A stretch of DNA of 59,407 nt, taken from Candidatus Omnitrophica bacterium UBA6233 (lineage in GTDB: Bacteria; Omnitrophota; Gorgyraeia; Gygaellales; Profunditerraquicolaceae). Position numbers and translations under genes: made by a program. The DNA lies in NCBI GenBank assembly GCA_002440965.1, contig DJWJ01000038.1, forward strand, positions 1 to 59,407, given 5' to 3'. The notes beneath the pieces are model-generated. The model was not told where the DNA came from, did no database searches, and was given only the letters and a program-made list of their open reading frames with translations. This document shows, one piece after another, positions 1 to 59,407 of the stretch. How positions within the stretch are numbered: the first letter of the stretch is position 1; each line of letters begins with the position of its first letter.

Positions 1-207
1 CTATTCTTTAACCTTGAACGGCCCAATACTTACAAAGAACATAAGACTCCTTGGCAGTTAGCCCAAGAGAAAAAGCCTGACCTAGATAAACGATTACTTA
101 TGACAGCTGCTATTGACCTTGATGTATTGCTTAAAAACTACCTTGCTTTTGTGGATCAAGGGGGTAAGGATCTATTGACTAATCCCTTATGGCAAGTTTT
201 TGCTTAA
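1..207 (+). mobile_element. 3' end of an IS: transposase C-terminus (frame +1, truncated at window edge) and right terminal inverted repeat (~159-186)
   Basis: Frame +1 reads LFFNLERPNTYKEHKTPWQLAQEKKPDLDKRLL...[15 protein letters not shown]. FNxxRPxxxxxxKTP resembles the YNxxRPHxxLxxxTP motif of rve/DDE transposases. 159-175 (AGGGGGTAAGGATCTAT) is the exact reverse complement of 59353-59369. Confidence 0.7.
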
Positions 208-953
208 AAAGGAATGGTTATCCCGGCTTCTACAGACTGTTCATTTTGGCGGGATTTCAATCTTATAAAAGCTTTGGCGTCAAGATGTTCCAAGAATTTA
301 TGTGTCATAGTAAGAGTTATGCTTAAAGGCTTGCCAAACTCGTTATTAAGGGCAAAAGTTATCTTGTCCGGGCCAAAGGTTGCCGAAGCCCCGAACTCTA
401 TTTCTTTTATCCTGCCTTGCCCATAATCCATTTGAAATGAGAGGCTTAAGTTGCGGCCGAATTTCCACTGGCCGTATAAAATAACCAGTTGGCCTTGGGT
501 TAGCCGGCTTTTACGCGTGCCTATGCCGATACGATAGCGAATTTCTCCTTCTTTAGGATAAAGCGACGGCGACTCAAGCTGGACTTTGAATTCAAAACGC
601 GAGGTTGAGCTTCCTTCCAGTATATAGACAAGCTTATTCGCGGAAGATATGTTCCAGTGGCCCTTAAAGGTCAATACATCCGGGCCTTCGCCGCAGTTGT
701 ATTGAATCTGCTGGTTTTTATTTATTTTCCAAGCGCCCGTGAAGGTATATTTATCCGGTTTTTTGGCCGTGCCCATGCGCGCTTTGGCTTCGAAAACCAG
801 TTCGTTGTATTCATTGGCGCGCCAAACGCCTTTAAGTTTGACTACGCGCAGTTTTTGACGTTTGGTTTTGGATATGGTTTGGATGGTTTCGATGACCAGA
901 GAATCGGATTCGGCCGCAATAAAACGCTTGCGGAGATTATCGGTAAGCTTCAT
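204..953 (-). CDS. Hypothetical beta-rich protein with internal GxW repeats and C-terminal Phe
   Basis: 249-aa ORF overlapping the upstream gene's stop; four [LF]xGxW motifs; ends [10 protein letters not shown]. Confidence 0.7.
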
Positions 954-1986
954 AGATTTCTTTGATTGTGCCTTCTATGCCGTATTTATATTGCCAATCC
1001 GGGTAATGCGATTTGAATTTGGAGACATCGCTAATCCACCAGACGTGGTCGCCGATACGATTAGTAGCGATATATTCATAATCAAGTTTCTCGCCGCTTA
1101 GTTTCTCGCACATTTCTATTGCTTCAAGGACCGAAACGTTGGCAAACCTTCCTCCGCCTATGTTATAGACTTCTCCGCGGCGGGGATGCTGGAAATAATG
1201 ATAAAAGGCGTTTACCAGATCAAAAGAATGGATATTATCCCTGACCTGTTTGCCTTTGTAGCCATAAATTTTATATTTGCGTTTTGTTACGCAGCATTTA
1301 ACCAAATAGGATAAAAATCCGTGCAGTTCCACTCCGGAATGCAGCGGGCCGGTAAGACAGCCGGCGCGAAAAATTCCCGTCTTAAGGCCGAAATATTTTC
1401 CATATTCCTGCGTCATAATGTCGGCGGCTAATTTTGAGGAACCAAAGACTGAATGCAGGCAATTATCGATACTCATATCCTCATCTATGCCGTTATAATA
1501 CTTGTGGCTTTCCGGAATCTCAAAACGTTTTTCTTTTTCAATCAAAGGAAGGCGGTTTGGGGTATCGCCGTAGACTTTATTGGTAGAGGTAAAAATAAAA
1601 ACCGACTTGGGACAAAACTTACGGAAGGCTTCGAGCAACACAAGGGTTCCGCCGGCATTTATTCCAAAATCCACAATCGGATCTTTTGCCGCCCAATCGT
1701 GGGAAGGCTGGGCCGCCGTATGGACGATTAAAGCGATTTGCGAGCCATACTTCTTGAAGATTCTGTTTATTTTGGTTTCGTTACGGATATCGACGGAGAA
1801 ATGAGTATAGTTTTTGTATTGTTTGCGCAGGCGTTTTTTATTCCAAAGGATTGAGCCATCCGCGCCAAAGAAACTTTTGCGCATATTATTATCAATTCCG
1901 ACGATATCAAAGCCTTTGTCCGCGAAGAAGCTGACGGTTTCAGAGCCGATTAAGCCGCAAGAACCTGTAATCAGGACAATGGACAT
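937..1986 (-). CDS. NAD-dependent nucleotide-sugar epimerase, CDP-paratose 2-epimerase (RfbE)-like
   Basis: ITGSCGLIG Rossmann motif, [37 protein letters not shown]. Confidence 0.85.
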
Positions 1987-1988
1987 TT

Positions 1989-3008
1989 CTATTTATTATA
2001 TAGTTTGTTGATATCTTTTAATTTGCTCTTAAGCCAAGTTTGATGCTCAAGCGACCAAGCAACGGTGAGTTTAAGGCCCTGGGCAAGCGAGATATCCGGT
2101 TTCCAGCCGATCTCTCCGGCAGTTTTTGCCGAATTAAGGCTGTATCTTATATCATGGCCGAGGCGGTCTGAGACAAATGCGAATCTGCCGGGATTGGCTC
2201 CCAGGGTTTTGAGTAACAATTTTACTGTATCGATGTTTCTGCTCTCGCAGGCGCCGCCTAAATTATAGACTTCTCCGGCTTTTCCTTTTTTTAGTATCGC
2301 CAAAATACCCCGCGCGCAATCATCAACATAGAGCCATTCGCGCACGTTCAAACCTTTGCCATAAACCGGAATTTTGCCACCCTCCAATATTCTAAGGATA
2401 GCCAGTGGAATCAATTTTTCCGGATACTGCCAAGGGCCATAATTATTTGAAGGGCGAATGATTATCGCGGGGAATTTGTAGGTCCTGATATAGGCTTGAA
2501 CCAAAAGGTCTGCTGCCGCTTTGGAAGCGGCGTAAGGGCTGTTTGGCTTAATAGGGGAATTCTCGGTAAACTTGCCATTGGCGATTTCTCCGTAAACCTC
2601 GTCGGTGGAAATAAAAATAAACTTACTTACTCCGTGTTTACGGGAGGCGTCAAGAAGAACTTGTGTGCCCTTGACATTGGTTTCAATGAATGGCGCGGCA
2701 TCATTAATGCTGCGGTCTACGTGGCTCTCGGCGGCAAAATGAACTACGCTATCCGGCTTTTCCTGAGAAAAAATAGACCTGATTTTGTTTTTATCGCAGA
2801 TATCGGTTTTGTAGAACTTAAAACTTTCTTTTAATTCTTTAAGGCGCTTGAGGTCGCCGGCATAGGTAAGCTTGTCAATAACTATAGGGACGGTTCTATT
2901 CTTATGGCCATTTAGCATAGAACCGTCCCTGATGAATAATCGCACAAAAGCGCTGCCGATAAACCCGGCGCCGCCGGTAATTAATATTTTAGGTATTCTT
3001 TTACGCAT
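1989..3008 (-). CDS. rfbB: dTDP-glucose 4,6-dehydratase
   Basis: [55 protein letters not shown]. Confidence 0.95.
2886..2930. repeat. 45-bp REP-like palindrome (GGACGGTTC family) in frame within rmlB
   Basis: AGGGACGGTTCTAT (2886-2899), 17-nt loop, ATAGAACCGTCCCT (2917-2930); encodes [15 protein letters not shown]. Confidence 0.9.
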
Positions 3009-3802
3009 TCTTCCAGAACCGAATCAATCGGCCTCACTTTAAAACCTGTTTTCTCGAGTTTACGCGTGGACAGGAGTAAATTCGTGCGCACTAACCCTAA
3101 TTTACGGAAATCAATTGTTTCATACTTAAAATCCGGCGCGTATTTCCTGTAAACTTCCATTAACTCGGGGTAGCTTAATCCGCCTTTATTTACCAAATTG
3201 TAAATTCCTCTGGCGTCAATTTTAAGCAAATGTTCCAACGCCCGGATAAAATCAGGAATATAGGTTACCGAATTTTTCAAAGTTATGACTTTTCCATATT
3301 TAATCAATTTATCCAAGACGTTTTTGGGATGCGGTTGGTTCAACAGCGGAATCCGGATGCGGCAAATTAGAATATTATATTTCCTACTAAGTTCGGCCAA
3401 GGCTAACTCGGGATAAATCTTGGAGCGGCTATAAAACAGGCCGAAGAAATCCGGGGTTTTTTCTTCCGCTAGCGGCTTATCCAAAGAATAGTTAAATTTA
3501 AAAATACATCCGCTGCTGATATGCACCAGTTTTATGTTGTTGCGCAAAGCGGCTTCGGCCAAAATAAGCGGAACAAAACTGTTGGCAAGCAGGGTAGCGT
3601 CTTTATCCAGCTCGCAGTCATCCACATTGTTCTTTCCGGTCGAGCCTATGCAATTAATGATGATTTTAGGGTTATACTTTTTGATTATTTTTTCGGCGTC
3701 CTTAAAATTCCGGATGAAACTTGAGCAAATAGCGCAGTCAAAAGCCTTTTGCAGTTTCTCGCCGATAAAACCTTTGCCTAAGATTAATATTTTGTTATTC
3801 AT
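2981..3802 (-). CDS. RmlD-superfamily reductase resembling bifunctional NRS/ER (UER1-type) 3,5-epimerase/4-reductase
   Basis: [41 protein letters not shown]; located between rmlA and rmlB. Confidence 0.75.
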
Positions 3803-4661
3803 TTTTTAGTAAATCCTTCAGGTAATCGCCGTAACTGGTGGGGATCTGCGCGGCTAATTTTAACAGGCGCTTCTTGTCGATATAACCCATTCGATAGCTG
3901 ACTTCTTCGATACAGCCGATTTTCAGGCCCTGCCTCTCTTCGATTGTTTTAATAAATGTCGAGGCGTCGATTAATGATTCGTAAGTTCCGGTATCCAGCC
4001 AAGCGTAACCGCGGCCGAGAAATTTAACTTCCAGCCTGCCTTTTTTTATGTATTCATTATTGACTGCGGTAATCTCTAATTCTCCGCGGCTCGAAGGCTT
4101 AATTTTTTTAGCGATATCAACCACTTTGTTATCATAAAAATACAGGCCGGAAACAACCCAGTTGGTTTGAGGATTTTTCGGCTTTTCCCTTATAGCCGAC
4201 ACCTTGCAATTTTTATTAAATTCAATTACTCCGTAACGGGCAGGATCTTTGACATAATAACCGAATACTAGCGCGCCTTCTTTGATTTTGGCTGCCTCCT
4301 GTAAAAGCTCGCCTAAATTGTATCCGTAGAAAATATTATCTCCGAGGATAAGACAAACGCTGGAATCTCCGATGAATTTCTCGGCGATGATGAAACTTTG
4401 GGCAATACCCCGGGGAGACTCCTGTTGCGCATACGAAAGCTTAATCCCCAGGCTTGCGCCGTCACCCAACAGGTCCTTAAAACGGGGTAAATCTTTGGGA
4501 GTGGAAATAATCAGGATATCCTTTATTCCGGACAGCAGCAAAACCGAAAGCGGATAATAGATCATCGGCTTGTCGTAAACAGGAAGCATCTGCTTGCAAA
4601 CGCCTTTAGTGATAGGATAGAGCCGCGTAGCTTTTCCGCCAGCCAGAATTATGCCTTTCAT
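3795..4661 (-). CDS. rfbA: Glucose-1-phosphate thymidylyltransferase
   Basis: [42 protein letters not shown]. Confidence 0.97.
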
Positions 4662-4921
4662 TTAGCCCCCTTGCCAAATTTAAAATATAAGAATATGAGC
4701 ACGGACAAAGTTATTATGGTTATTACATTTGCGATGATGATTACCGGGTCCCGCCGGAGAATCCCGTAAATTATCCAGAGAAAAACTCCCATGGAGAGCT
4801 GGAATAAAGTGATGGGGCTGACGTCTTTAACAGATTTGGTCCGCAACGACCTGATTATCTGCGGAACAAAAGAAAACATTGTTAAGGTAGCGGCGCTTAG
4901 GCCGATTAGGGTACAGAGCAT
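4658..4921 (-). CDS. SemiSWEET (PQ-loop) sugar transporter
   Basis: 87 aa, three hydrophobic helices, SFVPQIIR...DVS, WIIYG, IIIAN. Confidence 0.85.
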
Positions 4922-4930
4922 AATTGAAAA

Positions 4931-6091
4931 TTATAGCACAATTTTTAGGAACCTGCGGGAGCCGGCCTTAAGAATGCCGCCCGCTTTAGGAACAAAATCT
5001 TCCTTCTCTATCTTCTGATTGTCAAAAGTTATTGCGCCTTGCTTAATCAGCCTGCGGGCTTCATTGCCGCTTGCGGCTAACTTGCTTTCGGTGAGTATAG
5101 TAACTATTGTTTTTTGGGAATCGGATTTAAATTCGGGCATATCCTGAGGAATCTCTTTTTGGGAAAAAACCCGCTGGAATTCCAACGCTTCTTTTTCTGC
5201 GGCTTCTTTTGAATGATATTGAGAGATTATAATTTTGGCTAAATTTACTTTGGCTTCTTTGGGATGCATATTCTTGATATTATCCAGATTTTCCCCTGTA
5301 AGTAACTCATAGTATTTAAGCATAAGCTCGTCGGAAACAGACATAATTTTGCCAAACATCTCTTTTGGCGATTCGTTTATGCCAATGTAGTTGCCGTAAG
5401 ACTTACTCATTTTCTGAATGCCGTCAGTCCCCTCTAAAAGCGGCATAGTGATAACAATCTGCTGAGGCTGACCGTAGTCCTTCTGCATCTGCCTGCCCAT
5501 TAAAAGATTAAATTTCTGGTCAGTTCCACCCAACTCTATATCTGCCTTGAGCTCTACAGAATCATAGCCCTGTATCAACGGATACATAAATTCCAGTATT
5601 GAAATATCCTCCCCGCTAACATAACGTTTCTTAAAATCTTCTCTGGCGAGCATTTGAGCAACGCTAGAATGCGTAGTTAGATGTAACAAACCGAATATGT
5701 CTATTTTACTAAGCCATTCGCTGTTAAACTTAATTTTAAGGCTTTCACTCCCGGTATCTAAAATTTTAGAAACTTGCGTTTTATAGGATTCTGCATTTTT
5801 AAGAACTTCTTCCCTGGTAAGTTGTTTTCTTTTCTCTGAACGACCAGTAGGATCTCCGATTTGACCGGTAAGATCACCGATAAGAAAATAAACTTCGTGG
5901 CCTAAATCCTGAAACTGACGCAATTTCCTTAAAAGCACGGTATGCCCCAGATGCAAATCCGGAGCTGTAGGATCAAAACCGGCTTTGATTTTAAGCGGAC
6001 GATTCTCCCCGAGCTTTTTACGCAATTCCACTTCGGAGATTAAATCCACTGCTCCACGCTTAATGATCTCTACTTGCTTATTGATATCCAT
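4931..6091 (-). CDS. tyrS: Tyrosine--tRNA ligase
   Basis: GFDPTAPDLHLGH (HIGH-like), GGTDQKFN, KMSKS, C-terminal S4 domain. Confidence 0.97.
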   Translation of the reverse strand: MDINKQVEIIKRGAVDLISEVELRKKLGENRPLKIKAGFDPTAPDLHLGHTVLLRKLRQFQDLGHEVYFLIGDLTGQIGDPTGRSEKRKQLTREEVLKNAESYKTQVSKILDTGSESLKIKFNSEWLSKIDIFGLLHLTTHSSVAQMLAREDFKKRYVSGEDISILEFMYPLIQGYDSVELKADIELGGTDQKFNLLMGRQMQKDYGQPQQIVITMPLLEGTDGIQKMSKSYGNYIGINESPKEMFGKIMSVSDELMLKYYELLTGENLDNIKNMHPKEAKVNLAKIIISQYHSKEAAEKEALEFQRVFSQKEIPQDMPEFKSDSQKTIVTILTESKLAASGNEARRLIKQGAITFDNQKIEKEDFVPKAGGILKAGSRRFLKIVL

Positions 6092-6103
6092 ATTTTTTCA
6101 TAT

Positions 6104-6149
6104 AGGGACGGTTCTATGCTAAATGGCTATATAGAATAGAACCGTCCCT
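6104..6149. repeat. Intergenic REP-like palindrome (GGACGGTTC family)
   Basis: 14-bp perfect arms 6104-6117 and 6136-6149; near-identical, inverted copy of the element in rmlB. Confidence 0.9.
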
Positions 6150-6161
6150 GTTTTTAATGTT

Positions 6162-7703
6162 TTATATCCTCGCTGTTAAACCTATCTTGGCCTGCTCCAC
6201 ATCCACTTTAATCACCTTAACCTGAATTTTGTTTCCGGGATTTAATTTGGATACGGAATCTTTATCAATCTCGCTGGAATAAATCAACCCCTCCAGATCA
6301 TCCTCCATTTTTACAAAAACACCAAAGTCGGTAAGATTGACTACTTCCGCTTCTAAAACCGTATCTAATGGATATTTTTCGGCAATCTTGCCCCAAGGAT
6401 TTTCCTGAAGCTGTTTTAAGCCTAAGGCGATACGCCTGTTTTGGCTATCAACGGAAATAACCATCACATCAACCTTCTGGCCCTTCTTTAATACATCTTG
6501 CGGATGGCCGATTCTCTTGGTCCAAGACATATCGGAAACATGAATCATTCCCTCCAGGCTATTATCCAATTCGACAAACGCGCCATAATCGGTAAATCCC
6601 CGCACTTTGCCGCTGACGGTAGAACCTTGCGCATATTTCGATTCGGCATCTAACCACGGATTCTGCTCTAATTGTTTTAAGCTGAGCGAAATCCTGCGCG
6701 AGTCTTTATCAACGCTGATAATCTGGGTCTCGAGCATATCTCCGACGGCAAACATCTCCTGCGGATTATTGATTCTCTTGGTCCAGGAGATTTCGGAAAC
6801 ATGAATCAACCCTTCGACCCCTTTTTCCAACTCTACAAATACGCCATACGGGAGAATATTGACAACTTTGCCTTTTACCTTTGCGCCTACACTGAATTTA
6901 CTGACAATGTCGGACCACGGATCAGGCATTCTTTGTTTCAAGCCCAAAGAGATTTTACCGGATTCTTTGTCTAAGTTAAGAATCACAACCTCGATTTTAC
7001 CGCCTAAAGCGACTATCTCCGAAGGATGGCTTATCTTTGACCAAGACATATCGGTAATATGCAAAAGCCCATCCACCCCGCCTAAATCGATAAAGGCTCC
7101 GAAATCCGTTATTGCCTTGACTGTTCCCGGAACAATACTCCCGATTTTTAACTCCTGCCAGATTCTATCCTTAGCGACATCTCTTTCTTTCTGCACGGCT
7201 TCCCTGCGGCTTAATATTATACTGCGCCTCAGGTTATTGACCTTAACAATCTTGAACTGGAAAGATTTATAAAGTATATCTTTATCCGCGATATTCTTAA
7301 AAGCGGATAACGATAGAGGCAAAAATCCTTCTATCCCCATAACATCGACGAGGAATCCGCCTTTAACTTTCTTAACCGGCCTTCCTTCAATAAGCGTCCC
7401 TTCGTGGGAAAACTTAACCACTTGATCCCAGCCCTGTATACTTATCGCCTTCTCTCGGCTCAACACGATATTTCCGGCATCATTTTCTATTGACTCCAGG
7501 AAAAACTCGATTTCTTTGCCCACTTCCAAATCCGCTTTTGAGAATTCGGTAATAGGAACTACTCCTTCAGATTTAAAACCTACATCCACTAAAACCTCTT
7601 TTTGCTTTATGGCTACGATTTTACCCGTTACCACATGCCCTTCTTTAATAATCTTGATGCTTTCATTATACAATTGTTCTAATTCCTGCCTTGAGCCTGT
7701 CAT
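6162..7703 (-). CDS. rpsA: 30S ribosomal protein S1
   Basis: Tandem S1 repeats (TDFGAFIDLGGVDGLLHITDMSW, YGVFVELEKGVEGLIHVSEISW). Confidence 0.97.
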   Translation of the reverse strand: MTGSRQELEQLYNESIKIIKEGHVVTGKIVAIKQKEVLVDVGFKSEGVVPITEFSKADLEVGKEIEFFLESIENDAGNIVLSREKAISIQGWDQVVKFSHEGTLIEGRPVKKVKGGFLVDVMGIEGFLPLSLSAFKNIADKDILYKSFQFKIVKVNNLRRSIILSRREAVQKERDVAKDRIWQELKIGSIVPGTVKAITDFGAFIDLGGVDGLLHITDMSWSKISHPSEIVALGGKIEVVILNLDKESGKISLGLKQRMPDPWSDIVSKFSVGAKVKGKVVNILPYGVFVELEKGVEGLIHVSEISWTKRINNPQEMFAVGDMLETQIISVDKDSRRISLSLKQLEQNPWLDAESKYAQGSTVSGKVRGFTDYGAFVELDNSLEGMIHVSDMSWTKRIGHPQDVLKKGQKVDVMVISVDSQNRRIALGLKQLQENPWGKIAEKYPLDTVLEAEVVNLTDFGVFVKMEDDLEGLIYSSEIDKDSVSKLNPGNKIQVKVIKVDVEQAKIGLTARI

Positions 7704-7761
7704 TTTAAATTCTCCTTTACGATTTATTATTTAGTTTTGAACTAACCTCTTAACTGAATAG

Positions 7762-8358
7762 TTAATTATTCTCGTTTGCTAAATTCTTTATGTTAGCCAT
7801 TATCATTTCAGAAATTTCATGATAAGGCTTCCCCCTTTCTATATGGATTTCTTTGCCAAACACTACTTTTACCTTTGCCAAGCACAATCTTCTTGTTCCC
7901 CTCGGCAAGGCTACTTCTGTTCCCGACACAAACGCAGGAATGACCGGCACATTCAACTTATCCGCCAAAAATCCCGCGCCTGGTTCAGGGTCGACAAACG
8001 CGGTCTCCTTTGTCCGGCGCGTTCCTTCGGGAAACAAAGCTAACCCGTTTCCCGACTTGGCGTTACTAAGCGCTTTTCTTATCGCTGATAGGTCCGCTGA
8101 ACCGCGCCTTACAGGTATGACATTAACTGCCTTAAGCCATCCGGAAAGAACTGGATAGTTAAACAGGGTATTCTTAGCCATAAAACTTACACTGCGCGGG
8201 CACGCCGTCCCAACCGCAATAGGATCCAAATAGCTAAAATGGTTGCTGACCAGAATAAATCCGCCTGTTTCAGGGATGAATTCCCTGCCTTTAAATTCAA
8301 TACGGAAAAAAAGCTTGCACAATAGAAGAAGTATAAACCTGCTAAGCCTATACGCCAT
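7762..8358 (-). CDS. plsC: 1-acyl-sn-glycerol-3-phosphate acyltransferase
   Basis: NHFSYLD (NHxxxxD) and FPEGTR motifs. Confidence 0.9.
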   Translation of the reverse strand: MAYRLSRFILLLLCKLFFRIEFKGREFIPETGGFILVSNHFSYLDPIAVGTACPRSVSFMAKNTLFNYPVLSGWLKAVNVIPVRRGSADLSAIRKALSNAKSGNGLALFPEGTRRTKETAFVDPEPGAGFLADKLNVPVIPAFVSGTEVALPRGTRRLCLAKVKVVFGKEIHIERGKPYHEISEMIMANIKNLANENN

Positions 8359-9733
8359 TCTCCAAAATTACCTTCTTTCCTAATTCCAAAAGTTTCTTTG
8401 CCTGCGTCAGGCTTTTTGCTTCCGCGTAAATACGCATAATCGGCTCGGTTCCCGAACCGCGAAACATCAACCATTGATCCACACAAACCAATTTCAAACC
8501 GTCATAATCTTTTATATCAACCACCTTCTTGCCCAATAATTCTTTCGGCAGGTTTTCTTTTTTAGGTTCCACCCGTTTTTCCAAATGCAAGTCAGCGCGC
8601 ACATAATAAAACTTGCCGAACTGTTTCTCCATCTCATTCAGTATCTTAAGGATATTTTTATTGCGAAAAATCATCATTTCAATTAGCAGCATTCCGGCCA
8701 TGCTTCCATCGCGTTCAGGGATATAATTTTTTACCCCCATCCCTCCGGCTTCTTCGCCTCCGGCGACTATATCTTCTGTTTCCATAAGATTAGAGATATA
8801 TTTAAAACCAACCGGCGTTTCATAAAGCTTGATTTTTAGAAAGTTGGCTATGTTATCCATCATCGTCGTCCCGCAAATCGTTTTTACCAAACCGCCGGAC
8901 CAACCCCTGTCCTGATTTAAATGCAGCGCTAAAAGGCCTAAAATTTTCTGAGGATGGATAAATACGCCACCGGGAGCTACCGCGGCAATCCTGTCCGCGT
9001 CTCCATCAAGAGCAATACCTAAATCGAATTTCTCTTTTTTCACCCGCTCTTTTAACTCTTCCAGATTTTCCTCAACCGGCTCAGGCCTCTTGCCGCCAAA
9101 AGAAGGATTTATTGAGTTGCGCATAAACTCAAGCTTAATTTTGGTGCCTTTTAAAATCTGGCCGATAAAACTATCTCCCGAACCATACATCGCATCAACC
9201 AAAACTTTAAATTTCTTGTTCTTTATTTTCTTAAAATCGATATACGAACGAATGAACTTGACATAATCTTTGGTTAAATCGGATTCTTTAACAGAAATTG
9301 TCTTTTCGTTTCTTTCCACGGGGGATTTTTGCCCCAAAAGTTTTTCGATTTCCTGAGTAACTTCAACCGGCGCAGCGCCGCCTGAAGGCATCTTAACTTT
9401 GAAACCGTTATATTCTGCAGGATTGTGGGAGGCAGTAATCATAATCCCTAAATCGGCTTTCATATTTTTTACTGCCAAGCTTAATGCCGGGGTAGGCACC
9501 GGCCTATCCGAAAGAATTACCTCTATGCCATTATTACTTATAACTTCGGCTACAACAAAGGCGAATTTTCCTGACATAAAACGGGTATCAAAACCAATAA
9601 CGATTTTTTTCCCCTCTCCCAGGTAATCCGCCGTAGCTTGAGCCAAAATCCTCAAATTCTTAAAATTGTAAGTATCGCCAATTACCGCCCGCCACCCGTC
9701 TGTCCCGAATTTAATCTCGCTATTACCCTGCAT
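8348..9733 (-). CDS. Phosphoglucomutase/phosphomannomutase family protein
   Basis: FGTDGWR, ITASHNP, DGDADR, GGEEAGG, RGSGTEP. Confidence 0.93.
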   Translation of the reverse strand: MQGNSEIKFGTDGWRAVIGDTYNFKNLRILAQATADYLGEGKKIVIGFDTRFMSGKFAFVVAEVISNNGIEVILSDRPVPTPALSLAVKNMKADLGIMITASHNPAEYNGFKVKMPSGGAAPVEVTQEIEKLLGQKSPVERNEKTISVKESDLTKDYVKFIRSYIDFKKIKNKKFKVLVDAMYGSGDSFIGQILKGTKIKLEFMRNSINPSFGGKRPEPVEENLEELKERVKKEKFDLGIALDGDADRIAAVAPGGVFIHPQKILGLLALHLNQDRGWSGGLVKTICGTTMMDNIANFLKIKLYETPVGFKYISNLMETEDIVAGGEEAGGMGVKNYIPERDGSMAGMLLIEMMIFRNKNILKILNEMEKQFGKFYYVRADLHLEKRVEPKKENLPKELLGKKVVDIKDYDGLKLVCVDQWLMFRGSGTEPIMRIYAEAKSLTQAKKLLELGKKVILENGV

Positions 9734-10367
9734 TTCTAATCCTTTCTATAGCTTTTCTTTTGTCTTTCGCGCCAAAAACATAGGATCCGGCTGCCAGAAC
9801 ATTGGCGCCGGCCCTGACAACGCTTTGCGCGGTTAACTCGTTTATGCCGCCATCCACAGAAATATCTCCTTTAAAAATCGCGCGCAATTCTTTAATTTTG
9901 GGAATTGCCGCCGGGATAAAGCTTTGCCCGCCAAAACCCGGATTAACCGACATTACCAGAATAAAATCCGCGTATTTCAATACAGGTTTAATCCGAGCTA
10001 CTGGTGTAGCCGGATTAAAAGATACACCAAGCTCAACCCCTTTGGATTTCAGCTTTCTCTTTTGAATCCCAAGCCTTAAACCTGAAATAGTTTCTATATG
10101 CACAGTAATCATATCGCTTCCGGCATCAATAAAGGTATCGATATATTTTTGCGGATTCTCAATCATCAAATGCACATCCAAAGGTAATTTCGTGCATTTA
10201 CGGATACATTTGACCACAATCGGGCCGATAGTGATATTTGGAACAAAATGCCCGTCCATAACGTCGATATGGAGCATATCGGCGCCAGCCTTCTCAACCT
10301 TTTTAATCTCTTCTCCAAGGCAGCTAAAATCAGCGGATAATATTGACGGAGCAATTTTTATCTTCAT
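9723..10367 (-). CDS. rpe: Ribulose-phosphate 3-epimerase
   Basis: IAPSILSADF, HIDVMDGHFVPN, MSVNPGFGGQ, VDGGIN. Confidence 0.97.
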   Translation of the reverse strand: MKIKIAPSILSADFSCLGEEIKKVEKAGADMLHIDVMDGHFVPNITIGPIVVKCIRKCTKLPLDVHLMIENPQKYIDTFIDAGSDMITVHIETISGLRLGIQKRKLKSKGVELGVSFNPATPVARIKPVLKYADFILVMSVNPGFGGQSFIPAAIPKIKELRAIFKGDISVDGGINELTAQSVVRAGANVLAAGSYVFGAKDKRKAIERIRNAG

Positions 10368-10930
10368 CTATATAACCTTTTTTTATTTATAAAATTAAAC
10401 ACGGATTCGGGAACTACGTATCTAAATGACTTATTTTCTTTTATGCACTGACGTACCTGGAAACCCGAAACATCAACCGCCCTTATTTTCAAGGTTTCAA
10501 AATGCGGCGGAATATTCTCCAGAGGGTAACCCGGCCGGGTAGCTGTGACAAATTTAACTAATTTGCTTATTTCATCCAAATCCTTCCACTCATCCAGATA
10601 TTTAAGCAAATCCGAACCAATGATAAAATAAAATTGGTCGCAAGGAAATTTCTTTTTGAATACGCGTATTGTATCAATTGTATAAGAGCGGCCTTCTCTT
10701 TTTATCTCTATATCCGAAACCCCGAAATACTTATTACCCTTGACGGCTAATTTGAGCATTTTAAACCGGCTAGCCGCGTCAGCGATATCTTGATTACCTT
10801 TATGCGGTGGAAGATTCACCGGCACAAAAATAATCTTATCCAACCCGAGTTTCTCCCTTGCCTCTTCGGCCAGAATCAAATGGCCGATGTGAACGGGATT
10901 AAATGTGCCGCCTAAAATACCTATCTTCAT
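10364..10930 (-). CDS. nadD: Nicotinate-nucleotide adenylyltransferase
   Basis: GGTFNPVHIGH, SYTIDT, FIIGSD. Confidence 0.95.
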   Translation of the reverse strand: MKIGILGGTFNPVHIGHLILAEEAREKLGLDKIIFVPVNLPPHKGNQDIADAASRFKMLKLAVKGNKYFGVSDIEIKREGRSYTIDTIRVFKKKFPCDQFYFIIGSDLLKYLDEWKDLDEISKLVKFVTATRPGYPLENIPPHFETLKIRAVDVSGFQVRQCIKENKSFRYVVPESVFNFINKKRLYR

Positions 10931-10993
10931 AATTTAATCGGTTAACTCAAAAGTAAAAACGCAAAAAGTAAAATTGCAAGCCAAAGAAACTGT

Positions 10994-11127
10994 TAATGTC
11001 AAATACCAAATTCCAAAATTCAAAATAAACTTAAATGACAAATTACAAATGACAAAACCCTGGTTTTTATATTTGTAATTTTGATTTTGAATTTATTTTG
11101 TGCTTTGGATTTTGTCATTTGTCATTA
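10994..11127. repeat. Family-1 ~134-bp heptamer-based imperfect palindrome, copy A (proA/nadD)
   Basis: Runs TAATGTCAAAT...AAAACCCTGGTTTT...TTTGTCATTTGTCATTA; one end overlaps the proA stop; AAAAGTA-type heptamers flank it at ~10947-10990. Confidence 0.9.
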
Positions 11128-12384
11128 TTTTCTAATCTGCCCGTTTCCATACACAATATATTTATAGCTGGTCAATTCTTCCAGCCCCATCGGGCCGCGG
11201 GCGTGCAATTTATCGGTAGAGATGCCTATTTCTGCACCCATGCCGAACTGATTTCCGTCGGTAAAACGCGTCGAAGCATTCACATACACACAAGCCGAAT
11301 CCACTCTTTTGAGGAATTCTTTAGCGTTGTTTTCATTGTCAGTAACAATGCTATCCGAATGATGCGAGCCGTATTCATTTATATGGTCAACCGCCTCATC
11401 AAAACTATCCACCACTTTCACCGCAAGGATTAAATCCGAATATTCGGTGCGGTAATCTTTGTCCGTAGCTTTCTTTATCCCATCCTTGCCGATTTTTTGC
11501 GTAAGAGCGCAGCCCCGAATTTCCACTTGGGCTTCTTTAAATTTTTTGAGCATTCCGGGGAGGAAACGGACGGCAACATCGCGATGCACAAGCATACTCT
11601 CCATAGCATTACAAACTCCCGGCCGTTCTACCTTGGCGTTAAAACAAATAGTTTCGGCCATATTCAAATCCGCATAGCCATCGACGAAAACATGACAGAT
11701 TCCTTTATAGTGCTTGATTACGGGTATCCGTGAAAGCTTCACGACTTTTTTAATAAGTCCTTCGCCTCCCCGCGGGATAACCACATCAATATAGTCATTT
11801 AATTTAAGCAAGACGTCGATAGCACGCCTGTCTTTAGTGGTAATAATATTTATGACACCATCCGGAAGATCATTCCTTTTGGCCGCTTCATTAATCGCCT
11901 CAAAAATAGCGATATTGGAATTCAGGGCTTCGCTTCCTCCTCTTAAAATTACGCTATTTCCCGATTTAAAGGTCAAGCCGATACAATCCGCGGTAACATT
12001 CGGACGGGCTTCATAAATTATCGCAATTACACCCAACGGAACGCGCACCTTATGTATCCGCAAACCCGACGGAACCTGCCAGGATTTTATCTCTTTGCCT
12101 ATCGGATCATCTAATTTTATCACCTCTAAGATACCGGAAGCCATAGCCTCTATTCCTTTCTCGTCAAGCGCAAGCCGATCGATGAAGGCGCTGGGTAATT
12201 TTGAGGCGCGAGCCAACGCAATATCTTTTTTATTTGCTTTGAGTATCTGAGCTTTTTTATCTCTCAGATTTCCGGCCATTTCCTTCAGAATCCGGTTCTT
12301 TTCGCTGGCCGCAAGATTAGCGAGGTATCCGCGAGCGGCCTTGGCGTTTTTAGCAATCTGTATGATTTCTTTTTTCAGGTCCAT
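11125..12384 (-). CDS. proA: Gamma-glutamyl phosphate reductase
   Basis: VPLGVIAIIYEARPNVT, GVCNAME, GAEIGIST, HARGPMGL. Confidence 0.97.
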   Translation of the reverse strand: MDLKKEIIQIAKNAKAARGYLANLAASEKNRILKEMAGNLRDKKAQILKANKKDIALARASKLPSAFIDRLALDEKGIEAMASGILEVIKLDDPIGKEIKSWQVPSGLRIHKVRVPLGVIAIIYEARPNVTADCIGLTFKSGNSVILRGGSEALNSNIAIFEAINEAAKRNDLPDGVINIITTKDRRAIDVLLKLNDYIDVVIPRGGEGLIKKVVKLSRIPVIKHYKGICHVFVDGYADLNMAETICFNAKVERPGVCNAMESMLVHRDVAVRFLPGMLKKFKEAQVEIRGCALTQKIGKDGIKKATDKDYRTEYSDLILAVKVVDSFDEAVDHINEYGSHHSDSIVTDNENNAKEFLKRVDSACVYVNASTRFTDGNQFGMGAEIGISTDKLHARGPMGLEELTSYKYIVYGNGQIRK

Positions 12385-12397
12385 ACGATTTACAATT

Positions 12398-13465
12398 TTA
12401 TAATATTACAATATTATCCCGATGAATTATTTCCTTGGTAAAACGGGTTCCTTTGATTTTCTCCAGCTCCCTAACCGTTAAACCGGTTTTGCCGCGGGCA
12501 AACTCAACATCGTCATTATTACAAATACTCACTACATCCCCGGAGGAAAAATTTCCCGAGCAGGAAACTATCCCCACCGAAAGCAGGCTATTTTTGTTAA
12601 GCAGCGCGCGCTTTGCGCCATCATCAACTATGATTTTACCTTTGGACTTAGTCCCAAAGGCTATCCAGCGTTTTTTAGCTCCGAGCATTTTATCCCCGGA
12701 CAAAAACAGTGTTCCGTTGCTGCCAATATCCTCCGCCAATAATTTAATTACATCTTTCTTGTGGCCGCTGGCAATTACACAAGGAATACCGGAATTGACA
12801 ACTACAGCCGCTGCCTCTAATTTAGTAACCATTCCGCCGACAGAGGTCTTCTTTTTGGACGCGCTTGCCAGAGATTTAACAGTCCCGGTAATTTTGTCCA
12901 CAACCCGGATTATTTTCTTATTTTCATCCCAAAGCCCCTCAACGTCGGAAAGTATAATTAAAAGATCCGCGCCGACTAAAATTGAAACCAATGCACTTAG
13001 CCGGTCATTATCCCCGAATTTAATCTCATCGGTTGAAACAGTATCGTTCTCATTGATTATAGGAACACTATTTAATTTAAGGAGCGTATTAAGCGTGTTC
13101 TTGGCGTTCAAATAACGCTTACGATCGGAAAAATCCTCCCAAGTCAAAAGTAATTGAGCGCAATTAATCCCCCGCTCTTTAAAAAAATCCCGGTAAACAT
13201 CCATCAATTCATTCTGCCCCACAGCCGCGGCTGCCTGCAAAAAACTAAGCTCTTTCGGGCGATCCGTTAGTTTTAAAACCGACATCCCTAAAGCTATCGC
13301 GCCTGAAGAAACAAGAACAATCTCTTTACCTTCTTTCAATAGGCTGGAAACCTGACCGGCGATATTGCTCAACATAGCAGTATCCAGCTTTCCTGCCTTG
13401 GAACAAAAAAGGCTTGAGCCTATCTTTACTACTATTCTTTTATAATTTTTTTGCGACTGCATCAA
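12398..13465 (-). CDS. proB: Glutamate 5-kinase with PUA domain
   Basis: VVKIGSS, PIINENDTV, FGDNDRLSA, GGMVTKL. Confidence 0.96.
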   Translation of the reverse strand: MMQSQKNYKRIVVKIGSSLFCSKAGKLDTAMLSNIAGQVSSLLKEGKEIVLVSSGAIALGMSVLKLTDRPKELSFLQAAAAVGQNELMDVYRDFFKERGINCAQLLLTWEDFSDRKRYLNAKNTLNTLLKLNSVPIINENDTVSTDEIKFGDNDRLSALVSILVGADLLIILSDVEGLWDENKKIIRVVDKITGTVKSLASASKKKTSVGGMVTKLEAAAVVVNSGIPCVIASGHKKDVIKLLAEDIGSNGTLFLSGDKMLGAKKRWIAFGTKSKGKIIVDDGAKRALLNKNSLLSVGIVSCSGNFSSGDVVSICNNDDVEFARGKTGLTVRELEKIKGTRFTKEIIHRDNIVIL

Positions 13466-14405
13466 CTAGTTCCTCCAGGCCTTCCTTATTTAACGCGGAT
13501 ATCGGAAAAACCGTTTTTTTTACCGTTTTTTTAAACCTCTTAAGGTTCTCTTTTGCTCCATCCAAATCCATTTTATTAGCGGCGATTATCTGGATTTTCT
13601 TAGCGACCAACGGACTAAAACTTTTCAACTCTTGATTAATCGTCTTGTAATCTTCCAGCGGATCCCTTCCTTCAAACCCCGCCATATCCACTACATGAAT
13701 AAGAATCCTGGTGCGCTCAACATGCCTTAAGAATCTATCCCCTAAACCTTTTCCTTCGGCCGAACCCTTAATGAGCCCGGGAATGTCCGCGGCTACAAAT
13801 GTTTTTTTGCCCCGGCTGACAAATCCAAGGATGGGAAATTTAGTGGTAAAAGGATATGCCGCGATTTCAGGCCGGGCATTAGAAACATTGGAAATTAAAG
13901 TGGATTTTCCCGCATTCGGAAAACCAATCACCCCAACCTCAGCCATAAGCTTAAGGTCTAACATTAACTCTTTTTCTTCGCCAACTCCCCCGGGAAAACC
14001 CTGAAGGCTATGCTTATTATTCCCTTTACCGCCTGCGCCGCCGGCAGCTACGATAACTTCTTCTCCGTCAACTTTCAGATCACGCAAAACGCAGTTACCT
14101 TTAGTGTCGGTAATCGTAGTCCCTACAGGCACGCGAATAATTACCGGTTCGGCAGCGCGCCCCTTTTTATCATTACCCGAGCCATGACCGCCGTGTTTAC
14201 CCCGGAAATGCTGGTTATACTTTAGATCTAAAAGAGTATGAAGATTCCTGTCGGCGATAACTATAATATCGGAGCCCCGTCCGCCGTCTCCTCCATCAGG
14301 CCTGCCCACACGCATAGACCTGTCGCGGTATAAACTAGAGCTGCCCCTACCGCCATCTCCGGCTTTTACGTAAATTTTCGCCTGATCAACAAACGCGATA
14401 GACAC
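13440..14405 (-). CDS. obgE: Obg family GTPase (no long C-terminal extension)
   Basis: Gly-rich Obg domain, GFPNAGKSTL, YPFTT, DIPGLI, NKMD. Confidence 0.96.
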   Translation of the reverse strand: MSIAFVDQAKIYVKAGDGGRGSSSLYRDRSMRVGRPDGGDGGRGSDIIVIADRNLHTLLDLKYNQHFRGKHGGHGSGNDKKGRAAEPVIIRVPVGTTITDTKGNCVLRDLKVDGEEVIVAAGGAGGKGNNKHSLQGFPGGVGEEKELMLDLKLMAEVGVIGFPNAGKSTLISNVSNARPEIAAYPFTTKFPILGFVSRGKKTFVAADIPGLIKGSAEGKGLGDRFLRHVERTRILIHVVDMAGFEGRDPLEDYKTINQELKSFSPLVAKKIQIIAANKMDLDGAKENLKRFKKTVKKTVFPISALNKEGLEELVDAVAKKL

Positions 14406-14409
14406 GTTT

Positions 14410-14727
14410 TTAGCCTGCTACTTCTATGGATTTAATCTTTAACTCTATTAGTTTGGCGCGATGGCCCTTTGTCCAATGCGAAGATTTGCGGCGGCGATAT
14501 TTAAAAGCTATAGTTTTCTCGCCTTTTACGCTAGATAGAACCTCAGCAGTTACCTTTACATTCTTCAAATACGGCTGGCCAACCTCGACTTTTTTGTCTT
14601 TAGAGACTAAAAGCACCTTATCCAGTGTTATTTCTTTACCTTCTTTGAGCGGCTGGTTATCAATAAGGATAATGTCGTCTTTTGCAACATTGTACTGTTT
14701 TGCTCCAACTTCAATTATAGCATACAT
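14410..14727 (-). CDS. rplU: 50S ribosomal protein L21
   Basis: MYAIIEVGAKQY...VGQPYL...FKYRRRK...GHR. Confidence 0.96.
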   Translation of the reverse strand: MYAIIEVGAKQYNVAKDDIILIDNQPLKEGKEITLDKVLLVSKDKKVEVGQPYLKNVKVTAEVLSSVKGEKTIAFKYRRRKSSHWTKGHRAKLIELKIKSIEVAG

Positions 14728-14774
14728 TTCTGGCTCTCCCTTTTAATGGATTTAACGGATTACTAAAGACTAAT

Positions 14775-14803
14775 ATTATATAACAGCAAAATACGCGGGT
14801 CAA
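14775..14803 (-). promoter_or_regulatory. Sigma70-type promoter of rplU
   Basis: Minus strand TTGACC-N17-TATAAT. Confidence 0.8.
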
Positions 14804-14849
14804 GGCAAAAAACTGTGCGTAGTAAGGGTGTGTCGCGTCGTGAACAAAA

Positions 14850-16292
14850 TCAGGCTATATTCACGTCTTCTATGTGCAACGTAGGATTGGAGATAAAATT
14901 TACCTTGGTCCTAAATCTATGTTCTATAGACCTCAAGTCTTCTTTATTTTTCAATATTTCAGCGATTACCGAGGGAGAAAGCGTGACATTGACTTCTTTC
15001 AGGGTTTTATCTTTCAAAAACCTCTTTAGTTCCTTTAAGGCGTAAATGGCTATCGTAGTAGCTGATTTTACCCTGCCTCTTCCCTGGCAATAAGGACAGG
15101 TTTGAAAAGAAAGCATCTGCACGGTCTTATGTATTCGTTCACGGGTCATCTCCACGACTCCAAATTTGGAAATACCCAGGATATCGTATTTTGCCCGGTC
15201 ATTACTTAACGCCTTCTTTAATATATTAAATATCTCGCGGCGATGCCCTTCTTTCTCCATATCAATAAAATCAATAACGATTATACCGCCTAGATCGCGT
15301 AAAACCAGTTGACGGGCAGCTTCGATGGCTGCTTCGGTATTGACCTTAAAAGCAGTTTCTTCCTGATTGAATTTCTTTTTGAACCCTCCGCTATTTACAT
15401 CAATAACCACCAAACCTTCTGTAGGTTCGATAACTAAATACGCTTTTGATTTTAAATAGACTTTACTTTCGTTTATCCGGGCAATCTGCTTTTCAATATC
15501 TTTTTCAGCGAATAAATCATCTCCCCGGTAAAATTCCACTTTCTTAGCCAGGTAACTTAAGAACGTACGCATAAAGTTTTGAATACGGTAATATTCGGGC
15601 TTGGAATCTACGATCAATTTGGTAACATCTTCGGTAAAAGAATCCCTGATCGCTCTTAAGGTAAGATCATACTCCTCGTAAATAAGGCTGGGGGCTTTTT
15701 TCTGCTCCACGATTTTCTCCAACCTCTTCCAAAGCTTATAAAGGAATTGAGCGTCGCGGCCAAGTTCCTGCTTGGATTTACCGCAGGCAGCGGTGCGCAC
15801 GATAAAACCAACGTCTTTGGGAAGCTTTAATTCGTTAAATATCTGGCGCAAGCGCCGTCTTTCAACATCATCTTCGATCCTTCGCGATATGCCTACTTGC
15901 TTATCCTGCGGCATAATTACCAAGTATCTTCCGGCTAAGCCGATATGTGTCGATAACCTCGGGCCCTTGGTGCCAAAAGATTCTTTAACCACCTGAACCA
16001 AAACTTCCTGGCCTTTCTTAATCTCTTTATCTTTTTGGGCCTTAGGCTCATCTACCGACTCAAAAGCAAATTCAATTTCGGACAAATAAAGGAATCCTTT
16101 TTTGGGAAGCCCGATGTCCACAAAAGCCGCGCCCAAAGAAGGCAGGACTGCTTCAATTTTACCCTTATAGATGTTGCCAACAATGGTTCTATCCTGCGGC
16201 CGTTCGATATAAAATTCCTGCAATTGGCCGTCCTGAACAAGCGCAACGCGCTTCTCCTGCGGCTCGATATTAACTAAAATTTCTTTCGACAT
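14850..16292 (-). CDS. rng: Rne/Rng family ribonuclease (RNase G-like)
   Basis: S1 domain (GNIYKG...AAFVDIG), IDVNSG, RDLGGIIVIDFIDM, CPYCQGRG. Confidence 0.93.
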   Translation of the reverse strand: MSKEILVNIEPQEKRVALVQDGQLQEFYIERPQDRTIVGNIYKGKIEAVLPSLGAAFVDIGLPKKGFLYLSEIEFAFESVDEPKAQKDKEIKKGQEVLVQVVKESFGTKGPRLSTHIGLAGRYLVIMPQDKQVGISRRIEDDVERRRLRQIFNELKLPKDVGFIVRTAACGKSKQELGRDAQFLYKLWKRLEKIVEQKKAPSLIYEEYDLTLRAIRDSFTEDVTKLIVDSKPEYYRIQNFMRTFLSYLAKKVEFYRGDDLFAEKDIEKQIARINESKVYLKSKAYLVIEPTEGLVVIDVNSGGFKKKFNQEETAFKVNTEAAIEAARQLVLRDLGGIIVIDFIDMEKEGHRREIFNILKKALSNDRAKYDILGISKFGVVEMTRERIHKTVQMLSFQTCPYCQGRGRVKSATTIAIYALKELKRFLKDKTLKEVNVTLSPSVIAEILKNKEDLRSIEHRFRTKVNFISNPTLHIEDVNIA

Positions 16293-16575
16293 GTTTTATT
16301 ATGACCCCTTCCGGTAATTGTTCCTGCAATTTATTTTTAAATTCTTCCGCATCTTGCGGAATCCTTAATACCACAGACCCTTCTTCATTCTCGCTTTCTA
16401 CCCCCAATTTTAACGCCCGCTTTAAACTAAATTTAGGATGCGGAGAAAACCCTTCGGACATTTTAAGCGGTAGTTCGGCCCTGCGCATTGCCCGCGTGAA
16501 CAAACGCATCAAGTCTAAATGCCCTATATATATCATAGGACCTTTTTTAGCGAAAACAAAATTCAATTTATACAT
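16270..16575 (-). CDS. Radical SAM-associated protein (DUF2344/TIGR03936-like), short
   Basis: KKGPMIYIGHLDLMRLFTRAMRRAELP...SEGFSPHPK. Confidence 0.85.
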   Translation of the reverse strand: MYKLNFVFAKKGPMIYIGHLDLMRLFTRAMRRAELPLKMSEGFSPHPKFSLKRALKLGVESENEEGSVVLRIPQDAEEFKNKLQEQLPEGVIIKHVERNFS

Positions 16576-16596
16576 AGGATCCCCGGTTTATTGCCG

Positions 16597-17013
16597 CTAT
16601 TCCTTATCAGCGCAATCTTCCGATATCAACAAACTACCTGTAGTAACGCTAAAATTGACCTTACCGGTCATTTTACACCGCACAGGAGAAGCATGACAGT
16701 TATATCCTGCCGCATCCAACCGGCTGCAATTATAGCTATATCCTTTTACGGGAGATTGTTTTATATAATCTTTGTCGAGATATTGCGGCTGGGACTGGGT
16801 TAGAACAGAAAACTTCGCAGGATAAGCGCCTTGGTTATTCTTGGCGTAATTTTCCAGCGCGGCAGATACAAGCTTGAGCGTAGATTGAGCGTTAGCTTCA
16901 TTCTGAGTGCTTGTGACATTGATAATCCCGTTTATGATTGTCCTTAACGCCAAAGCAGACAGGGCAATTACAATCATTATGACAACAAAACTCCTGCCCT
17001 TATTGTTTCTCAT
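16597..17013 (-). CDS. Pilin-like protein with degenerate prepilin motif
   Basis: KG-RSFVVIMIVIAL hydrophobic N-terminus; C-terminal GYSYNC...GYNCHASP...VTTG resembles the adjacent pilin. Confidence 0.7.
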   Translation of the reverse strand: MRNNKGRSFVVIMIVIALSALALRTIINGIINVTSTQNEANAQSTLKLVSAALENYAKNNQGAYPAKFSVLTQSQPQYLDKDYIKQSPVKGYSYNCSRLDAAGYNCHASPVRCKMTGKVNFSVTTGSLLISEDCADKE

Positions 17014-17177
17014 AGAGAATAATCCTTAAAGTGCCAGCCTACCGCTTAAATGGCATCTTTTAACATACCATTCCTATCAAAAATTATTTTAACATAACGT
17101 GTGTTTTTAGCAACACTTTTCGCAAATTGACGCAAAAGATGAGAATTTTGGCTTTCGTGGATATAATAGGCGCGCTT

Positions 17178-17585
17178 TTATGACGATTTAAGCGCCCCTC
17201 CGGTAGTAACAGTATAAGCAGCAGAACCGGTTATGCCAGCCTTAACAGGACTAGCCTCTAAGGTATAGCCGCCAGCGCCTAATGAACACTTATAATTGTA
17301 ACCCTGAACCGAAGTAATTCCTCCTGTTTCATTCGCGCAGTAAGATTTTGCCACGCTTATAAACGTAGCCAGCTTTGCTACCGAATCGGGATACACGCCG
17401 TTATTTACGGTTGAGTATGTTTCACAGGCTTTGGATAAACTAAGTATATTGACCTTGGCTGTTTCTGTATTAGAAGCCAATCTTGAATTCAGAAAGTTAG
17501 GAACGATAATAGCGGCTAATAAAGCGATGATTGCCACAATCACCATAATTTCAACGAGCGTAAAACCTTTTCTATTCATATACAA
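17178..17585 (-). CDS. Type IV pilin/pseudopilin
   Basis: KG^FTLVEIMVIVAIIALLAAIIVPNF class III signal. Confidence 0.92.
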   Translation of the reverse strand: MYMNRKGFTLVEIMVIVAIIALLAAIIVPNFLNSRLASNTETAKVNILSLSKACETYSTVNNGVYPDSVAKLATFISVAKSYCANETGGITSVQGYNYKCSLGAGGYTLEASPVKAGITGSAAYTVTTGGALKSS

Positions 17586-17727
17586 ATCCCCCTTTCTAAG
17601 ACAGAACTAGCTTTCCATGTTTTTCCACTCGCCATCTCATTCGGCGATTTCAAAACTATAGACCTTTATAATCTATTATAAAGATTGTTTAAATATATCT
17701 TAACGGACATTTGCGATTGATTTTTGA

Positions 17728-17756
17728 TTTATACCATCTTCGCTGTACTTTGTCAA
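17728..17756 (-). promoter_or_regulatory. Sigma70-type promoter upstream of the pilin gene
   Basis: Minus strand TTGACA-N17-TATAAA with TG at the extended -10. Confidence 0.7.
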
Positions 17757-17788
17757 GATGTAAACGTAACCATAAGGAATGACTTAAG

Positions 17789-19015
17789 TTAAGACGCCAA
17801 GACAGCATCGCCAAAAATACGCTTAAACCTGACGCAAATCAATTTGTTTTTTAAGTTGCGCCGGGATTTTAGAAAAACCTTGATATAATTATCGGAGTAA
17901 CCTTCCCAACACCCTTTGGCGTATTTGGATTTACATTCGAAAAGAACAGGCATTTTACGGCCTAAAAAACGCTTTTTATACGCGCTAGAACAAAAGCCTG
18001 CGGCAGATTTAAGCATGGCGGCGTTCTTTTTGACAAACCCGTCCGGCTGGATACCGATAGCTCCCTGCGAATAAGCGCTTGTCCCTTTTCTCGCAGAATA
18101 AGGAAATATATGCACCCTCAAAGGAACTATACGGTTTACCAAATCCAACGTATTCTTAAAATGTTTTTCGTTTTCTCCCGGAAAACCAACAAGGCAATCG
18201 GTAGTAATGGCCACCTGCGGAATTCTAGCTTTTATCTTTTTAATCAGGTTAATGTAAGATTTACGCGAATATTTGCGCCGCATTTTTCTTAGTATCTGAT
18301 CATCTCCACTTTGAATTGGGATATGCAGATGCCGGCAAAGTTTGCCTGATTCGGCTAACTTATCAATTAGCGCATCCGTAACATCTCCTGCCTCAATCGA
18401 ACTTAACCTTATCCGCAACAATCCTTCTATCTTTTCCAACTCTTCGATGACCGCTACCAAATTCAAACCTTTACTTTTGCCCATACTTAGATCCTTCCCG
18501 TAAGACCCCAGGCATATCCCGGTTAAAACTATTTCCCTAAATCCTTTCTTAACCAAAACCCTAGCTTCCTCAACTACATCCTTTAAAAGCCTGCTCCTTG
18601 ACCTCCCGCGGACCAAAGGGACTTTACAATAGGAGCAAAAATTATCACAACCATCCTGAATCTTCAGGAATGCCCGGGTATGCGAAGAAAAATCGCTTAT
18701 CCCATCACTAAAAAAACTCTTACTGATAATCAATTCTACGCCTTTAATCCCGGATAATTCGCTGCTATCGCTTTTGACCATACAACCGGTAACTATCACT
18801 TTAGCCTTTGGATTCTCATTAATACAACGGCGGATTATCCCTCTGGATTTTTGATCGGCGGCAGCGGTAACAGTGCAGGTATTTATAAAATAAAAATCAG
18901 ACTTTAGCGATCCCCGCGTTTCCTTAAATCCATGCCTAAGGAAACGCTCCCTTATACTCTGGGTATCATACTGATTCACCTTACAGCCTAAAGTATGGAA
19001 TTTAATGGTGGGCAT
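17789..19015 (-). CDS. mtaB: tRNA threonylcarbamoyladenosine methylthiotransferase
   Basis: HTLGCKVNQYD, INTCTVT, GCDNFCSYC radical SAM motif, HIFPYSARKGT. Confidence 0.93.
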   Translation of the reverse strand: MPTIKFHTLGCKVNQYDTQSIRERFLRHGFKETRGSLKSDFYFINTCTVTAAADQKSRGIIRRCINENPKAKVIVTGCMVKSDSSELSGIKGVELIISKSFFSDGISDFSSHTRAFLKIQDGCDNFCSYCKVPLVRGRSRSRLLKDVVEEARVLVKKGFREIVLTGICLGSYGKDLSMGKSKGLNLVAVIEELEKIEGLLRIRLSSIEAGDVTDALIDKLAESGKLCRHLHIPIQSGDDQILRKMRRKYSRKSYINLIKKIKARIPQVAITTDCLVGFPGENEKHFKNTLDLVNRIVPLRVHIFPYSARKGTSAYSQGAIGIQPDGFVKKNAAMLKSAAGFCSSAYKKRFLGRKMPVLFECKSKYAKGCWEGYSDNYIKVFLKSRRNLKNKLICVRFKRIFGDAVLAS

Positions 19016-19766
19016 ATAATTTTATGAAACTGGCTGCGGAAATCGCGGCAGTATCAACTCGCAAGACGCAACTCCCCAGAGTAACCGGGATAAAACCCGC
19101 GGACAAAGCCAGATTAACCTCGTTCCCGGAAAAATCGCCTTCGGGGCCAATCAAAACCAGTATCCTGGACGCCGCCTTAGGAGATCCCGTATCCTTCTCG
19201 CTAAAGAATCTGCTCAGGACGCTTTTAAGACTTTGCCTGTCTCCTGATAAATGCGGAATCAGTTTTAAATCAAACTCCGCCGTTTTAACAATAAGTTCTC
19301 TAAACGAAGCAACCGGCTCAATTACCGGGAAATCATTTCCTTTGCACTGCTTAGCCGCGCAAAGCGCGATTCTTTTCCAACGGACAAACCGGCTAGCTTC
19401 CTTCTGCCTGTCTAACTTTACTATTACGCGCTCTGTCTTTAAAGGAATAATCCTGTTTACGCCCAACTGAACCAGCTTGTCAATAATATCGTCGATTTTA
19501 GCTTTCTTGGGAATCGCTACCGCTACAGTCAGCTCTATCTCCTGATTCCTGCCGGCAGAAGGAATTGTATTTTTAATAACTAAACGGACCTTATCGCCTA
19601 TTTCGGAGATTTCACAAACATAGCTGTTTCCCGACTCATCGGATATTTCAACCTTCTTGCCTGCCTTTAGCCGGAGCACATTTTTTATATGATGCACATC
19701 CTCTTTAGCGGAAATAATGATTTTATCCGCCTCGATATCCGAATTCCTGCAAAAGAATTTATTCAC
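19002..19766 (-). CDS. rsmE: 16S rRNA m3U1498 methyltransferase
   Basis: HHIKNVLRL, IGPEGDFS, LGSCVLRVDTA. Confidence 0.93.
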   Translation of the reverse strand: MNKFFCRNSDIEADKIIISAKEDVHHIKNVLRLKAGKKVEISDESGNSYVCEISEIGDKVRLVIKNTIPSAGRNQEIELTVAVAIPKKAKIDDIIDKLVQLGVNRIIPLKTERVIVKLDRQKEASRFVRWKRIALCAAKQCKGNDFPVIEPVASFRELIVKTAEFDLKLIPHLSGDRQSLKSVLSRFFSEKDTGSPKAASRILVLIGPEGDFSGNEVNLALSAGFIPVTLGSCVLRVDTAAISAASFIKLYAHH

Positions 19767-20414
19767 TTACGATGCCCTCCCGATTAACTGCATACCCAGG
19801 AATACCATAATCAAACCGCAAATGATATTAAATATAACCGCATAATTCTGCTTAAGCTTATTCAAAAAACCGGGAAGTAATCCCGCCAGGACCGCCAAAA
19901 CCAAAAGAGGAGAAACAATCGTCCCTAAGCCGAAGGAAAAAGAATATATTAAATTTTCAAAAGCGCTTTTTGCGGCCAAACCCGTGAAGGTAAACACACT
20001 TACCAGAGGAGCGCAAGGCAACAGGCCGGCAAATATCCCAAGGATAACCACGCTTTTCCTATCGCGCTCAAGAAAACGCCTGCGCAGAAAAACGCAATGA
20101 GCCGAACTTACGCCTTTGCCTAAAGCCATCAGGATACCAAGCATAATAATAAACAATCCGGCTAGAAATAAGACGATTTTAGAAAAATAACTCAATTCCC
20201 CCAATATCAATCTTCCAAAGGCAAAAAATAAGAGTCCCAAAGCCAAATAAACAAAAACTCTTGAGACTGAAAATAATAGGTATGCTTTTATGCTTTTAGA
20301 AATCCCTTTTCCTGTTCCGGCTACATATGCCAGGAATAACGGGCCGCAACCAGCCAGGCATGGCCCGCAACCGAAAGATAAACCCAGTATAAATACAGTA
20401 AAAATAGCTTTCAT
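19767..20414 (-). CDS. TauE/SafE-like (DsbD_2) membrane protein
   Basis: GLSFGCGPCLAGCGP and GLLPCAP Cys motifs, about six TM segments. Confidence 0.75.
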   Translation of the reverse strand: MKAIFTVFILGLSFGCGPCLAGCGPLFLAYVAGTGKGISKSIKAYLLFSVSRVFVYLALGLLFFAFGRLILGELSYFSKIVLFLAGLFIIMLGILMALGKGVSSAHCVFLRRRFLERDRKSVVILGIFAGLLPCAPLVSVFTFTGLAAKSAFENLIYSFSFGLGTIVSPLLVLAVLAGLLPGFLNKLKQNYAVIFNIICGLIMVFLGMQLIGRAS

Positions 20415-20441
20415 ATTTGAATGTCACAAACCACAATCATT

Positions 20442-22001
20442 TTAGGATTTTTCCGAAAACACTTCGGCGGTAAAGATATAAATTTCGGTGGATTTATCTT
20501 TCCAGGCGTCGGGACTAAGCCCTGCTTTATGGGCGCACAAACTCGACATAAATTCCTCTTTTGACCATCCCGTCTCTGTAGCTACCTGAGGAAGGAAAAC
20601 TCCGCTTCTATAACCCTGACGCACCAAAACACCGTGAACCCCAAGCTTAATCAAACCGGGATCGCTGATTTTCTCCATCGGAGATAAAACGGATATCTCA
20701 ATTTCAATATTCTTTAACTCCGGCAGGGTCACCGCGCTGAACCGGGGATCCCCTGTCGCAGCCTCAACAGCCATTTCCTGCACAGTTAAATATAAAGGCT
20801 TTGCGCCTATAAGATTACCGATACAACCGCGAAGTTCGCCATCTTTATTCAAAGTAACAAAAGCCCCCATAGTTTTTTTAAAAACAGGATTCGTCTCGGA
20901 AATTTGGGGCAATTTAGCGTCTTTTAAATATGTTTCTATGGCGGCGCGCGCGATTTCAAGCAACTTCTTCTTTTGAGTCTCATTAAACATAGCTTTTTCT
21001 CCTCCCGGTTCATCAATCGCCCAACTCGAATATCCTACGGTCCAGATACCTTTCTTCATATTGCCGGTAACTTCCGCGGAATTCGTATGTTTTAATAGAA
21101 TCGCTTTATTATGGCCTAAGCTTTTTGACAAAATCAGGGCGGTAACCGCTCCAAAACCGCCGCAAAGCTGCATCTTTTCATCGCGAATCCCAAAATAGAG
21201 AGCTTCTCCATCCATTTGATTTATAGCAGCATTAGTGAGGTTGTCTACTTTATCTGCCTCATCATAATCGTATCCGTGATACATATCCGTAGAAACCACG
21301 ATCAGAATATCTTCACGCTCTCCTATGGCTTCTTTAAGCAACACGGCGAGCTTTTGACAGGCAGACAGAGAAGCGTCTCCTATGACTATCGGGACAATTT
21401 TTCCGCCAGAAGCAGACCCGCCTTCGGGAAAGAAACTCGGAAGGGTCTTTTGTAAAAACGGCAGCTGGACTTCGACGCTGTGCTCTTCTCTGAAAGCTTG
21501 CGGAACAAAAGTTATTTCGGGATCTTTGTTAAGCAATTTTTGGGCGAATTCATTGTCCACCGGAATCTCTCCCAGAGGAGTTCTAAATGCTCCGTTCGGA
21601 TAAACCGAAACTCCGCTAAAAGGATAACGGTGGCTTGTCCCCAGGATTATCACTGTTTTATACGGCTTATCCTTTATCAGTTTGTAGCCGAAGGCCGCGA
21701 CTTTACCGGAATACCCGTATCCGGCATGAGGAGAAATCAAGGCAAAAATGCGGGCACCGGGATTTTCGGGATTCGCTTCGTCCAAATAACCTTCGATAAC
21801 CTTAGACAGCTCTTTGGGGTCATCAGGATAAAATGCGCCGGATACGCAAGGCTCCTTAATATCACCAGCATAAGATAAATGACAAATGTCAAAATCCAAA
21901 GCACAAAATAATACCAAAGCACAAAACACAAATGTCAAAATCCTTGACTTGATATTTGTCATTTTGATTTTGGATTTATTTTGGATTTTGAATTTTGTCA
22001 T
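20442..22001 (-). CDS. AmmeMemoRadiSam protein B (MEMO1-like) fused to protein A (AMMECR1-like), with repeat-derived signal-like leader
   Basis: EPCVSGAFYP, PHAGYGYSG, EHSVEVQLPF, STDMYH (MEMO); GAFVTL...LRGCIG, DPRF, GVFLPQVA (AMMECR1). Confidence 0.92.
   Translation of the reverse strand: MTKFKIQNKSKIKMTNIKSRILTFVFCALVLFCALDFDICHLSYAGDIKEPCVSGAFYPDDPKELSKVIEGYLDEANPENPGARIFALISPHAGYGYSGKVAAFGYKLIKDKPYKTVIILGTSHRYPFSGVSVYPNGAFRTPLGEIPVDNEFAQKLLNKDPEITFVPQAFREEHSVEVQLPFLQKTLPSFFPEGGSASGGKIVPIVIGDASLSACQKLAVLLKEAIGEREDILIVVSTDMYHGYDYDEADKVDNLTNAAINQMDGEALYFGIRDEKMQLCGGFGAVTALILSKSLGHNKAILLKHTNSAEVTGNMKKGIWTVGYSSWAIDEPGGEKAMFNETQKKKLLEIARAAIETYLKDAKLPQISETNPVFKKTMGAFVTLNKDGELRGCIGNLIGAKPLYLTVQEMAVEAATGDPRFSAVTLPELKNIEIEISVLSPMEKISDPGLIKLGVHGVLVRQGYRSGVFLPQVATETGWSKEEFMSSLCAHKAGLSPDAWKDKSTEIYIFTAEVFSEKS
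21402..21428. repeat. Degenerate 27-bp CCGCC-type palindromic insertion in amrB (PEGGSASGG)
   Basis: Plus strand TCCGCCAGAAGCAGACCCGCCTTCGGG interrupts the LQKTL..F-KIVPIV segment. Confidence 0.6.
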
Positions 22002-22009
22002 TTGTCATT
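21878..22009. repeat. Family-1 palindrome, copy B (coding; forms the amrB leader)
   Basis: AATGACAAATGTCAAA...TTTTGTCATTTGTCATT; abuts the amrS stop. Confidence 0.9.
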
Positions 22010-23112
22010 CACTTCCATATTCCTGCGATATTTTCCCCGCAGAACTTACATTTACCGTCTTTTAAATCATTCCGGACGATAAAATAACCGCGGCGCTCAA
22101 TGACAATTTTCCCGCAACGGGGGCAATACGTATTCTCCGCCGGATTAGCCGGGATATTACCGATATAAACATACTTTAAACCGCATTTAATGGCGATATT
22201 CCTGGCTTTCTCAAGGGACTCAACCGGAGTAGGATTAAGGCTGATCAACTTATACATAGGGAAAAACCTCGAAAAATGTAACGGCGTATCCGGCCCTAAA
22301 TTATCTTTAATCCACAAGCACATCTTCCTTAGAGATTCTTCGTCATCATTAAACCCCGGCAGAAGCAAGGTAGTTATCTCGATATGCACGCCTTCGCTTT
22401 TCAACACCTTCAGGGAATTCAAAACCGGCGCAAGCGCGCCTTCAGTCAACTTCGAATAATAATCATCGCTAAAACCTTTAAGGTCGATATTGGCGCCATC
22501 AAGATATTTTGCCAAAGCCCTAAGCGGAGCTTCGTTGATGTAGCCATTTGAATGCATAACATTCTTTAACCCCTGCTGACGGGCGGATTTTGCCGTCTCC
22601 AGCATATATTCATAAAAAATAGTCGGTTCGCTATAGGTATAGGCAATACTTGCGGATCCGGAATCCTTAGCCTCCCTTACTAACTCGGACGGCTCAAGAT
22701 AACGATATTCCACTTCTTCGGGACTACTCTGGGATATTGCCCAATTCTGGCAGAATTTGCATTTTAAGTTACATCCCGCAGTAGCTATAGAATAGGCATT
22801 GGTCGAGGGAAGGAAATGAAAGAACGGTTTTTTCTCTATCGGGTCAATATGTATAGCTACAGGCTTGGCGTAAACTAAACTATAAAGAGTCCCGCCGCGG
22901 TTCTGGCGCACTCCGCAATATCCCCGCGCTCCGTCCGGAATCATACATCGACGAGGACAAAGCTGGCATTGAACGGCATTTTTCTCCAGTTTTTGATAAA
23001 ACCGCGCTTCCTTTAATTGCTCTAAACTAAACAGATTAGGCAGGTAAATACAAGACAAGGCTAAAGAAAGAAGGATAACGACGCTAAAAATCAATCTGCC
23101 TGCATTCTTCAT
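22009..23112 (-). CDS. amrS: AmmeMemoRadiSam radical SAM enzyme with hydrophobic N-terminus
   Basis: CQLCPRRC, DPIEKKPFFHF, GCNLKCKFCQNW, YTYSEP, HFSRFFP, C-terminal CPRCG/CKFCG. Confidence 0.93.
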   Translation of the reverse strand: MKNAGRLIFSVVILLSLALSCIYLPNLFSLEQLKEARFYQKLEKNAVQCQLCPRRCMIPDGARGYCGVRQNRGGTLYSLVYAKPVAIHIDPIEKKPFFHFLPSTNAYSIATAGCNLKCKFCQNWAISQSSPEEVEYRYLEPSELVREAKDSGSASIAYTYSEPTIFYEYMLETAKSARQQGLKNVMHSNGYINEAPLRALAKYLDGANIDLKGFSDDYYSKLTEGALAPVLNSLKVLKSEGVHIEITTLLLPGFNDDEESLRKMCLWIKDNLGPDTPLHFSRFFPMYKLISLNPTPVESLEKARNIAIKCGLKYVYIGNIPANPAENTYCPRCGKIVIERRGYFIVRNDLKDGKCKFCGENIAGIWK

Positions 23113-23144
23113 TATAGGGAAAAAGCTGTTTTGAATAACTTAAG

Positions 23145-23217
23145 TGGAGCTGAGGAGGATCGAACTCCTGGCCTCCTCGTTGCGAACGAGGCGCTCTCCC
23201 AACTGAGCTACAGCCCC
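23145..23217 (-). tRNA. tRNA-Ala(CGC), CCA not encoded
   Basis: GGGGCTGTAGCTCAGTTGGGAGAGCGCCTCGTTCGCAACGAGGAGGCCAGGAGTTCGATCCTCCTCAGCTCCA; G3:U70 pair; anticodon CGC. Confidence 0.96.
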
Positions 23218-23225
23218 TTTTTTTG

Positions 23226-23253
23226 ATTATATCATAAATACCGCCTAACTCAA
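23226..23253 (-). promoter_or_regulatory. Promoter of tRNA-Ala
   Basis: TTGAGT-N16-TATAAT with TG extension. Confidence 0.65.
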
Positions 23254-23298
23254 AAAACAAAATCGGGATAATCGCAAGACAGGCTCTATAGCGGAGAT

Positions 23299-23907
23299 TT
23301 AATTGATGGCGACCGCGGGTAAACCGACGCTGGTAGACATAGAAATATCAGGGTTATCCGCAGAGCCGCAAGAAGCGTGTGTTTGCGCGGGGTCATAACA
23401 GGCGCTAAGAGCTACCTCTATATAATTTTCACCAGCGGATAATTTCTTTTCAGCCGAGAAGGCGGTTATATGCTCAGAAAGATACTCCGTCGTGACCGAA
23501 CATGAACCGCAGGAAGCGCTGGCGCATTGCCCGCAATAACTTAACTGATGGGTGCTTGAATTAAAATTATACCCAATCCAGTAATCATTGGTGGAATCCG
23601 CCAGCCCATCGAAATTTGCATCCGTAAAAACGGACAAAACAGTGGTGCTTGTAGAATTAGGGCTGATATACACAGCTGAATCATCGCCATAAAGTGTTTC
23701 ATTGCCTGTAGCGGTAGAAAGATGCTTAGTCAAATGTTCCAGAGACAAAGAAAGCTCGTTTTGGATTTTAGCCCGGCGATCCGCGGAAACGGAATGATAA
23801 CGGCTGAATACCCCTATGCTATTGATACTCAAAACCATTACCGCAAGCAGCGAAAGAGCTATCAAAAGTTCAATAAGGGTGATGGATTTACGGGATAAAA
23901 TCAACAT
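23299..23907 (-). CDS. Minor pilin (PilW/GspJ-like)
   Basis: RKS^ITLIELLIALS; Cys-rich C-terminal region. Confidence 0.8.
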   Translation of the reverse strand: MLILSRKSITLIELLIALSLLAVMVLSINSIGVFSRYHSVSADRRAKIQNELSLSLEHLTKHLSTATGNETLYGDDSAVYISPNSTSTTVLSVFTDANFDGLADSTNDYWIGYNFNSSTHQLSYCGQCASASCGSCSVTTEYLSEHITAFSAEKKLSAGENYIEVALSACYDPAQTHASCGSADNPDISMSTSVGLPAVAIN

Positions 23908-24284
23908 TATTCGACTGAAGGTAAAGTAATTTTAAGCTTTACTTTTTTAACATCCGTATCGACATTACTTATGTAGTATTGAGGAGTATAAGTAGAAGAC
24001 CCTATTGTATATTCGGAAGGAACGGATGAGCAATCGGCCATACTAGCCGGAGTAGAGGCATTATCGGTATTAAAACAATTACTTCCAGCCCAGGTATCCT
24101 GCCTTATGTAAACCTGCAAAGGATCAAGGAATATTTTGCCCAACTCTCCACCGGTAGTCCGATAACGGCTGCGCTGAATGAAACTTTTAGCCGCCACAAA
24201 AACATTGACTATGCCGGTAATAACCAAAGCCAAAATCACCATAGAAATAATGATTTCCAGCAGGCTTAAGGCTTTTTTATTCAT
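23907..24284 (-). CDS. Minor pilin (PilV/GspI-like)
   Basis: KKA^LSLLEIIISMVIL. Confidence 0.8.
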   Translation of the reverse strand: MNKKALSLLEIIISMVILALVITGIVNVFVAAKSFIQRSRYRTTGGELGKIFLDPLQVYIRQDTWAGSNCFNTDNASTPASMADCSSVPSEYTIGSSTYTPQYYISNVDTDVKKVKLKITLPSVE

Positions 24285-24290
24285 TGCTGC

Positions 24291-24710
24291 CTAGGGGCAA
24301 CTCGTTCCGCCTGATTTTACCGGATCCGCGTTAAAATCTGAACTGGCGATACTATATGTGCAGGAACTATTAGCTTTATAGGTAGCCGTAGCAGTAACAG
24401 CGGTAGTGGAACCGCTCACGCTATATTCCCAATTTGTGGTATTCAGCATCAGCTTAAGCAGGGCGTTGCATCCGGTCGAGGATTCTATGCAAGTAGCAGA
24501 ATCCGAGCACGAACAGGAACTGACATAAAAATCATTCTCCATCCTGTAGATTCTCTCTGCGGCAGCTATTAACTTAAGATTAGAGATAGCCTCCTTGGCT
24601 ATCGCCCTTCTCTTAGATTTAGCGTAATTAGGAAGGGCTATTGTGGCAAGAATGGTTACGACCACAACCACCAGAATAAGCTCCAATAAAGTAAATCCCC
24701 TCTTATTCAT
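24291..24710 (-). CDS. Type IV pilin
   Basis: RG^FTLLELILVVVVVTILATIALPNY; six Cys. Confidence 0.9.
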   Translation of the reverse strand: MNKRGFTLLELILVVVVVTILATIALPNYAKSKRRAIAKEAISNLKLIAAAERIYRMENDFYVSSCSCSDSATCIESSTGCNALLKLMLNTTNWEYSVSGSTTAVTATATYKANSSCTYSIASSDFNADPVKSGGTSCP

Positions 24711-24726
24711 ATTATTCCCTCCTAGG

Positions 24727-25113
24727 TTAAGTACTGGATGGGCACGATGGCGCGGATGTTCCCTTGTTGGTCCCGTTAAAACACATATAGTAAGTAACAG
24801 ATCCTTTTCCAGACTTAGGCGTAGCCTTACCGTAATAACTGGAATCTAAAGTATAAGTAAAGTTTTCGCTTGCCGGGGCAGAATCATATCGATCCAAATC
24901 CGACCAAGTAAATGTATAAGCGCTATTATCTACATAATAGCTGCTCTCCGCAGAAGCTATTTCGGCTAAAACAGTATAAGCTTCTGCGGAACGCGCATTT
25001 TCTATAACCGGCCCGTATCTTAGCAGGCTTGCGCTAGCTAAAATTCCGATTATAACTATTACAATAAGCAATTCAATCAATGTGAATGCATTATCCTTGC
25101 CTATTTTATTCAC
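24727..25113 (-). CDS. Type IV pilin
   Basis: NA^FTLIELLIVIVIIGILA; terminal Cys pair. Confidence 0.9.
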   Translation of the reverse strand: MNKIGKDNAFTLIELLIVIVIIGILASASLLRYGPVIENARSAEAYTVLAEIASAESSYYVDNSAYTFTWSDLDRYDSAPASENFTYTLDSSYYGKATPKSGKGSVTYYMCFNGTNKGTSAPSCPSST

Positions 25114-25136
25114 CAGCTTAGTCCTTATTTTTATTA

Positions 25137-25532
25137 CTAACAGCTAGCCGCTCCTGAGCTTCCCTTACCCGTCTCCACGCACATATAATAATTGGTTGTG
25201 CCTGTTACGGCAGTTGCAGTAATAACACCGGCAGTAGTGGCAGCATAAGTAAAATTAGTTGGATTACCTTGCACTGCTATATCATTACTTCCATCGCCAT
25301 CTATATCTACCTTAAGAGCAGCTGAACTGGCAACTGCAGAATACGACCCATACTTGGCATAATAGGCTAATTCTGCGCTACGGTAGGCATCCATCGTGCT
25401 ATACGCTTCCGCTCTCCGGGCGCTTTCGATGTTGGCGAAATAACGCGGCAAGGCAACCAAAGCCAAGATACCGATGATTACGATTACGATGATAAGTTCG
25501 ATCAATGTGAAACCGCTAACGCCTTTTCTCAT
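25137..25532 (-). CDS. Type IV pilin, candidate major pilin
   Basis: SG^FTLIELIIVIVIIGILALVALPRY; strong RBS AGGGAGG; dedicated promoter. Confidence 0.9.
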   Translation of the reverse strand: MRKGVSGFTLIELIIVIVIIGILALVALPRYFANIESARRAEAYSTMDAYRSAELAYYAKYGSYSAVASSAALKVDIDGDGSNDIAVQGNPTNFTYAATTAGVITATAVTGTTNYYMCVETGKGSSGAASC

Positions 25533-25589
25533 TTCTTTCCTCCCTTTCTAGGTTGTTGTTAAATAATATTCCGCTAATCTTCAGTGCTT

Positions 25590-25617
25590 ATAGTAACATA
25601 ATCCCCAGGAATTGCAA
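25590..25617 (-). promoter_or_regulatory. Putative promoter of the pilin cluster
   Basis: TTGCAA-N16-TACTAT with TG extension. Confidence 0.5.
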
Positions 25618-25626
25618 TGTTTTTTT

Positions 25627-26871
25627 CTATCTGGTCCCGATTTGGGCAATTTCAAATATCGGAAGAAACATGCCGATAACCATCAAGCCTATAATAGCTC
25701 CTATAAAAACAAGCATAATCGGCTCGAACATAGTGGTAAAACGCGTAAGAAACGTATCCAGATATTCCTGATAAAAAGCATTCAGCCTTTTGAACATATT
25801 GGATAACTCGCCGATCTCTTCGCCGATGTTTACCATCTGGACTACCATCGGGTCAAAAAAGTTTCTTTCATCCAAAGAAGCTCCCAAAGACTTACCGACG
25901 CGGACATCATCTTTAACACTGCGAACAATCTCTCCCAGGATAACGCTATTGACGCTATGTTCGGCAATTTCAAGAGAATAAAGTATAGGCACGCCGCTTT
26001 CCACAAGGGTCGACATTTCGGAGGTAAACCGTTCGATAATCAAGATGCGAAACGCTTCGCCTAAAACAGGCACCTTTAAAATAAACTTTTCGAGCTGCCT
26101 TTTTCCGTTTTTAGTCGAAATATACCTGCGTAAAAACCAAATCCCAACAACTAAAGCAACAGTGATTAACAAAAAATAAGACCGGATAAACTTGCTTGTA
26201 TGTATCAAGAGTGAGGTTAAAAAGGGCATTTTAATATTGAAATTATTGAAGATTTCGGCAAAAGTAGGGATTATCTTAACAGTCATAAACAACAAGGCTG
26301 ATATACCTGCCAAAAATAATATTGCCGGATAAATCAACGCCGAGATAAGCTTTTTCTTAAAAGCAGCATCCCTTTCAAGGTAACTGGCAAGCTTACTTAA
26401 AACCACCGCGAGGTTTCCGCTGGCCTCGCCGCTCTCCACCAAATGAATCCAAAGCTCGGTGAACACCGCAGGGTGCTTAGCCATCGCTTCATGAAAACTT
26501 AACCCCGCTTCCATATTCTTTTCCAAATCTTTGATTATCAAATAAAGCAGTTTACTGGAAACCTGCTGCGAAATTATATTCAAACTCTTTAAAATCGTTA
26601 CCCCTGAGCCAAGAAGCGTGGCCAACTGACGGCAGAAAAGGGTCAGGTCTCCTTCGGTAACCCGATTGTGTTTAGTGTTGATTTTTCCTTTTGTGGAAGC
26701 TCCTGAGGCGGAAGAAAGCGCGGATCCCTGCCCGGAATCGGAAAAGATGTTTATTACTATAAAATCTTTGGCCTGCAAACGGTTGACTACCTCATCCTGC
26801 GTCGCTCCTTCTTCTATCCCGCTGATTTTATTCCCGGTTTTATCCCGGACTATATAGGAGAATTTAGCCAT
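25627..26871 (-). CDS. pilC: T4P/T2SS platform protein (PilC/GspF)
   Basis: FCRQLATLLGSGV, GEASGNL, GEEIGEL, FEPIM...MFLPIF. Confidence 0.93.
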   Translation of the reverse strand: MAKFSYIVRDKTGNKISGIEEGATQDEVVNRLQAKDFIVINIFSDSGQGSALSSASGASTKGKINTKHNRVTEGDLTLFCRQLATLLGSGVTILKSLNIISQQVSSKLLYLIIKDLEKNMEAGLSFHEAMAKHPAVFTELWIHLVESGEASGNLAVVLSKLASYLERDAAFKKKLISALIYPAILFLAGISALLFMTVKIIPTFAEIFNNFNIKMPFLTSLLIHTSKFIRSYFLLITVALVVGIWFLRRYISTKNGKRQLEKFILKVPVLGEAFRILIIERFTSEMSTLVESGVPILYSLEIAEHSVNSVILGEIVRSVKDDVRVGKSLGASLDERNFFDPMVVQMVNIGEEIGELSNMFKRLNAFYQEYLDTFLTRFTTMFEPIMLVFIGAIIGLMVIGMFLPIFEIAQIGTR

Positions 26872-28607
26872 TATTCCGCTCCCAAGGCAATTGAAAGCGC
26901 GTCTTCCAGGGAAGTCGAGCCTTCCTCGACTTTTTTAAGAGCTGACTCATACAATGTTTGCATCCCAAAAGATTTGGCAACGTCCCTTATCTGTTGAAAT
27001 GGCGCCCTCTGGCTGATTAAACTCCTTATTTCTTCGTTCACAAACATAACTTCCGAAACGCAAACCCTCCCCTTATACCCGGTATTATTACATCTCGCGC
27101 ATCCTTTGGCTTTATAAATCAAATCCGCTTTCAATTTTATATTCTTGAGTTCTTCCGGCTTTGGCTCATAAGCTTCCTTGCACTCCAAACATAATTTTCT
27201 AACCAAACGCTGGCCGATTACAGCTATCAAAGAAGAAGATAACATATACGGCTCGATACCGATATCCATTAAGCGGCTTATAGCTGTAGGAGCATCATTG
27301 GTATGCAGCGTGCTTAAAACCAAATGCCCGGTAAGCGCCGAACGCACGCATATTTGAGCGGTTTCCAAATCGCGGACCTCGCCAACAAGCATTATATCAG
27401 GATCCTGCCTCAAAAAACTGCGCAAGGCGGTAGCGAAAGTAAGCCCGATTTCGGGTTTGATTTGAACCTGGTTAACGCCATCAAGTTTATATTCCACCGG
27501 ATCCTCAATAGTAACGATATTCTTGGTAGAACTTCTTATTTCGCTCAATATTGCGTATAAAGTAGTCGTTTTACCGCTACCTGTAGGCCCGGTTAGAAAA
27601 ATTAATCCGTAAGGAGTTTTTATACATTTTCGAATGAGTTCAAGCTGCTTTGGCTCAAAACCCAGTTTACCAAGGTCTAAAACAACCTGGCTGCGGTCAA
27701 GCAGCCTCATTACTATCTTCTCCCCGTAAATCGTAGGTATGGAAGAAACGCGGATATCTATGGGCCGCTCTCCCATCCGCACCAGAAACGAACCGTCCTG
27801 GGGAAGTCGTTTTTCGGCGATATCCAGTTTTGACAAAATTTTAATACGCGAGATAATCGGCATATGCAGATGTTTTGCCGGAGGAGGTATTTCATACAAT
27901 TTCCCGTCGATACGATACCTTAAAGATATCTTGTCTTTAAACGGTTCGATATGGATATCCGAAGCCCGTTCATCGATTGCCTGACGAATTATTAAGTCGA
28001 CCAATTTTACAACCGGGGCTTCTTCAGCCCGGGCAACCAATTTATCCAAACTCAATTCCTGATCGGATTCTTCTTCGGAAATCACTCCCGTAGCGGCAGA
28101 TTCAGATGAAGGAACATCATAGGTATCCTCTACCGCCTGTTTCAACATCGCGGATTTACCATAGAAATCCCCGATCGCCTTGACAATATCGGGTTTTGTA
28201 GCGATAACAGGATTAATCTCGCAATTGGTCAATCTGCCTAGATTATCGATTAGAATCAAATCCAAAGGATCAGACATAGCTACAGTCAAAGAACGCAAGG
28301 TGCGGGACAAAGGAAGAACGGAATTCTTGATGGCAAAGTCATGCGGTATAAGCCGTTCAAGCCCCTGATCTATCGCCGGTTTAAGCATCCCGCCTGTGCC
28401 CAGCGAAAAATAGGGAACATTGAGCTGTTTACCCAAAACCGCCACCATCTGGTCTTCTTTGACTAAACCGAGCTTGACCAAAACTTCACCTAATCTGCCG
28501 CCTTCCTGACGCTGGACAGATATGGCTTTTTCCAGTTGAGCTTCATCAAGCAAACCTTCTTTAATAAGAAGCTCGCCTAATTTCAGATATCTTCCTTTAT
28601 TCAACAT
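26871..28607 (-). CDS. pilB: Assembly ATPase (PilB/GspE) with N-terminal MshEN-like segment
   Basis: KLGELLIKEGL...RLGEVLVKLGLV, GPTGSGKTTTLY, LRQDPD, STLHTND, CARCNNTGYKGR. Confidence 0.95.
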   Translation of the reverse strand: MLNKGRYLKLGELLIKEGLLDEAQLEKAISVQRQEGGRLGEVLVKLGLVKEDQMVAVLGKQLNVPYFSLGTGGMLKPAIDQGLERLIPHDFAIKNSVLPLSRTLRSLTVAMSDPLDLILIDNLGRLTNCEINPVIATKPDIVKAIGDFYGKSAMLKQAVEDTYDVPSSESAATGVISEEESDQELSLDKLVARAEEAPVVKLVDLIIRQAIDERASDIHIEPFKDKISLRYRIDGKLYEIPPPAKHLHMPIISRIKILSKLDIAEKRLPQDGSFLVRMGERPIDIRVSSIPTIYGEKIVMRLLDRSQVVLDLGKLGFEPKQLELIRKCIKTPYGLIFLTGPTGSGKTTTLYAILSEIRSSTKNIVTIEDPVEYKLDGVNQVQIKPEIGLTFATALRSFLRQDPDIMLVGEVRDLETAQICVRSALTGHLVLSTLHTNDAPTAISRLMDIGIEPYMLSSSLIAVIGQRLVRKLCLECKEAYEPKPEELKNIKLKADLIYKAKGCARCNNTGYKGRVCVSEVMFVNEEIRSLISQRAPFQQIRDVAKSFGMQTLYESALKKVEEGSTSLEDALSIALGAE

Positions 28608-28622
28608 AGGTTTTAAGATAAC

Positions 28623-30233
28623 TTAGCGTTTAGTTTCGAAACTATTCAAATAAGTACTCATACTCTGCTGCCGGGCCAAAGGAACGATTTTAGCCTGTTC
28701 CCGTAAAGGAAGAACCGCATTTTTACCCGGAACAGAAGGGGCCTTATCGCTTTTCACAATATGCGGGGTAATAAAAACCAAAAGTTCTCTTTCTTGTCCC
28801 GGGCTTTGGCTCTTATGCCTGAATAAAGCTCCTAAAAAAGGTATATCCCCTAAAAAAGGAAGTTTAGTGATAACCGTGCTATTCTGGTTCCGGATTAAAC
28901 CGCCTAAAACTACGGTTTCGCCGTCTTTTACGCGCACAGTAGTCTTGGTGCTGCGCACCTCCGGATTAAGAAACGTATATGTCGAGCCACCGCTGTTAAA
29001 AGTAGAGCTGGTAGTCGAGGCTTCGGAGACCTGCGGATAAACAAACATCAGAATTTCTCCTGCCTCAAGATCAATCTGGGGGGTTACTCTTAGCGAGACG
29101 CCGGTTTCATAACGCTCAGGGGTTGCGGTTATCGCACCTGTAGTAGTCTGGCTTGTCGAAGTAACACCTATAGCCTCATCAGTAACGATTTTCACTTCAG
29201 CAGTTTCATTATTCAAAGTCAGTATTTTCGGCCGCGCCAGGAATTTTGTATCAGTTTGCACCCTTAAGAAATCCAGCTGCATATTATAAATACTGGTCCC
29301 GTTATTCCCGTTACTGACATCTATCGACCCAGAGGTAAGAGTTTTGGCAACGCTTCTAAACGAATACATCGAAGGGCTAAAAGGATACTCGGTGCTAATA
29401 GTAGCTCCTTTTATGGCTATACTGAACGGCGTTTGCCCGAACTTAAAACCGATTTGATCGACATTTTTCTTGCTTACATCCAGAATTTCAACCTCAAGCA
29501 TAACCTCCGGGACAGAAACATCCAGCGAGGCAATAACTTGAGTTACTACTTCCATCTTGCTGGGTATATCCGTAACTATAAGGCTATTAGTCCGGTAATC
29601 CTCCACTACTGAACCATCCTTGGTTAAAATTTTCTTTATCGCCTGAGTGATGCCGCTTTCCTCTTCAACTTTCCATTTGCCGGTATCGGAAGTGGAACTC
29701 GAAGACGAACCCGAGGAACTAGAAGACGAACCCGAGGAACTAGAAGAACCAGAGGAACCGGAGGAACCAGAGGAATTGGAGAAACTACTGCTTGTCCCGC
29801 TTAAATTATTCTTCATTTCCTCTTTTAATGAAGAGGAAGAAACCGTAGCGTGTTTTAAGTAAAAAACCTTCGTTACTGTCTTGACTGCGGGTTTCCCCCA
29901 GTCATTGACGATAAAAACGCTGGCTTCTTTATCCAAGTCATAAGTAAGATTGTTGGCTTTGAATATTTTATCCATCGCCTCTTTTAAAGGCACCTTATCC
30001 ATATAAAGGGTTATCTTCCTGTCCTCAAGCGCCTCGGAAGCTACAAAGTTCAACCCGGACTGGATCGAAAGAAGCTTCAGCACGTCCTTCAGAGAAGCAT
30101 CTTGTAAATCCATGGAGATAAAAACATCTCCCTCAGACAGCGGAGCCGATGCTCCGTAAACATATAACCCGGGAGAAAAAATAATATTAAAGAAAAAGAA
30201 TATGGAAACTAATAATCGAGAAATACTTTTCAT
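28623..30233 (-). CDS. Secretin (PilQ/GspD-type) with Ser-rich loop
   Basis: ISMDLQDASLKDVL, DYRTNSLIVTD, RPKILTLNNETA, VKDGETVVLGGL, PFLGDIPFLGALF. Confidence 0.93.
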   Translation of the reverse strand: MKSISRLLVSIFFFFNIIFSPGLYVYGASAPLSEGDVFISMDLQDASLKDVLKLLSIQSGLNFVASEALEDRKITLYMDKVPLKEAMDKIFKANNLTYDLDKEASVFIVNDWGKPAVKTVTKVFYLKHATVSSSSLKEEMKNNLSGTSSSFSNSSGSSGSSGSSSSSGSSSSSSGSSSSSTSDTGKWKVEEESGITQAIKKILTKDGSVVEDYRTNSLIVTDIPSKMEVVTQVIASLDVSVPEVMLEVEILDVSKKNVDQIGFKFGQTPFSIAIKGATISTEYPFSPSMYSFRSVAKTLTSGSIDVSNGNNGTSIYNMQLDFLRVQTDTKFLARPKILTLNNETAEVKIVTDEAIGVTSTSQTTTGAITATPERYETGVSLRVTPQIDLEAGEILMFVYPQVSEASTTSSTFNSGGSTYTFLNPEVRSTKTTVRVKDGETVVLGGLIRNQNSTVITKLPFLGDIPFLGALFRHKSQSPGQERELLVFITPHIVKSDKAPSVPGKNAVLPLREQAKIVPLARQQSMSTYLNSFETKR

Positions 30234-30243
30234 GGTTCCTCCT

Positions 30244-30828
30244 TTATATTTTAGCTTTATGCTGCAGACCCGTTAGAGCCGGAGAAGACAATTTATATTC
30301 CATATTGGAAAAAATAACGGTTACACCTTCTTTACTTATTTCCGCAACTTTTACTTCTCCTATCATATCCCCTGTTTTTACCACTTTGTTATTTATAATA
30401 GCTTGAGGGAAAGCTCCTCCCCAAAGCAGTCCTTGCACTTTCATCTCAGGCAATGGCCTGGTTTCTTTTGGGATTTCTTTCTGCATATTCTTCTTGACGC
30501 CCCCTTCGCTTTCTTTTGTTACCAAAGGCTTAAAAGGATCTCTTAACCCTTGGCTAGAATATACTATTGTCGGACGAACAATCTCTTCATTCTTATTGCT
30601 ATTTTCAGGAATCGAACCTTTCTTGACCGCTTCATCCGCTTCAAGCGTTTTTGGCGGAACAAAATCAAATTTCGACTCGGCGAATGATTCCGAAGAAAAA
30701 ACGCCCGTCAAAAATACGCCCAGCCCGAAAACCAACTTAAGGCTGCCCCGAAACAAAATCCGAACCCTGCCGGTGAAAACTCGGCTCTTAAACAGCGAAC
30801 TAATCATTACAATAAAGGCCTTTTGCAT
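30244..30828 (-). CDS. PilP-like protein (start uncertain)
   Basis: LRDPFKP motif, AIINNKVVKTGD; lies between pilO and the secretin. Confidence 0.7.
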   Translation of the reverse strand: MQKAFIVMISSLFKSRVFTGRVRILFRGSLKLVFGLGVFLTGVFSSESFAESKFDFVPPKTLEADEAVKKGSIPENSNKNEEIVRPTIVYSSQGLRDPFKPLVTKESEGGVKKNMQKEIPKETRPLPEMKVQGLLWGGAFPQAIINNKVVKTGDMIGEVKVAEISKEGVTVIFSNMEYKLSSPALTGLQHKAKI

Positions 30829-30833
30829 TTTTG

Positions 30834-31352
30834 TTATTTGACTTTCGCGGTAATCGAGCTCATCCGCAAGTTAACGGTCAATTTACTGGTATCCTGGACA
30901 TCCTTCCTGTTTATATCCATGCCATCAATCATGTAAAAACTGCGGGAAGTTTCCAGCGCATTAATGAATTTAGCCAAATCGTCGTAATTCGAGGCGTTAA
31001 CGCTAACGCTAAAACTATTCTTAAGATAATCGCCCCTTATTTCTCCCTGCAAAGGCTTGACAGACAAAACTTCCACCTTTGAAATTTTGGCGATACCAAC
31101 AATGTCATTCATAACCGCGCCCGCTTCCTTGCCGGGAAACAATTTCTTATAAGCAGTTATCTTTTTCTCCATCCCGCCTATTTTTTCCAACTCAAGGTTT
31201 TTCTTTTCCTCTTCGCCTATCTTGGTTTTTAGAGTTGTTCCGGCAACAAGATTAGCATTGTAAATATTATGAGCTATGATCAAGGCCGCGATGATTATAG
31301 CTATGTTTACAATCAAATTCTTATACCTGTCAACCTGCTCTATTTTAATCAT
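30834..31352 (-). CDS. pilO: PilO/GspM-like protein
   Basis: N-terminal TM, coiled coil, YDDLAKFINALE. Confidence 0.8.
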   Translation of the reverse strand: MIKIEQVDRYKNLIVNIAIIIAALIIAHNIYNANLVAGTTLKTKIGEEEKKNLELEKIGGMEKKITAYKKLFPGKEAGAVMNDIVGIAKISKVEVLSVKPLQGEIRGDYLKNSFSVSVNASNYDDLAKFINALETSRSFYMIDGMDINRKDVQDTSKLTVNLRMSSITAKVK

Positions 31353-31353
31353 C

Positions 31354-32901
31354 TCACTTTGCCTCTTTATTAGCTTTGCAAGATATCAAGAATGTAGTGA
31401 CCATTGCCCGGTCAAACTGGGTATGATCGATAAAAACTATATTTATATCTTTGAAATATTTGGCGAACTCCCGACTTTCTTTTAAACCGTTATAAAAATC
31501 ATTTACCGCTTGATATTCGTCATTGCTGTCGCCCAAATAACTCATACCCTCCAACACCAGTTCAACCAATTTATCTTTTTTTTCCATGGCAAATTTCGTA
31601 AGCCATATTCCTTTGGGGATTATCCGGGGAATAACCCCTAGGACTTCCGTGACATATAACTGTTTCCTGACAAGGTAATCAAAACTATCCAATGTTTCCT
31701 TATGCTTCAGGACAATGCCGGTAAGTTCTTCATAATTTGATTCGGGATTAACCCTGGCAACAGCCACTCTTTTGCCAATTACAGAGTTTAAGGCCTGATT
31801 TAACGAATGAGACCGAAAGATTCCATAGGAAAAAGCTCCAAGGCAAATTAAAACAGCAACGGTAATCACGCGAAAATCAAATCTGACATCCTTAATCAAA
31901 GACACCAAATCCAGGCTGGCATCGGTTTTTAACCTAGCATCCTTCTTCCAACTTTCAATCAAATTAAGCCGTATTTTTGTAGGAAGAGCCCTGGAGATTG
32001 CTGCGCCGTAGCTCTTGACAAAACCGGAAGAAAATACCATAGGTTTGCTGAGTATTTTGGAAATATCGATAAACTTACCGGATAAACCCAGATCATTTAT
32101 AAAAGCTTCCAGGTCTTTCCACCAGTCAAAACCGGAAATCACGAACATATTTTTCAAAGGCTTGGCAGGAAATTTAGAGTGGTAATAATCCAAAGATACC
32201 CGCACTTCCGCTTTAAGCTTATCTAATGATAACGGCGCGGAAACAGTGGAAAAATCCAAATCATTCGGGACAACGCTGGACAAGTTTATGTCGCGGCTAA
32301 ACAACGGAAAACCGTTGTCTAAAACGGTAAAGTTAATTTCGTTCTGGGCATTGGAATCAAAACAGAGTATTCCTGTTATTCCGCCATCCTTGACTCCGGA
32401 CAGTCTCAATATCCTTGAAATGCTGAATCCGGAATACTCAATCGAACTTACTTTTATATGCAACTGGTTAAGAATAGAGAAGTATTTATCGTAAGCATCT
32501 TTTTTGATACCGATAAACAAAACTGTATTTATACGGCTCAGTTTATCCAGTTCGACCTGATAACTCGAAATAAGCTCCTCTACCTTAAAAGGTATGTATT
32601 TTTTGGCTTCGAAGATTATAGCGCTCTGTAATTCTTTTTTAGGCAGAACCGGAATCTCGAAAGTCCTGATAATCAAATCTCTGCCCGAAAGACAAAGGCA
32701 AGCCTCCTTAGCTTCAATTCTATGCCTCCTGAAGGCGTCATTAAAGGAAGCGACTAGCTTAATTTCGGTAGGTATCTTTTCTTCCAACTCATTGCCGGCT
32801 ACTCCCAAAAGGGGAATCTGCAGGTTATTCAACAGCTTCTTCCCTTTGACTTCAGCAACATCAATTAAATCGGAACCGAAATATATACCTAACTCACTCA
32901 T
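31354..32901 (-). CDS. PilM-PilN fusion (GspL-like architecture)
   Basis: Actin-like N-terminus (EAKKYIPF, VRVSLDYY), TM at ~345-362, PilN-like C-terminus (IPKGIWLT..LVLEG). Confidence 0.75.
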   Translation of the reverse strand: MSELGIYFGSDLIDVAEVKGKKLLNNLQIPLLGVAGNELEEKIPTEIKLVASFNDAFRRHRIEAKEACLCLSGRDLIIRTFEIPVLPKKELQSAIIFEAKKYIPFKVEELISSYQVELDKLSRINTVLFIGIKKDAYDKYFSILNQLHIKVSSIEYSGFSISRILRLSGVKDGGITGILCFDSNAQNEINFTVLDNGFPLFSRDINLSSVVPNDLDFSTVSAPLSLDKLKAEVRVSLDYYHSKFPAKPLKNMFVISGFDWWKDLEAFINDLGLSGKFIDISKILSKPMVFSSGFVKSYGAAISRALPTKIRLNLIESWKKDARLKTDASLDLVSLIKDVRFDFRVITVAVLICLGAFSYGIFRSHSLNQALNSVIGKRVAVARVNPESNYEELTGIVLKHKETLDSFDYLVRKQLYVTEVLGVIPRIIPKGIWLTKFAMEKKDKLVELVLEGMSYLGDSNDEYQAVNDFYNGLKESREFAKYFKDINIVFIDHTQFDRAMVTTFLISCKANKEAK

Positions 32902-33125
32902 TGATCTGCTCCCGCTTTAGACACGCCCGGCTGCTTCCCGTTGGCCGGAGACATAGATTGACGCTTGCTGCTTTGAAGCCAGCTATCTACATCCTTGCGG
33001 TCAAATCTCCAGACTCCTCCTACTTTAATACCGGAAATCTTTCTCTGGCTCAACCAATTATAGATGGTCTGCTTCTTTAACTTCAAGTAATCCGCCAACT
33101 CATCGATATCTATAAGTCTATTCAT
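32898..33125 (-). CDS. Excisionase/BldC-like HTH_17 DNA-binding protein
   Basis: LIDIDELADYLKLKKQTIYNW...ISGIKVGGVWRF; overlaps the pilM start. Confidence 0.9.
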   Translation of the reverse strand: MNRLIDIDELADYLKLKKQTIYNWLSQRKISGIKVGGVWRFDRKDVDSWLQSSKRQSMSPANGKQPGVSKAGADQ

Positions 33126-33163
33126 TTTTATTCCTTATTCTATAATAACCAATAAGGAACTTA

Positions 33164-33192
33164 ATTAAAACATAAGATGCTTATATTGTCAA
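33164..33192 (-). promoter_or_regulatory. Promoter of the HTH-pilMNOPQ-pilB-pilC operon
   Basis: TTGACA-N17-TTTAAT; spacer contains inverted repeat ATAAG-N3-CTTAT. Confidence 0.75.
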
Positions 33193-33229
33193 GTGTTTTT
33201 TTTCTTATACTTACTTATACTTACCGCTA

Positions 33230-33280
33230 GTAATAAAGAAGAGGAGACGAGCCACTTTCTCGTCCCCTCTTCTTTATTAC
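33230..33280 (-). terminator. Long hairpin, probable intrinsic terminator
   Basis: 22-bp stem GTAATAAAGAAGAGGAGACGAG / CTCGTCCCCTCTTCTTTATTAC (one mismatch), 7-nt loop, downstream of the pilX-like gene. Confidence 0.75.
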
Positions 33281-33327
33281 TTATTTTATTATAGACTTAC
33301 CGGAATTTACTCATTAAAGCAGGAACT

Positions 33328-33750
33328 TTACGGAGTATAAGTGTAATCAACCTTTATCTTGAGCTGAGTTACCTTACCGCTTAAGCTGGAACTATCAGGA
33401 GCATTATTCAGGGGAAAAATAGTAACTTGGACTTTATATGGGATGTCCACATCATCACTTATAGGAAAATCGTTATTTACGCTATCTATACAACCTTTAT
33501 TCTGAAAACAGGCGTATTTATTGTTAGCCGCATCAATAGTCCAAGTTCCTTTTCTTAGCATATCCTGGGCATAATTCATTATGCCCTTAGCCGCATAATA
33601 AGCCCTGATTCTGCTTGTGTTATGGTGGCTCAATCTATACTGATTGGTTATTATACCCAAGATAACACCTGCTAAAACAGCCACCACCAAAATAGTTGCC
33701 AAAACGATAAGCAATACTACGCCTTTGCGAGTATCTTTAGAATCAGGCAT
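33328..33750 (-). CDS. PilX/GspK-like minor pilin
   Basis: RKG^VVLLIVLATILVVAVLAG (no E5), RAYYAA. Confidence 0.75.
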   Translation of the reverse strand: MPDSKDTRKGVVLLIVLATILVVAVLAGVILGIITNQYRLSHHNTSRIRAYYAAKGIMNYAQDMLRKGTWTIDAANNKYACFQNKGCIDSVNNDFPISDDVDIPYKVQVTIFPLNNAPDSSSLSGKVTQLKIKVDYTYTP

Positions 33751-33949
33751 CTTTTCTTAAAGATATCCTATAATCGCTACCGGCTTGCTGCAGAAGCACA
33801 TGACCCTCTCTGGCAAGCCAACCAAGGCTCATAAGGACATTGTCCCGGTTCTTATCTATACCCTTAACCAATTCAGTCAAGGTAACTTCGTGGCGCTGAT
33901 CCAAAAAATGCCATATATCTCCGGCAACTATACCGATTTCTGTAATCAT
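33743..33949 (-). CDS. Small winged-helix protein (DUF2582-like)
   Basis: IGIVAGDIWHFL...MSLGWLAREG. Confidence 0.75.
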   Translation of the reverse strand: MITEIGIVAGDIWHFLDQRHEVTLTELVKGIDKNRDNVLMSLGWLAREGHVLLQQAGSDYRISLRKDA

Positions 33950-33967
33950 TTTCCCCTCCAGAAATTC

Positions 33968-33995
33968 ATTTTATAATAACTGTAGTCCCTGTCAA
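33968..33995 (-). promoter_or_regulatory. Putative sigma70 promoter
   Basis: TTGACA-N16-TAAAAT. Confidence 0.55.
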
Positions 33996-34087
33996 CTATT
34001 ATTTACCTATCTATTCTTTGTCCCGCCTCACAACACACAACCAGTTCGCGCAACTAAAATATAATGTACCTATGGAAAATTACAGAA

Positions 34088-36517
34088 TTACTTATCCAGC
34101 GCCTTAAGCTGATTAATCCGTTCTTCGGCGTATTTGGATTCAGGCAAATCCATATTAGATATTCTTGCGTAAGCCTTTATGGCTTCCTGATAATTACCTC
34201 TGTCTTCATAAGCTCTACCCAATCTGAAAAGAGCCGTAATAGTAACCCTATCGCTTGCATTCGACAACTTAGTTACCTCTACATACTCTTTCATGGCATC
34301 ATCAAAATTACCTCTGGCTTCTTCAATCTCGGCTATCTTAAGGTGCAACCCCGGCTGGTCTTTGGAGAGCGCTCCATTCAGGCTGTTGTGGTAACAATCC
34401 AAAGCGTTACTATAATCTCCGGTTTTAAAAAACAGCTCTGCCAAAGCAACGGATGCTTTTGACTTGATATCCGCTTTATTAGAACTAACGGCTTTTCTAA
34501 AACAATCCAGCGCTTCTTTATTTTTTGCCCCATCTATATAAGCAAGACCTAAAGCGTAATAGGCATCTGGCAATAAGCCGCTTTTGGGAAAATCCTGTAT
34601 AAGAGAAAGAAAATAGCGGGCTGCCAAATCAAATTCTTTATGCTGGTAATAGTAAATCCCTAACCACCATATGATATCGGGAGTAAAGCTGGAATCGGGG
34701 TATTTTGAACGCAGGGCTTTGAACTTCGCCAGCGCTTCTTCATTCTTACCCATTTGATACAAGGAATCCGCCTGCCCATATTCGGCTTTCTGAATCAACT
34801 CAATATCACCCGCTCCCAATCTGGAAACTTCTTTGAATGCCTGAGCAGCCGAAACATAATCTCTCAAATTATAGAAGCTGTTCCCTAAGAGATACAGAGC
34901 TTTAGGCCTTATTTCGCTACCGCTAAAATCATCCCGAAACCTTTTAAGAGCAATCTTGACCGAATTATAATCCTGCTTACTGAAATAAGCCAAACCGAGC
35001 GTATAAACAGCATCATCAAGAAAATTGGAAGAAGGGAATTCTTTTTCCAGCGTCTTGAGGCTTGAAATCGCCTCTTCAATCTTGGCGTCTTTCAAATAAA
35101 CCGAACCTAGCTGGCATAAAACATAATCGCTGCAGGAAGAATCCGGATATCTCTCCAAGAAAAGATTATATGTTTCTTGCGCCTTCCCATAGTTTCCTTC
35201 CTCCTGATACGCATCTCCTATCTGGCAAAGGGCGTTAATTTTAAACGCATCATCGCAACCCGAATCAACAACCTTCCTGAATTCTTCCACGGCTTCCATA
35301 GCTTTGCCTTCATTCAACAATGATTTACCCAAGCTATAATATAATTTATCCACAACCTGTCCTATGCTCTTATCTTTCGGGTTGATTCTAGCCAAAGCCT
35401 GGCGATAGGATTTTGAAGCCTCGGAATAATCCGCTAAACTGTACGCAGCATCAGCTTTGCCCATCAGCCCCTGGAGGATAATCAAAGGGTCTCCTGCCAA
35501 ACCCAACAATTCTTCATATGATCTCTTGGCCTGATTTATACGATTGGTTTCCATCAATAACATAGCTTTCCCCAACAAAAAGATTTCCCGGTTTCGCCTA
35601 TCCAGATTCTCCTGTTTTATCCCCGAAAAAATATCTTCGGCATCTCTATACCGTTTTAATTTAAGATACGCCCAACCTAAATCAAGCTTAGCCAAAGCAT
35701 TTAGTTTATCATCCGGATTACCGGACAAAACCTTGGAATATGCTTCTACCGAACCGATAAAATTCCCCAGATAATAGTTAGCCTCGCCTAAATAAAAATA
35801 AAGATAGGACACTTTAAGGGTATCTTTGGAAAACTCTTTGATCGCCAGGTCAATTTTATCGATTAAAGAAGAATACTCCTTCAAGTTATATAGACATTCT
35901 ATAATTTTAAGCGCGGCATCTTTACTTTGAGGCTCGCTGGGGTATTTCTTGTTCAGGACAGTAAAAAAATGCAACGCTTCCTTAAATCTCTGCTCTTGGA
36001 ACAAGCACCATCCCAAAGAATAATACGCGATTGGCGCATAAGAAGAAACGGGAAATTCTTTTATAATCTTGTCATAATAAGAAATTGCCTCGGGATAATC
36101 GTTTTTCTTAAAATTGACTTCGGCAATCCAGTAATAAAGGCTGTCTTTTACGGATTTGGCTGCGGGGTTCTCCAATAGTTCATTAAATTTGGCCAAGGCA
36201 AGGGCTAGTTTATCCTGATGAAAATAGCATTCGCCAATCAACAGATTCACTTCAATTCTCCGGGGAGAATCCGGATAATTCTTTAAAAAGCGCCCTAACA
36301 ACCCAAGGCTTACTTCATAATAACCATCCTCATAGGCTTTTTGGGCCATAAAAATAGTCTCTTCCTCTTTGGCTGATTCACCAGCGTAAGATAAATGACA
36401 AATACCAAAATTCAAAGCACAAAATAATGACAAAGCATAAAACACAAAAGACAAAACTTTAATTTTGATATTTGACATTTGGACTTTGGATTTATTTTGA
36501 ATTTTGAATTTTGTCAT
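34088..36517 (-). CDS. Multi-TPR protein with repeat-derived signal-like leader
   Basis: Numerous TPR units (AYYSLGWCLFQ, ALYLLGNSFYN, YP.S motifs); leader 35/47 identical to the amrB leader. Confidence 0.9.
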   Translation of the reverse strand: MTKFKIQNKSKVQMSNIKIKVLSFVFYALSLFCALNFGICHLSYAGESAKEEETIFMAQKAYEDGYYEVSLGLLGRFLKNYPDSPRRIEVNLLIGECYFHQDKLALALAKFNELLENPAAKSVKDSLYYWIAEVNFKKNDYPEAISYYDKIIKEFPVSSYAPIAYYSLGWCLFQEQRFKEALHFFTVLNKKYPSEPQSKDAALKIIECLYNLKEYSSLIDKIDLAIKEFSKDTLKVSYLYFYLGEANYYLGNFIGSVEAYSKVLSGNPDDKLNALAKLDLGWAYLKLKRYRDAEDIFSGIKQENLDRRNREIFLLGKAMLLMETNRINQAKRSYEELLGLAGDPLIILQGLMGKADAAYSLADYSEASKSYRQALARINPKDKSIGQVVDKLYYSLGKSLLNEGKAMEAVEEFRKVVDSGCDDAFKINALCQIGDAYQEEGNYGKAQETYNLFLERYPDSSCSDYVLCQLGSVYLKDAKIEEAISSLKTLEKEFPSSNFLDDAVYTLGLAYFSKQDYNSVKIALKRFRDDFSGSEIRPKALYLLGNSFYNLRDYVSAAQAFKEVSRLGAGDIELIQKAEYGQADSLYQMGKNEEALAKFKALRSKYPDSSFTPDIIWWLGIYYYQHKEFDLAARYFLSLIQDFPKSGLLPDAYYALGLAYIDGAKNKEALDCFRKAVSSNKADIKSKASVALAELFFKTGDYSNALDCYHNSLNGALSKDQPGLHLKIAEIEEARGNFDDAMKEYVEVTKLSNASDRVTITALFRLGRAYEDRGNYQEAIKAYARISNMDLPESKYAEERINQLKALDK

Positions 36518-36526
36518 TTGTCATTA
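36393..36526. repeat. Family-1 palindrome, copy C (coding; forms the TPR leader)
   Basis: AAATGACAAATACCAAAA...TTTTGTCATTTGTCATTA; 4 bp from the uvrA stop. Confidence 0.9.
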
Positions 36527-36530
36527 AATC

Positions 36531-39320
36531 TCATTGTTCTTCAAAATATTTTCTAAGATATTTTCCTGTATATGATCTTTGATTCTTAATGAGCTCTTCG
36601 GGGCTAGTTGAAGCAATCAGTTCTCCTCCCTTATCCCCGCCTTCCGGGCCCAAATCAATAATAAAATCTGCGCTTTTAACCACTTCTAAATTATGTTCAA
36701 TGACAATAACGGTATTGCCTTTATCGACCAGCCTCTGCAAAACATCAATCAGTTTGGCTATATCGGCAAAATGCAGGCCTGTAGTCGGCTCATCAAGGAT
36801 ATAGAGAGTATTGCCTGTCGCACGCTTGCTTAATTCACTGGAAAGCTTAATTCTCTGGGCCTCTCCTCCGGAAAGAGTTGTCGCGGATTGGCCCATCTGG
36901 ATATACCCTAAACCAACATCATATAAATAAGCAAGTGTATTATGTATTTTTGGAATGTTATTGAACACTTCCAGCGCTTCTTCTACGGTCATCTCCAATA
37001 CATCAGAAATAGATTTACCTTTATACTTTACAGCTAAGGTCGCCTCGTTAAACCTTAAGCCTTTGCATATATCGCATTTGACATACACATCCGGCAAGAA
37101 ATGCATTTCAATCTTTTTAATTCCATCACCCATACAGGCTTCGCAACGGCCTCCTTTAACATTAAAAGAAAATCTGCCCGGCCTATACCCGCGAACCTTG
37201 GCTTCAGGAAGCTGGCTGAAAATATCACGAATACAACCAAAGACTCCGGTGTAAGTAGTCGGATTTGATCGGGGCGTCCTTCCTATCGGAGACTGATCCA
37301 CAACAATCACCTTATCAATAAACTCTATTCCCGCGATTTTATTGAATAATCCGGGTTTTTCTTTGGACTTGTAAAGTTTCTGCGCCAAAGCCTTAAACAA
37401 TATATCGCCGATAAGAGTAGACTTGCCTGAACCGGACACTCCGGTAACTCCGATAAAGGTACCCAAAGGAAATTTTACATCAATATTCTTAAGGTTGTGT
37501 TCCCGGGCGCCTTTTATCTCCAAGAACTTCTTGTCCTTCCAGCTTCTTCTTATTTTAGGTAAATCTATTTTTAATTCCCTGCGCAAATATTTGGCAGTTA
37601 AAGAATGCCCATCTCCCAGAAGTTCTTCTTTTGTGCCGGAAAAAACCACTTCTCCTCCGGCTCTGCCGGCTCCGGGGCCTAAATCTACAATGTAATCCGC
37701 ATTAAGTATAGTTGATTCGTCATGCTCAACCACAAGTAAAGTATTCCCCAAATCCCTTAATGACTTAAGGGTATCCAACAGTTTATCGTTATCCCGCTGA
37801 TGCAGGCCGATACTTGGTTCATCTAACACATACAAAACTCCAACTAAGCCTGAACCAACCTGAGTAGCCAGGCGAATTCTCTGCGCTTCTCCTCCGGATA
37901 AAGTCGCGCTTTTTCTATCCAGGGTAAGATAATCCAAACCCACATCGATACAAAATTGCAATTTTTGGGTTATTTCTTTCAAAGCCTGATGCGCAATTAG
38001 CTTTTCTTTAGGGTTTAGCGCCAAATTACTGAAGAAATTATACGCTTCTTTGATGGACATTTGGGCAACTTCCCAGATATTCTTTTTGTTGATTCTGACT
38101 GCCAAACTCTCTTTTTTAAGCCGAGCCCCCTTACACGCAGGACAAGCTGAACTTAACATAAATCTGGATATCTCTTCCTTCAGATAATCGCTATCGGAAT
38201 CGCGGAAGAGCCTTTCCAGATGCGGAATAACTCCTTCATACGGCTTACTGCCGATAATCTCTTCCGAACCATAAAGAATCGCCCGCTGGTTTTCTTTGGA
38301 TAATTTATTAAACGGCGTATCCAAATCAAAACGCAATTCTCTAGCTAACTGGCGGATAAGCCAGCGGTAATAGAGAATATAACCTCTTCCGCCTCTTTTC
38401 CACGGACTAATAGCCCCTTCATTTATGGACTTACTCCGGTCAGGGATGACCAAATCCGGATCAAACTTAATCTTTGTCCCTAAACCATTGCATTCAAGAC
38501 AGGCGCCATACGGAGAGTTGAATGAGAAAATGCGCGGCTCAACTTCAGCGTAATTTATTCCGCATTTGGAACAGGCGTATTGTTCGCTAAAAACCATATC
38601 CTCTTTAGCGCTTATTATTACAATTCCTTTACCAACCTTCAGCGCTGTTTCAACCGAATCAGTCAGCCGGTTTTTGACGCCTGCCTTAATAGTGAGCCGG
38701 TCAACCACAACTTCTATATTATGCGTTTTGTACTTAGCTAACTTTAAATCTGGGGGTAACTCATAAACCTTTCCATCAACGCGCGCCCTTACAAATCCTG
38801 ATTTTTGGATCCCGCTAAACACATCTTTATACTCGCCCTTTCTCCCCCTAACAAGCGGAGCGAGTATAAGGATATCTGTCTGCGCAGGTAAAGATAGAAT
38901 TTTTTCAATAATTTCCTGCGAACTTTGCCTTTCTATTGGAGAGCCGCACTGATAACAAAATATCTTTCCAATCCTGGCAAAAAGCAATCTCAAGTAATCG
39001 TAAATTTCCGTCTGGGTCGCTACCGTCGAACGGGGGTTACTGCCGGCAGACCTCTGCTCAATGGCTATTGTAGGAGACAAACCGGAGATATACTCTATAT
39101 CCGGCTTCTGGAGCTGTTCCAAAAACTGACGGGCATAACTGGAAAGGCTTTCAACGAACCTGCGCTGGCCTTCGGCGTAAACAGTATCGAAGGCAAGGCT
39201 GGATTTCCCCGAGCCGGATAAACCAGTAACTACTATAAGCTTATTACGGGGCAACTTTAGGCTTATGTTCTTAAGATTGTGCTCTTTGGCTCCGCGAATA
39301 TCGATAAATTCACTCTGCAT
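36531..39320 (-). CDS. uvrA: Excinuclease ABC subunit A
   Basis: Two Walker A motifs ([18 protein letters not shown]), LSGGEAQR twice, zinc-finger Cys motifs. Confidence 0.98.
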
Positions 39321-39327
39321 TATATTA

Positions 39328-40527
39328 TTACTTAAAAGGAATTAAGTGTTGGGCCCTAAACAGGAAGAAGCTCATCGGGTCATATATACTGCTTTGGACG
39401 AATAAATGGTAAAAGTTAAGGCAATCGAAGAAAGCAAGTGTTATTGTCAAAATAAGAACCATACCAGCTGCCGCCCGGCCGAAGAATTTATTGGCAATGA
39501 TATTTAACATAAGCAGCGAAAATAAACGTAACGGCATGTCCAAAATCATTACGTAGCGCAAATTTTTGGTAAAGAAATCGAACAGGATAAAACTGGACAC
39601 GAATATAACCGCAAAATAAACGACTAGCTCATTGTTCTCCTTGTTCAGGAAAAAATAAAAAATAAAACCGGTTGCCAAGATGACAACCCAGGGAGAAAGA
39701 AGCATATAATCAATTAGATAACGGTACCACGGGCCGGAGCCGAACGAAATCGCGTAAGAATTGGCCTGCGGGGAACTTAAAATTATCCTTACGGTATCGA
39801 ATACAAAAGGCAGGCATCCTAAAAGCGCATAAACCGAGAGAGCGATAAACGGTGGAAGCAATAATACCGCTAAAAAATATTTTACACTGACTTTATTCTT
39901 ATAAACAAACCTTTCAATCAATAACAAAATCAGGAATGGAACAGTTAAAAGAATTATAGTCTCTTTAACAAGGATACTAAAAGAATATACGGCAATAAAA
40001 ATGGTTAATTTTAACCAACCTCGTTTTTTAAGGAAACCCCAGAATAGCCATATCGATAAAGATGAAAACAAGTTTACCGCGCTATCCATCAACGCGCGCC
40101 TGCTCATAGCCAGCTGTATCGGAGAAGAAGCCAGAAGTATTACAAAAGGCAAAGCCAGCTTCTCTCCCAAATATTTCCTCGAGAAACAATATGAAGCAAA
40201 CAGAAAGAACGCGTAGAAGATCAAAGAAAGATAGGCTAAGTTCATAAATGAAGCGCCGGCTACCTTAAACCAAATCGCCGATAAGGTAATGAAACCAACA
40301 CGCAGTGGATTGGGATAAAGCCAAAACTGCTGGTTTTCAAGGTAATTTTCAAAAAGCGCGCCGAATCCGGACAGGCCTTTTTGAGCTATAAAAGAAGCAT
40401 ACCTAAAATAATAACCTTCGTCCGCGCTTGAGGCAAAACGAATGTTTCTAAGAGTAAAGGAAACCAGCGTAACGGCTACCACGAGCATCAAAAACAGAAT
40501 CAGCCTATAATTCGATTTTGCGGCCAT
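39328..40527 (-). CDS. GT-C fold membrane glycosyltransferase (PMT_2/GT39-like)
   Basis: SSADEGYY acidic motif after TM1; about 11 TM segments. Confidence 0.75.
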
Positions 40528-41266
40528 TGGGATTGAATATTGAAAATTTAACTAAATTTAATCTATCCATAAATAAAGCCAAACTTGTTCCGATTACTCC
40601 GAAACCGTAGACTATGCTTCGCCCAAAGGAGATTGAGGAAGAATCGCTGGCATACCGGGAAGGCGCGGTTAACTCGCCTGTTTTATACCCAAAACGGATT
40701 ATTTGAGCAAGCATTTGATTATCAAAAATAAAATCATCGGAATTCTCCAATAACGGCAGATTAAGCAAGACTTGCCGGGAAAACGCCCTGTAACCCGTAT
40801 GATACTCGGACAGCTTAGCCCCGGAAACCATGTTTTCGAAAAAAGTGAGAAACCTGTTAGAAATATACTTATAGATAGGCATGCCTCCTTTAAGAGCCAT
40901 GCCCCCAAGTATTCTTGAACCTAAAACAACATCGAACATTCCTGAAGCCACCAGGCTAGCCATCGCATTTATCAATTTTGGAGGATACTGATAGTCGGGA
41001 TGAAGCATAATAACTATATCCGCTCCCCTTTTCAGGGCTTCTTCATAACAAGTTTTTTGGTTTGCCCCGTAGCCGCGGTTATTCTCGTGCGCAATAACCT
41101 GCACGCCAAGCTTGCGGCAGACCTCCACGGTGTTATCCCGGCTGTGGTCGTCTACGGCTAATATTTCGTCAACCAAACCTCTGGGGATATCCAGATAAGT
41201 CCGCTCTATAGTCTGTTCGGCATTATAAGCGGGCATCACTACTATGATTTTCTTGCCTTCCAGCAT
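40505..41266 (-). CDS. GT2 glycosyltransferase (polyprenol-phosphate sugar synthase-like)
   Basis: VVMPAYNAE, VDDHSRD, HPDYQY, SEYHTGYRAF. Confidence 0.9.
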   Translation of the reverse strand: MLEGKKIIVVMPAYNAEQTIERTYLDIPRGLVDEILAVDDHSRDNTVEVCRKLGVQVIAHENNRGYGANQKTCYEEALKRGADIVIMLHPDYQYPPKLINAMASLVASGMFDVVLGSRILGGMALKGGMPIYKYISNRFLTFFENMVSGAKLSEYHTGYRAFSRQVLLNLPLLENSDDFIFDNQMLAQIIRFGYKTGELTAPSRYASDSSSISFGRSIVYGFGVIGTSLALFMDRLNLVKFSIFNPNGRKIEL

Positions 41267-41289
41267 GGAATTATTATAACATAAATGAA

Positions 41290-41326
41290 GGACGGTTCCG
41301 TTCTTTTTGAGAAAACAGAACCGTCC
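41290..41326. repeat. Third GGACGGTTC-family hairpin (possible terminator)
   Basis: GGACGGTTC (41290-41298) ... GAACCGTCC (41318-41326). Confidence 0.75.
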
Positions 41327-41343
41327 CCTTGTTTTTCCTTAGA

Positions 41344-41583
41344 TTATTTCTTTTTCTTCTTGCCGCCTCTTTTCATCTTGGCGCAGGAAACATCACCCTG
41401 CTTATCCAAGAAATAAAGGTAGCCTTCTTTTCTCTTGATACCGCATTTAGCTACTTTTTTGGGACTGCCTCCTTTTTTAGAGCCTCTAGCCATCTTGGCG
41501 CAGGAAACATCACCCTGCTTGTCAATGTAATAGAGGAATCCCTTCTGCCTCTTTACTCCCAACTTCGCTATTTTTTCTGCCAT
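41344..41583 (-). CDS. Small, very basic two-repeat protein, putative nucleic-acid-binding
   Basis: RBS GGGGGTG before the ATG at 41583; two units K.AK.G.KR..G.LY..DKQGDVSCAKM.RG; Lys-rich tail. Confidence 0.85.
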   Translation of the reverse strand: MAEKIAKLGVKRQKGFLYYIDKQGDVSCAKMARGSKKGGSPKKVAKCGIKRKEGYLYFLDKQGDVSCAKMKRGGKKKKK

Positions 41584-41660
41584 TTTCGTATTCACCCCCT
41601 CTCGTTTAAGAATTTTTGAACTATGCGCGTGAACCGCAACTTAAAACTGGTTATTTAGTT

Positions 41661-41794
41661 TAATGACAAATGACAAAGCACAAAATTCAAAATAAATTTA
41701 AATGACAAAATCCAAATGACAAAACCTTGGTTTTGACATTTGTAATTTTGATTTTGAATTTATTTTGTGCTTTGAATTTTTTCATTTGTCATTA
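41661..41794. repeat. Family-1 palindrome, copy D
   Basis: TAATGACAAATGAC...AAAACCTTGGTTTT...TCATTTGTCATTA; AAAAGTA-type heptamers flank it at ~41795-41825. Confidence 0.92.
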
Positions 41795-41843
41795 CACTTT
41801 TTACTTTTAACCTTACTTTTTGGCCATCACTCAATACTCTTTT

Positions 41844-42671
41844 TCAGGTCCCTATTACCACCGGCTCTAAAATATGCTTTAGCATCGCCACCGCGGATAA
41901 AACCGCAAGAAAACTGGTCTTAGGATTATCAGGATGCAAGACATTTTCCGTGCGGGTAAAAATATTTGCCGCCGGAGACACTACCCTGACTTCATGCGTA
42001 TTCCGGCTGACTCCAGGAGAAGCAATTATTTTTACCAGCGTTTTACTTTCCCCTACTCCTGCCAAGCTTAAAACAGCGGCAACGTTTATATTTTGAGGGA
42101 AATATTTAACCGCATCCCTGGCCTTACCGGAGAATAACACGGTTTCTTTCTTAATTTTATCCAATTTTATTCCTTTATCCACAATATATTTTACCCCTTT
42201 GAAGGAAAGCGGATTTTTAGTGGTAGTAAGAATTACTTTATCAATTCTGCCGGCATGCGCGGCCTTTACCGCATCAATCCCGGAAAGGGCTCCGCTGGGA
42301 ATATACACCCTTGAATTATTCTTTCCGGCTAAAGCCCTTAGTTGCTTAAGACGCCCCGATACCCCGCCTACGCTCATAATCATAACATCCTTGCCGCTGG
42401 ACAAAGCCGCTCTGGCAATATTCCAAGAGACATTTGCCGAAGCCGCTTCGATTACCAACTCGGATTCCCGGATAATCCGCCCTAAACTGTCCACTGCCAA
42501 ACCCGGCTTCCCGGACAATTTTCTGGATAAAATTTCGGCTTTATGCTTATCCAAATCATAAAGACCGCAAAGCTTGGCCTCTTTGGCAAAATCCTTAACG
42601 ATTGCCTTTGTCAAAGAACTGCCTATCGCTCCACAGCCAACTATGCCGATTATCTTTTTTCTCATTTTCAA
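41844..42671 (-). CDS. nadX: L-aspartate dehydrogenase (NAD biosynthesis)
   Basis: GIVGCGAIG, IEAASA, PSGALSGID, FPQNINVAA, NPKTSFLA. Confidence 0.92.
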   Translation of the reverse strand: MKMRKKIIGIVGCGAIGSSLTKAIVKDFAKEAKLCGLYDLDKHKAEILSRKLSGKPGLAVDSLGRIIRESELVIEAASANVSWNIARAALSSGKDVMIMSVGGVSGRLKQLRALAGKNNSRVYIPSGALSGIDAVKAAHAGRIDKVILTTTKNPLSFKGVKYIVDKGIKLDKIKKETVLFSGKARDAVKYFPQNINVAAVLSLAGVGESKTLVKIIASPGVSRNTHEVRVVSPAANIFTRTENVLHPDNPKTSFLAVLSAVAMLKHILEPVVIGT

Positions 42672-42672
42672 A

Positions 42673-44562
42673 CTATTTTCCTATCAATGCCTTTGCCTTG
42701 CTTATCGCATTCTTTAAAACCGCATTATCCGGATCTAACAGCAAAGCTCTCTGCCAATAATAAACCGCTGATTTCAAGTCTCCCTGAATCGAGTAAATAT
42801 TTCCCAGGTTCAACAAAGCTTCTTTTGAATCCGGATCAATCTCTAATGCCTGAAGAAAACATTTTTGGGCAGCGCTAAACAAGTTTTGCGAGACATAAGC
42901 AATGCCAAGTTTAACGGAATAATCGCTCCTCGCAGGATTCAAATCTACAGCTTTCGATAAGTAACAACTTGCTTCATTATATTGCTGTTTACCCAAATAA
43001 TACAATCCTAAATTAGCATAAGTTAAATGTAAACTCTTGTTCAATTTTAAAGCGGCAAGAAAAGCCTGAAACGCCTTTTCACTCTCTCCGCGGCTTCCAT
43101 AAATTGCGCCCATATTATTCAACGCAATCGGGTCAGCTTTCAACTCATATGAACGGTTGTACATCTCGAGCGCCAAATCCGGGCTGCCTTTTTTATAATA
43201 GAAATCTCCCATTCCCCTGGCCTCTGCCGGATCCTGCTCCAATACTTTGGTAAATTCTCTCTGCGCCAGCGAATAGTCTCCCGATTTCATATAAGCATAA
43301 GCAAGATTCAACCTTAAATCATTGGCGCGCGGCGAAAAACGTAACGCGTTTTCAAAAAGAACTCGGTTGTTTTTCCAAAATCTGTTGTTATAGATTGACA
43401 ACGCTATCCAGGAAAAACATATAAACAGGACTATGACAATAAAAACGGCTTTATGCTTATCAAACAACTTAAGCAATAAGTAAGCCACTATAAGAAAGAA
43501 TCCGGCAGACGGCAAATAGAGCCATAACTCCGACATAAAGGCTCCAGAAGGAGCTTTTATATACATAGCTTTAAAAACAAAGGCCAGCAGGATAAGAAAC
43601 CAGGCTGTCCCAAACCAAAAAATCTCTTTCTTCTTTATCAGGCTCCAAATAAACAGAAAAGCCAGCGCCAGAACCCCGGATATAACGAAGAAAACCTGCA
43701 AACCGGAAAATGAATCCAGAAAAGGCGTCAACCGGCCAACATGGAGATTTATCGGTATAATTAACAGATTTAAATAACGCAATATAATATTGAAAAAATT
43801 AAGCAAATTAAGCCCGAAGCCTAAATCAAAACGGCCGTATCTGCTTATATCAAGGGAAGCATTTACTAGAAAAACCCTTACCAATAGGAATACGGATAAA
43901 ATTAATAAAAACGGCCATATTTTCTTTATATAAACGGATACATTCTTATTATATTTAATTACGCAAAGGATAATCAGCGGAATGAACAAAAAGCCGGCAT
44001 CTTTACATAAAAGGCTCAAAGCAAAAAATATGAGTGTTAATATATACTGATACCCCTTCCCGAGTTTTATGTATAAAATATAAGAAATCACGCTCAACAG
44101 CCCGAAAAACGAAAAAAGCAAATTGTCCCTGCATACAATCCAATCCACACAGGAGGTTTGTATTGGATGAATCGTAAAAAAAATACCGGTCAAAAGAGCC
44201 AGCCTGAAACTACCGAAAAGCATATTAACAAGAAAAAACAGCAGGAAAGCGTTACAACAATGCAAAAGAATATTGTCAAAATGATACCCGCGCTGGTTTA
44301 ATCCCCAAAAACGATACTCCAAGGCATGAGTCAACACCGGAAGAGGACGATAATACCTGGGCGCATCTATGGTATTAGGAAAAATATCGCTTTTAAAAAG
44401 ACGCGGCCAATATTTGGCGTGTTTAATAAAAACATTCCCCACAATTATATCCTCGTCGTCGTAAACAAACCCGTTTTTAACAGAATTGGAATAAGAACAA
44501 AATCCTGTCGCGCAAAATAAAATAAAAACCAGAAAATATACGACAAATGGATTTTTACGCAT
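42673..44562 (-). CDS. TMTC-like membrane glycosyltransferase with C-terminal TPRs
   Basis: GFVYDD, YYRPL, FTIHPIQT, multiple TM segments, TPR tail. Confidence 0.82.
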   Translation of the reverse strand: MRKNPFVVYFLVFILFCATGFCSYSNSVKNGFVYDDEDIIVGNVFIKHAKYWPRLFKSDIFPNTIDAPRYYRPLPVLTHALEYRFWGLNQRGYHFDNILLHCCNAFLLFFLVNMLFGSFRLALLTGIFFTIHPIQTSCVDWIVCRDNLLFSFFGLLSVISYILYIKLGKGYQYILTLIFFALSLLCKDAGFLFIPLIILCVIKYNKNVSVYIKKIWPFLLILSVFLLVRVFLVNASLDISRYGRFDLGFGLNLLNFFNIILRYLNLLIIPINLHVGRLTPFLDSFSGLQVFFVISGVLALAFLFIWSLIKKKEIFWFGTAWFLILLAFVFKAMYIKAPSGAFMSELWLYLPSAGFFLIVAYLLLKLFDKHKAVFIVIVLFICFSWIALSIYNNRFWKNNRVLFENALRFSPRANDLRLNLAYAYMKSGDYSLAQREFTKVLEQDPAEARGMGDFYYKKGSPDLALEMYNRSYELKADPIALNNMGAIYGSRGESEKAFQAFLAALKLNKSLHLTYANLGLYYLGKQQYNEASCYLSKAVDLNPARSDYSVKLGIAYVSQNLFSAAQKCFLQALEIDPDSKEALLNLGNIYSIQGDLKSAVYYWQRALLLDPDNAVLKNAISKAKALIGK

Positions 44563-45400
44563 CGGCCATCCCGTTATCTATCAGCCTTGTTTTACCAATC
44601 CATACAGCTAAAATAATAAGGCACCTTCCGGATATCTTCTTAAGCGGCTCCAGGTTTTTAGGATCGACAATTGCGATATAATCTATCCTGGCAGCTTTAT
44701 CTTTTAAAATAAGCCTGCGCATTCTATCAATAATCACGGATACGTTTACCGCCCCATTCCCGATTAAAAGTTCGGCCAGCTTCAATGATTTATGCAAAAC
44801 CAGGGCGCTCTTTCTTTCCCGCGATTTTAAATAGACGTTACGCGAACTCAACGCCAGCCCGTCTTCCTGACGGACAATCGGCATAACCTTTATTTTAACC
44901 GGAAAATTTAAATCCCCGGCCATCCGCTTGATTATAATTGCCTGCTGGGCATCTTTCTGCCCAAAATAAGCGGTATCAGGACGGATAATATTAAAAAGCT
45001 TGGCAACTATTGTAGCAACTCCCCGAAAATGCCCGGGACGGCTTTTTCCGCAAAATACCCCGCTTAAGGTTTTAACATCTATATAGGTAGAAAAACTTTC
45101 TCCGAACATATCATTTACCCCGGGAGAAAAAACATAATCAACTCCTGCGCTTTTACAAAGCGATAAATCCGCCTTTAACGGACGGGGATATTTCCTCAGA
45201 TCCTCTTTTGGGCCAAACTGGGCAGGGTTTACAAAGATGCTGACCACAACCACATCGTTTTCTTCCCGGGCTTTACGAATCAAACTCAAATGCCCCTCGT
45301 GCAAAGCTCCCATAGTCGGGACAAAACCGATGGATTTACCTTTTAATTTAAGATTCTTCGAGCATTTCGATAAAATCAACGGGTTTTTAATTATTTTCAT
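44555..45400 (-). CDS. panC: Pantoate--beta-alanine ligase
   Basis: PTMGALHEGH, FVNPAQF, RPGHFRGV, GQKDAQQ, GLALSSRN. Confidence 0.97.
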   Translation of the reverse strand: MKIIKNPLILSKCSKNLKLKGKSIGFVPTMGALHEGHLSLIRKAREENDVVVVSIFVNPAQFGPKEDLRKYPRPLKADLSLCKSAGVDYVFSPGVNDMFGESFSTYIDVKTLSGVFCGKSRPGHFRGVATIVAKLFNIIRPDTAYFGQKDAQQAIIIKRMAGDLNFPVKIKVMPIVRQEDGLALSSRNVYLKSRERKSALVLHKSLKLAELLIGNGAVNVSVIIDRMRRLILKDKAARIDYIAIVDPKNLEPLKKISGRCLIILAVWIGKTRLIDNGMADA

Positions 45401-45798
45401 ATTATTTCCGTTAACGGCTTAACTACAAAATCCCTGGCAAACATTCGTGGATGCGGGACAATGAGATTCTTTTTGCTGATTACTTTATCGCCATAAAGTA
45501 AAATATCCAAATCTATCACCCGGGGGCCGTTACGCACGGATTTTACCCGCCCCATTTCTTTTTCGATTATTTTAAGCTTCTTTAGGAGTTTTAAGGGCGA
45601 AAGGATGGTGCTGATTTTAAGGCTGGCGTTTAAGAATTTCGGCTGGTTTCGCGGGCCTCCGACGGGATCGGTTTCAACAATAGATGATTGCTTTAAAACT
45701 TTTGTATCTTTCAAGAGATTAATCTTTCTTATGGCTTGCCCGATGTTTTTTTTCCTGTTCCCCAAGTTCGAACCTAAACTTAAATAACAAATTACCAT
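45397..45798 (-). CDS. folK: 2-amino-4-hydroxy-6-hydroxymethyldihydropteridine diphosphokinase
   Basis: YLSLGSNLG, GPRVIDLDILLY, PHPRM. Confidence 0.96.
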   Translation of the reverse strand: MVICYLSLGSNLGNRKKNIGQAIRKINLLKDTKVLKQSSIVETDPVGGPRNQPKFLNASLKISTILSPLKLLKKLKIIEKEMGRVKSVRNGPRVIDLDILLYGDKVISKKNLIVPHPRMFARDFVVKPLTEII

Positions 45799-46961
45799 AA
45801 ATTATCTATATTTTTTAACCTATCCAGAGCTTCTCTTATACGGTCCTTATCAACAGTAAGCGCCATACGGATATAACCTTCTCCGTATTTTCCAAAACCG
45901 ACTCCGGGAGTTACGACAATATTAGCTTTCTCTAAAAGCTCCCCGGAGAACTTTATTGAATCCCTGCCTTGAGGAACTTTTATCCAGACATAAAATGTCG
46001 CTTTCGGATTAAGCGCCAACCATCCCAAAGAATTCAAACCCCTTATAAGCACGTCGCGCCTTTCCTGATAAAAAGAACACATGCGCTCGACATGTTCCTG
46101 GGGGCCATTGAGAGCCGCGGCACCGGCCAATTGCACAGCCGAAAAAATCCCCGAATCGACATTGGATTTTACTTTGGCCAAAGCCGATATTAATTTTTTA
46201 TTCCCACAGGCCCAACCCACCCGCCAACCAGTCATGTTATAAGTCTTCGATAAAGAATGAAACTCCACTACCACATCACCGGCTCCTTTAAATTCCAATA
46301 AACTCTTGGGCTTATATCCGTCGTAGCATATTTCCGAATAAGCAAGGTCCGAGATAATTATAATTTTGTTTTTATGAGCGAAACCGATCAGCTCTTTATA
46401 AAAAGAATCCTGCGCTATAGCGGATGTAGGATTATTAGGGTAATTGACAAAAATTATCTTTGCTTTTTTGCGCGCGGACAAAGGTATTGATTTTAAATCC
46501 GGAAGAAAAGCGTTTTTCTCCAGAAGCGGCATGATATAAGGCTTACCGCCGGCCAAGATTGTCCCGCCTTTATAAGGAGGATAACACGGGTCGGGAACCA
46601 AAGAATAATCTCCCGGATTTAAAAAAGCCAGCGGAAAATGCGCGATCCCCTCTTTTGAACCAATTAACGGAAGGATTTCGGAATCAGGATCAAGCTTAAC
46701 TCTGAATTTGCGCTTATACCAACCTTCAATCGCGCGGCGTAAAATCGGCATACCTTGATCCAAGGCGTAACGGTGGTTAGCCGGCTCAAGCGCTGCGCGA
46801 TGCAACGCTTCGATTATATGCTTAGGAGTAGGCTGATCCGGATCCCCTATCCCAAGATCAATAATATCACGGCCTTGGGCGCGAGCCTTTCTCTTGGCTT
46901 TATCAATTTCTAAAAATAAGTACGGAGGCAATTCCTGCAACTTTTTAGATAGCTTAAACAT
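45792..46961 (-). CDS. dapL: LL-diaminopimelate aminotransferase
   Basis: LGIGDPD, GSKEG, NYPNNPT, HSLSKTYNMTGWRVG; located in the dap operon. Confidence 0.85.
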   Translation of the reverse strand: MFKLSKKLQELPPYLFLEIDKAKRKARAQGRDIIDLGIGDPDQPTPKHIIEALHRAALEPANHRYALDQGMPILRRAIEGWYKRKFRVKLDPDSEILPLIGSKEGIAHFPLAFLNPGDYSLVPDPCYPPYKGGTILAGGKPYIMPLLEKNAFLPDLKSIPLSARKKAKIIFVNYPNNPTSAIAQDSFYKELIGFAHKNKIIIISDLAYSEICYDGYKPKSLLEFKGAGDVVVEFHSLSKTYNMTGWRVGWACGNKKLISALAKVKSNVDSGIFSAVQLAGAAALNGPQEHVERMCSFYQERRDVLIRGLNSLGWLALNPKATFYVWIKVPQGRDSIKFSGELLEKANIVVTPGVGFGKYGEGYIRMALTVDKDRIREALDRLKNIDNLW

Positions 46962-46977
46962 AGATTCCCCTATTATT

Positions 46978-47106
46978 TAATATCCAATCACCAAATCAGA
47001 ATGTCGAATGAAATCCCCTGCTTGTCGGCAAACAGGCAATTACTCAATATCCCAATTGTAACTTGGGATTTGATTAATTCATTCGTCATTGGGGCTTGTA
47101 TATTGA
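46978..47106. repeat. Family-2 (CCAAT/ATTGG) heptamer element carrying a nested 20-bp palindrome
   Basis: Homologous, inverted, to 54622-54733; extra CCTGCTTGTCGGCAAACAGG at 47017-47036. Confidence 0.85.
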
Positions 47107-47817
47107 TCATTTTAAAACGTCTTGCATAGAATATAACCCCGCGGGCTTGCCAAAAATCCATTTTGCCGCTCTTAACGCGCCCAAAACGAATAAATCCCGC
47201 GAATGCGCCTGATGCTTTATCTCGATGCGCTCGGAATTCCCGCAGAATACTATCGTATGGTCTCCGACAATATCGCCGAGACGGATTGCATGAGCCGGGA
47301 TTTGCCTGCCGGTAGCTTCACTCAAAATTTCCATCATTTTCTTAGCTGTCCCGGAAGGCGCGTCTTTCTTGGTTTTGTGGTGCGCTTCAACTATTTCAAT
47401 GCTATAATCCGGCCCTAATTTTTTAGCTATCTGCGGCAATATCTCAAATAAAACATTCACTCCGATAGCCATATTCGGGCTAAATACAACCGGAACAACC
47501 CGGGATATCTCTTCGATTTTCCTTATTTGAGGATCGCTTAAACCGGTGGTTCCCAAAACAAGGGCCTTTCTATACTTTGCGACATAATCCAAGGTGGCCT
47601 CGGCTGCTTCGGGAACAGTAAAATCAACGAATACATCCGTAAGAAAGAGCCCGTCGATGCTTGAGGAAATCTTGAGTTTACCAATATCTTTTCCGATTGC
47701 CGGAGTCCCTTTCTTTTCCAAAGCCAAGGTCAATTCAAAATCTTTATCCGAAGAAGCTAACTCGAAAATCCGCCGACCCATTTTCCCGCAAACACCGGCT
47801 ATGCCTAATTTAATCAT
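47107..47817 (-). CDS. dapB: 4-hydroxy-tetrahydrodipicolinate reductase
   Basis: GVCGKMG, LGTTG, EAHHKTKKDAPSGTA, RLGDIVGDH. Confidence 0.96.
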   Translation of the reverse strand: MIKLGIAGVCGKMGRRIFELASSDKDFELTLALEKKGTPAIGKDIGKLKISSSIDGLFLTDVFVDFTVPEAAEATLDYVAKYRKALVLGTTGLSDPQIRKIEEISRVVPVVFSPNMAIGVNVLFEILPQIAKKLGPDYSIEIVEAHHKTKKDAPSGTAKKMMEILSEATGRQIPAHAIRLGDIVGDHTIVFCGNSERIEIKHQAHSRDLFVLGALRAAKWIFGKPAGLYSMQDVLK

Positions 47818-47880
47818 CTAACACCTCTCTTATAATGAATGACCCTAGAACTGCTACGTCAACTAAAAAATCAAAAACTT

Positions 47881-47996
47881 TAATGCCAAATACCAAAGCG
47901 CAAAATTCAAAATAAATCTAAATGACAAATATTAAATAACAAAACATTAGTTTCGGTATTTGGTATTTGAGCTTTGGATTTTGTCATTTGTCATTA
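47881..47996. repeat. Family-1 palindrome, copy F (116 bp, one arm shortened)
   Basis: TAATGCCAAATACCAAAG...TTTTGTCATTTGTCATTA; AAAAGTA heptamers at 47997-48023. Confidence 0.88.
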
Positions 47997-48022
47997 AAGT
48001 TTTTACTTTTAACTTTTTACTT

Positions 48023-48898
48023 TTATAATAACCCATAATCTCTTAGCGCTTTTCTTAATTTTTCCAGATTTTCAGGCAACATTTCGCACATCGGCAGCCT
48101 TAAATCCGGTTCACACATCCCTAATAACCCCAGCGCTGTCTTTACCGGGATAGGATTAGTTTCAATGAATAAAGCTTTGACTAACGGCAATAATTTATAA
48201 TGCAGCTCCCTGGAGCGCCCGATATCGCCTTTTTCAAAAGCGCCGACTAAATCTGCGACATCCCGGGGGACGATATTGGCAGCTACAGAAATTATCCCTG
48301 TCCCGCCAATACTTAAAACCGGAAGAGTCAAACTGTCATCCCCGGAAATTAATTCGAAATTATCCGGACAAAGCGCTTTTATGCGCGACATCTGATCCAG
48401 GTTTCCCGACGCCTCTTTCACCGCAATAATATTTTTGCAATCATTAGCCAACTTTGCCATTGTTTCCGGCTCAATATTTACTCCGGTCCGTCCGGCAATA
48501 TTATAAAGCACAATCGGTATCTTCACCGATTGGGCGACAGCCTTAAAATGCTCATACAGCCCTCTTTGCGTCGGACGGTTATAATACGGGGATATCTGCA
48601 GAGACGCATTCACACCCGCCTTTACTGCCTGCTTAGTCAAAGCTATTGCCTCTTCGGTCGAATTTGACCCGGTCCCTGCAATTACCGGAACCCTCCCCGC
48701 TACTTGCCCGATAGTTACTTCAATTACTCTTTCGTGTTCTTCAAAAGACAAGGTAGCGGATTCTCCGGTCGAACCGCAAGGAACAATCCCGCTAGATCCA
48801 TTTTTAATCTGAAATTCAATTAACTCCCCAAGCTTCTTTTCGTCAATCCTTCCATTTCTAAAGGGCGTAACAACAGCTACAATAGAGCCTCTAAACAT
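48023..48898 (-). CDS. dapA: 4-hydroxy-tetrahydrodipicolinate synthase
   Basis: GSTGESATL, PYYNRP, LYNIAGRT, VKEASG, ETNPIPVK. Confidence 0.97.
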   Translation of the reverse strand: MFRGSIVAVVTPFRNGRIDEKKLGELIEFQIKNGSSGIVPCGSTGESATLSFEEHERVIEVTIGQVAGRVPVIAGTGSNSTEEAIALTKQAVKAGVNASLQISPYYNRPTQRGLYEHFKAVAQSVKIPIVLYNIAGRTGVNIEPETMAKLANDCKNIIAVKEASGNLDQMSRIKALCPDNFELISGDDSLTLPVLSIGGTGIISVAANIVPRDVADLVGAFEKGDIGRSRELHYKLLPLVKALFIETNPIPVKTALGLLGMCEPDLRLPMCEMLPENLEKLRKALRDYGLL

Positions 48899-49715
48899 AA
48901 TATTCCCCCTTATAAACTATTTCCGCTTTGCCTTCCAGCCAAACATTGCTAAAATTATTTACCTTTTTATCAAAATAAATCCTGAGCATTTCACCGCTTT
49001 GCGTGCGGACGTTTATTCTACGGTGAGTCAGGTCGCCAGTAAGCAGGCCGAAGACCAAAGCCGAAGCGACGCTTCCTGTTCCACAAGCCAGGGTCTCGCC
49101 CTCTACCCCTCTTTCATAGGTCCTTACATTTATTGAATCATTTCCTGCTGCTTCCACAAAATCGACATTTACCCCTTTTGGCGAAAATTCCTTATGATAA
49201 CGAATTTGACTTCCAACAGTTGCCACATCAATCTTATCCAAACCTTCCACGAATATTACCGCGTGCGGAACTCCGGTATTGATAAAATTAATTTCTAGCC
49301 GGCAACCATTTATCAATACAGGAATGCCTAATTTTAAACCGCAAGGAGAAGTAAGTTTTATCCTAACGTTTTCTTTTTTCACCAAGGAATCGAGGATTCC
49401 GGCTTTGGTCTCTATTTTTGGCTTTTGGCTTTTGGCTTTTGGCTTTTGGCTTGATAAATATAAGGCGGCGCAGCGAGCGCCATTTCCGCACATTTCGGCT
49501 TCCGAGCCATCAGCGTTAAAAATACGCATTTTTATATCGGCTTTCTTCGACTTCTCCAAAACAAGCAGGCCGTCTGCGCCTACGCCGTATTTCCGGTTAC
49601 AAATCTTCTCGGCCAAATCACTGAAATTTTTGACTTCTGACTTCTGACTTCTGACTTCAGTAACAACGAAATCATTACCCGTTGCCACCATTTTGGTAAA
49701 TTTTATCTTCTTCAT
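48891..49715 (-). CDS. dapF: Diaminopimelate epimerase with two heptamer-derived insertions
   Basis: GNDF, EMCGNGARC, NTGVPH, ERGVEGETLACGTG. Confidence 0.96.
   Translation of the reverse strand: MKKIKFTKMVATGNDFVVTEVRSQKSEVKNFSDLAEKICNRKYGVGADGLLVLEKSKKADIKMRIFNADGSEAEMCGNGARCAALYLSSQKPKAKSQKPKIETKAGILDSLVKKENVRIKLTSPCGLKLGIPVLINGCRLEINFINTGVPHAVIFVEGLDKIDVATVGSQIRYHKEFSPKGVNVDFVEAAGNDSINVRTYERGVEGETLACGTGSVASALVFGLLTGDLTHRRINVRTQSGEMLRIYFDKKVNNFSNVWLEGKAEIVYKGEYYV
49416..49450. repeat. (TTTTGGC)x5 tandem repeat within dapF
   Basis: Five perfect units; encodes QKPKAKSQKPK. Confidence 0.95.
49631..49658. repeat. (TGACTTC)x4 tandem repeat within dapF
   Basis: Four perfect units; encodes EVRSQKSEV. 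Confidence 0.95.
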
Positions 49716-49716
49716 C

Positions 49717-50985
49717 TTATTGTCCAATTTTACGAGGAATCAATTCGTTATGTACCAAATCCCCGTAAGACTCTCTTTTACGGATTACAAACACCTTATC
49801 TCTATTTACCATTACCTCCTGCGGCCTGCGCCGGGAATTATAATTACTTGCCATACTGAAACCATACGCCCCCGCTCCCATCACCGCCAAACAATCCCCT
49901 TCTTCGACTAAAGGCAAAACCCTGTCTTTAGCGAAGAAATCTCCTGATTCGCAGATTGGCCCAACCACATCCGCCTTTTCCGCTTCACCTTCCTGACCAC
50001 CGCCTTTTATGATGGGGAGCACCTGGTGATACGCCTCATACAACGCCGGCCTAATCAAATCATTCATACCCCCATCTACTATAATGAATTTCTTTTTCGG
50101 CGTATTTTTTACGTAAAGAACCTTGGTTACTAAAATTCCGGCATTGCCTACGATAAACCTACCCGGTTCCATAATTATTTTAAGCCCGGATTTCTTTAGC
50201 AAAGGTAAAATCCTGGCAGCAAATTTATCCGCTGTCTGGGGCGTTTCTCTATCGTAAACAATCCCCAATCCTCCGCCGATATTCAGATATTTTAAAACTA
50301 TTCCCTCGCGCCTAAGGCCCCGGATGAATCCAATTATCTTTGTTATGGCTGCTACAAAAGGCTCGCCCGTAGTAATCTGCGAGCCAATATGGATATGAAG
50401 CCCGGAAATCTCTACATGCGAAAAACCCCTTGTCAATAAAATAATCCGCCTGGCGTTTTCAAAATCTATCCCGAATTTATTGGTAAGCTTGCCGGTCGTA
50501 ATATATTTATGGGTTTTGGGCTCGACATCCGGGTTTATCCGCAAAGCTACTTTTACCCGCTTTTTCAGGCGCCTTGCGATATGCTGGATATTCTTCAACT
50601 CCGGAAAAGACTCAACATTAAAGAACAGAATTCCCGATTTTATCGCCTCTTCAATTTCGTAAGCGGTTTTACCTACTGAAGCATAAACTATCCTTTCCGC
50701 AGGACAACCCGCTTTCTTAGCCCGGAAAAGCTCTCCTCCGGAGACTATATCAAGGCCGGAGCCTTTATCAACCAATGCTTTTAAGATTGCCAGATTGGAA
50801 TTGGCTTTTACCGAATAGCAAATAAGCGGCTTAATGGATTTAAAAGCATCCCTTAGCTTCATAAAATGGCCAATTAAAGTATTATAGCTATAGATATAAA
50901 GCGGGGTTCCAAATCTTTTAGCCAAATCAGCTACCTTTATTTTTTCGCAGTAAAGCCGGTTGCGGATATATTTAAATTCATGCAT
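49717..50985 (-). CDS. lysA: Diaminopimelate decarboxylase
   Basis: YSVKANSN, HIHIGSQ, EPGRFIV, GPICESGD, GAYG. Confidence 0.97.
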   Translation of the reverse strand: MHEFKYIRNRLYCEKIKVADLAKRFGTPLYIYSYNTLIGHFMKLRDAFKSIKPLICYSVKANSNLAILKALVDKGSGLDIVSGGELFRAKKAGCPAERIVYASVGKTAYEIEEAIKSGILFFNVESFPELKNIQHIARRLKKRVKVALRINPDVEPKTHKYITTGKLTNKFGIDFENARRIILLTRGFSHVEISGLHIHIGSQITTGEPFVAAITKIIGFIRGLRREGIVLKYLNIGGGLGIVYDRETPQTADKFAARILPLLKKSGLKIIMEPGRFIVGNAGILVTKVLYVKNTPKKKFIIVDGGMNDLIRPALYEAYHQVLPIIKGGGQEGEAEKADVVGPICESGDFFAKDRVLPLVEEGDCLAVMGAGAYGFSMASNYNSRRRPQEVMVNRDKVFVIRKRESYGDLVHNELIPRKIGQ

Positions 50986-51006
50986 TTATTCTCTTTCTCC
51001 TTTTCG

Positions 51007-52383
51007 TTACTTTAATTCCTTTTGCCACTTATTAAGCTGTCTGGCTACCAGCTTAGGACTGGTTCCGCCAGAAGATGACTTTAGGTTAACCGAAGCAAGG
51101 GCGTTTAAAATTTTCCTAACATCTTTACCGAGTTTTCCGGAATATTTCTTTAATTCGAGTTCGGTTAAACCGGATATTTCCTTTCCCTTGTCTAAACAGT
51201 CCCTAATCATCCTTCCGACAATATCATGGGCCTCTCTGTAAGAAACACCTTTCTTTATCAGATATTCGACAATATCGACCGAAAATAAAGCTTCGTCGGA
51301 TAACCGGCTGTTTACAGCCTCTTTCTTAATTACGATATTTCCAAACAAAGCGACAAAAATCTCTAAAATTCCCTTAACCGTATCTACCGCGTCAAAAAGC
51401 GGCGGCTTATCCAATTGCAGATCCCGGTTATATGAATAAGGCAGCCCTTTCATCAAAGTTAACACGTTTAAAAGATCACCCTGAATTTTACCGACTGAAC
51501 CCCGAATCAATTCCAATATATCAGGATTCTTTTTATGCGGCATAATACTGGAACCGGTGCAAAAAGAAAAATCAATATCGATGAAGTTAAATTCCTTTGT
51601 CGACCATAAAATAAAATCCTCGGCCATCCTTGAAAGATGCACTGAAAGAATCGACAAACTGGCTAGAACCTCGATAATAAAATCCCGGTCACTGACCGAA
51701 TCAATGCTATTCGCGGTTATATTTCTAAAACCTAACTCCTTAGCTACATAATTCCTGTCAATAGGAAGACCGGTTCCGGAAAACGCGCAACTACCTAAAG
51801 GCATAGAATCAAGCCGCATTCTGGCATCGCTTAGCCTTTCCTTATCTCTCTCTAGAGCCTCGATATAAGCCAAGAGATGATGCGCCAGCAATACACACTG
51901 CGCTACTTGTAAATGAGTATAGCCGGGGATGATCGCTTTAGAATTCTTTTTAGCCAGTTCAAGAATCGCCTTTTGCAACTGCGCGATCAACTCATTCAGA
52001 TTATCTATTTCATCCTTAACATACATTTTCATATCCAAAGCTACCTGATCGTTTCTGGATCGGGCAGTGTGCAGCTTGGAGCCGGCATTGCCTATCTTAT
52101 TAGAAAGCGCTTCCTGGATATTGGAATGGATGTCTTCGGCGCCCGCGTCAAACTTAAATTCAGAATTCTTTAACTCCTGCAAAATAGAATTCAAGCCCTT
52201 GACAATCGCAGCGCTATCGAGCTTAGGAATTATTCCCTGCTTCCCCAACATTTTAGCATGGGCTATGCTTCCCAATACATCATACTTGGCTAATCTTTTA
52301 TCAAAAGATATGCTAGAAGTAAATTTATCCGTGAGCGAGTTAGTCTTCTTACTGAACCTGGTTCCCCATAACTTTTTCGCCAT
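51007..52383 (-). CDS. argH: Argininosuccinate lyase
   Basis: EDIHS, LHTARSRNDQ, TGSSIMPHKKNPD. Confidence 0.97.
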   Translation of the reverse strand: MAKKLWGTRFSKKTNSLTDKFTSSISFDKRLAKYDVLGSIAHAKMLGKQGIIPKLDSAAIVKGLNSILQELKNSEFKFDAGAEDIHSNIQEALSNKIGNAGSKLHTARSRNDQVALDMKMYVKDEIDNLNELIAQLQKAILELAKKNSKAIIPGYTHLQVAQCVLLAHHLLAYIEALERDKERLSDARMRLDSMPLGSCAFSGTGLPIDRNYVAKELGFRNITANSIDSVSDRDFIIEVLASLSILSVHLSRMAEDFILWSTKEFNFIDIDFSFCTGSSIMPHKKNPDILELIRGSVGKIQGDLLNVLTLMKGLPYSYNRDLQLDKPPLFDAVDTVKGILEIFVALFGNIVIKKEAVNSRLSDEALFSVDIVEYLIKKGVSYREAHDIVGRMIRDCLDKGKEISGLTELELKKYSGKLGKDVRKILNALASVNLKSSSGGTSPKLVARQLNKWQKELK

Positions 52384-52454
52384 TTTTTCTCCTGTTCTCC
52401 CTGCTTACTACATACTAACTGCTATCTACTCCCTATTATCTCTTATATGGCATT

Positions 52455-52514
52455 CCCCTGAAATAAACCAGTCCCTGGCGTTTTGGTTTATTTCACCCAG
52501 AGCTCTGCGAAGGG
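52455..52514. repeat. TGAAATAAACCA palindrome plus adjacent CAGAGCTCTGCGAAGG motif
   Basis: 12-bp perfect arms 52459-52470 and 52484-52495 in the argG/argH spacer. Confidence 0.75.
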
Positions 52515-52517
52515 AAA

Positions 52518-53699
52518 CTACCTTTTATAGGGCATAGCCCACAGTTTTATAAATCCTTCGGCCAGCTTCTGGTCAAATTTATCCTCTTTGCCATAGGTGC
52601 TAAGTTCTTTCTTATAAAGCGAATTCTTGGATTTTCTGCCCACGGCTACACAATTACCTTTGAATAACTTCAGCCTAACCGAACCGGTGACATTCTTCTG
52701 CGTGGATTTTACAAAACTGTCCAGCGCTTCTTTCAAAGGAGAAAACCAAAGGCCATTATAGACTAATTCCGAATATTTAAGCGATATAATATCTTTAAAA
52801 TGCGCCAATTCCCTATCCAATACAAGCGCCTCTAATTCTTTATGCGCTATATGCAAGATTGTCGCTGCCGGCGCTTCATAAATCTCCCTGGATTTTATCC
52901 CGACTAACCTATTCTCAATCATATCTGACCGGCCTACGCCATGTAACCCGCCTATTTCATTTAAATTATTAATCAGAGTCTTCAATTTACAGGTTTTCCC
53001 GTCAACTTTCTTCGGGACGCCTTTTTCAAAATAAATCTCAATATATTTAGGATAACTTACTTGAGCAGTCGGGCTTTTGGTAATCATATAGGCGTCTTCC
53101 GGAGGCTCCTGAGCCAAATCCTCCAAAACGCCGGCTTCGATACTAATTCCCCAAATATTCCTGTCAATACTATACGGTCTTTTCTTGGTTACATCTATAG
53201 GAATATTGCGCATTTTCGCATATTCTATCTCTTCTTCCCTCGACTTGAATTCCCAAATTCTAACCGGAGCAAGAACTTCTAATCCGGAATCAAGAATGCC
53301 TGCGGCAACTTCAATCCTTACCTGATCATTGCCTTTACCGGTGCAGCCATGGGCCACGGCATCAGCCTTTTCTTTATGGGCTATTCTAACAAGATATTTA
53401 GCAATCAAAGGCCTGCCCAAAGCGGTCGCCAATAAATATTTCCCTTCGTAAACGGCATTTGCCTGCAAACTCGGCAGAACAAACTCTTCCACGAATTCAT
53501 CCTGCAGGTCTTTGATATAAACCTTGCTTGCTCCGGCAGCTAAAGCCCTGGCTTCTATGGCACCCAGATCTTCCCCTTGGCCTAAACCTTGGCCTAAATC
53601 CGCCATAAAACAGATAACCTCATAACCCTTATCTTTTAACCACCTGACTATACAAGATGTATCCAGTCCACCCGAATACGCCAACACTACTTTTTTCAT
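52518..53699 (-). CDS. argG: Argininosuccinate synthase
   Basis: LAYSGGLDTS, HGCTGKGNDQ, ENRLVGIKSREIYE. Confidence 0.98.
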   Translation of the reverse strand: MKKVVLAYSGGLDTSCIVRWLKDKGYEVICFMADLGQGLGQGEDLGAIEARALAAGASKVYIKDLQDEFVEEFVLPSLQANAVYEGKYLLATALGRPLIAKYLVRIAHKEKADAVAHGCTGKGNDQVRIEVAAGILDSGLEVLAPVRIWEFKSREEEIEYAKMRNIPIDVTKKRPYSIDRNIWGISIEAGVLEDLAQEPPEDAYMITKSPTAQVSYPKYIEIYFEKGVPKKVDGKTCKLKTLINNLNEIGGLHGVGRSDMIENRLVGIKSREIYEAPAATILHIAHKELEALVLDRELAHFKDIISLKYSELVYNGLWFSPLKEALDSFVKSTQKNVTGSVRLKLFKGNCVAVGRKSKNSLYKKELSTYGKEDKFDQKLAEGFIKLWAMPYKR

Positions 53700-53703
53700 T
53701 TAA

Positions 53704-54621
53704 TTATCTCCCCAATAATTTTATTAAAACCGCTTTCTGCACATGCATCCTGTTTTCGGCTTCATCAAATACAACCGAATTTCTACTCTCGATTACTTCA
53801 TCGGTTATCTCCTGGCCCCTATGCGCGGGAAGACAGTGCATAATCAAAACACCTCTCTTGGCTAATTTTATCAAATTCATATTTACCTGAAAATCTTCGA
53901 ATACCTCTATTCTTTTCTTGGCTTCATCTTCCTGCCCCATACTTGTCCAGACATCGGTATAAATCACATCCGCATTCTTAACCGCGCTAAATGGGTCATT
54001 AAACACGTTAATCGCGGCTCTCATTGTCTCTGCAACGGCCCTTGAATCTCTTAGAACCGAGGCATCCGGTTCATAACCTTTCGGGCTACCCACATTCATA
54101 TTCACGCCTAATTTTGCGCAAACGAAAAGCAGAGAATTACAAACATTATTGCCATCTCCCACATAGGCCAAAGTAATACCTTTGAGGAATTTTAATTTTT
54201 CCTTTACCGTGTATAAATCAGCCAACGCCTGACACGGATGCGAAAAGTCCGTGAGGCCGTTAATTACCGGTATAGCGGCAAATTTGGCCAACTCTTCGCA
54301 ATTCTTATGCTCAAATGTCCTTAAAACTATTCCGTCGACAAACCTAGAGAGAGTTCTGGCAACATCCGCGATAGATTCCCTAACCCCCAGGCTTATCTCA
54401 CCCGGAGATAGATACAAAGAGCTACCTCCCAATTGAAACATCCCCACCTCAAAAGACACCCTAGTCCTGTTCGAAGGCTTTTGAAAAACAAGCGCGAGGG
54501 TTTTACCGGCTAAAGCCTTATTAAACTTAGCTTTATTTTTCTTTAGTTTATCGGTAAGGCTGAATAATTCTTCGATTTCTTTAGTCGTCAAATCTTTTAT
54601 GGTAAGCAGGTCTTTATTCAT
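53704..54621 (-). CDS. argF: Ornithine carbamoyltransferase (start set at MNKDLL; the longer ORF start lies in a repeat)
   Basis: PSNRTRVSF, HPCQ, GDGNNV, MHCLP, AENR. Confidence 0.96.
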   Translation of the reverse strand: MNKDLLTIKDLTTKEIEELFSLTDKLKKNKAKFNKALAGKTLALVFQKPSNRTRVSFEVGMFQLGGSSLYLSPGEISLGVRESIADVARTLSRFVDGIVLRTFEHKNCEELAKFAAIPVINGLTDFSHPCQALADLYTVKEKLKFLKGITLAYVGDGNNVCNSLLFVCAKLGVNMNVGSPKGYEPDASVLRDSRAVAETMRAAINVFNDPFSAVKNADVIYTDVWTSMGQEDEAKKRIEVFEDFQVNMNLIKLAKRGVLIMHCLPAHRGQEITDEVIESRNSVVFDEAENRMHVQKAVLIKLLGR

Positions 54622-54733
54622 GACAATTCCCAATCTCCAAGTCCCAATGACGAATGAATTTCCAAATCCCAACTTCCAATTGAGGCATTGAGTAATTGGG
54701 ATTTCATTCGACATTGAATCATTGGATATTGAC
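54622..54733. repeat. Family-2 heptamer element (argD/argF junction)
   Basis: CCCAATCTCCAAGTCCCAATGACGAATG...ATTGGGATTTCATTCGACATTG...ATTGGATATTG. Confidence 0.85.
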
Positions 54734-55951
54734 TCCCTTTAAGACTTCATTCAATATAGCTATCGCCTTATCTACTTCTTTTTTCGAAACATTCAACGCC
54801 GGCATAAGCCTCAAAACCTTTGTGTGCGTGCAATTAATCAAAAGCCCTCTCTCGATGCATTTTTCAACAATGGCCTTGCCCTCAATATTCAATTCTACGC
54901 CAACCATTAAACCCAACCCTCTCACTTCTTTTATCACAGAATATTTTCCTTTTAGACCATTCAACTTCGCAACTAAATATTCTCCCATCAAGTTAGCATT
55001 TTTAAGCATTCCTTCTTCTTGTATAGCCTTAAAGACAGCCAGGGCTGCACGGGCTATAACCGGCCCTCCGCCAAAAGTCGAAGCGTGCATTCCCGGACCC
55101 AAAGTATCGGCAATCTCTTTCTTAACCACCATTGCGCCGATAGGCAAACCTCCTCCTAAGGCCTTGGCTAAAGTCATTATATCCGGGGTTACACCGTAAT
55201 GCTGATAAGCGAATAACTTTCCGGTCCGGCCAATTCCGGTTTGGACTTCATCTACAATAAGCAATAACTTCTTTTCGTCGCATAATTTCTTAAGCGCCAA
55301 AACAAAATCTTTACTGGCGACATTTACTCCGCCTTCCCCCTGCACAAGCTCAAGCATTATGGCAACTGTTTTATCATTGACGGCATTTTCGACCGCGGCA
55401 ATATCGTTAAACTTAACGGCCTTAAAACCTTCCGGTATGGGGCTAAAACCCTCCTGATATTTTTTTTGCCCGGTTGCAGCAAGTGCCGCTAATGTCCTTC
55501 CGTGAAATGAATTTTCAAAAGTTATGATTTCGTATCTGCCTTGCCCGATGGTTCGACTAAGCTCACCATCGGCGCTGATTTTAGTCGAAGCGCCGAATTT
55601 TCTAGCCAGCTTAAACGCCCCCTCATTGGCCTCTGCCCCGGAATTACAAAAGAACACCTTGGCAGGATACGACCAATAAACTATCTCCTTGGCTAACTTT
55701 GCCTGCGGAATATGATAATAGTTATTCGGAACAAAAATAAGCTTGGAGACCTGATCCCGCACCGCCTGCATTACCTTGGGATGGCAATGGCCAAGGCTAC
55801 CTACACCCCAGCCCGGAAAGAAATCCAAATATACCTTATTATGGATATCCCAAAGTTTAGAGCCCTTTCCCTTAACGAACACCAGAGGAACTTTAGTGTA
55901 AGTAGGCATTATGTAATCTTTGTAGGCTTGAAAAATATCTTCTAGCTTCAT
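54719..55951 (-). CDS. argD: Acetylornithine aminotransferase with palindromic insertion
   Basis: NSGAEANE, SFHGRT, DEVQTGIGRTG, TLAKALGGG. Confidence 0.96.
   Translation of the reverse strand: MKLEDIFQAYKDYIMPTYTKVPLVFVKGKGSKLWDIHNKVYLDFFPGWGVGSLGHCHPKVMQAVRDQVSKLIFVPNNYYHIPQAKLAKEIVYWSYPAKVFFCNSGAEANEGAFKLARKFGASTKISADGELSRTIGQGRYEIITFENSFHGRTLAALAATGQKKYQEGFSPIPEGFKAVKFNDIAAVENAVNDKTVAIMLELVQGEGGVNVASKDFVLALKKLCDEKKLLLIVDEVQTGIGRTGKLFAYQHYGVTPDIMTLAKALGGGLPIGAMVVKKEIADTLGPGMHASTFGGGPVIARAALAVFKAIQEEGMLKNANLMGEYLVAKLNGLKGKYSVIKEVRGLGLMVGVELNIEGKAIVEKCIERGLLINCTHTKVLRLMPALNVSKKEVDKAIAILNEVLKGVNIQ
55547..55591. repeat. 45-bp TTCGAC/GTCGAA-type palindromic insertion in argD
   Basis: TTCGACTAA (55552-55560) and TTAGTCGAA (55581-55589); encodes ASTKISADGELSRTI. 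Confidence 0.85.
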
Positions 55952-55997
55952 TTTATTTTGGCTAAATTAAGGTAAATATAGGTTAAAACAAAACTGT

Positions 55998-56131
55998 TAA
56001 TGTCAAAGGTCAAAGCCCAAAACTCAAAATAAGCACAAATTACAAATACCCAATATCAAAACCTTGGTTTTGATATTTAACATTTGGATTTTGAATTTAT
56101 TTTGGGCTTTGAATTTTGTCATTTGTCATTA
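55998..56131. repeat. Family-1 palindrome, copy G (argB/argD)
   Basis: TAATGTCAAAGG...AAAACCTTGGTTTT...TTTGTCATTTGTCATTA; shares the AAACTGT flank with copy A. Confidence 0.92.
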
Positions 56132-56143
56132 TTAAATTATCTT

Positions 56144-56998
56144 TCATCGAACAATCTCAGTCCCAATTCCCTTATCCGTAAATATTTCGAGCAGCAGCCC
56201 ATGCGGGATACGCGCATCAATTATATGTGTCTTTTTAACGCCTTTTTCCAAAGCATCGATACAAGCCTGGACTTTAGGAATCATGCCCTGCTGGATAACT
56301 TTCTCTTCAATCAACCCTTTAGCTTCTTGGGTAGTCAAGGTTGAGATAAACGAATGCGGATCGTCAGGGTTACGCAAAATTCCCTTGACGTTAGTCAACA
56401 AAACAAACTTTTCGGCTCCCAGAGAACCGGCGGCGCTGGCAGCTGCTTCATCGGCGTTGACATTATAAGTTTTTTTATCTTTGGAGCTGCCCATGGGAAG
56501 AATGACCGCGATCCTGTCTTTTTTTAATTCTTCCAGGATAATTTCAGAGTTAACCCCGGTAATGTCTCCGACTAACCCCAAATCTACCTTTGCTTTTTTC
56601 TTTTCGGCTTGGATAAGCTGGCCGGCTTTTCCGTTTAGCCCCACGGCCTTTGCACCCAGCTCCGAGATTTCCTTAATGATAATATCATTTAAAGCCTGCA
56701 GTTCCTCTTCTACTACAGCCAAGGTTTCTTCATCAGTTACCCTCATCCCGTCCACAAATTCGGTCTTTTTACCGGAATGCCGCATCCGGTCGCTTATATT
56801 CGGGCCGCCCCCATGGACCAATACGGGTTTTAAGCCCATAAAATTCAGGAAAACAATATCCTCTAAAACTCCTTTACGGATCTTCTCTTCCCCTAAAATG
56901 CTTCCTCCGTATTTTATGACGATTACTTTCTTGTGGAATTTCTTTATATACGGCAGGGCTTCAATTAATACATCCGCCTTTCTGATTGCTTCATCCAT
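56144..56998 (-). CDS. argB: Acetylglutamate kinase
   Basis: IKYGGS, VHGGGP, GMRVTD, NVNAD, GMIPKV. Confidence 0.97.
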   Translation of the reverse strand: MDEAIRKADVLIEALPYIKKFHKKVIVIKYGGSILGEEKIRKGVLEDIVFLNFMGLKPVLVHGGGPNISDRMRHSGKKTEFVDGMRVTDEETLAVVEEELQALNDIIIKEISELGAKAVGLNGKAGQLIQAEKKKAKVDLGLVGDITGVNSEIILEELKKDRIAVILPMGSSKDKKTYNVNADEAAASAAGSLGAEKFVLLTNVKGILRNPDDPHSFISTLTTQEAKGLIEEKVIQQGMIPKVQACIDALEKGVKKTHIIDARIPHGLLLEIFTDKGIGTEIVR

Positions 56999-57010
56999 CT
57001 TTGTCCTCGC

Positions 57011-58147
57011 TTAATTATATTCCGCGTTAATTTTAATATATTCGGGCGTAAGGTCCGAAGTATAAACTGTAGCGCTTGCTTTACCCTGATTCAACGCAAC
57101 TTCAACATCTATGTCCTTCTTCTTTAGAGAACTGACTTTGACTTTCAAATCTTCTTCCTTAACCTTTATTCCGCCAGATCCTGCGGCGGCAGCGATCCTG
57201 CCGAAATTGGGATTCTGGCCGTAGACAGCTGTTTTAAAAAGACTGGAGTTGGCTATATTCAATGCCACTGTTTTAGCTTCTGCGTAATTTCTGGCGGAAG
57301 CGACTTTTATCTTGATAAATTTGCTTGCGCCTTCTGCGTCTTTAACGATCATTTTGGCTAATTCCAGACAAACAATAGTTAAGCCCTGGATAAATAAATC
57401 CAGATTTTTGCCCTTGCTTATCAAAGCGCTCTTGCTAGCTCCGTTTGCCAAAAGCATAACCGAATCATTCGTGCTCATACAACCATCAACGGTTATACAG
57501 TTAAAAGAATCTTTTACCGCCGCTTTCAACGCCTGATTAAGCGCTTGCCTTGATACGTTGGCATCCGTAAAAATAAAACTTAAAAGTGTTGCCATATTCG
57601 GCGCGATCATTCCGGCGCCCTTAGCCACCCCGCATATGATTATGGATTTTGAGTCTATATTTAACCTAACTGAAACTTCTTTAACAAAAGTATCAGTAGT
57701 CAGAATCGCCTTTTCAGCTTCATGGGCGCCCCCAGAGGACAATTTTTTAACTAACTCGGGAATACCGGATTTAATCTTATCAATTTGCAGCCTCTTGCCG
57801 ATTATCCCGGTTGAAGCAACCAAAATATTCTCTTTCCTTAACCCAAGCGCCACGGCTAAAGCTTGCGAAGTTTCTCGCGCGTCTTTTAACCCTTGCTTGG
57901 CGGTAAAACAATTCGCGTTTGCGCTATTGGCGATAATCGCCTGAAAAGAATCGCTAATCCTCAAATAATCTTTACTTAAAACAACCGGCGCAGCCAGTAT
58001 GCTATTAGTTGTAAATACGCAAGCGGCTTTCGCGGGGATTTCAGAGAAAAATAAAGCTAAGTCGGGTTTACCGGATTTCTTGATCCCGCAAGATATCCCG
58101 CTTGCCTTAAAACCCAGAGGTAGAATCGCTTTTTTAAGTATCTTCAT
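57011..58147 (-). CDS. argJ: Bifunctional ornithine acetyltransferase/N-acetylglutamate synthase
   Basis: GIKKSGKPDL, ILTTDT, KGAGMIAPNMATLL, DGCMSTNDS, DAEGASK. Confidence 0.96.
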   Translation of the reverse strand: MKILKKAILPLGFKASGISCGIKKSGKPDLALFFSEIPAKAACVFTTNSILAAPVVLSKDYLRISDSFQAIIANSANANCFTAKQGLKDARETSQALAVALGLRKENILVASTGIIGKRLQIDKIKSGIPELVKKLSSGGAHEAEKAILTTDTFVKEVSVRLNIDSKSIIICGVAKGAGMIAPNMATLLSFIFTDANVSRQALNQALKAAVKDSFNCITVDGCMSTNDSVMLLANGASKSALISKGKNLDLFIQGLTIVCLELAKMIVKDAEGASKFIKIKVASARNYAEAKTVALNIANSSLFKTAVYGQNPNFGRIAAAAGSGGIKVKEEDLKVKVSSLKKKDIDVEVALNQGKASATVYTSDLTPEYIKINAEYN

Positions 58148-58149
58148 TT

Positions 58150-58232
58150 TAATACCAAAGGTCAAAGCTCAAAATTCAAAATAAATCTAAATGACAAATA
58201 CCCAATGACAAAACCTTGGTTTTGGATTTTGA
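58150..58232. repeat. Family-1 palindrome, copy H (one arm truncated)
   Basis: TAATACCAAAGGTCAAAG...AAAACCTTGGTTTTGGATTTTGACATTTG. Confidence 0.85.
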
Positions 58233-58241
58233 CATTTGAGT

Positions 58242-59264
58242 TTATAATAACCCCATTGTCTCCGGGAATCCATACATTATATTCATATTCTGCACTGCCT
58301 GGCCAGAAGCCCCTTTTATCAGATTATCGATAGCACAAATTATAATCACGCTGTCAGGATTATTCATTATTCCAATGTCACAAAAATTAGTGCCCACCGC
58401 ATCTTTTAATCCCGGGAATTCCCCTTGCGCTTTTATCCTTACGAAAGGTTCGTTTTTATAAAATTTCTTATATAAATCAACCGGTTTTTGAATTTTGAAT
58501 TTTGAATTTTGAATTTTCTGCACATATATCGTCTCTAATATTCCTGCTCTTACCGGTAATAGATGCGGCACAAAAATTACATTAATCTTTTTACCCGCCA
58601 GCTTCGATAGCGCCTGATTGATTTCCGGGGTATGCTGGTGCACTCCAACCTTATAGGCCTTGAAATCCTCTTTGTCTCGCGAAGAAAAGAATTCTTCGGT
58701 TTTCTTTCTCCCGGCACCGCTTACGCCTGATTTGGCATCAATAATTATCGAGTTAAAATCCACCGGCCCCAAAGCCACCAGCGGGGCTAACGCCAGTATT
58801 GCTGCCGTCGGATAACATCCCGGATTAGCGACAATCTTCGCTTTTTTTATTTCGGCCCTGCATAATTCAGGGAGTCCGTAAACGGAAGCTTTTAAATTCG
58901 GTTTATCTTTATGCTTATATTGATAAAATTCTTCATAGACCTTAGAATCCTTGAGCCTATAATCGGCGCTCAGGTCAATTACCCTTTTACCCGCCTTAAT
59001 CAATTGCGGGACCAAGTCCATCGAAGAAGTGTGCGGCAAAGCCAGAAATACAGCATCGCATTTATCGACGATGTTCTTTATATCCGCTTTCGAACAAACT
59101 AATTCGAGTTTGCCGGAAAACTTGGGGAATATCTTAGAAATCGGCTTACCGAAAGCGCTGCCTGAAAAAAGCCCGGAAATTTTAACTTGCGGGTGATTAA
59201 GCAGGAGCCGAATCAATTCTTCTCCTGTATACCCAGTCACCCCCACGATTCCGACATTTATCAT
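58242..59264 (-). CDS. argC: N-acetyl-gamma-glutamyl-phosphate reductase
   Basis: GVTGYTG, DLSADYRL, ANPGCYPT, SGVSGAG, IDNLIKGASGQA. Confidence 0.97.
   Translation of the reverse strand: MINVGIVGVTGYTGEELIRLLLNHPQVKISGLFSGSAFGKPISKIFPKFSGKLELVCSKADIKNIVDKCDAVFLALPHTSSMDLVPQLIKAGKRVIDLSADYRLKDSKVYEEFYQYKHKDKPNLKASVYGLPELCRAEIKKAKIVANPGCYPTAAILALAPLVALGPVDFNSIIIDAKSGVSGAGRKKTEEFFSSRDKEDFKAYKVGVHQHTPEINQALSKLAGKKINVIFVPHLLPVRAGILETIYVQKIQNSKFKIQKPVDLYKKFYKNEPFVRIKAQGEFPGLKDAVGTNFCDIGIMNNPDSVIIICAIDNLIKGASGQAVQNMNIMYGFPETMGLL
58486..58517. repeat. (TTTTGAA)x4 tandem repeat within argC
   Basis: Four units plus a partial unit; encodes KIQNSKFKIQK. Confidence 0.95.
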
Positions 59265-59291
59265 CCCTAATCTCCTATAAATATATTTTTA

Positions 59292-59320
59292 ATCTTAGAA
59301 TAAAATCCCGTCGTAGTCAA
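59292..59320 (-). promoter_or_regulatory. Promoter of the arg operon
   Basis: TTGACT-N17-TAAGAT. Confidence 0.7.
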
Positions 59321-59340
59321 GCCTTTTCTCGTCGGGAACT

Positions 59341-59407
59341 GGGAATGATACCATAGATCCTTACCCCCTCCCCTGTGAGGGAAAATTAACCAAGCTTCTC
59401 TGTATAA
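59341..59407 (+). mobile_element. Left end (IRL) of a second copy of the same IS, truncated at window edge
   Basis: GGGAATGATACCATAGATCCTTACCCCCT shares a 17-bp exact inverted match and a GGGA terminus with 159-186; the internal sequence differs, so this is the opposite end. Confidence 0.7.

Follow-up and report, generated by a model that had tools for sequence, protein, structure and literature searches.

Small palindromic and heptamer repeats between and within core genes of an Omnitrophota contig and their likeness to four-helix-bundle cassettes

How did several families of tiny hairpins and 7-nt repeats come to lie between and within the housekeeping genes of a core-gene region from an uncultured Omnitrophota bacterium? 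The window, that is, the whole 59,407-nt stretch of DNA analyzed here, was the only part of the source genome examined. Its RmlB is listed as Candidatus Omnitrophota, and the relatives of its DapF and ArgJ all belong to Omnitrophota. A search of the window with Rfam returned one tRNA only, with no rRNA and no family match for the repeats.

An earlier note, made from the letters alone, proposed that micro-repeat families colonise core genes and their junctions in the window and read them as an active or recent system of micro-mobile elements. The colonisation is real, and counts, folding and shuffles back it. The second part of the proposal was supported, as neither of the two observations that the note named as refuting it was made: inserts are missing from many orthologues, and two scans outside the window found further copies, at more than 109 loci in one and at more than 119 in the other. 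The repeats form at least four separate families, described here as such and not as one demonstrated common system.

Repeat families of the window

Family 1 comprises seven copies, the last one truncated, in agreement with the count of at least seven given earlier. Each is an imperfect palindrome of about 135 nt whose arms, 61-70 nt long and 73-77% complementary, are runs of 7-nt units. The copies and an adjacent heptamer run are as follows.

10990-11128, minus strand: family-1 copy between the proA stop codon (TAA, within the terminal TTA) and nadD; -38 kcal/mol, z -5.9
21876-22010, minus strand: family-1 copy between amrS (stop codon overlapped by 1 nt) and the AmrB/AmrA fusion gene, in frame as the first ~45 residues of the fusion; z -7.9
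36392-36527, minus strand: family-1 copy between uvrA and a TPR (YbgF/BamD-like) gene, in frame as a signal-peptide-like N-terminus as on AmrB/AmrA; z -7.9
41658-41796, minus strand: family-1 copy downstream of nadX, followed by TTTTTAC-type heptamers; -48.7 kcal/mol, z -9.2
47873-47997, minus strand: family-1 copy at the dapA/dapB junction, common to the ~90%-identical contig L388 save for 11-nt and 31-nt indels
48000-48024, minus strand: imperfect TTTTTAC heptamer run beside family 1 at the dapA end; a similar run lies at 10949-10973
55994-56133, minus strand: family-1 copy at the argB/argD junction, an overlap (ATGA) in most relatives; ATGAA on both sides of the 192-nt insert
58148-58241, minus strand: truncated family-1 copy filling the argC/argJ junction, providing the argC TAA stop codon and adjoining the argJ ATG

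The end motif of the family, TTTGTCATTTGTCA, occurred 15 times at up to 2 mismatches, against 0.67 occurrences expected, and TTTGTCA repeated 2.3 times was present at six element ends. Folding gave one long hairpin for each of six copies (-27 to -49 kcal/mol, z -3.8 to -9.2), and none of 200 shuffles folded equally well. Since arm complementarity within elements (0.70) is barely above that between elements (0.67), the hairpin may simply mirror the family-1 consensus. The suggestion that intergenic copies often abut stop codons is partly true: the proA stop falls within the terminal TTA, that of amrS overlaps by 1 nt, and those of uvrA and argB are 4 and 12 nt away.

One reading frame of family 1 forms a signal-peptide-like N-terminus of 45 aa on two window proteins, AmrB/A and the TPR protein. 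The in-frame element claimed for amrB was confirmed, the ORF starting inside family 1 and the AmrB domain beginning at residue 49. These N-termini suggest that family 1 may have been co-opted as a secretion signal.

Family 2 is a CCCAAT-type palindrome of about 100 nt, present in two copies, as noted before, which are 85% identical over 62 nt. The single CCTG..CAGG palindrome of the earlier note is nested within one of them. Three hairpins of the GGGACGGTTC group and a TGAAAT hairpin were also found; the TTCGAC and CCGCC palindromes turned out to be short, unremarkable matches.

54622-54718, minus strand: family-2 palindrome separating argD from argF, flanked on either side by ATGA
46985-47105 (approximate), plus strand: second family-2 copy, at the dapB/dapL junction, in opposite orientation to the argD/argF copy
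47017-47037, no strand assigned: 20-nt CCTGCTTGTCGGCAAACAGG (CCTG..CAGG) mini-palindrome nested in family 2
2886-2930, minus strand: 45-nt GGGACGGTTC hairpin, AGGGACGGTTCTAT-N17-ATAGAACCGTCCCT, in frame in rmlB (15 codons); z -6.7
6104-6149, plus strand: GGGACGGTTC hairpin as in rmlB with the loop inverted, intergenic between tyrS and rpsA; z -8.2
41288-41328, no strand assigned: variant GGACGGTTC hairpin of the GGGACGGTTC group, intergenic; z -5.6
52459-52495, no strand assigned: single TGAAAT hairpin with perfect 12-bp arms, TGAAATAAACCA and TGGTTTATTTCA, intergenic

Among the very small dispersed hairpins, the GGGACGGTTC group and the 20-nt CCTG..CAGG mini-palindromes each make up a family of their own. 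The window holds 13 GGGACGGTTC matches at up to 1 mismatch, against 6.5 expected, a number attained by none of 100 shuffles. In other phyla the GGGACGGTTC units form inverted doublets of a small hairpin (X-box-X' ... X-box'-X'), while the window copies are single hairpins; in other genomes they follow gene ends, with A-tracts and T-tracts like those of intrinsic terminators. No link to four-helix-bundle (4HB) genes and no enrichment of neighbouring genes was detected for these hairpins, and among the 119 matches listed no gene of any kind recurred within 1.2 kb.

Orthologous sites and coding inserts

The check proposed earlier, aligning orthologues for presence or absence of each insert, revealed same-site polymorphism in the arg junctions, rmlB, dapF and the ~90%-identical contig. 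Across about 45 syntenic operons the median gaps at the arg junctions were -1, 14, 3 and -4 nt, compared with 94, 12, 192 and 97 nt in the window. The ancestral junctions overlap (ATGA) and the window inserts there measure 94-192 nt; in the nearest GTDB relatives (L228 and L229) the arg genes overlap at their junctions. The same junctions in different MAGs bear different palindromes, L230 having a family-1 copy at argC/argJ. Since these junctions are hairpin-free overlaps in most relatives, the elements appear to be dispensable. L388 lacks the 20-nt palindrome, with intact flanks and no target duplication, and has its own, different 21-nt palindrome inside the dapF heptamer array. The repeats thus seem to have been mobile, a reading that comes from comparison of orthologues rather than from direct observation of movement.

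ATGA(A) flanks three window junction inserts on both sides, a pattern which could equally come from selection for both a stop and a start codon. In L237 and L242, CCCCGC..GCGGGG hairpins are flanked by direct TGAA repeats.

Perfect tandem arrays of at least three units were found in the window at period 7 only. There are three, all in coding sequence; none arose in 200 Markov shuffles and none occurred at periods 4-6 or 8-11. They are the three coding heptamer arrays of the earlier note, and their units are TTTTGGC, TGACTTC and TTTTGAA.

49416-49452, minus strand: (GCCAAAA)x5.3 array (TTTTGGC) in dapF loop 2, encoding SQKPKAKSQKPK; +7 aa relative to the shortest orthologues
49631-49658, minus strand: (GAAGTCA)x4 array (TGACTTC) in dapF loop 1, encoding EVRSQKSEV
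58486-58517, minus strand: (TTCAAAA)x4.6 array (TTTTGAA) in an argC loop, encoding KIQNSKFKIQK; loop length as in orthologues

The view that these repeats add new protein sequence was borne out by the 15 aa in RmlB, the 7 aa in the DapF loop and the 45-aa N-termini on AmrB/A and the TPR protein. The rmlB hairpin is in frame as claimed, and the loop that it occupies is hypervariable across Omnitrophota, with several hairpin types; an RmlB with 84% identity (P0122) has no hairpin. The dapF gene does carry two in-frame elements. DapF has three hypervariable sites across Omnitrophota, and the orthologues P0002-5 are without both arrays. At dapF site 2 there is a single GCCAAAA in L389 against five in the window, and L388 has the same total length made of 14-nt-periodic units. 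The (GAAGTCA)4 array is identical at the same site in a relative with 68% amino acid identity, whereas the ~90% relative has a different unit. The argC array is in frame, as stated before, but its loop is of equal length in about 40 orthologues and there is no net insertion. Simple insertion explains neither the unchanged length of argC nor the distribution of dapF (GAAGTCA)4, and the coding heptamer arrays behave in part as in-situ arrays turning over at constant length. The in-frame element claimed for argD did not stand: it lies between the argD stop codon (54719-54721) and the argF start (54621), and only a mechanical extension of the ORF reads through it.

Four-helix-bundle genes and the origin of the repeats

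Three long heptamer palindromes enclose ORFs of TIGR02436, the 23S-rRNA IVS protein family (S23p), a 4HB family related to the DGR protein Avd. A 4HB ORF was found in the related long elements L191, L199, L123, L214 and L225. It was the only ORF found between family-1-type arms, and the long versions have no transposase. Among 307 loci, all five 4HB genes adjoin the family-1 motif. Of 73 4HB genes, drawn from many phyla, 67 had complementary flanks that exceeded the 95th percentile of offset controls, and lag-7 identity was 0.405 in 130 4HB-flanking arms, compared with 0.25 in controls. All eight 4HB genes on Nostocales/Planktothrix plasmids lie between perfect inverted heptamer arrays, whose units, including TTTTGAA, GAAGTCG, GTAAAAA and CCCCAAT, resemble those of the window. 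An nhmmer model built from the window family-1 copies only gave matches beside 4HB ORFs in nine loci (E 1e-6 to 1e-2, with low-complexity composition as a caveat). Because this model matches the arms of 4HB genes, family 1 is best read as an ORF-less IVS/STRR-type cassette. The pointers of the earlier note to STRR repeats, small dispersed repeats and TIGR02436 genes all held up.

The earlier note was also correct that no mobilising enzyme is visible in the window: no transposase, RAYT, RT, recombinase or 4HB gene was found among its ORFs (hmmsearch for the 4HB family), and the window copies are classed not as full cassettes but as derivatives or relatives that lack the ORF. The association of 4HB genes with heptamers is a new link; in the open literature we found no paper that connects STRR with 4HB genes. 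We know of no transposition activity of the 4HB protein.

On the whole we think it probable that this core-gene segment was invaded repeatedly by small non-autonomous repeats, which spread, survived in frame and underwent array turnover, families 1 and 2 being an ORF-less form of the 4HB cassette. Both families are imperfect palindromes with two arms of 7-nt units, and would represent, without the gene, a widespread cassette of inverted heptamer arms around a TIGR02436 4HB gene, an architecture that classical rRNA intervening sequences and cyanobacterial STRR repeats have in common. The elements would land, or survive, only at permissive places: at ATGA-type cistron overlaps, where a short duplication would preserve both stop and start codon, and in surface loops of enzymes, where only in-frame copies would persist. 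Slippage or conversion by whole units would subsequently lengthen the heptamer arrays and turn them over, the coding arrays being bound to the reading frame (three units make 21 nt, or 7 codons). Transposition-like spread may be driven by an activity encoded outside the window, for which the 4HB protein is a candidate partner, and RNase III may cut the long AU-rich stems as it does in IVSs.

If the repeats had arisen in place, the arrays, and by extension the heptamer arms, would be ordinary simple-sequence repeats produced by polymerase slippage, and the palindromes would come from local inverted duplication with no mobile element involved. Unit-wise turnover fits dapF site 2, the constant argC loop length and the 11-nt indel (about 1.5 units) in the family-1 copy common to L388; a perfectly nested palindrome of ~400 nt in L083 suggests that inverted duplication occurs, and slippage has been proposed as the cause of the excess of heptamers in bacteria (Rehm 2015, PMC4692102). 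However, slippage cannot account for ~135-nt elements of one family at seven unrelated junctions here and at over 100 loci in other genomes, and it leaves unexplained the precise 20-nt difference from L388, the sharing of (GAAGTCA)4 by distant but not the closest orthologues, and the systematic paired inverted arrays around 4HB genes. We regard it as an unlikely origin. A host role is rather improbable too: the repeats would be RNA or DNA signals (intercistronic RNase III sites, mRNA-stabilising stems or bidirectional terminators) kept for function and not selfish. Their position exactly between operon cistrons, similarity higher in direct (0.78) than in inverted (0.74) alignment in 11 of 15 pairs, the very strong folding z-scores, the terminator-like GGGACGGTTC hairpins elsewhere and the real RNase III substrates formed by IVS stems agree with such a role, whereas the hairpin-free junctions of most relatives, the copies within genes, at which termination or cleavage would do harm, the missing Rfam match and the weak arm covariation do not.

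An origin as REP/REPIN repeats or classical MITEs, mobilised from elsewhere in the genome by a RAYT (HUH) enzyme in the first case and by a DDE transposase whose inverted ends match in the second, has some backing, in that the GGGACGGTTC inverted doublets of other phyla look like REPINs and the TGAA at the L237 and L242 hairpins and ATGA(A) at the window inserts look like target duplications. Against this, RAYT, IS200/605 and DDE genes are absent from the window, no gene recurs near the listed hairpin loci, family-1-type arms enclose no ORF other than the 4HB gene, and the 20-nt palindrome was inserted with no duplication; we doubt this origin. That the repeats are artefacts of assembly or binning of metagenome-assembled genomes is scarcely credible. 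Many matches do lie near contig ends, and perfect long palindromes such as that of L083 can be assembler products, but a contig-end location is expected of multi-copy repeats, conserved genes contain the elements in frame, independent assemblies have them in common, and they also occur in the genomes of isolates (Butyrivibrio, Nostoc punctiforme PCC 73102 and Anabaena cylindrica PCC 7122).

Repeated invasion by ORF-less cassette derivatives would tie the largest family to a widespread cassette to which STRR repeats can be traced as well and which is similar to rRNA intervening sequences. A wider reading, which we offer tentatively, is that heptamer arrays and palindromes of many phyla (STRRs, Xanthomonas GGGAATC pairs, rRNA IVS arms and the Omnitrophota elements) are parts or relics of one class of 4HB (Avd-like) cassette with a mechanism not yet described, possibly RNA- or hairpin-templated spread in which a pentameric 4HB protein reads its own 7-nt repeats. 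If so, host genes would have received from such cassettes not only stop and start codons but also enzyme loops and even secretion signals.

Comparison with known systems

The 23S rRNA IVS with an S23p ORF (Leptospira, Coxiella, Brucella, Xanthomonas) has, like family 1, a long terminal stem of inverted repeats, and its TIGR02436 cargo is that of the family-1 relatives elsewhere. In Coxiella, tandem GACAGAT heptamers of variable copy number precede the S23p ORF, the terminal stem has 28 bp and is cut by RNase III, and S23p is probably not even expressed (PMC4990558). The window copies, in contrast, are ORF-less, lie at mRNA operon junctions or in coding sequence and not in 23S helices 25/45, and have arms with much longer heptamer runs (about 65 nt).

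The STRR heptamers of cyanobacteria, reportedly described by Mazel et al. in 1990, are said to include STRR2, TT(G/T)GTCA, and STRR1, CCCCA(A/G)T. Identical unit sequences occur in the window, where family 1 ends in TTTGTCATTTGTCA and family 2 is CCCAAT-rich; Nostoc arrays contain exact copies of the 22-nt end motif, and the 4HB genes of Nostoc and Planktothrix lie between inverted pairs of arrays. The host here is an Omnitrophota bacterium and not a heterocystous cyanobacterium, and the degenerate units form one compact palindrome, whereas STRRs are long, perfect, one-sided arrays.

Small dispersed repeats (SDR) of Nostoc are said, after Elhai et al. in 2008, to be palindromic units of about 20-27 nt that appear precisely, with no target duplication, and are often nested. 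The 20-nt CCTG..CAGG unit in family 2 and the 21-nt palindrome in the L388 dapF array resemble them in behaviour, although the phylum differs. Rickettsia palindromic elements are hairpin repeats lying in frame in conserved protein genes, where they add peptide segments at surface loops. The rmlB and dapF inserts behave alike, a likeness of behaviour and not of membership: the sequences are unrelated, the coding units of the window are much smaller (20-45 nt) and the host is not an obligate intracellular alphaproteobacterium. The ERIC/IRU, Correia (CREE) and REP/BIME repeats belong to other taxa and have neither 7-nt periodic arms nor a 4HB-bearing full-length form, but they too are imperfect palindromes of 100-150 nt between operon cistrons, variable at orthologous junctions and with a driver that is unknown or acts in trans, as here.

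Repeat families in the window

The G+C content of the window is 42% and its + strand shows a negative GC skew; the minus strand carries almost all of the genes. Its gene content is housekeeping (rmlB, rmlD, rmlA, tyrS, rpsA, rpe, nadD, proA, proB, obg, rplU and the RNase G gene), together with an AmmeMemoRadiSam set, a type IV pilus/T2SS-like cluster, uvrA, nadX, dapL, dapB, dapA, dapF, lysA and argF-D-B-J-C. A protein 100% identical to its RmlB is present in public data, from a Candidatus Omnitrophota metagenome-assembled genome (MAG), and the close relatives of its DapF and ArgJ are all from Omnitrophota. The only Rfam match in the window was a tRNA, listed here with two further features:

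23145-23217, minus strand: one tRNA gene (67 bits in Rfam), with the AmmeMemoRadiSam genes on one side and the pilin cluster on the other
29694-29785, minus strand: coding tandem repeat within the secretin gene (28623-30233), with periods of 9, 18 and 21 nt (GGAACTAGAAGACGAACCCGA), encoding an acidic Glu/Pro-rich linker and unrelated to the heptamer families
41344-41595, minus strand: ORF for a basic 83-aa protein of two repeats of about 38 aa (KLGVKRQKGFLYYIDKQGDVSCAKM...), with a GGACGGTTC hairpin at one end and a family-1 copy at the other; identity to the Omnitrophota contig L077 is 84% in this region

The earlier note had described several families of tiny palindromes and heptamers in this core-gene DNA, and this description was confirmed: seven family-1 copies (one of them truncated), two copies of family 2, a CCCAAT-type palindrome, three GGGACGGTTC hairpins and three heptamer arrays were found. 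Family 1 is an imperfect palindrome of about 135 nt whose arms are runs of degenerate 7-nt units (AATGACA AATGACA AAGCACA AAATTCA AAATAAA ..., mirrored by ... TTTGTCATTTGTCATT). Its end motif occurs about 20-fold above chance in the window, and each of the six full copies folds into one long hairpin (z-scores -3.8 to -9.2). Pairwise similarity between copies was slightly higher in direct (0.78) than in inverted (0.74) orientation, suggesting co-orientation with transcription. Co-evolution of the arms as a sign of selection on structure was discarded, the within-element excess of complementarity being small (0.696 versus 0.668). Perfect tandem arrays of at least three units had a period of 7 only and all three lie within coding DNA; none arose in 200 shuffles of the window sequence.

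Some of the elements proposed earlier had to be revised. The TTCGAC and CCGCC palindromes were not distinctive. The argD element, previously taken to be in frame, is intergenic, placed after the argD stop and before the argF start; an ORF called mechanically runs through it, but argF orthologues use the downstream ATG. The argC array is present, but it is no net insertion, since the loop has equal length in about 40 orthologues.

Presence and absence of inserts at orthologous sites

Alignment of orthologues, the check by which the earlier note had proposed to assess mobility, revealed patchy presence of inserts at the same sites in the arg operon, RmlB and DapF, and in comparison with L388, the closest relative. 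About 45 Omnitrophota MAGs share the argC-J-B-D-F operon in synteny, and its junctions there are typically overlaps or a few bases: the median gaps, in operon order, were -1, 14, 3 and -4 nt, against 94, 12, 192 and 97 nt in the window. The nearest GTDB relatives (ArgJ identity 70-74%) have none of the arg-operon inserts of the window. A family-1 copy occupies the argC-argJ junction of locus L230, and in other MAGs the same arg junctions hold palindromes of AGTGGCN, TAGTCGT, TAGGGCG, CAGTAGA or CGCTAATTAC units, or GGGGACG-type hairpins. Hairpins of the CCCCGCACCTTCC type at arg junctions carry direct TGAA on each flank, with the downstream ATG changed to GTG, and the three arg junction inserts of the window have ATGA(A) on either side. 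The ATGA(A) flanks are consistent with the ATGA overlap having been briefly duplicated as target, in a way that would keep both stop and start codons, although selection for a stop and a start codon could give an identical picture.

Within RmlB, the loop after a 14-residue segment is hypervariable across Omnitrophota. In the window this loop holds a 45-nt hairpin read as 15 codons, which is missing from an 84%-identical orthologue; other orthologues have variant hairpins (GDGS..RTVP, WGRSYF..NRSVP, WDRFYF..NRNGPI), and still others PACPAGR repeats or VIARREAPKQS-type elements. DapF has three variable sites of the same kind. Further small hairpin families recurred in frame or at junctions in Omnitrophota, one of PACPAGRQA type (CCTGCC..GGCAGG) and one of VIARSEATKQS / SLRAPKGRSNL type (GTCATTGCGAG..CGAAGCAATC); their sites include the DapF/RmlB orthologues P0101, P0209, P0183 and P0229, dapF site 2 of L389 (a relative with 68% aa identity) and argJ-argB of L238 and L255.

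The sharpest insertion test was provided by L388, with about 90% nucleotide identity to the window. A 20-nt CCTG..CAGG palindrome nested in family 2 in the window is precisely missing from L388, and the dapF site-1 array of L388 contains a different 21-nt palindrome. The family-1 copy at dapA-dapB and the family-2 copy at dapB-dapL are common to both, indicating that they are older. Turnover was also seen within the dapF arrays: at site 1 the window and L389 have an identical (GAAGTCA)4 and L388 a GCCAAAA-type array, and at site 2 the window has (GCCAAAA)5, L388 an equal-length run with a 14-nt period, and L389 one GCCAAAA plus a different hairpin.

Translated copies and distribution in other genomes

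In one frame family 1 is stop-free and reads MTKFKIQNKSKIKMTNIKSR-ILTFVFCALVLFCAL-DFDICHLSYAG, the A-rich arm giving a basic segment and the T-rich arm a hydrophobic segment, followed by a small-residue end. Judged from the residues, this is the layout of a putative Sec signal peptide. Two proteins of the window, the AmrB/AmrA fusion and a TPR (YbgF/BamD-like) protein, have this peptide as their N-terminus, and it is read in the same frame in four more Omnitrophota proteins from other genomes. No in-frame ATG or GTG lies between the family-1 element and the conserved domain of AmrB, so the start codon must be within the element; a signal peptide on a Memo-like protein would, if so used, be unexpected. 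A word-indexed protein search with the 47-aa peptide returned no matches, and a full HMMER search only 5 representatives, all at residues 1-48, indicating that N-terminal use of family 1 is sporadic, not common. In Nostoc spp. (L139, L143, L179, L183, L186, L193, L207, L216, L220) an orthologous gene of 300 aa begins with MTNDKIQVIGIDVGGT, so that a TTTGTCA (STRR2) array supplies its start codon together with the first six codons.

Among the matches listed, more than 100 loci contained the 22-nt end of family 1, and more than 100 the 13+13-nt GGGACGGTTCTAT stem. The loci retrieved by pattern all belong to genomes other than that of the window. Full family-1 palindromes were present in many Omnitrophota among these matches, and the 22-mer also in MAGs labelled Planctomycetales, Desulfobacterales, Elusimicrobia, Patescibacteria and others; in Nostoc it corresponds to classical STRR arrays. 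Listed hosts of the GGGACGGTTC box included Omnitrophota, Clostridia (with Butyrivibrio isolates), Bacteroidaceae, Aminicenantes and others. The box mostly follows the end of a gene and is nested as X-box-X' ... X-box'-X', X differing by lineage. Clustering of 962 ORFs near these hairpins revealed no recurrent family and no enriched gene as driver; ORFs between paired copies, considered for this role, were ordinary genes. Assignment of the box as attC, CRISPR repeat or dif site was set aside because the core motifs do not fit. A perfectly nested palindrome of about 400 nt was seen in L083 (Omnitrophota JAPLLY010000056.1, 120-540), where a central GGGAACGTTTCTAT hairpin is surrounded successively by a GTGCTCAA segment, a TTATTGCGAGG..CGAAGCAATC hairpin and the GGGGACGGTTC hairpin, each present as inverted copies; it is either a stepwise inverted duplication or an assembler product.

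Heptamer arms around four-helix-bundle genes

As the earlier note had stated of mobilising enzymes, no transposase, RAYT, reverse transcriptase or four-helix-bundle (4HB) gene was found in the window. At some loci with the family-1 motif, elements of 420-650 nt carry a 115-134-aa ORF matching TIGR02436, four helix bundle protein (E 4e-26 to 2e-19; nearest solved structure 2RLD). Only five 4HB genes occur among the 307 loci examined, and all five directly adjoin the family-1 motif. A set of 80 4HB loci from many phyla was then assembled, 73 of which were scored for complementarity of the upstream with the downstream flank: the score (median 39, against 17 in offset controls) lay above the 95th percentile of these controls in 67 of the 73. 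These arms consist of short tandem repeats, clearly 7-nt periodic: their identity was 0.405 for a lag of 7 and 0.365 for a lag of 14, whereas far flanks and the interiors of the ORFs gave 0.25, and lag 7 was the best lag in 85 of 130 arms. A profile built solely from the six full family-1 copies of the window matched DNA adjoining 4HB ORFs at nine loci.

A tblastn search of plasmids with an Omnitrophota 4HB protein gave 31 records, mainly Nostoc, Anabaena and Planktothrix. In all eight loci fetched, a perfect tandem heptamer array precedes the gene and its reverse complement follows it, with the units AATTCAA/TTTTGAA, AATTCGC/GCGAATT, GAAGTCG/CGACTTC, GTAATTC/GAATTAC, CCCCAAT and GTAAAAA. Some of these units are those of the argC array (TTTTGAA) and the TTTTTAC runs of the window, and another is a close variant of the unit in its dapF array (GAAGTCA). 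Several cassettes sit between genes of one operon, for example cas2 and cas1; this is the position of a GTAAAAA-armed 4HB gene on plasmids of Nostoc sp. TCL26-01 (L390) and Anabaena cylindrica PCC 7122 (L392), and a helicase gene precedes a similar cassette on other plasmids. In Candidatus Magnetocorallium (L225, 1-100) a perfect (GACGATT)x14 array directly adjoins a 4HB cassette with AATCGAAAATTGTCAATCG-type arms.

We propose that families 1 and 2 are probably ORF-less derivatives or relatives of 4HB cassettes, spread through a function that would be encoded elsewhere. Copies at ATGA overlaps and in surface loops would be those that survive, arrays would change by whole units, giving frame-keeping steps in coding DNA, and RNase III may process the long stems, by analogy with rRNA intervening sequences (IVSs). 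Directly observed are the families and their hairpins, their uneven occurrence at orthologous sites, the architecture of 4HB genes with heptamers, and the translation of some copies. Slippage alone is judged a less likely explanation, as are RNA signals under host selection. Spread by REP/RAYT or DDE-MITE systems, and origin of the repeats as an assembly artefact, are likewise less likely than derivation from 4HB cassettes.

Published support for part of the 4HB-heptamer picture comes from the 23S IVS of Coxiella, which has a terminal stem of 28 bp, carries GACAGAT heptamers in two or three tandem copies ahead of its S23p ORF, and is excised by RNase III (PMC4990558). Xanthomonas GGGAATC arrays form 70-75 convergent pairs, reported with no mention of 4HB genes (PMC4692102). 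No open paper was found on a general association of 4HB genes with heptamer arrays, though a curated database comment could exist, and searches for the elements of the window (by sequence, Omnitrophota palindromes, STRR) found nothing. The S23p/4HB family is listed as functionally uncharacterised. STRR repeats and rRNA intervening sequences were both described in 1990, and to our knowledge are still without known origin or mode of spread.

The results bring both under a single architecture, a 4HB gene enclosed by inverted heptamer arrays, and extend it to uncultured phyla, where ORF-less forms lie inside operons and enzymes. Perfect examples in the culturable Nostoc punctiforme PCC 73102 and Anabaena cylindrica PCC 7122 make the question directly testable. 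The repeats break assemblies, and in MAG protein catalogues they produce spurious N-terminal extensions and unusual segments of low complexity; they also illustrate that repeats of this size can provide start and stop codons, loops and what is plausibly a signal peptide. The colonisation of core genes by very small repeats is real in the window, and the case is a rich one. Parts of its repeat set resemble known kinds, namely IVSs, STRR, small dispersed repeats and Rickettsia palindromic elements; the host phylum, the location within operons and enzymes, and the link uniting heptamer arrays with 4HB cassettes appear to be new.

Follow-up and report, generated by a model that had tools for sequence, protein, structure and literature searches.

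Can a hairpin of only 20 nt be a mobile unit in its own right? This question is raised by a stretch of 59,407 nucleotides of Candidatus Omnitrophica bacterium UBA6233 (GCA_002440965.1, contig DJWJ01000038.1, positions 1-59,407 of the forward strand), the whole of which is referred to as the window. An earlier note on this DNA had described a precise 20-bp palindrome that is inserted in one copy of a palindromic repeat, the family-2 element, and is missing from another copy, and had inferred that the hairpin itself is mobile. Our analysis supported this inference through the polarity of the insertion and the wide recurrence of the unit; no transposition mechanism or enzyme was shown. Insertion polarity, 20-nt boundaries, lack of a target duplication, recurrence in unrelated flanks, an invariant loop and strand asymmetry were all observed. 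We favour, with moderate confidence, the explanation that the 20-mer is a discrete and conserved hairpin insertion unit, which spreads as a REP-like non-autonomous element and whose mobilising enzyme is unknown.

The hairpin and its host element

The 20-nt unit is located at positions 47017-47036, in the 145-nt spacer (46962-47106, minus strand) between dapB, which lies upstream (47107-47817, minus strand; 4-hydroxy-tetrahydrodipicolinate reductase; TIGR00036, 231 bits), and dapL, which lies downstream (45792-46961, minus strand; LL-diaminopimelate aminotransferase; NF006756, 603 bits). On the plus strand it reads CCTGCTTGTCGGCAAACAGG, a sequence present as a single copy in the 59-kb window, where no second match was found at up to three mismatches and shuffled sequences gave an expectation of 0. 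Its host is the filled family-2 element at 47000-47098 (plus strand), and positions 47000-47048 have the layout AATGTCGAATGAAATCC-CCTGCTTGTCGGCAAACAGG-CAATTACTCAAT. The 17-mer on the left, AATGTCGAATGAAATCC, recurs exactly once, on the minus strand at 54699-54715, and there runs straight into CAATTACTCAAT. This recurrence belongs to a second family-2 copy (54638-54715, minus strand), which lies in the opposite orientation between argD, upstream of it (54719-55951, minus strand; acetylornithine aminotransferase), and argF, downstream of it (53704-54621, minus strand, with 54621 as the likely start; ornithine carbamoyltransferase). The argD-argF copy lacks exactly these 20 bases, and its empty site falls between 54699 and 54698. 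The presence of a filled and an empty site within one window, as the earlier note had described, is therefore real, the flanks of the 20-mer being contiguous in the second copy. No target duplication surrounds the 20-mer, and the insertion register at this site is ambiguous by one base (C on the plus strand).

The word "precise", on the other hand, did not hold, since the palindrome is imperfect. On the plus strand, positions 5/16 (C.A) and 9/12 (T.G) mispair, whereas the minus strand, CCUGUUUGCCGACAAGCAGG, forms an uninterrupted 8-bp stem with one U.G pair and a CCGA loop. The fold energy is -9.1 kcal/mol for the minus strand (z -4.4) versus -4.8 kcal/mol for the plus strand. The minus strand is also the sense strand of all genes neighbouring the 20-mer, and it bears nearly all genes in this part of the window. 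The fully pairing strand is designated the sense form of the unit, which at this locus is the mRNA-sense strand and reads CCTGTTTGCCGACAAGCAGG. With an A at position 15, it is a one-base variant of CCTGTTTGCCGACAGGCAGG, the commonest form in the metagenome scan described below.

The family-2 element itself is about 90-100 nt long, carries inverted termini AATGWCGAATGAA and folds as a long imperfect hairpin. The filled copy has AATGTCGAATGAA as its terminus at 47000-47012 and AATGACGAATGAA, on the opposite strand, at 47078-47090. In the predicted mRNA-sense fold, the 20-mer stands as a separate arm at an internal helix junction of the element, and the predicted fold energy is -35.3 kcal/mol for the filled element versus -21.4 kcal/mol for the empty orthologue.

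Direction of the change

Sequences matching the window have been seen in metagenomes from hydrocarbon sites, oil facilities, groundwater, landfill and wastewater, and the DapB homologues carry the names Candidatus Omnitrophota or Omnitrophica. The metatranscriptome look-up returned one run with one contig, which lies in dapL. The filled spacer is identical in all six contigs returned for the exact DapL of the window (from JGI, NCBI and Logan); as these come from several studies, the 20-mer is not an artefact. Template switching can create short palindromic insertions, so a local de novo quasi-palindrome was considered together with an assembly or library artefact. Neither half of the hairpin is templated nearby, the identical spacer recurs in independent assemblies and studies from 2013 to 2022, and the recurrence of the unit elsewhere with an invariant loop contradicts both explanations; we regard them as barely credible.

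In a sister lineage represented by three separate assemblies (L127, L128 and L129, from ENA, JGI and NCBI GCA_028717055.1), DapB is 94% identical to that of the window at the protein level and 92% at the nucleotide level. The dapB-dapL spacer of this lineage is 125-126 nt long and holds the same family-2 element minus exactly 20 nt, with ...GAGTAATTG joined directly to GGATTT..., and no hairpin is present. The two lineages are 94% identical over the 140 nt that span the junction. In more distant relatives (DapB 82-92% identical), the family-2 element is absent from the dapB-dapL spacer, which measures 8-9 nt in L130 and L334 and 52 nt in L332, and consists of an unrelated 99 nt in L131. Because the sister lineage has the empty element and the distant relatives have no element, the order of events is a compact ancestral spacer, then the arrival of family-2, and then the arrival of the hairpin in the lineage of the window.

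Two side observations concern the same spacer. At dapB-dapL, some relatives have the family-2 element and others lack it, and in L332 the spacer (10712-10763) contains the palindrome GGGGACTGTCCCC twice, which adds one more small hairpin repeat at this position. A closer relative, L126 (DapB 99% identical; dapB 98.5%), was examined as a recent empty site for the whole family-2 element and was not used, because identity collapses at the end of dapB and the contig ends shortly afterwards. At 3480-3546 of this contig, the haplotype switches in the last bases of dapB, the spacer element is missing and only 47 nt more follow before the contig ends. The contig probably represents a recombinant or a chimera of the assembly.

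The paralogous family-2 copies were assessed from the depth of public contigs aligned to the spacer at a likeness of at least 88%, with runs X9 and X11 coming from landfill and groundwater samples. In run X11, the family-2 arms reached 500-735x, the single-copy flanks 29-38x and the 20-mer 36-40x; in run X9, the corresponding depths were 190-247x, 18-27x and 18-22x. The arms were thus 10-20 times deeper than the flanks, and the 20-mer stayed at single-copy depth. Contigs that leave the alignment at 47017 or 47037 read the empty form (...AAATCCC^AATGATTAAATGCCC and ...GAATGAAATCC^CAATT, where ^ marks the junction). At this likeness, there are roughly 10-20 family-2 copies per genome equivalent, and only the dapB-dapL copy is filled.

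These results bear on the opposite polarity, in which family-2 originally included the 20 bases and both the other copy and the sister lineage lost them by precise deletion. A comparison of the two copies within the window cannot give the direction, and the earlier note had itself conceded that its inference would fail if most family-2 copies contained the 20-mer. This did not prove to be the case: the depth of the arms, the empty loose ends and the empty orthologue all point the other way, and the depth together with the loose ends rules out deletion in the other copies. Were the 20-mer ancestral, exactly the same 20 nt would have to have been lost from the orthologue as well as from essentially all of the 10-20 paralogues; many genomes also have the 20-mer where no family-2 sequence surrounds it. 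We consider this polarity very improbable.

When the likeness was lowered to 80%, about half of the depth over position 47022 in runs X11, X14 and X17 carried a C, by which the sequence becomes the commonest form CCTGCCTGTCGGCAAACAGG. The contigs concerned probably stem from related strains with the same insertion, which is not proven. They could also be other filled copies, and so lend some weight to the possibility that the hairpin reached this locus by gene conversion or recombination from another filled family-2 element or a mosaic repeat. The 10-20 family-2 copies per genome equivalent would offer ample homology for such an exchange, and at other loci (L156, L168 and L244) AT-rich palindromes of a similar kind often lie next to the hairpin. 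At a likeness of at least 88%, however, the 20-mer is single-copy and no second filled family-2 context was found, and the insertions of the L168/L294 and L280/L315 comparisons described below lie in sequence other than family-2. Gene conversion, moreover, would merely move an original insertion to another copy. At the window locus, conversion from a filled family-2 copy cannot be excluded, and we judge it unlikely.

Recurrence of the unit in unrelated contexts

The proposal of mobility would also have been refuted, according to the earlier note, if the 20-mer had no other occurrences. Other occurrences were found in abundance. A metagenome scan with the pattern CCTGCYTGTCGGCAARCAGG matched at least 119 stretches. 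Among the matches listed, about half were a T-variant within the coding sequence of GC-rich contigs, which was taken as chance; the remaining ones were CCTGCCTGTCGGCAA[A/G]CAGG, found in contigs whose GC content is 28-47% and bordered by AT-rich, mostly intergenic sequences unrelated to one another. A scan of IMG/VR, in which all 16 Y/R variants were allowed, returned almost only CCTGTCTGCCGACAGGCAGG, with widely differing surroundings and, in some contigs, in several copies. After removal of near-duplicates, metagenome contigs and viral loci together gave at least 77 distinct low-GC contexts of the unit, and the IMG/VR viral contigs gave 26 distinct contexts. The recurring copies differ from the window copy at one or two bases. 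Clusters were also seen, with seven copies in 8.7 kb of L244 and five in 19 kb of a prophage contig. Among the matches listed, 63 of the 77 distinct copies lie outside ORFs of at least 100 aa, versus the 28% that would be expected with 72% of the DNA coding (p = 3e-22).

The constraint on the sequence extends beyond the stem. With the stem fixed as CCTGT[CT]TG....CAGGCAGG in IMG/VR, the CCGA loop occurred in 26 distinct contexts versus 31 for the other 255 loops together, which indicates that the whole 20-mer is specific and not the stem alone. The CCGA loop is invariant among the recurring copies. Variation is confined to TT, TC or CT at positions 5-6 and GG, AG or GA at positions 15-16, by which pairing on the sense strand is kept through U.G pairs; the mirror-image variants, which were permitted in the IMG/VR scan, were not found there. 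The flanks of the unit are not conserved except for a C at position +1 (49%) and a shortage of T at position -1. The two flanks are complementary to each other at 30-36% versus 25% by chance, and in several cases the unit forms the centre of an older palindrome.

Since full pairing occurs only on the mRNA-sense strand, the loop does not vary and U.G pairs preserve the stem in the variants, the 20-mer might above all act as a signal at the RNA or DNA level, for example as a stem that stabilises mRNA or terminates transcription or as a site for protein binding; selection would then maintain it, and its spread would be secondary. In line with this, a gene in the same orientation tends to precede the unit: relative to the sense form, the nearest upstream gene is co-oriented in 24 cases and opposed in 12. 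Of the seven copies in L244, five are in the sense orientation and followed by a T-run, and in the prophage contig L279 three of the four copies are in the sense orientation. The orientation bias is weak, however (p = 0.065), the window copy has no U-tract, and the sister lineage manages without the hairpin at the same site. Selection for a signal also leaves the arrival of identical 20-mers at unrelated sites unexplained. Covariance models of Rfam 15 at the gathering score detected only tRNAs in the window and in 20 hairpin-bearing loci, and thus no RNA family that matches the unit. We therefore doubt that function comes first and return to the insertion unit as the preferred explanation.

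REP families number tens to hundreds of copies per genome. For the unit, the copy density in the lineage of the window is low, at one per 59 kb in the window and none in the syntenic 20-kb stretches of relatives, against the clusters in L244 and the prophage contig; these figures come from contigs and not from whole genomes scanned for the canonical form. In a scan of genome contigs with CCTGYTTGYCGRCAARCAGG, more than 119 single matches were obtained from unrelated taxa and were read as background. As this pattern required an A at position 15, the scan missed the canonical forms; the string by which genomes should be searched for the unit is CCTGYYTGCCGACARRCAGG. No exact copy of the 20-mer is present in 50,697 cultured phage records (INPHARED) or 72,556 plasmids (PLSDB), where the partial matches were chance-like and mostly in coding sequence. 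A literature search for the sequence of the 20-mer and for its 14-mers found nothing.

Carriers of the unit were identified by exact protein look-up or from homologue names. The contig L146 belongs to a Candidatus Omnitrophica MAG (through DnaK, PIS33979.1) and L172 to Parcubacteria group bacterium GW2011 (through LeuRS), and L279 and L255 belong to a MAG labelled Firmicutes/Bacillota, all by exact look-up; L218 and L168 were assigned to Bacteroidota from the homologue names of their Y1 transposases. L279, the prophage contig, has genes for a terminase, a tail sheath and a head-tail connector. The carrier phyla are MAG labels, for which binning errors are possible, yet the labels are mutually independent.

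Several further repeats were observed on these contigs. Directly adjoining the hairpin of L172, a second stem-loop, CCCCGCACC...GGTGCGGGG, was noted (765-806); in groundwater and soil runs, this stretch had a depth of 80-820x versus 0-16x around it and 0-4x directly beside it, which marks it as a separate high-copy repeat. AT-rich palindromes much like families 1 and 2 (gaatgtcgaatgtcgaaat... and ttgacttttgaattttaacttttgaatt) lie on the Bacteroidota contigs L168 (2775-2840) and L294 (about 7680-7720), and because of them the hairpin may not be the sole repeat type common to several phyla. In a TARA contig (L177, 1-450), each of four tandem units of about 110-125 nt bears the hairpin in reversed sense, lengthened to GTCCCTG...CAGGGAC, with a terminator-like stem and a T-run after it; there was no Rfam match, and the array looks like small RNA genes or a tandem composite repeat.

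Further filled and empty sites

The earlier note had recommended a search for similar motifs and for filled/empty pairs in order to define a target rule. One additional probable pair and one imprecise pair were obtained, and no fixed target emerged beyond the C at +1 (49%). The probable pair is from Bacteroidota, in which L168 (filled) and L294 (empty) encode Y1 proteins that are 93% identical and have homologous upstream regions. The two contigs share CCGGTATC^CAC...ATCACTAACGCG; L294 reads GCCGGTATC^CACTTCCATCACTAACGCG, and L168 reads CCCGGTATC[CCTGTTTGCCGACAGGCAGG]CACATCTATCACTAACGCG. Homology extends for about 170 nt on the right flank and for only 8-9 nt on the left, beyond which other rearrangements occur. 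Owing to this short left match, the alignment makes L168/L294 no more than a probable filled/empty pair. It nevertheless gives the same 20-nt boundaries as the pair in the window, and no other register fits both pairs. The unit is inserted at TTG^GGA in the window and at ATC^CAC in L168.

In the third comparison, of L280/L267 with L315 (78% identical), the unit sits in the loop of an older stem-loop; because this loop has diverged, the pair is imprecise. Contigs aligned to the Parcubacteria hairpin locus included no empty allele (the 20-mer is too short to align alone), and gap-pattern scans of IMG/VR for empty alleles of the phage copies returned only filled contigs.

Search for a mobilising enzyme

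Among 132 ORFs next to copies of the unit, two genes for Y1 (HUH) transposases were found, on L218 and L168. The Y1 gene of L218 encodes a RAYT (NCBIfam NF047646, 97.6 bits). This RAYT was rejected as the cognate enzyme: a different REP of its own, GGCGCTCGTTTGTAACGAGTGCC, flanks it and its homologues and also follows the L218 gene, and none of 13 homologue loci has the hairpin. The IS200-like Y1 gene of L168 was likewise rejected, with the hairpin at none of seven homologue loci. In the 20 contigs that encode homologues of the two Y1 genes, no hairpin was found within 6-10 kb. No cognate enzyme was thus found among the neighbouring ORFs, and one located elsewhere in these genomes is not excluded.

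As a separate observation, RAYT genes of Bacteroidota lie between inverted copies of GGCGCTCGTTTGTAACGAGTGCC in L284-L293, in L281-L283 and at 740-800 of L218. An identical 188-aa RAYT occurs in several genomic contexts, and L281-L283 contain tandem duplicate RAYT genes. This looks like an active REP-RAYT system (REPtron) that is unrelated to the hairpin.

Comparison with known systems

REP families are lineage-specific, at the level of a species or genus, and include very short forms such as the 22-25 nt elements of Stenotrophomonas (SMAG). The unit described here, in contrast, was found in Omnitrophota, Parcubacteria, Bacteroidota, Bacillota and phage-labelled contigs. It resembles REPs in being an imperfect palindrome (20 nt, with an 8-bp stem including one or more U.G pairs and a 4-nt loop) that is extragenic, occurs in both orientations, is sometimes clustered and has strand-specific mismatches in its stem. 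REPs are extragenic sequences of 20-40 nt, often within operons or at the 3' ends of genes, and are thought to move without duplication through a single-strand hairpin; a GTAG or CGTC tetranucleotide tag defines their super-families (PMC3733652). The unit begins with CCTG and ends with CAGG, and it differs in having neither tag at either end, no conserved flanking tetranucleotide and no RAYT found to be cognate and flanked by it.

The ends of IS200/IS605 elements are imperfect subterminal hairpins that are recognised on one strand only, and no target site is duplicated. In these elements and their gene-less derivatives (PATEs), the two ends differ from each other and insertion takes place 3' of a fixed tetra- or pentanucleotide. 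The unit is likewise free of a target duplication, but a single hairpin makes up the whole of it, and no target motif of 4-5 nt was detected beyond the C at +1. MITEs are 50-500 bp long and have terminal inverted repeats and target-site duplications. The window offers a comparable case of a non-autonomous repeat nested in a repeat, in which the host family-2 element is MITE-like and present or absent among relatives; the unit differs from MITEs in its 20 bp and its lack of a duplication.

Small GC-rich hairpins that invade AT-rich spacers and other repeats are also represented by the GC clusters of yeast mitochondria and the repetitive hairpin-forming elements of sponges, for which, in the parts of these reports available to us, filled/empty polymorphism is described and no enzyme is given as known (PMC4478555, PMC2800124). 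As far as these partial sources go, such hairpins occur in organelles, mostly measure 30-50 bp or more and have unrelated sequences, and they serve as an analogy only.

An intrinsic terminator is suggested by the GC-rich 8-bp stem with its tetraloop and by the T-run that follows it in L244. However, the window copy lies between co-transcribed genes and is followed by GGAUUUCAUUCG, which is not a U-tract, and no consistent T-run follows the unit across all copies; it was seen only in some other genomes. The inner CUGCC-loop-GGCAG of the unit may also resemble the repeat hairpin of type I-F CRISPR. A full-length CRISPR repeat has 28-37 nt and the conserved unit 20 nt with unconserved flanks, and the A at position 15 of the window copy breaks that 5-bp fold.

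A stronger version of the preferred explanation, in which the 20-mer is an undescribed and exceptionally small mobile unit that crosses phyla, is possibly carried by phages, inserts precisely with no target duplication and is moved by neither REP/RAYT nor IS200/IS605 machinery, remains tentative, and we regard it as possible rather than probable.

Proposed mechanism and implications

On its fully pairing strand, the unit has the consensus CCTG-YY-TG-CCGA-CA-RR-CAGG. In the preferred explanation, it entered a resident family-2 element in dapB-dapL after the split from the closest sampled sister lineage. A putative trans-acting enzyme would recognise the one-strand hairpin, most plausibly as single-stranded DNA; this step is inferred from the anatomy of the unit, by analogy with HUH/Y1 enzymes. 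Insertion would show little target specificity, with an inferred preference for a C just 3' and for the loops or junctions of existing palindromes. The one-strand hairpin, the absence of a duplication, the little choice of target and the frequent location in palindrome loops and junctions are the reasons for which a single-strand process in trans, HUH-like or otherwise hairpin-specific, is envisaged. Once in place, the hairpin would become part of the dapB-dapL transcript, in which it would form an additional stable stem-loop; this stem-loop may be neutral, or it may lend stability to the mRNA.

Should the unit indeed be mobile, it would stand at the lower size limit of mobile DNA and would offer a rare example of a short palindromic repeat whose clean filled and empty sites fix the boundaries to the base, and these exact boundaries would therefore make it a tractable substrate for asking how REP-like hairpins spread. 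That the boundaries can be fixed to the base was unexpected, as was the finding of the unit in several phyla and phage contigs. The occurrence of the unit in Omnitrophota, Parcubacteria, Bacteroidota, a Bacillota prophage and other phage contigs suggests that it spreads horizontally among uncultured bacteria, which are often ultra-small, and their viruses. The 20-mer, family-1 and family-2 are markers of strain variation in these lineages, and they also cause breaks in metagenome assemblies.

Family-1 is a palindromic, AT-rich intergenic element of 105-175 nt, with at least seven copies in the window (10979-11151, 21862-22034, 36378-36550, 41646-41818, 47874-48030, 55983-56155 and 58143-58248). 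It is made up of octamers like TTTTGAAT and TTTGTCAT, and its AATGACAAATGAC termini resemble those of family-2. Since it is missing from the syntenic 20-kb stretches of relatives (DapB 86-89% identical), family-1 represents a lineage-specific expansion. The only Rfam match of the window is a single tRNA gene on the minus strand (23145-23217). A repeat scan of the window also revealed internal direct repeats of 92-95 nt with 76-77% identity at 6496-7075 and 41365-41576.
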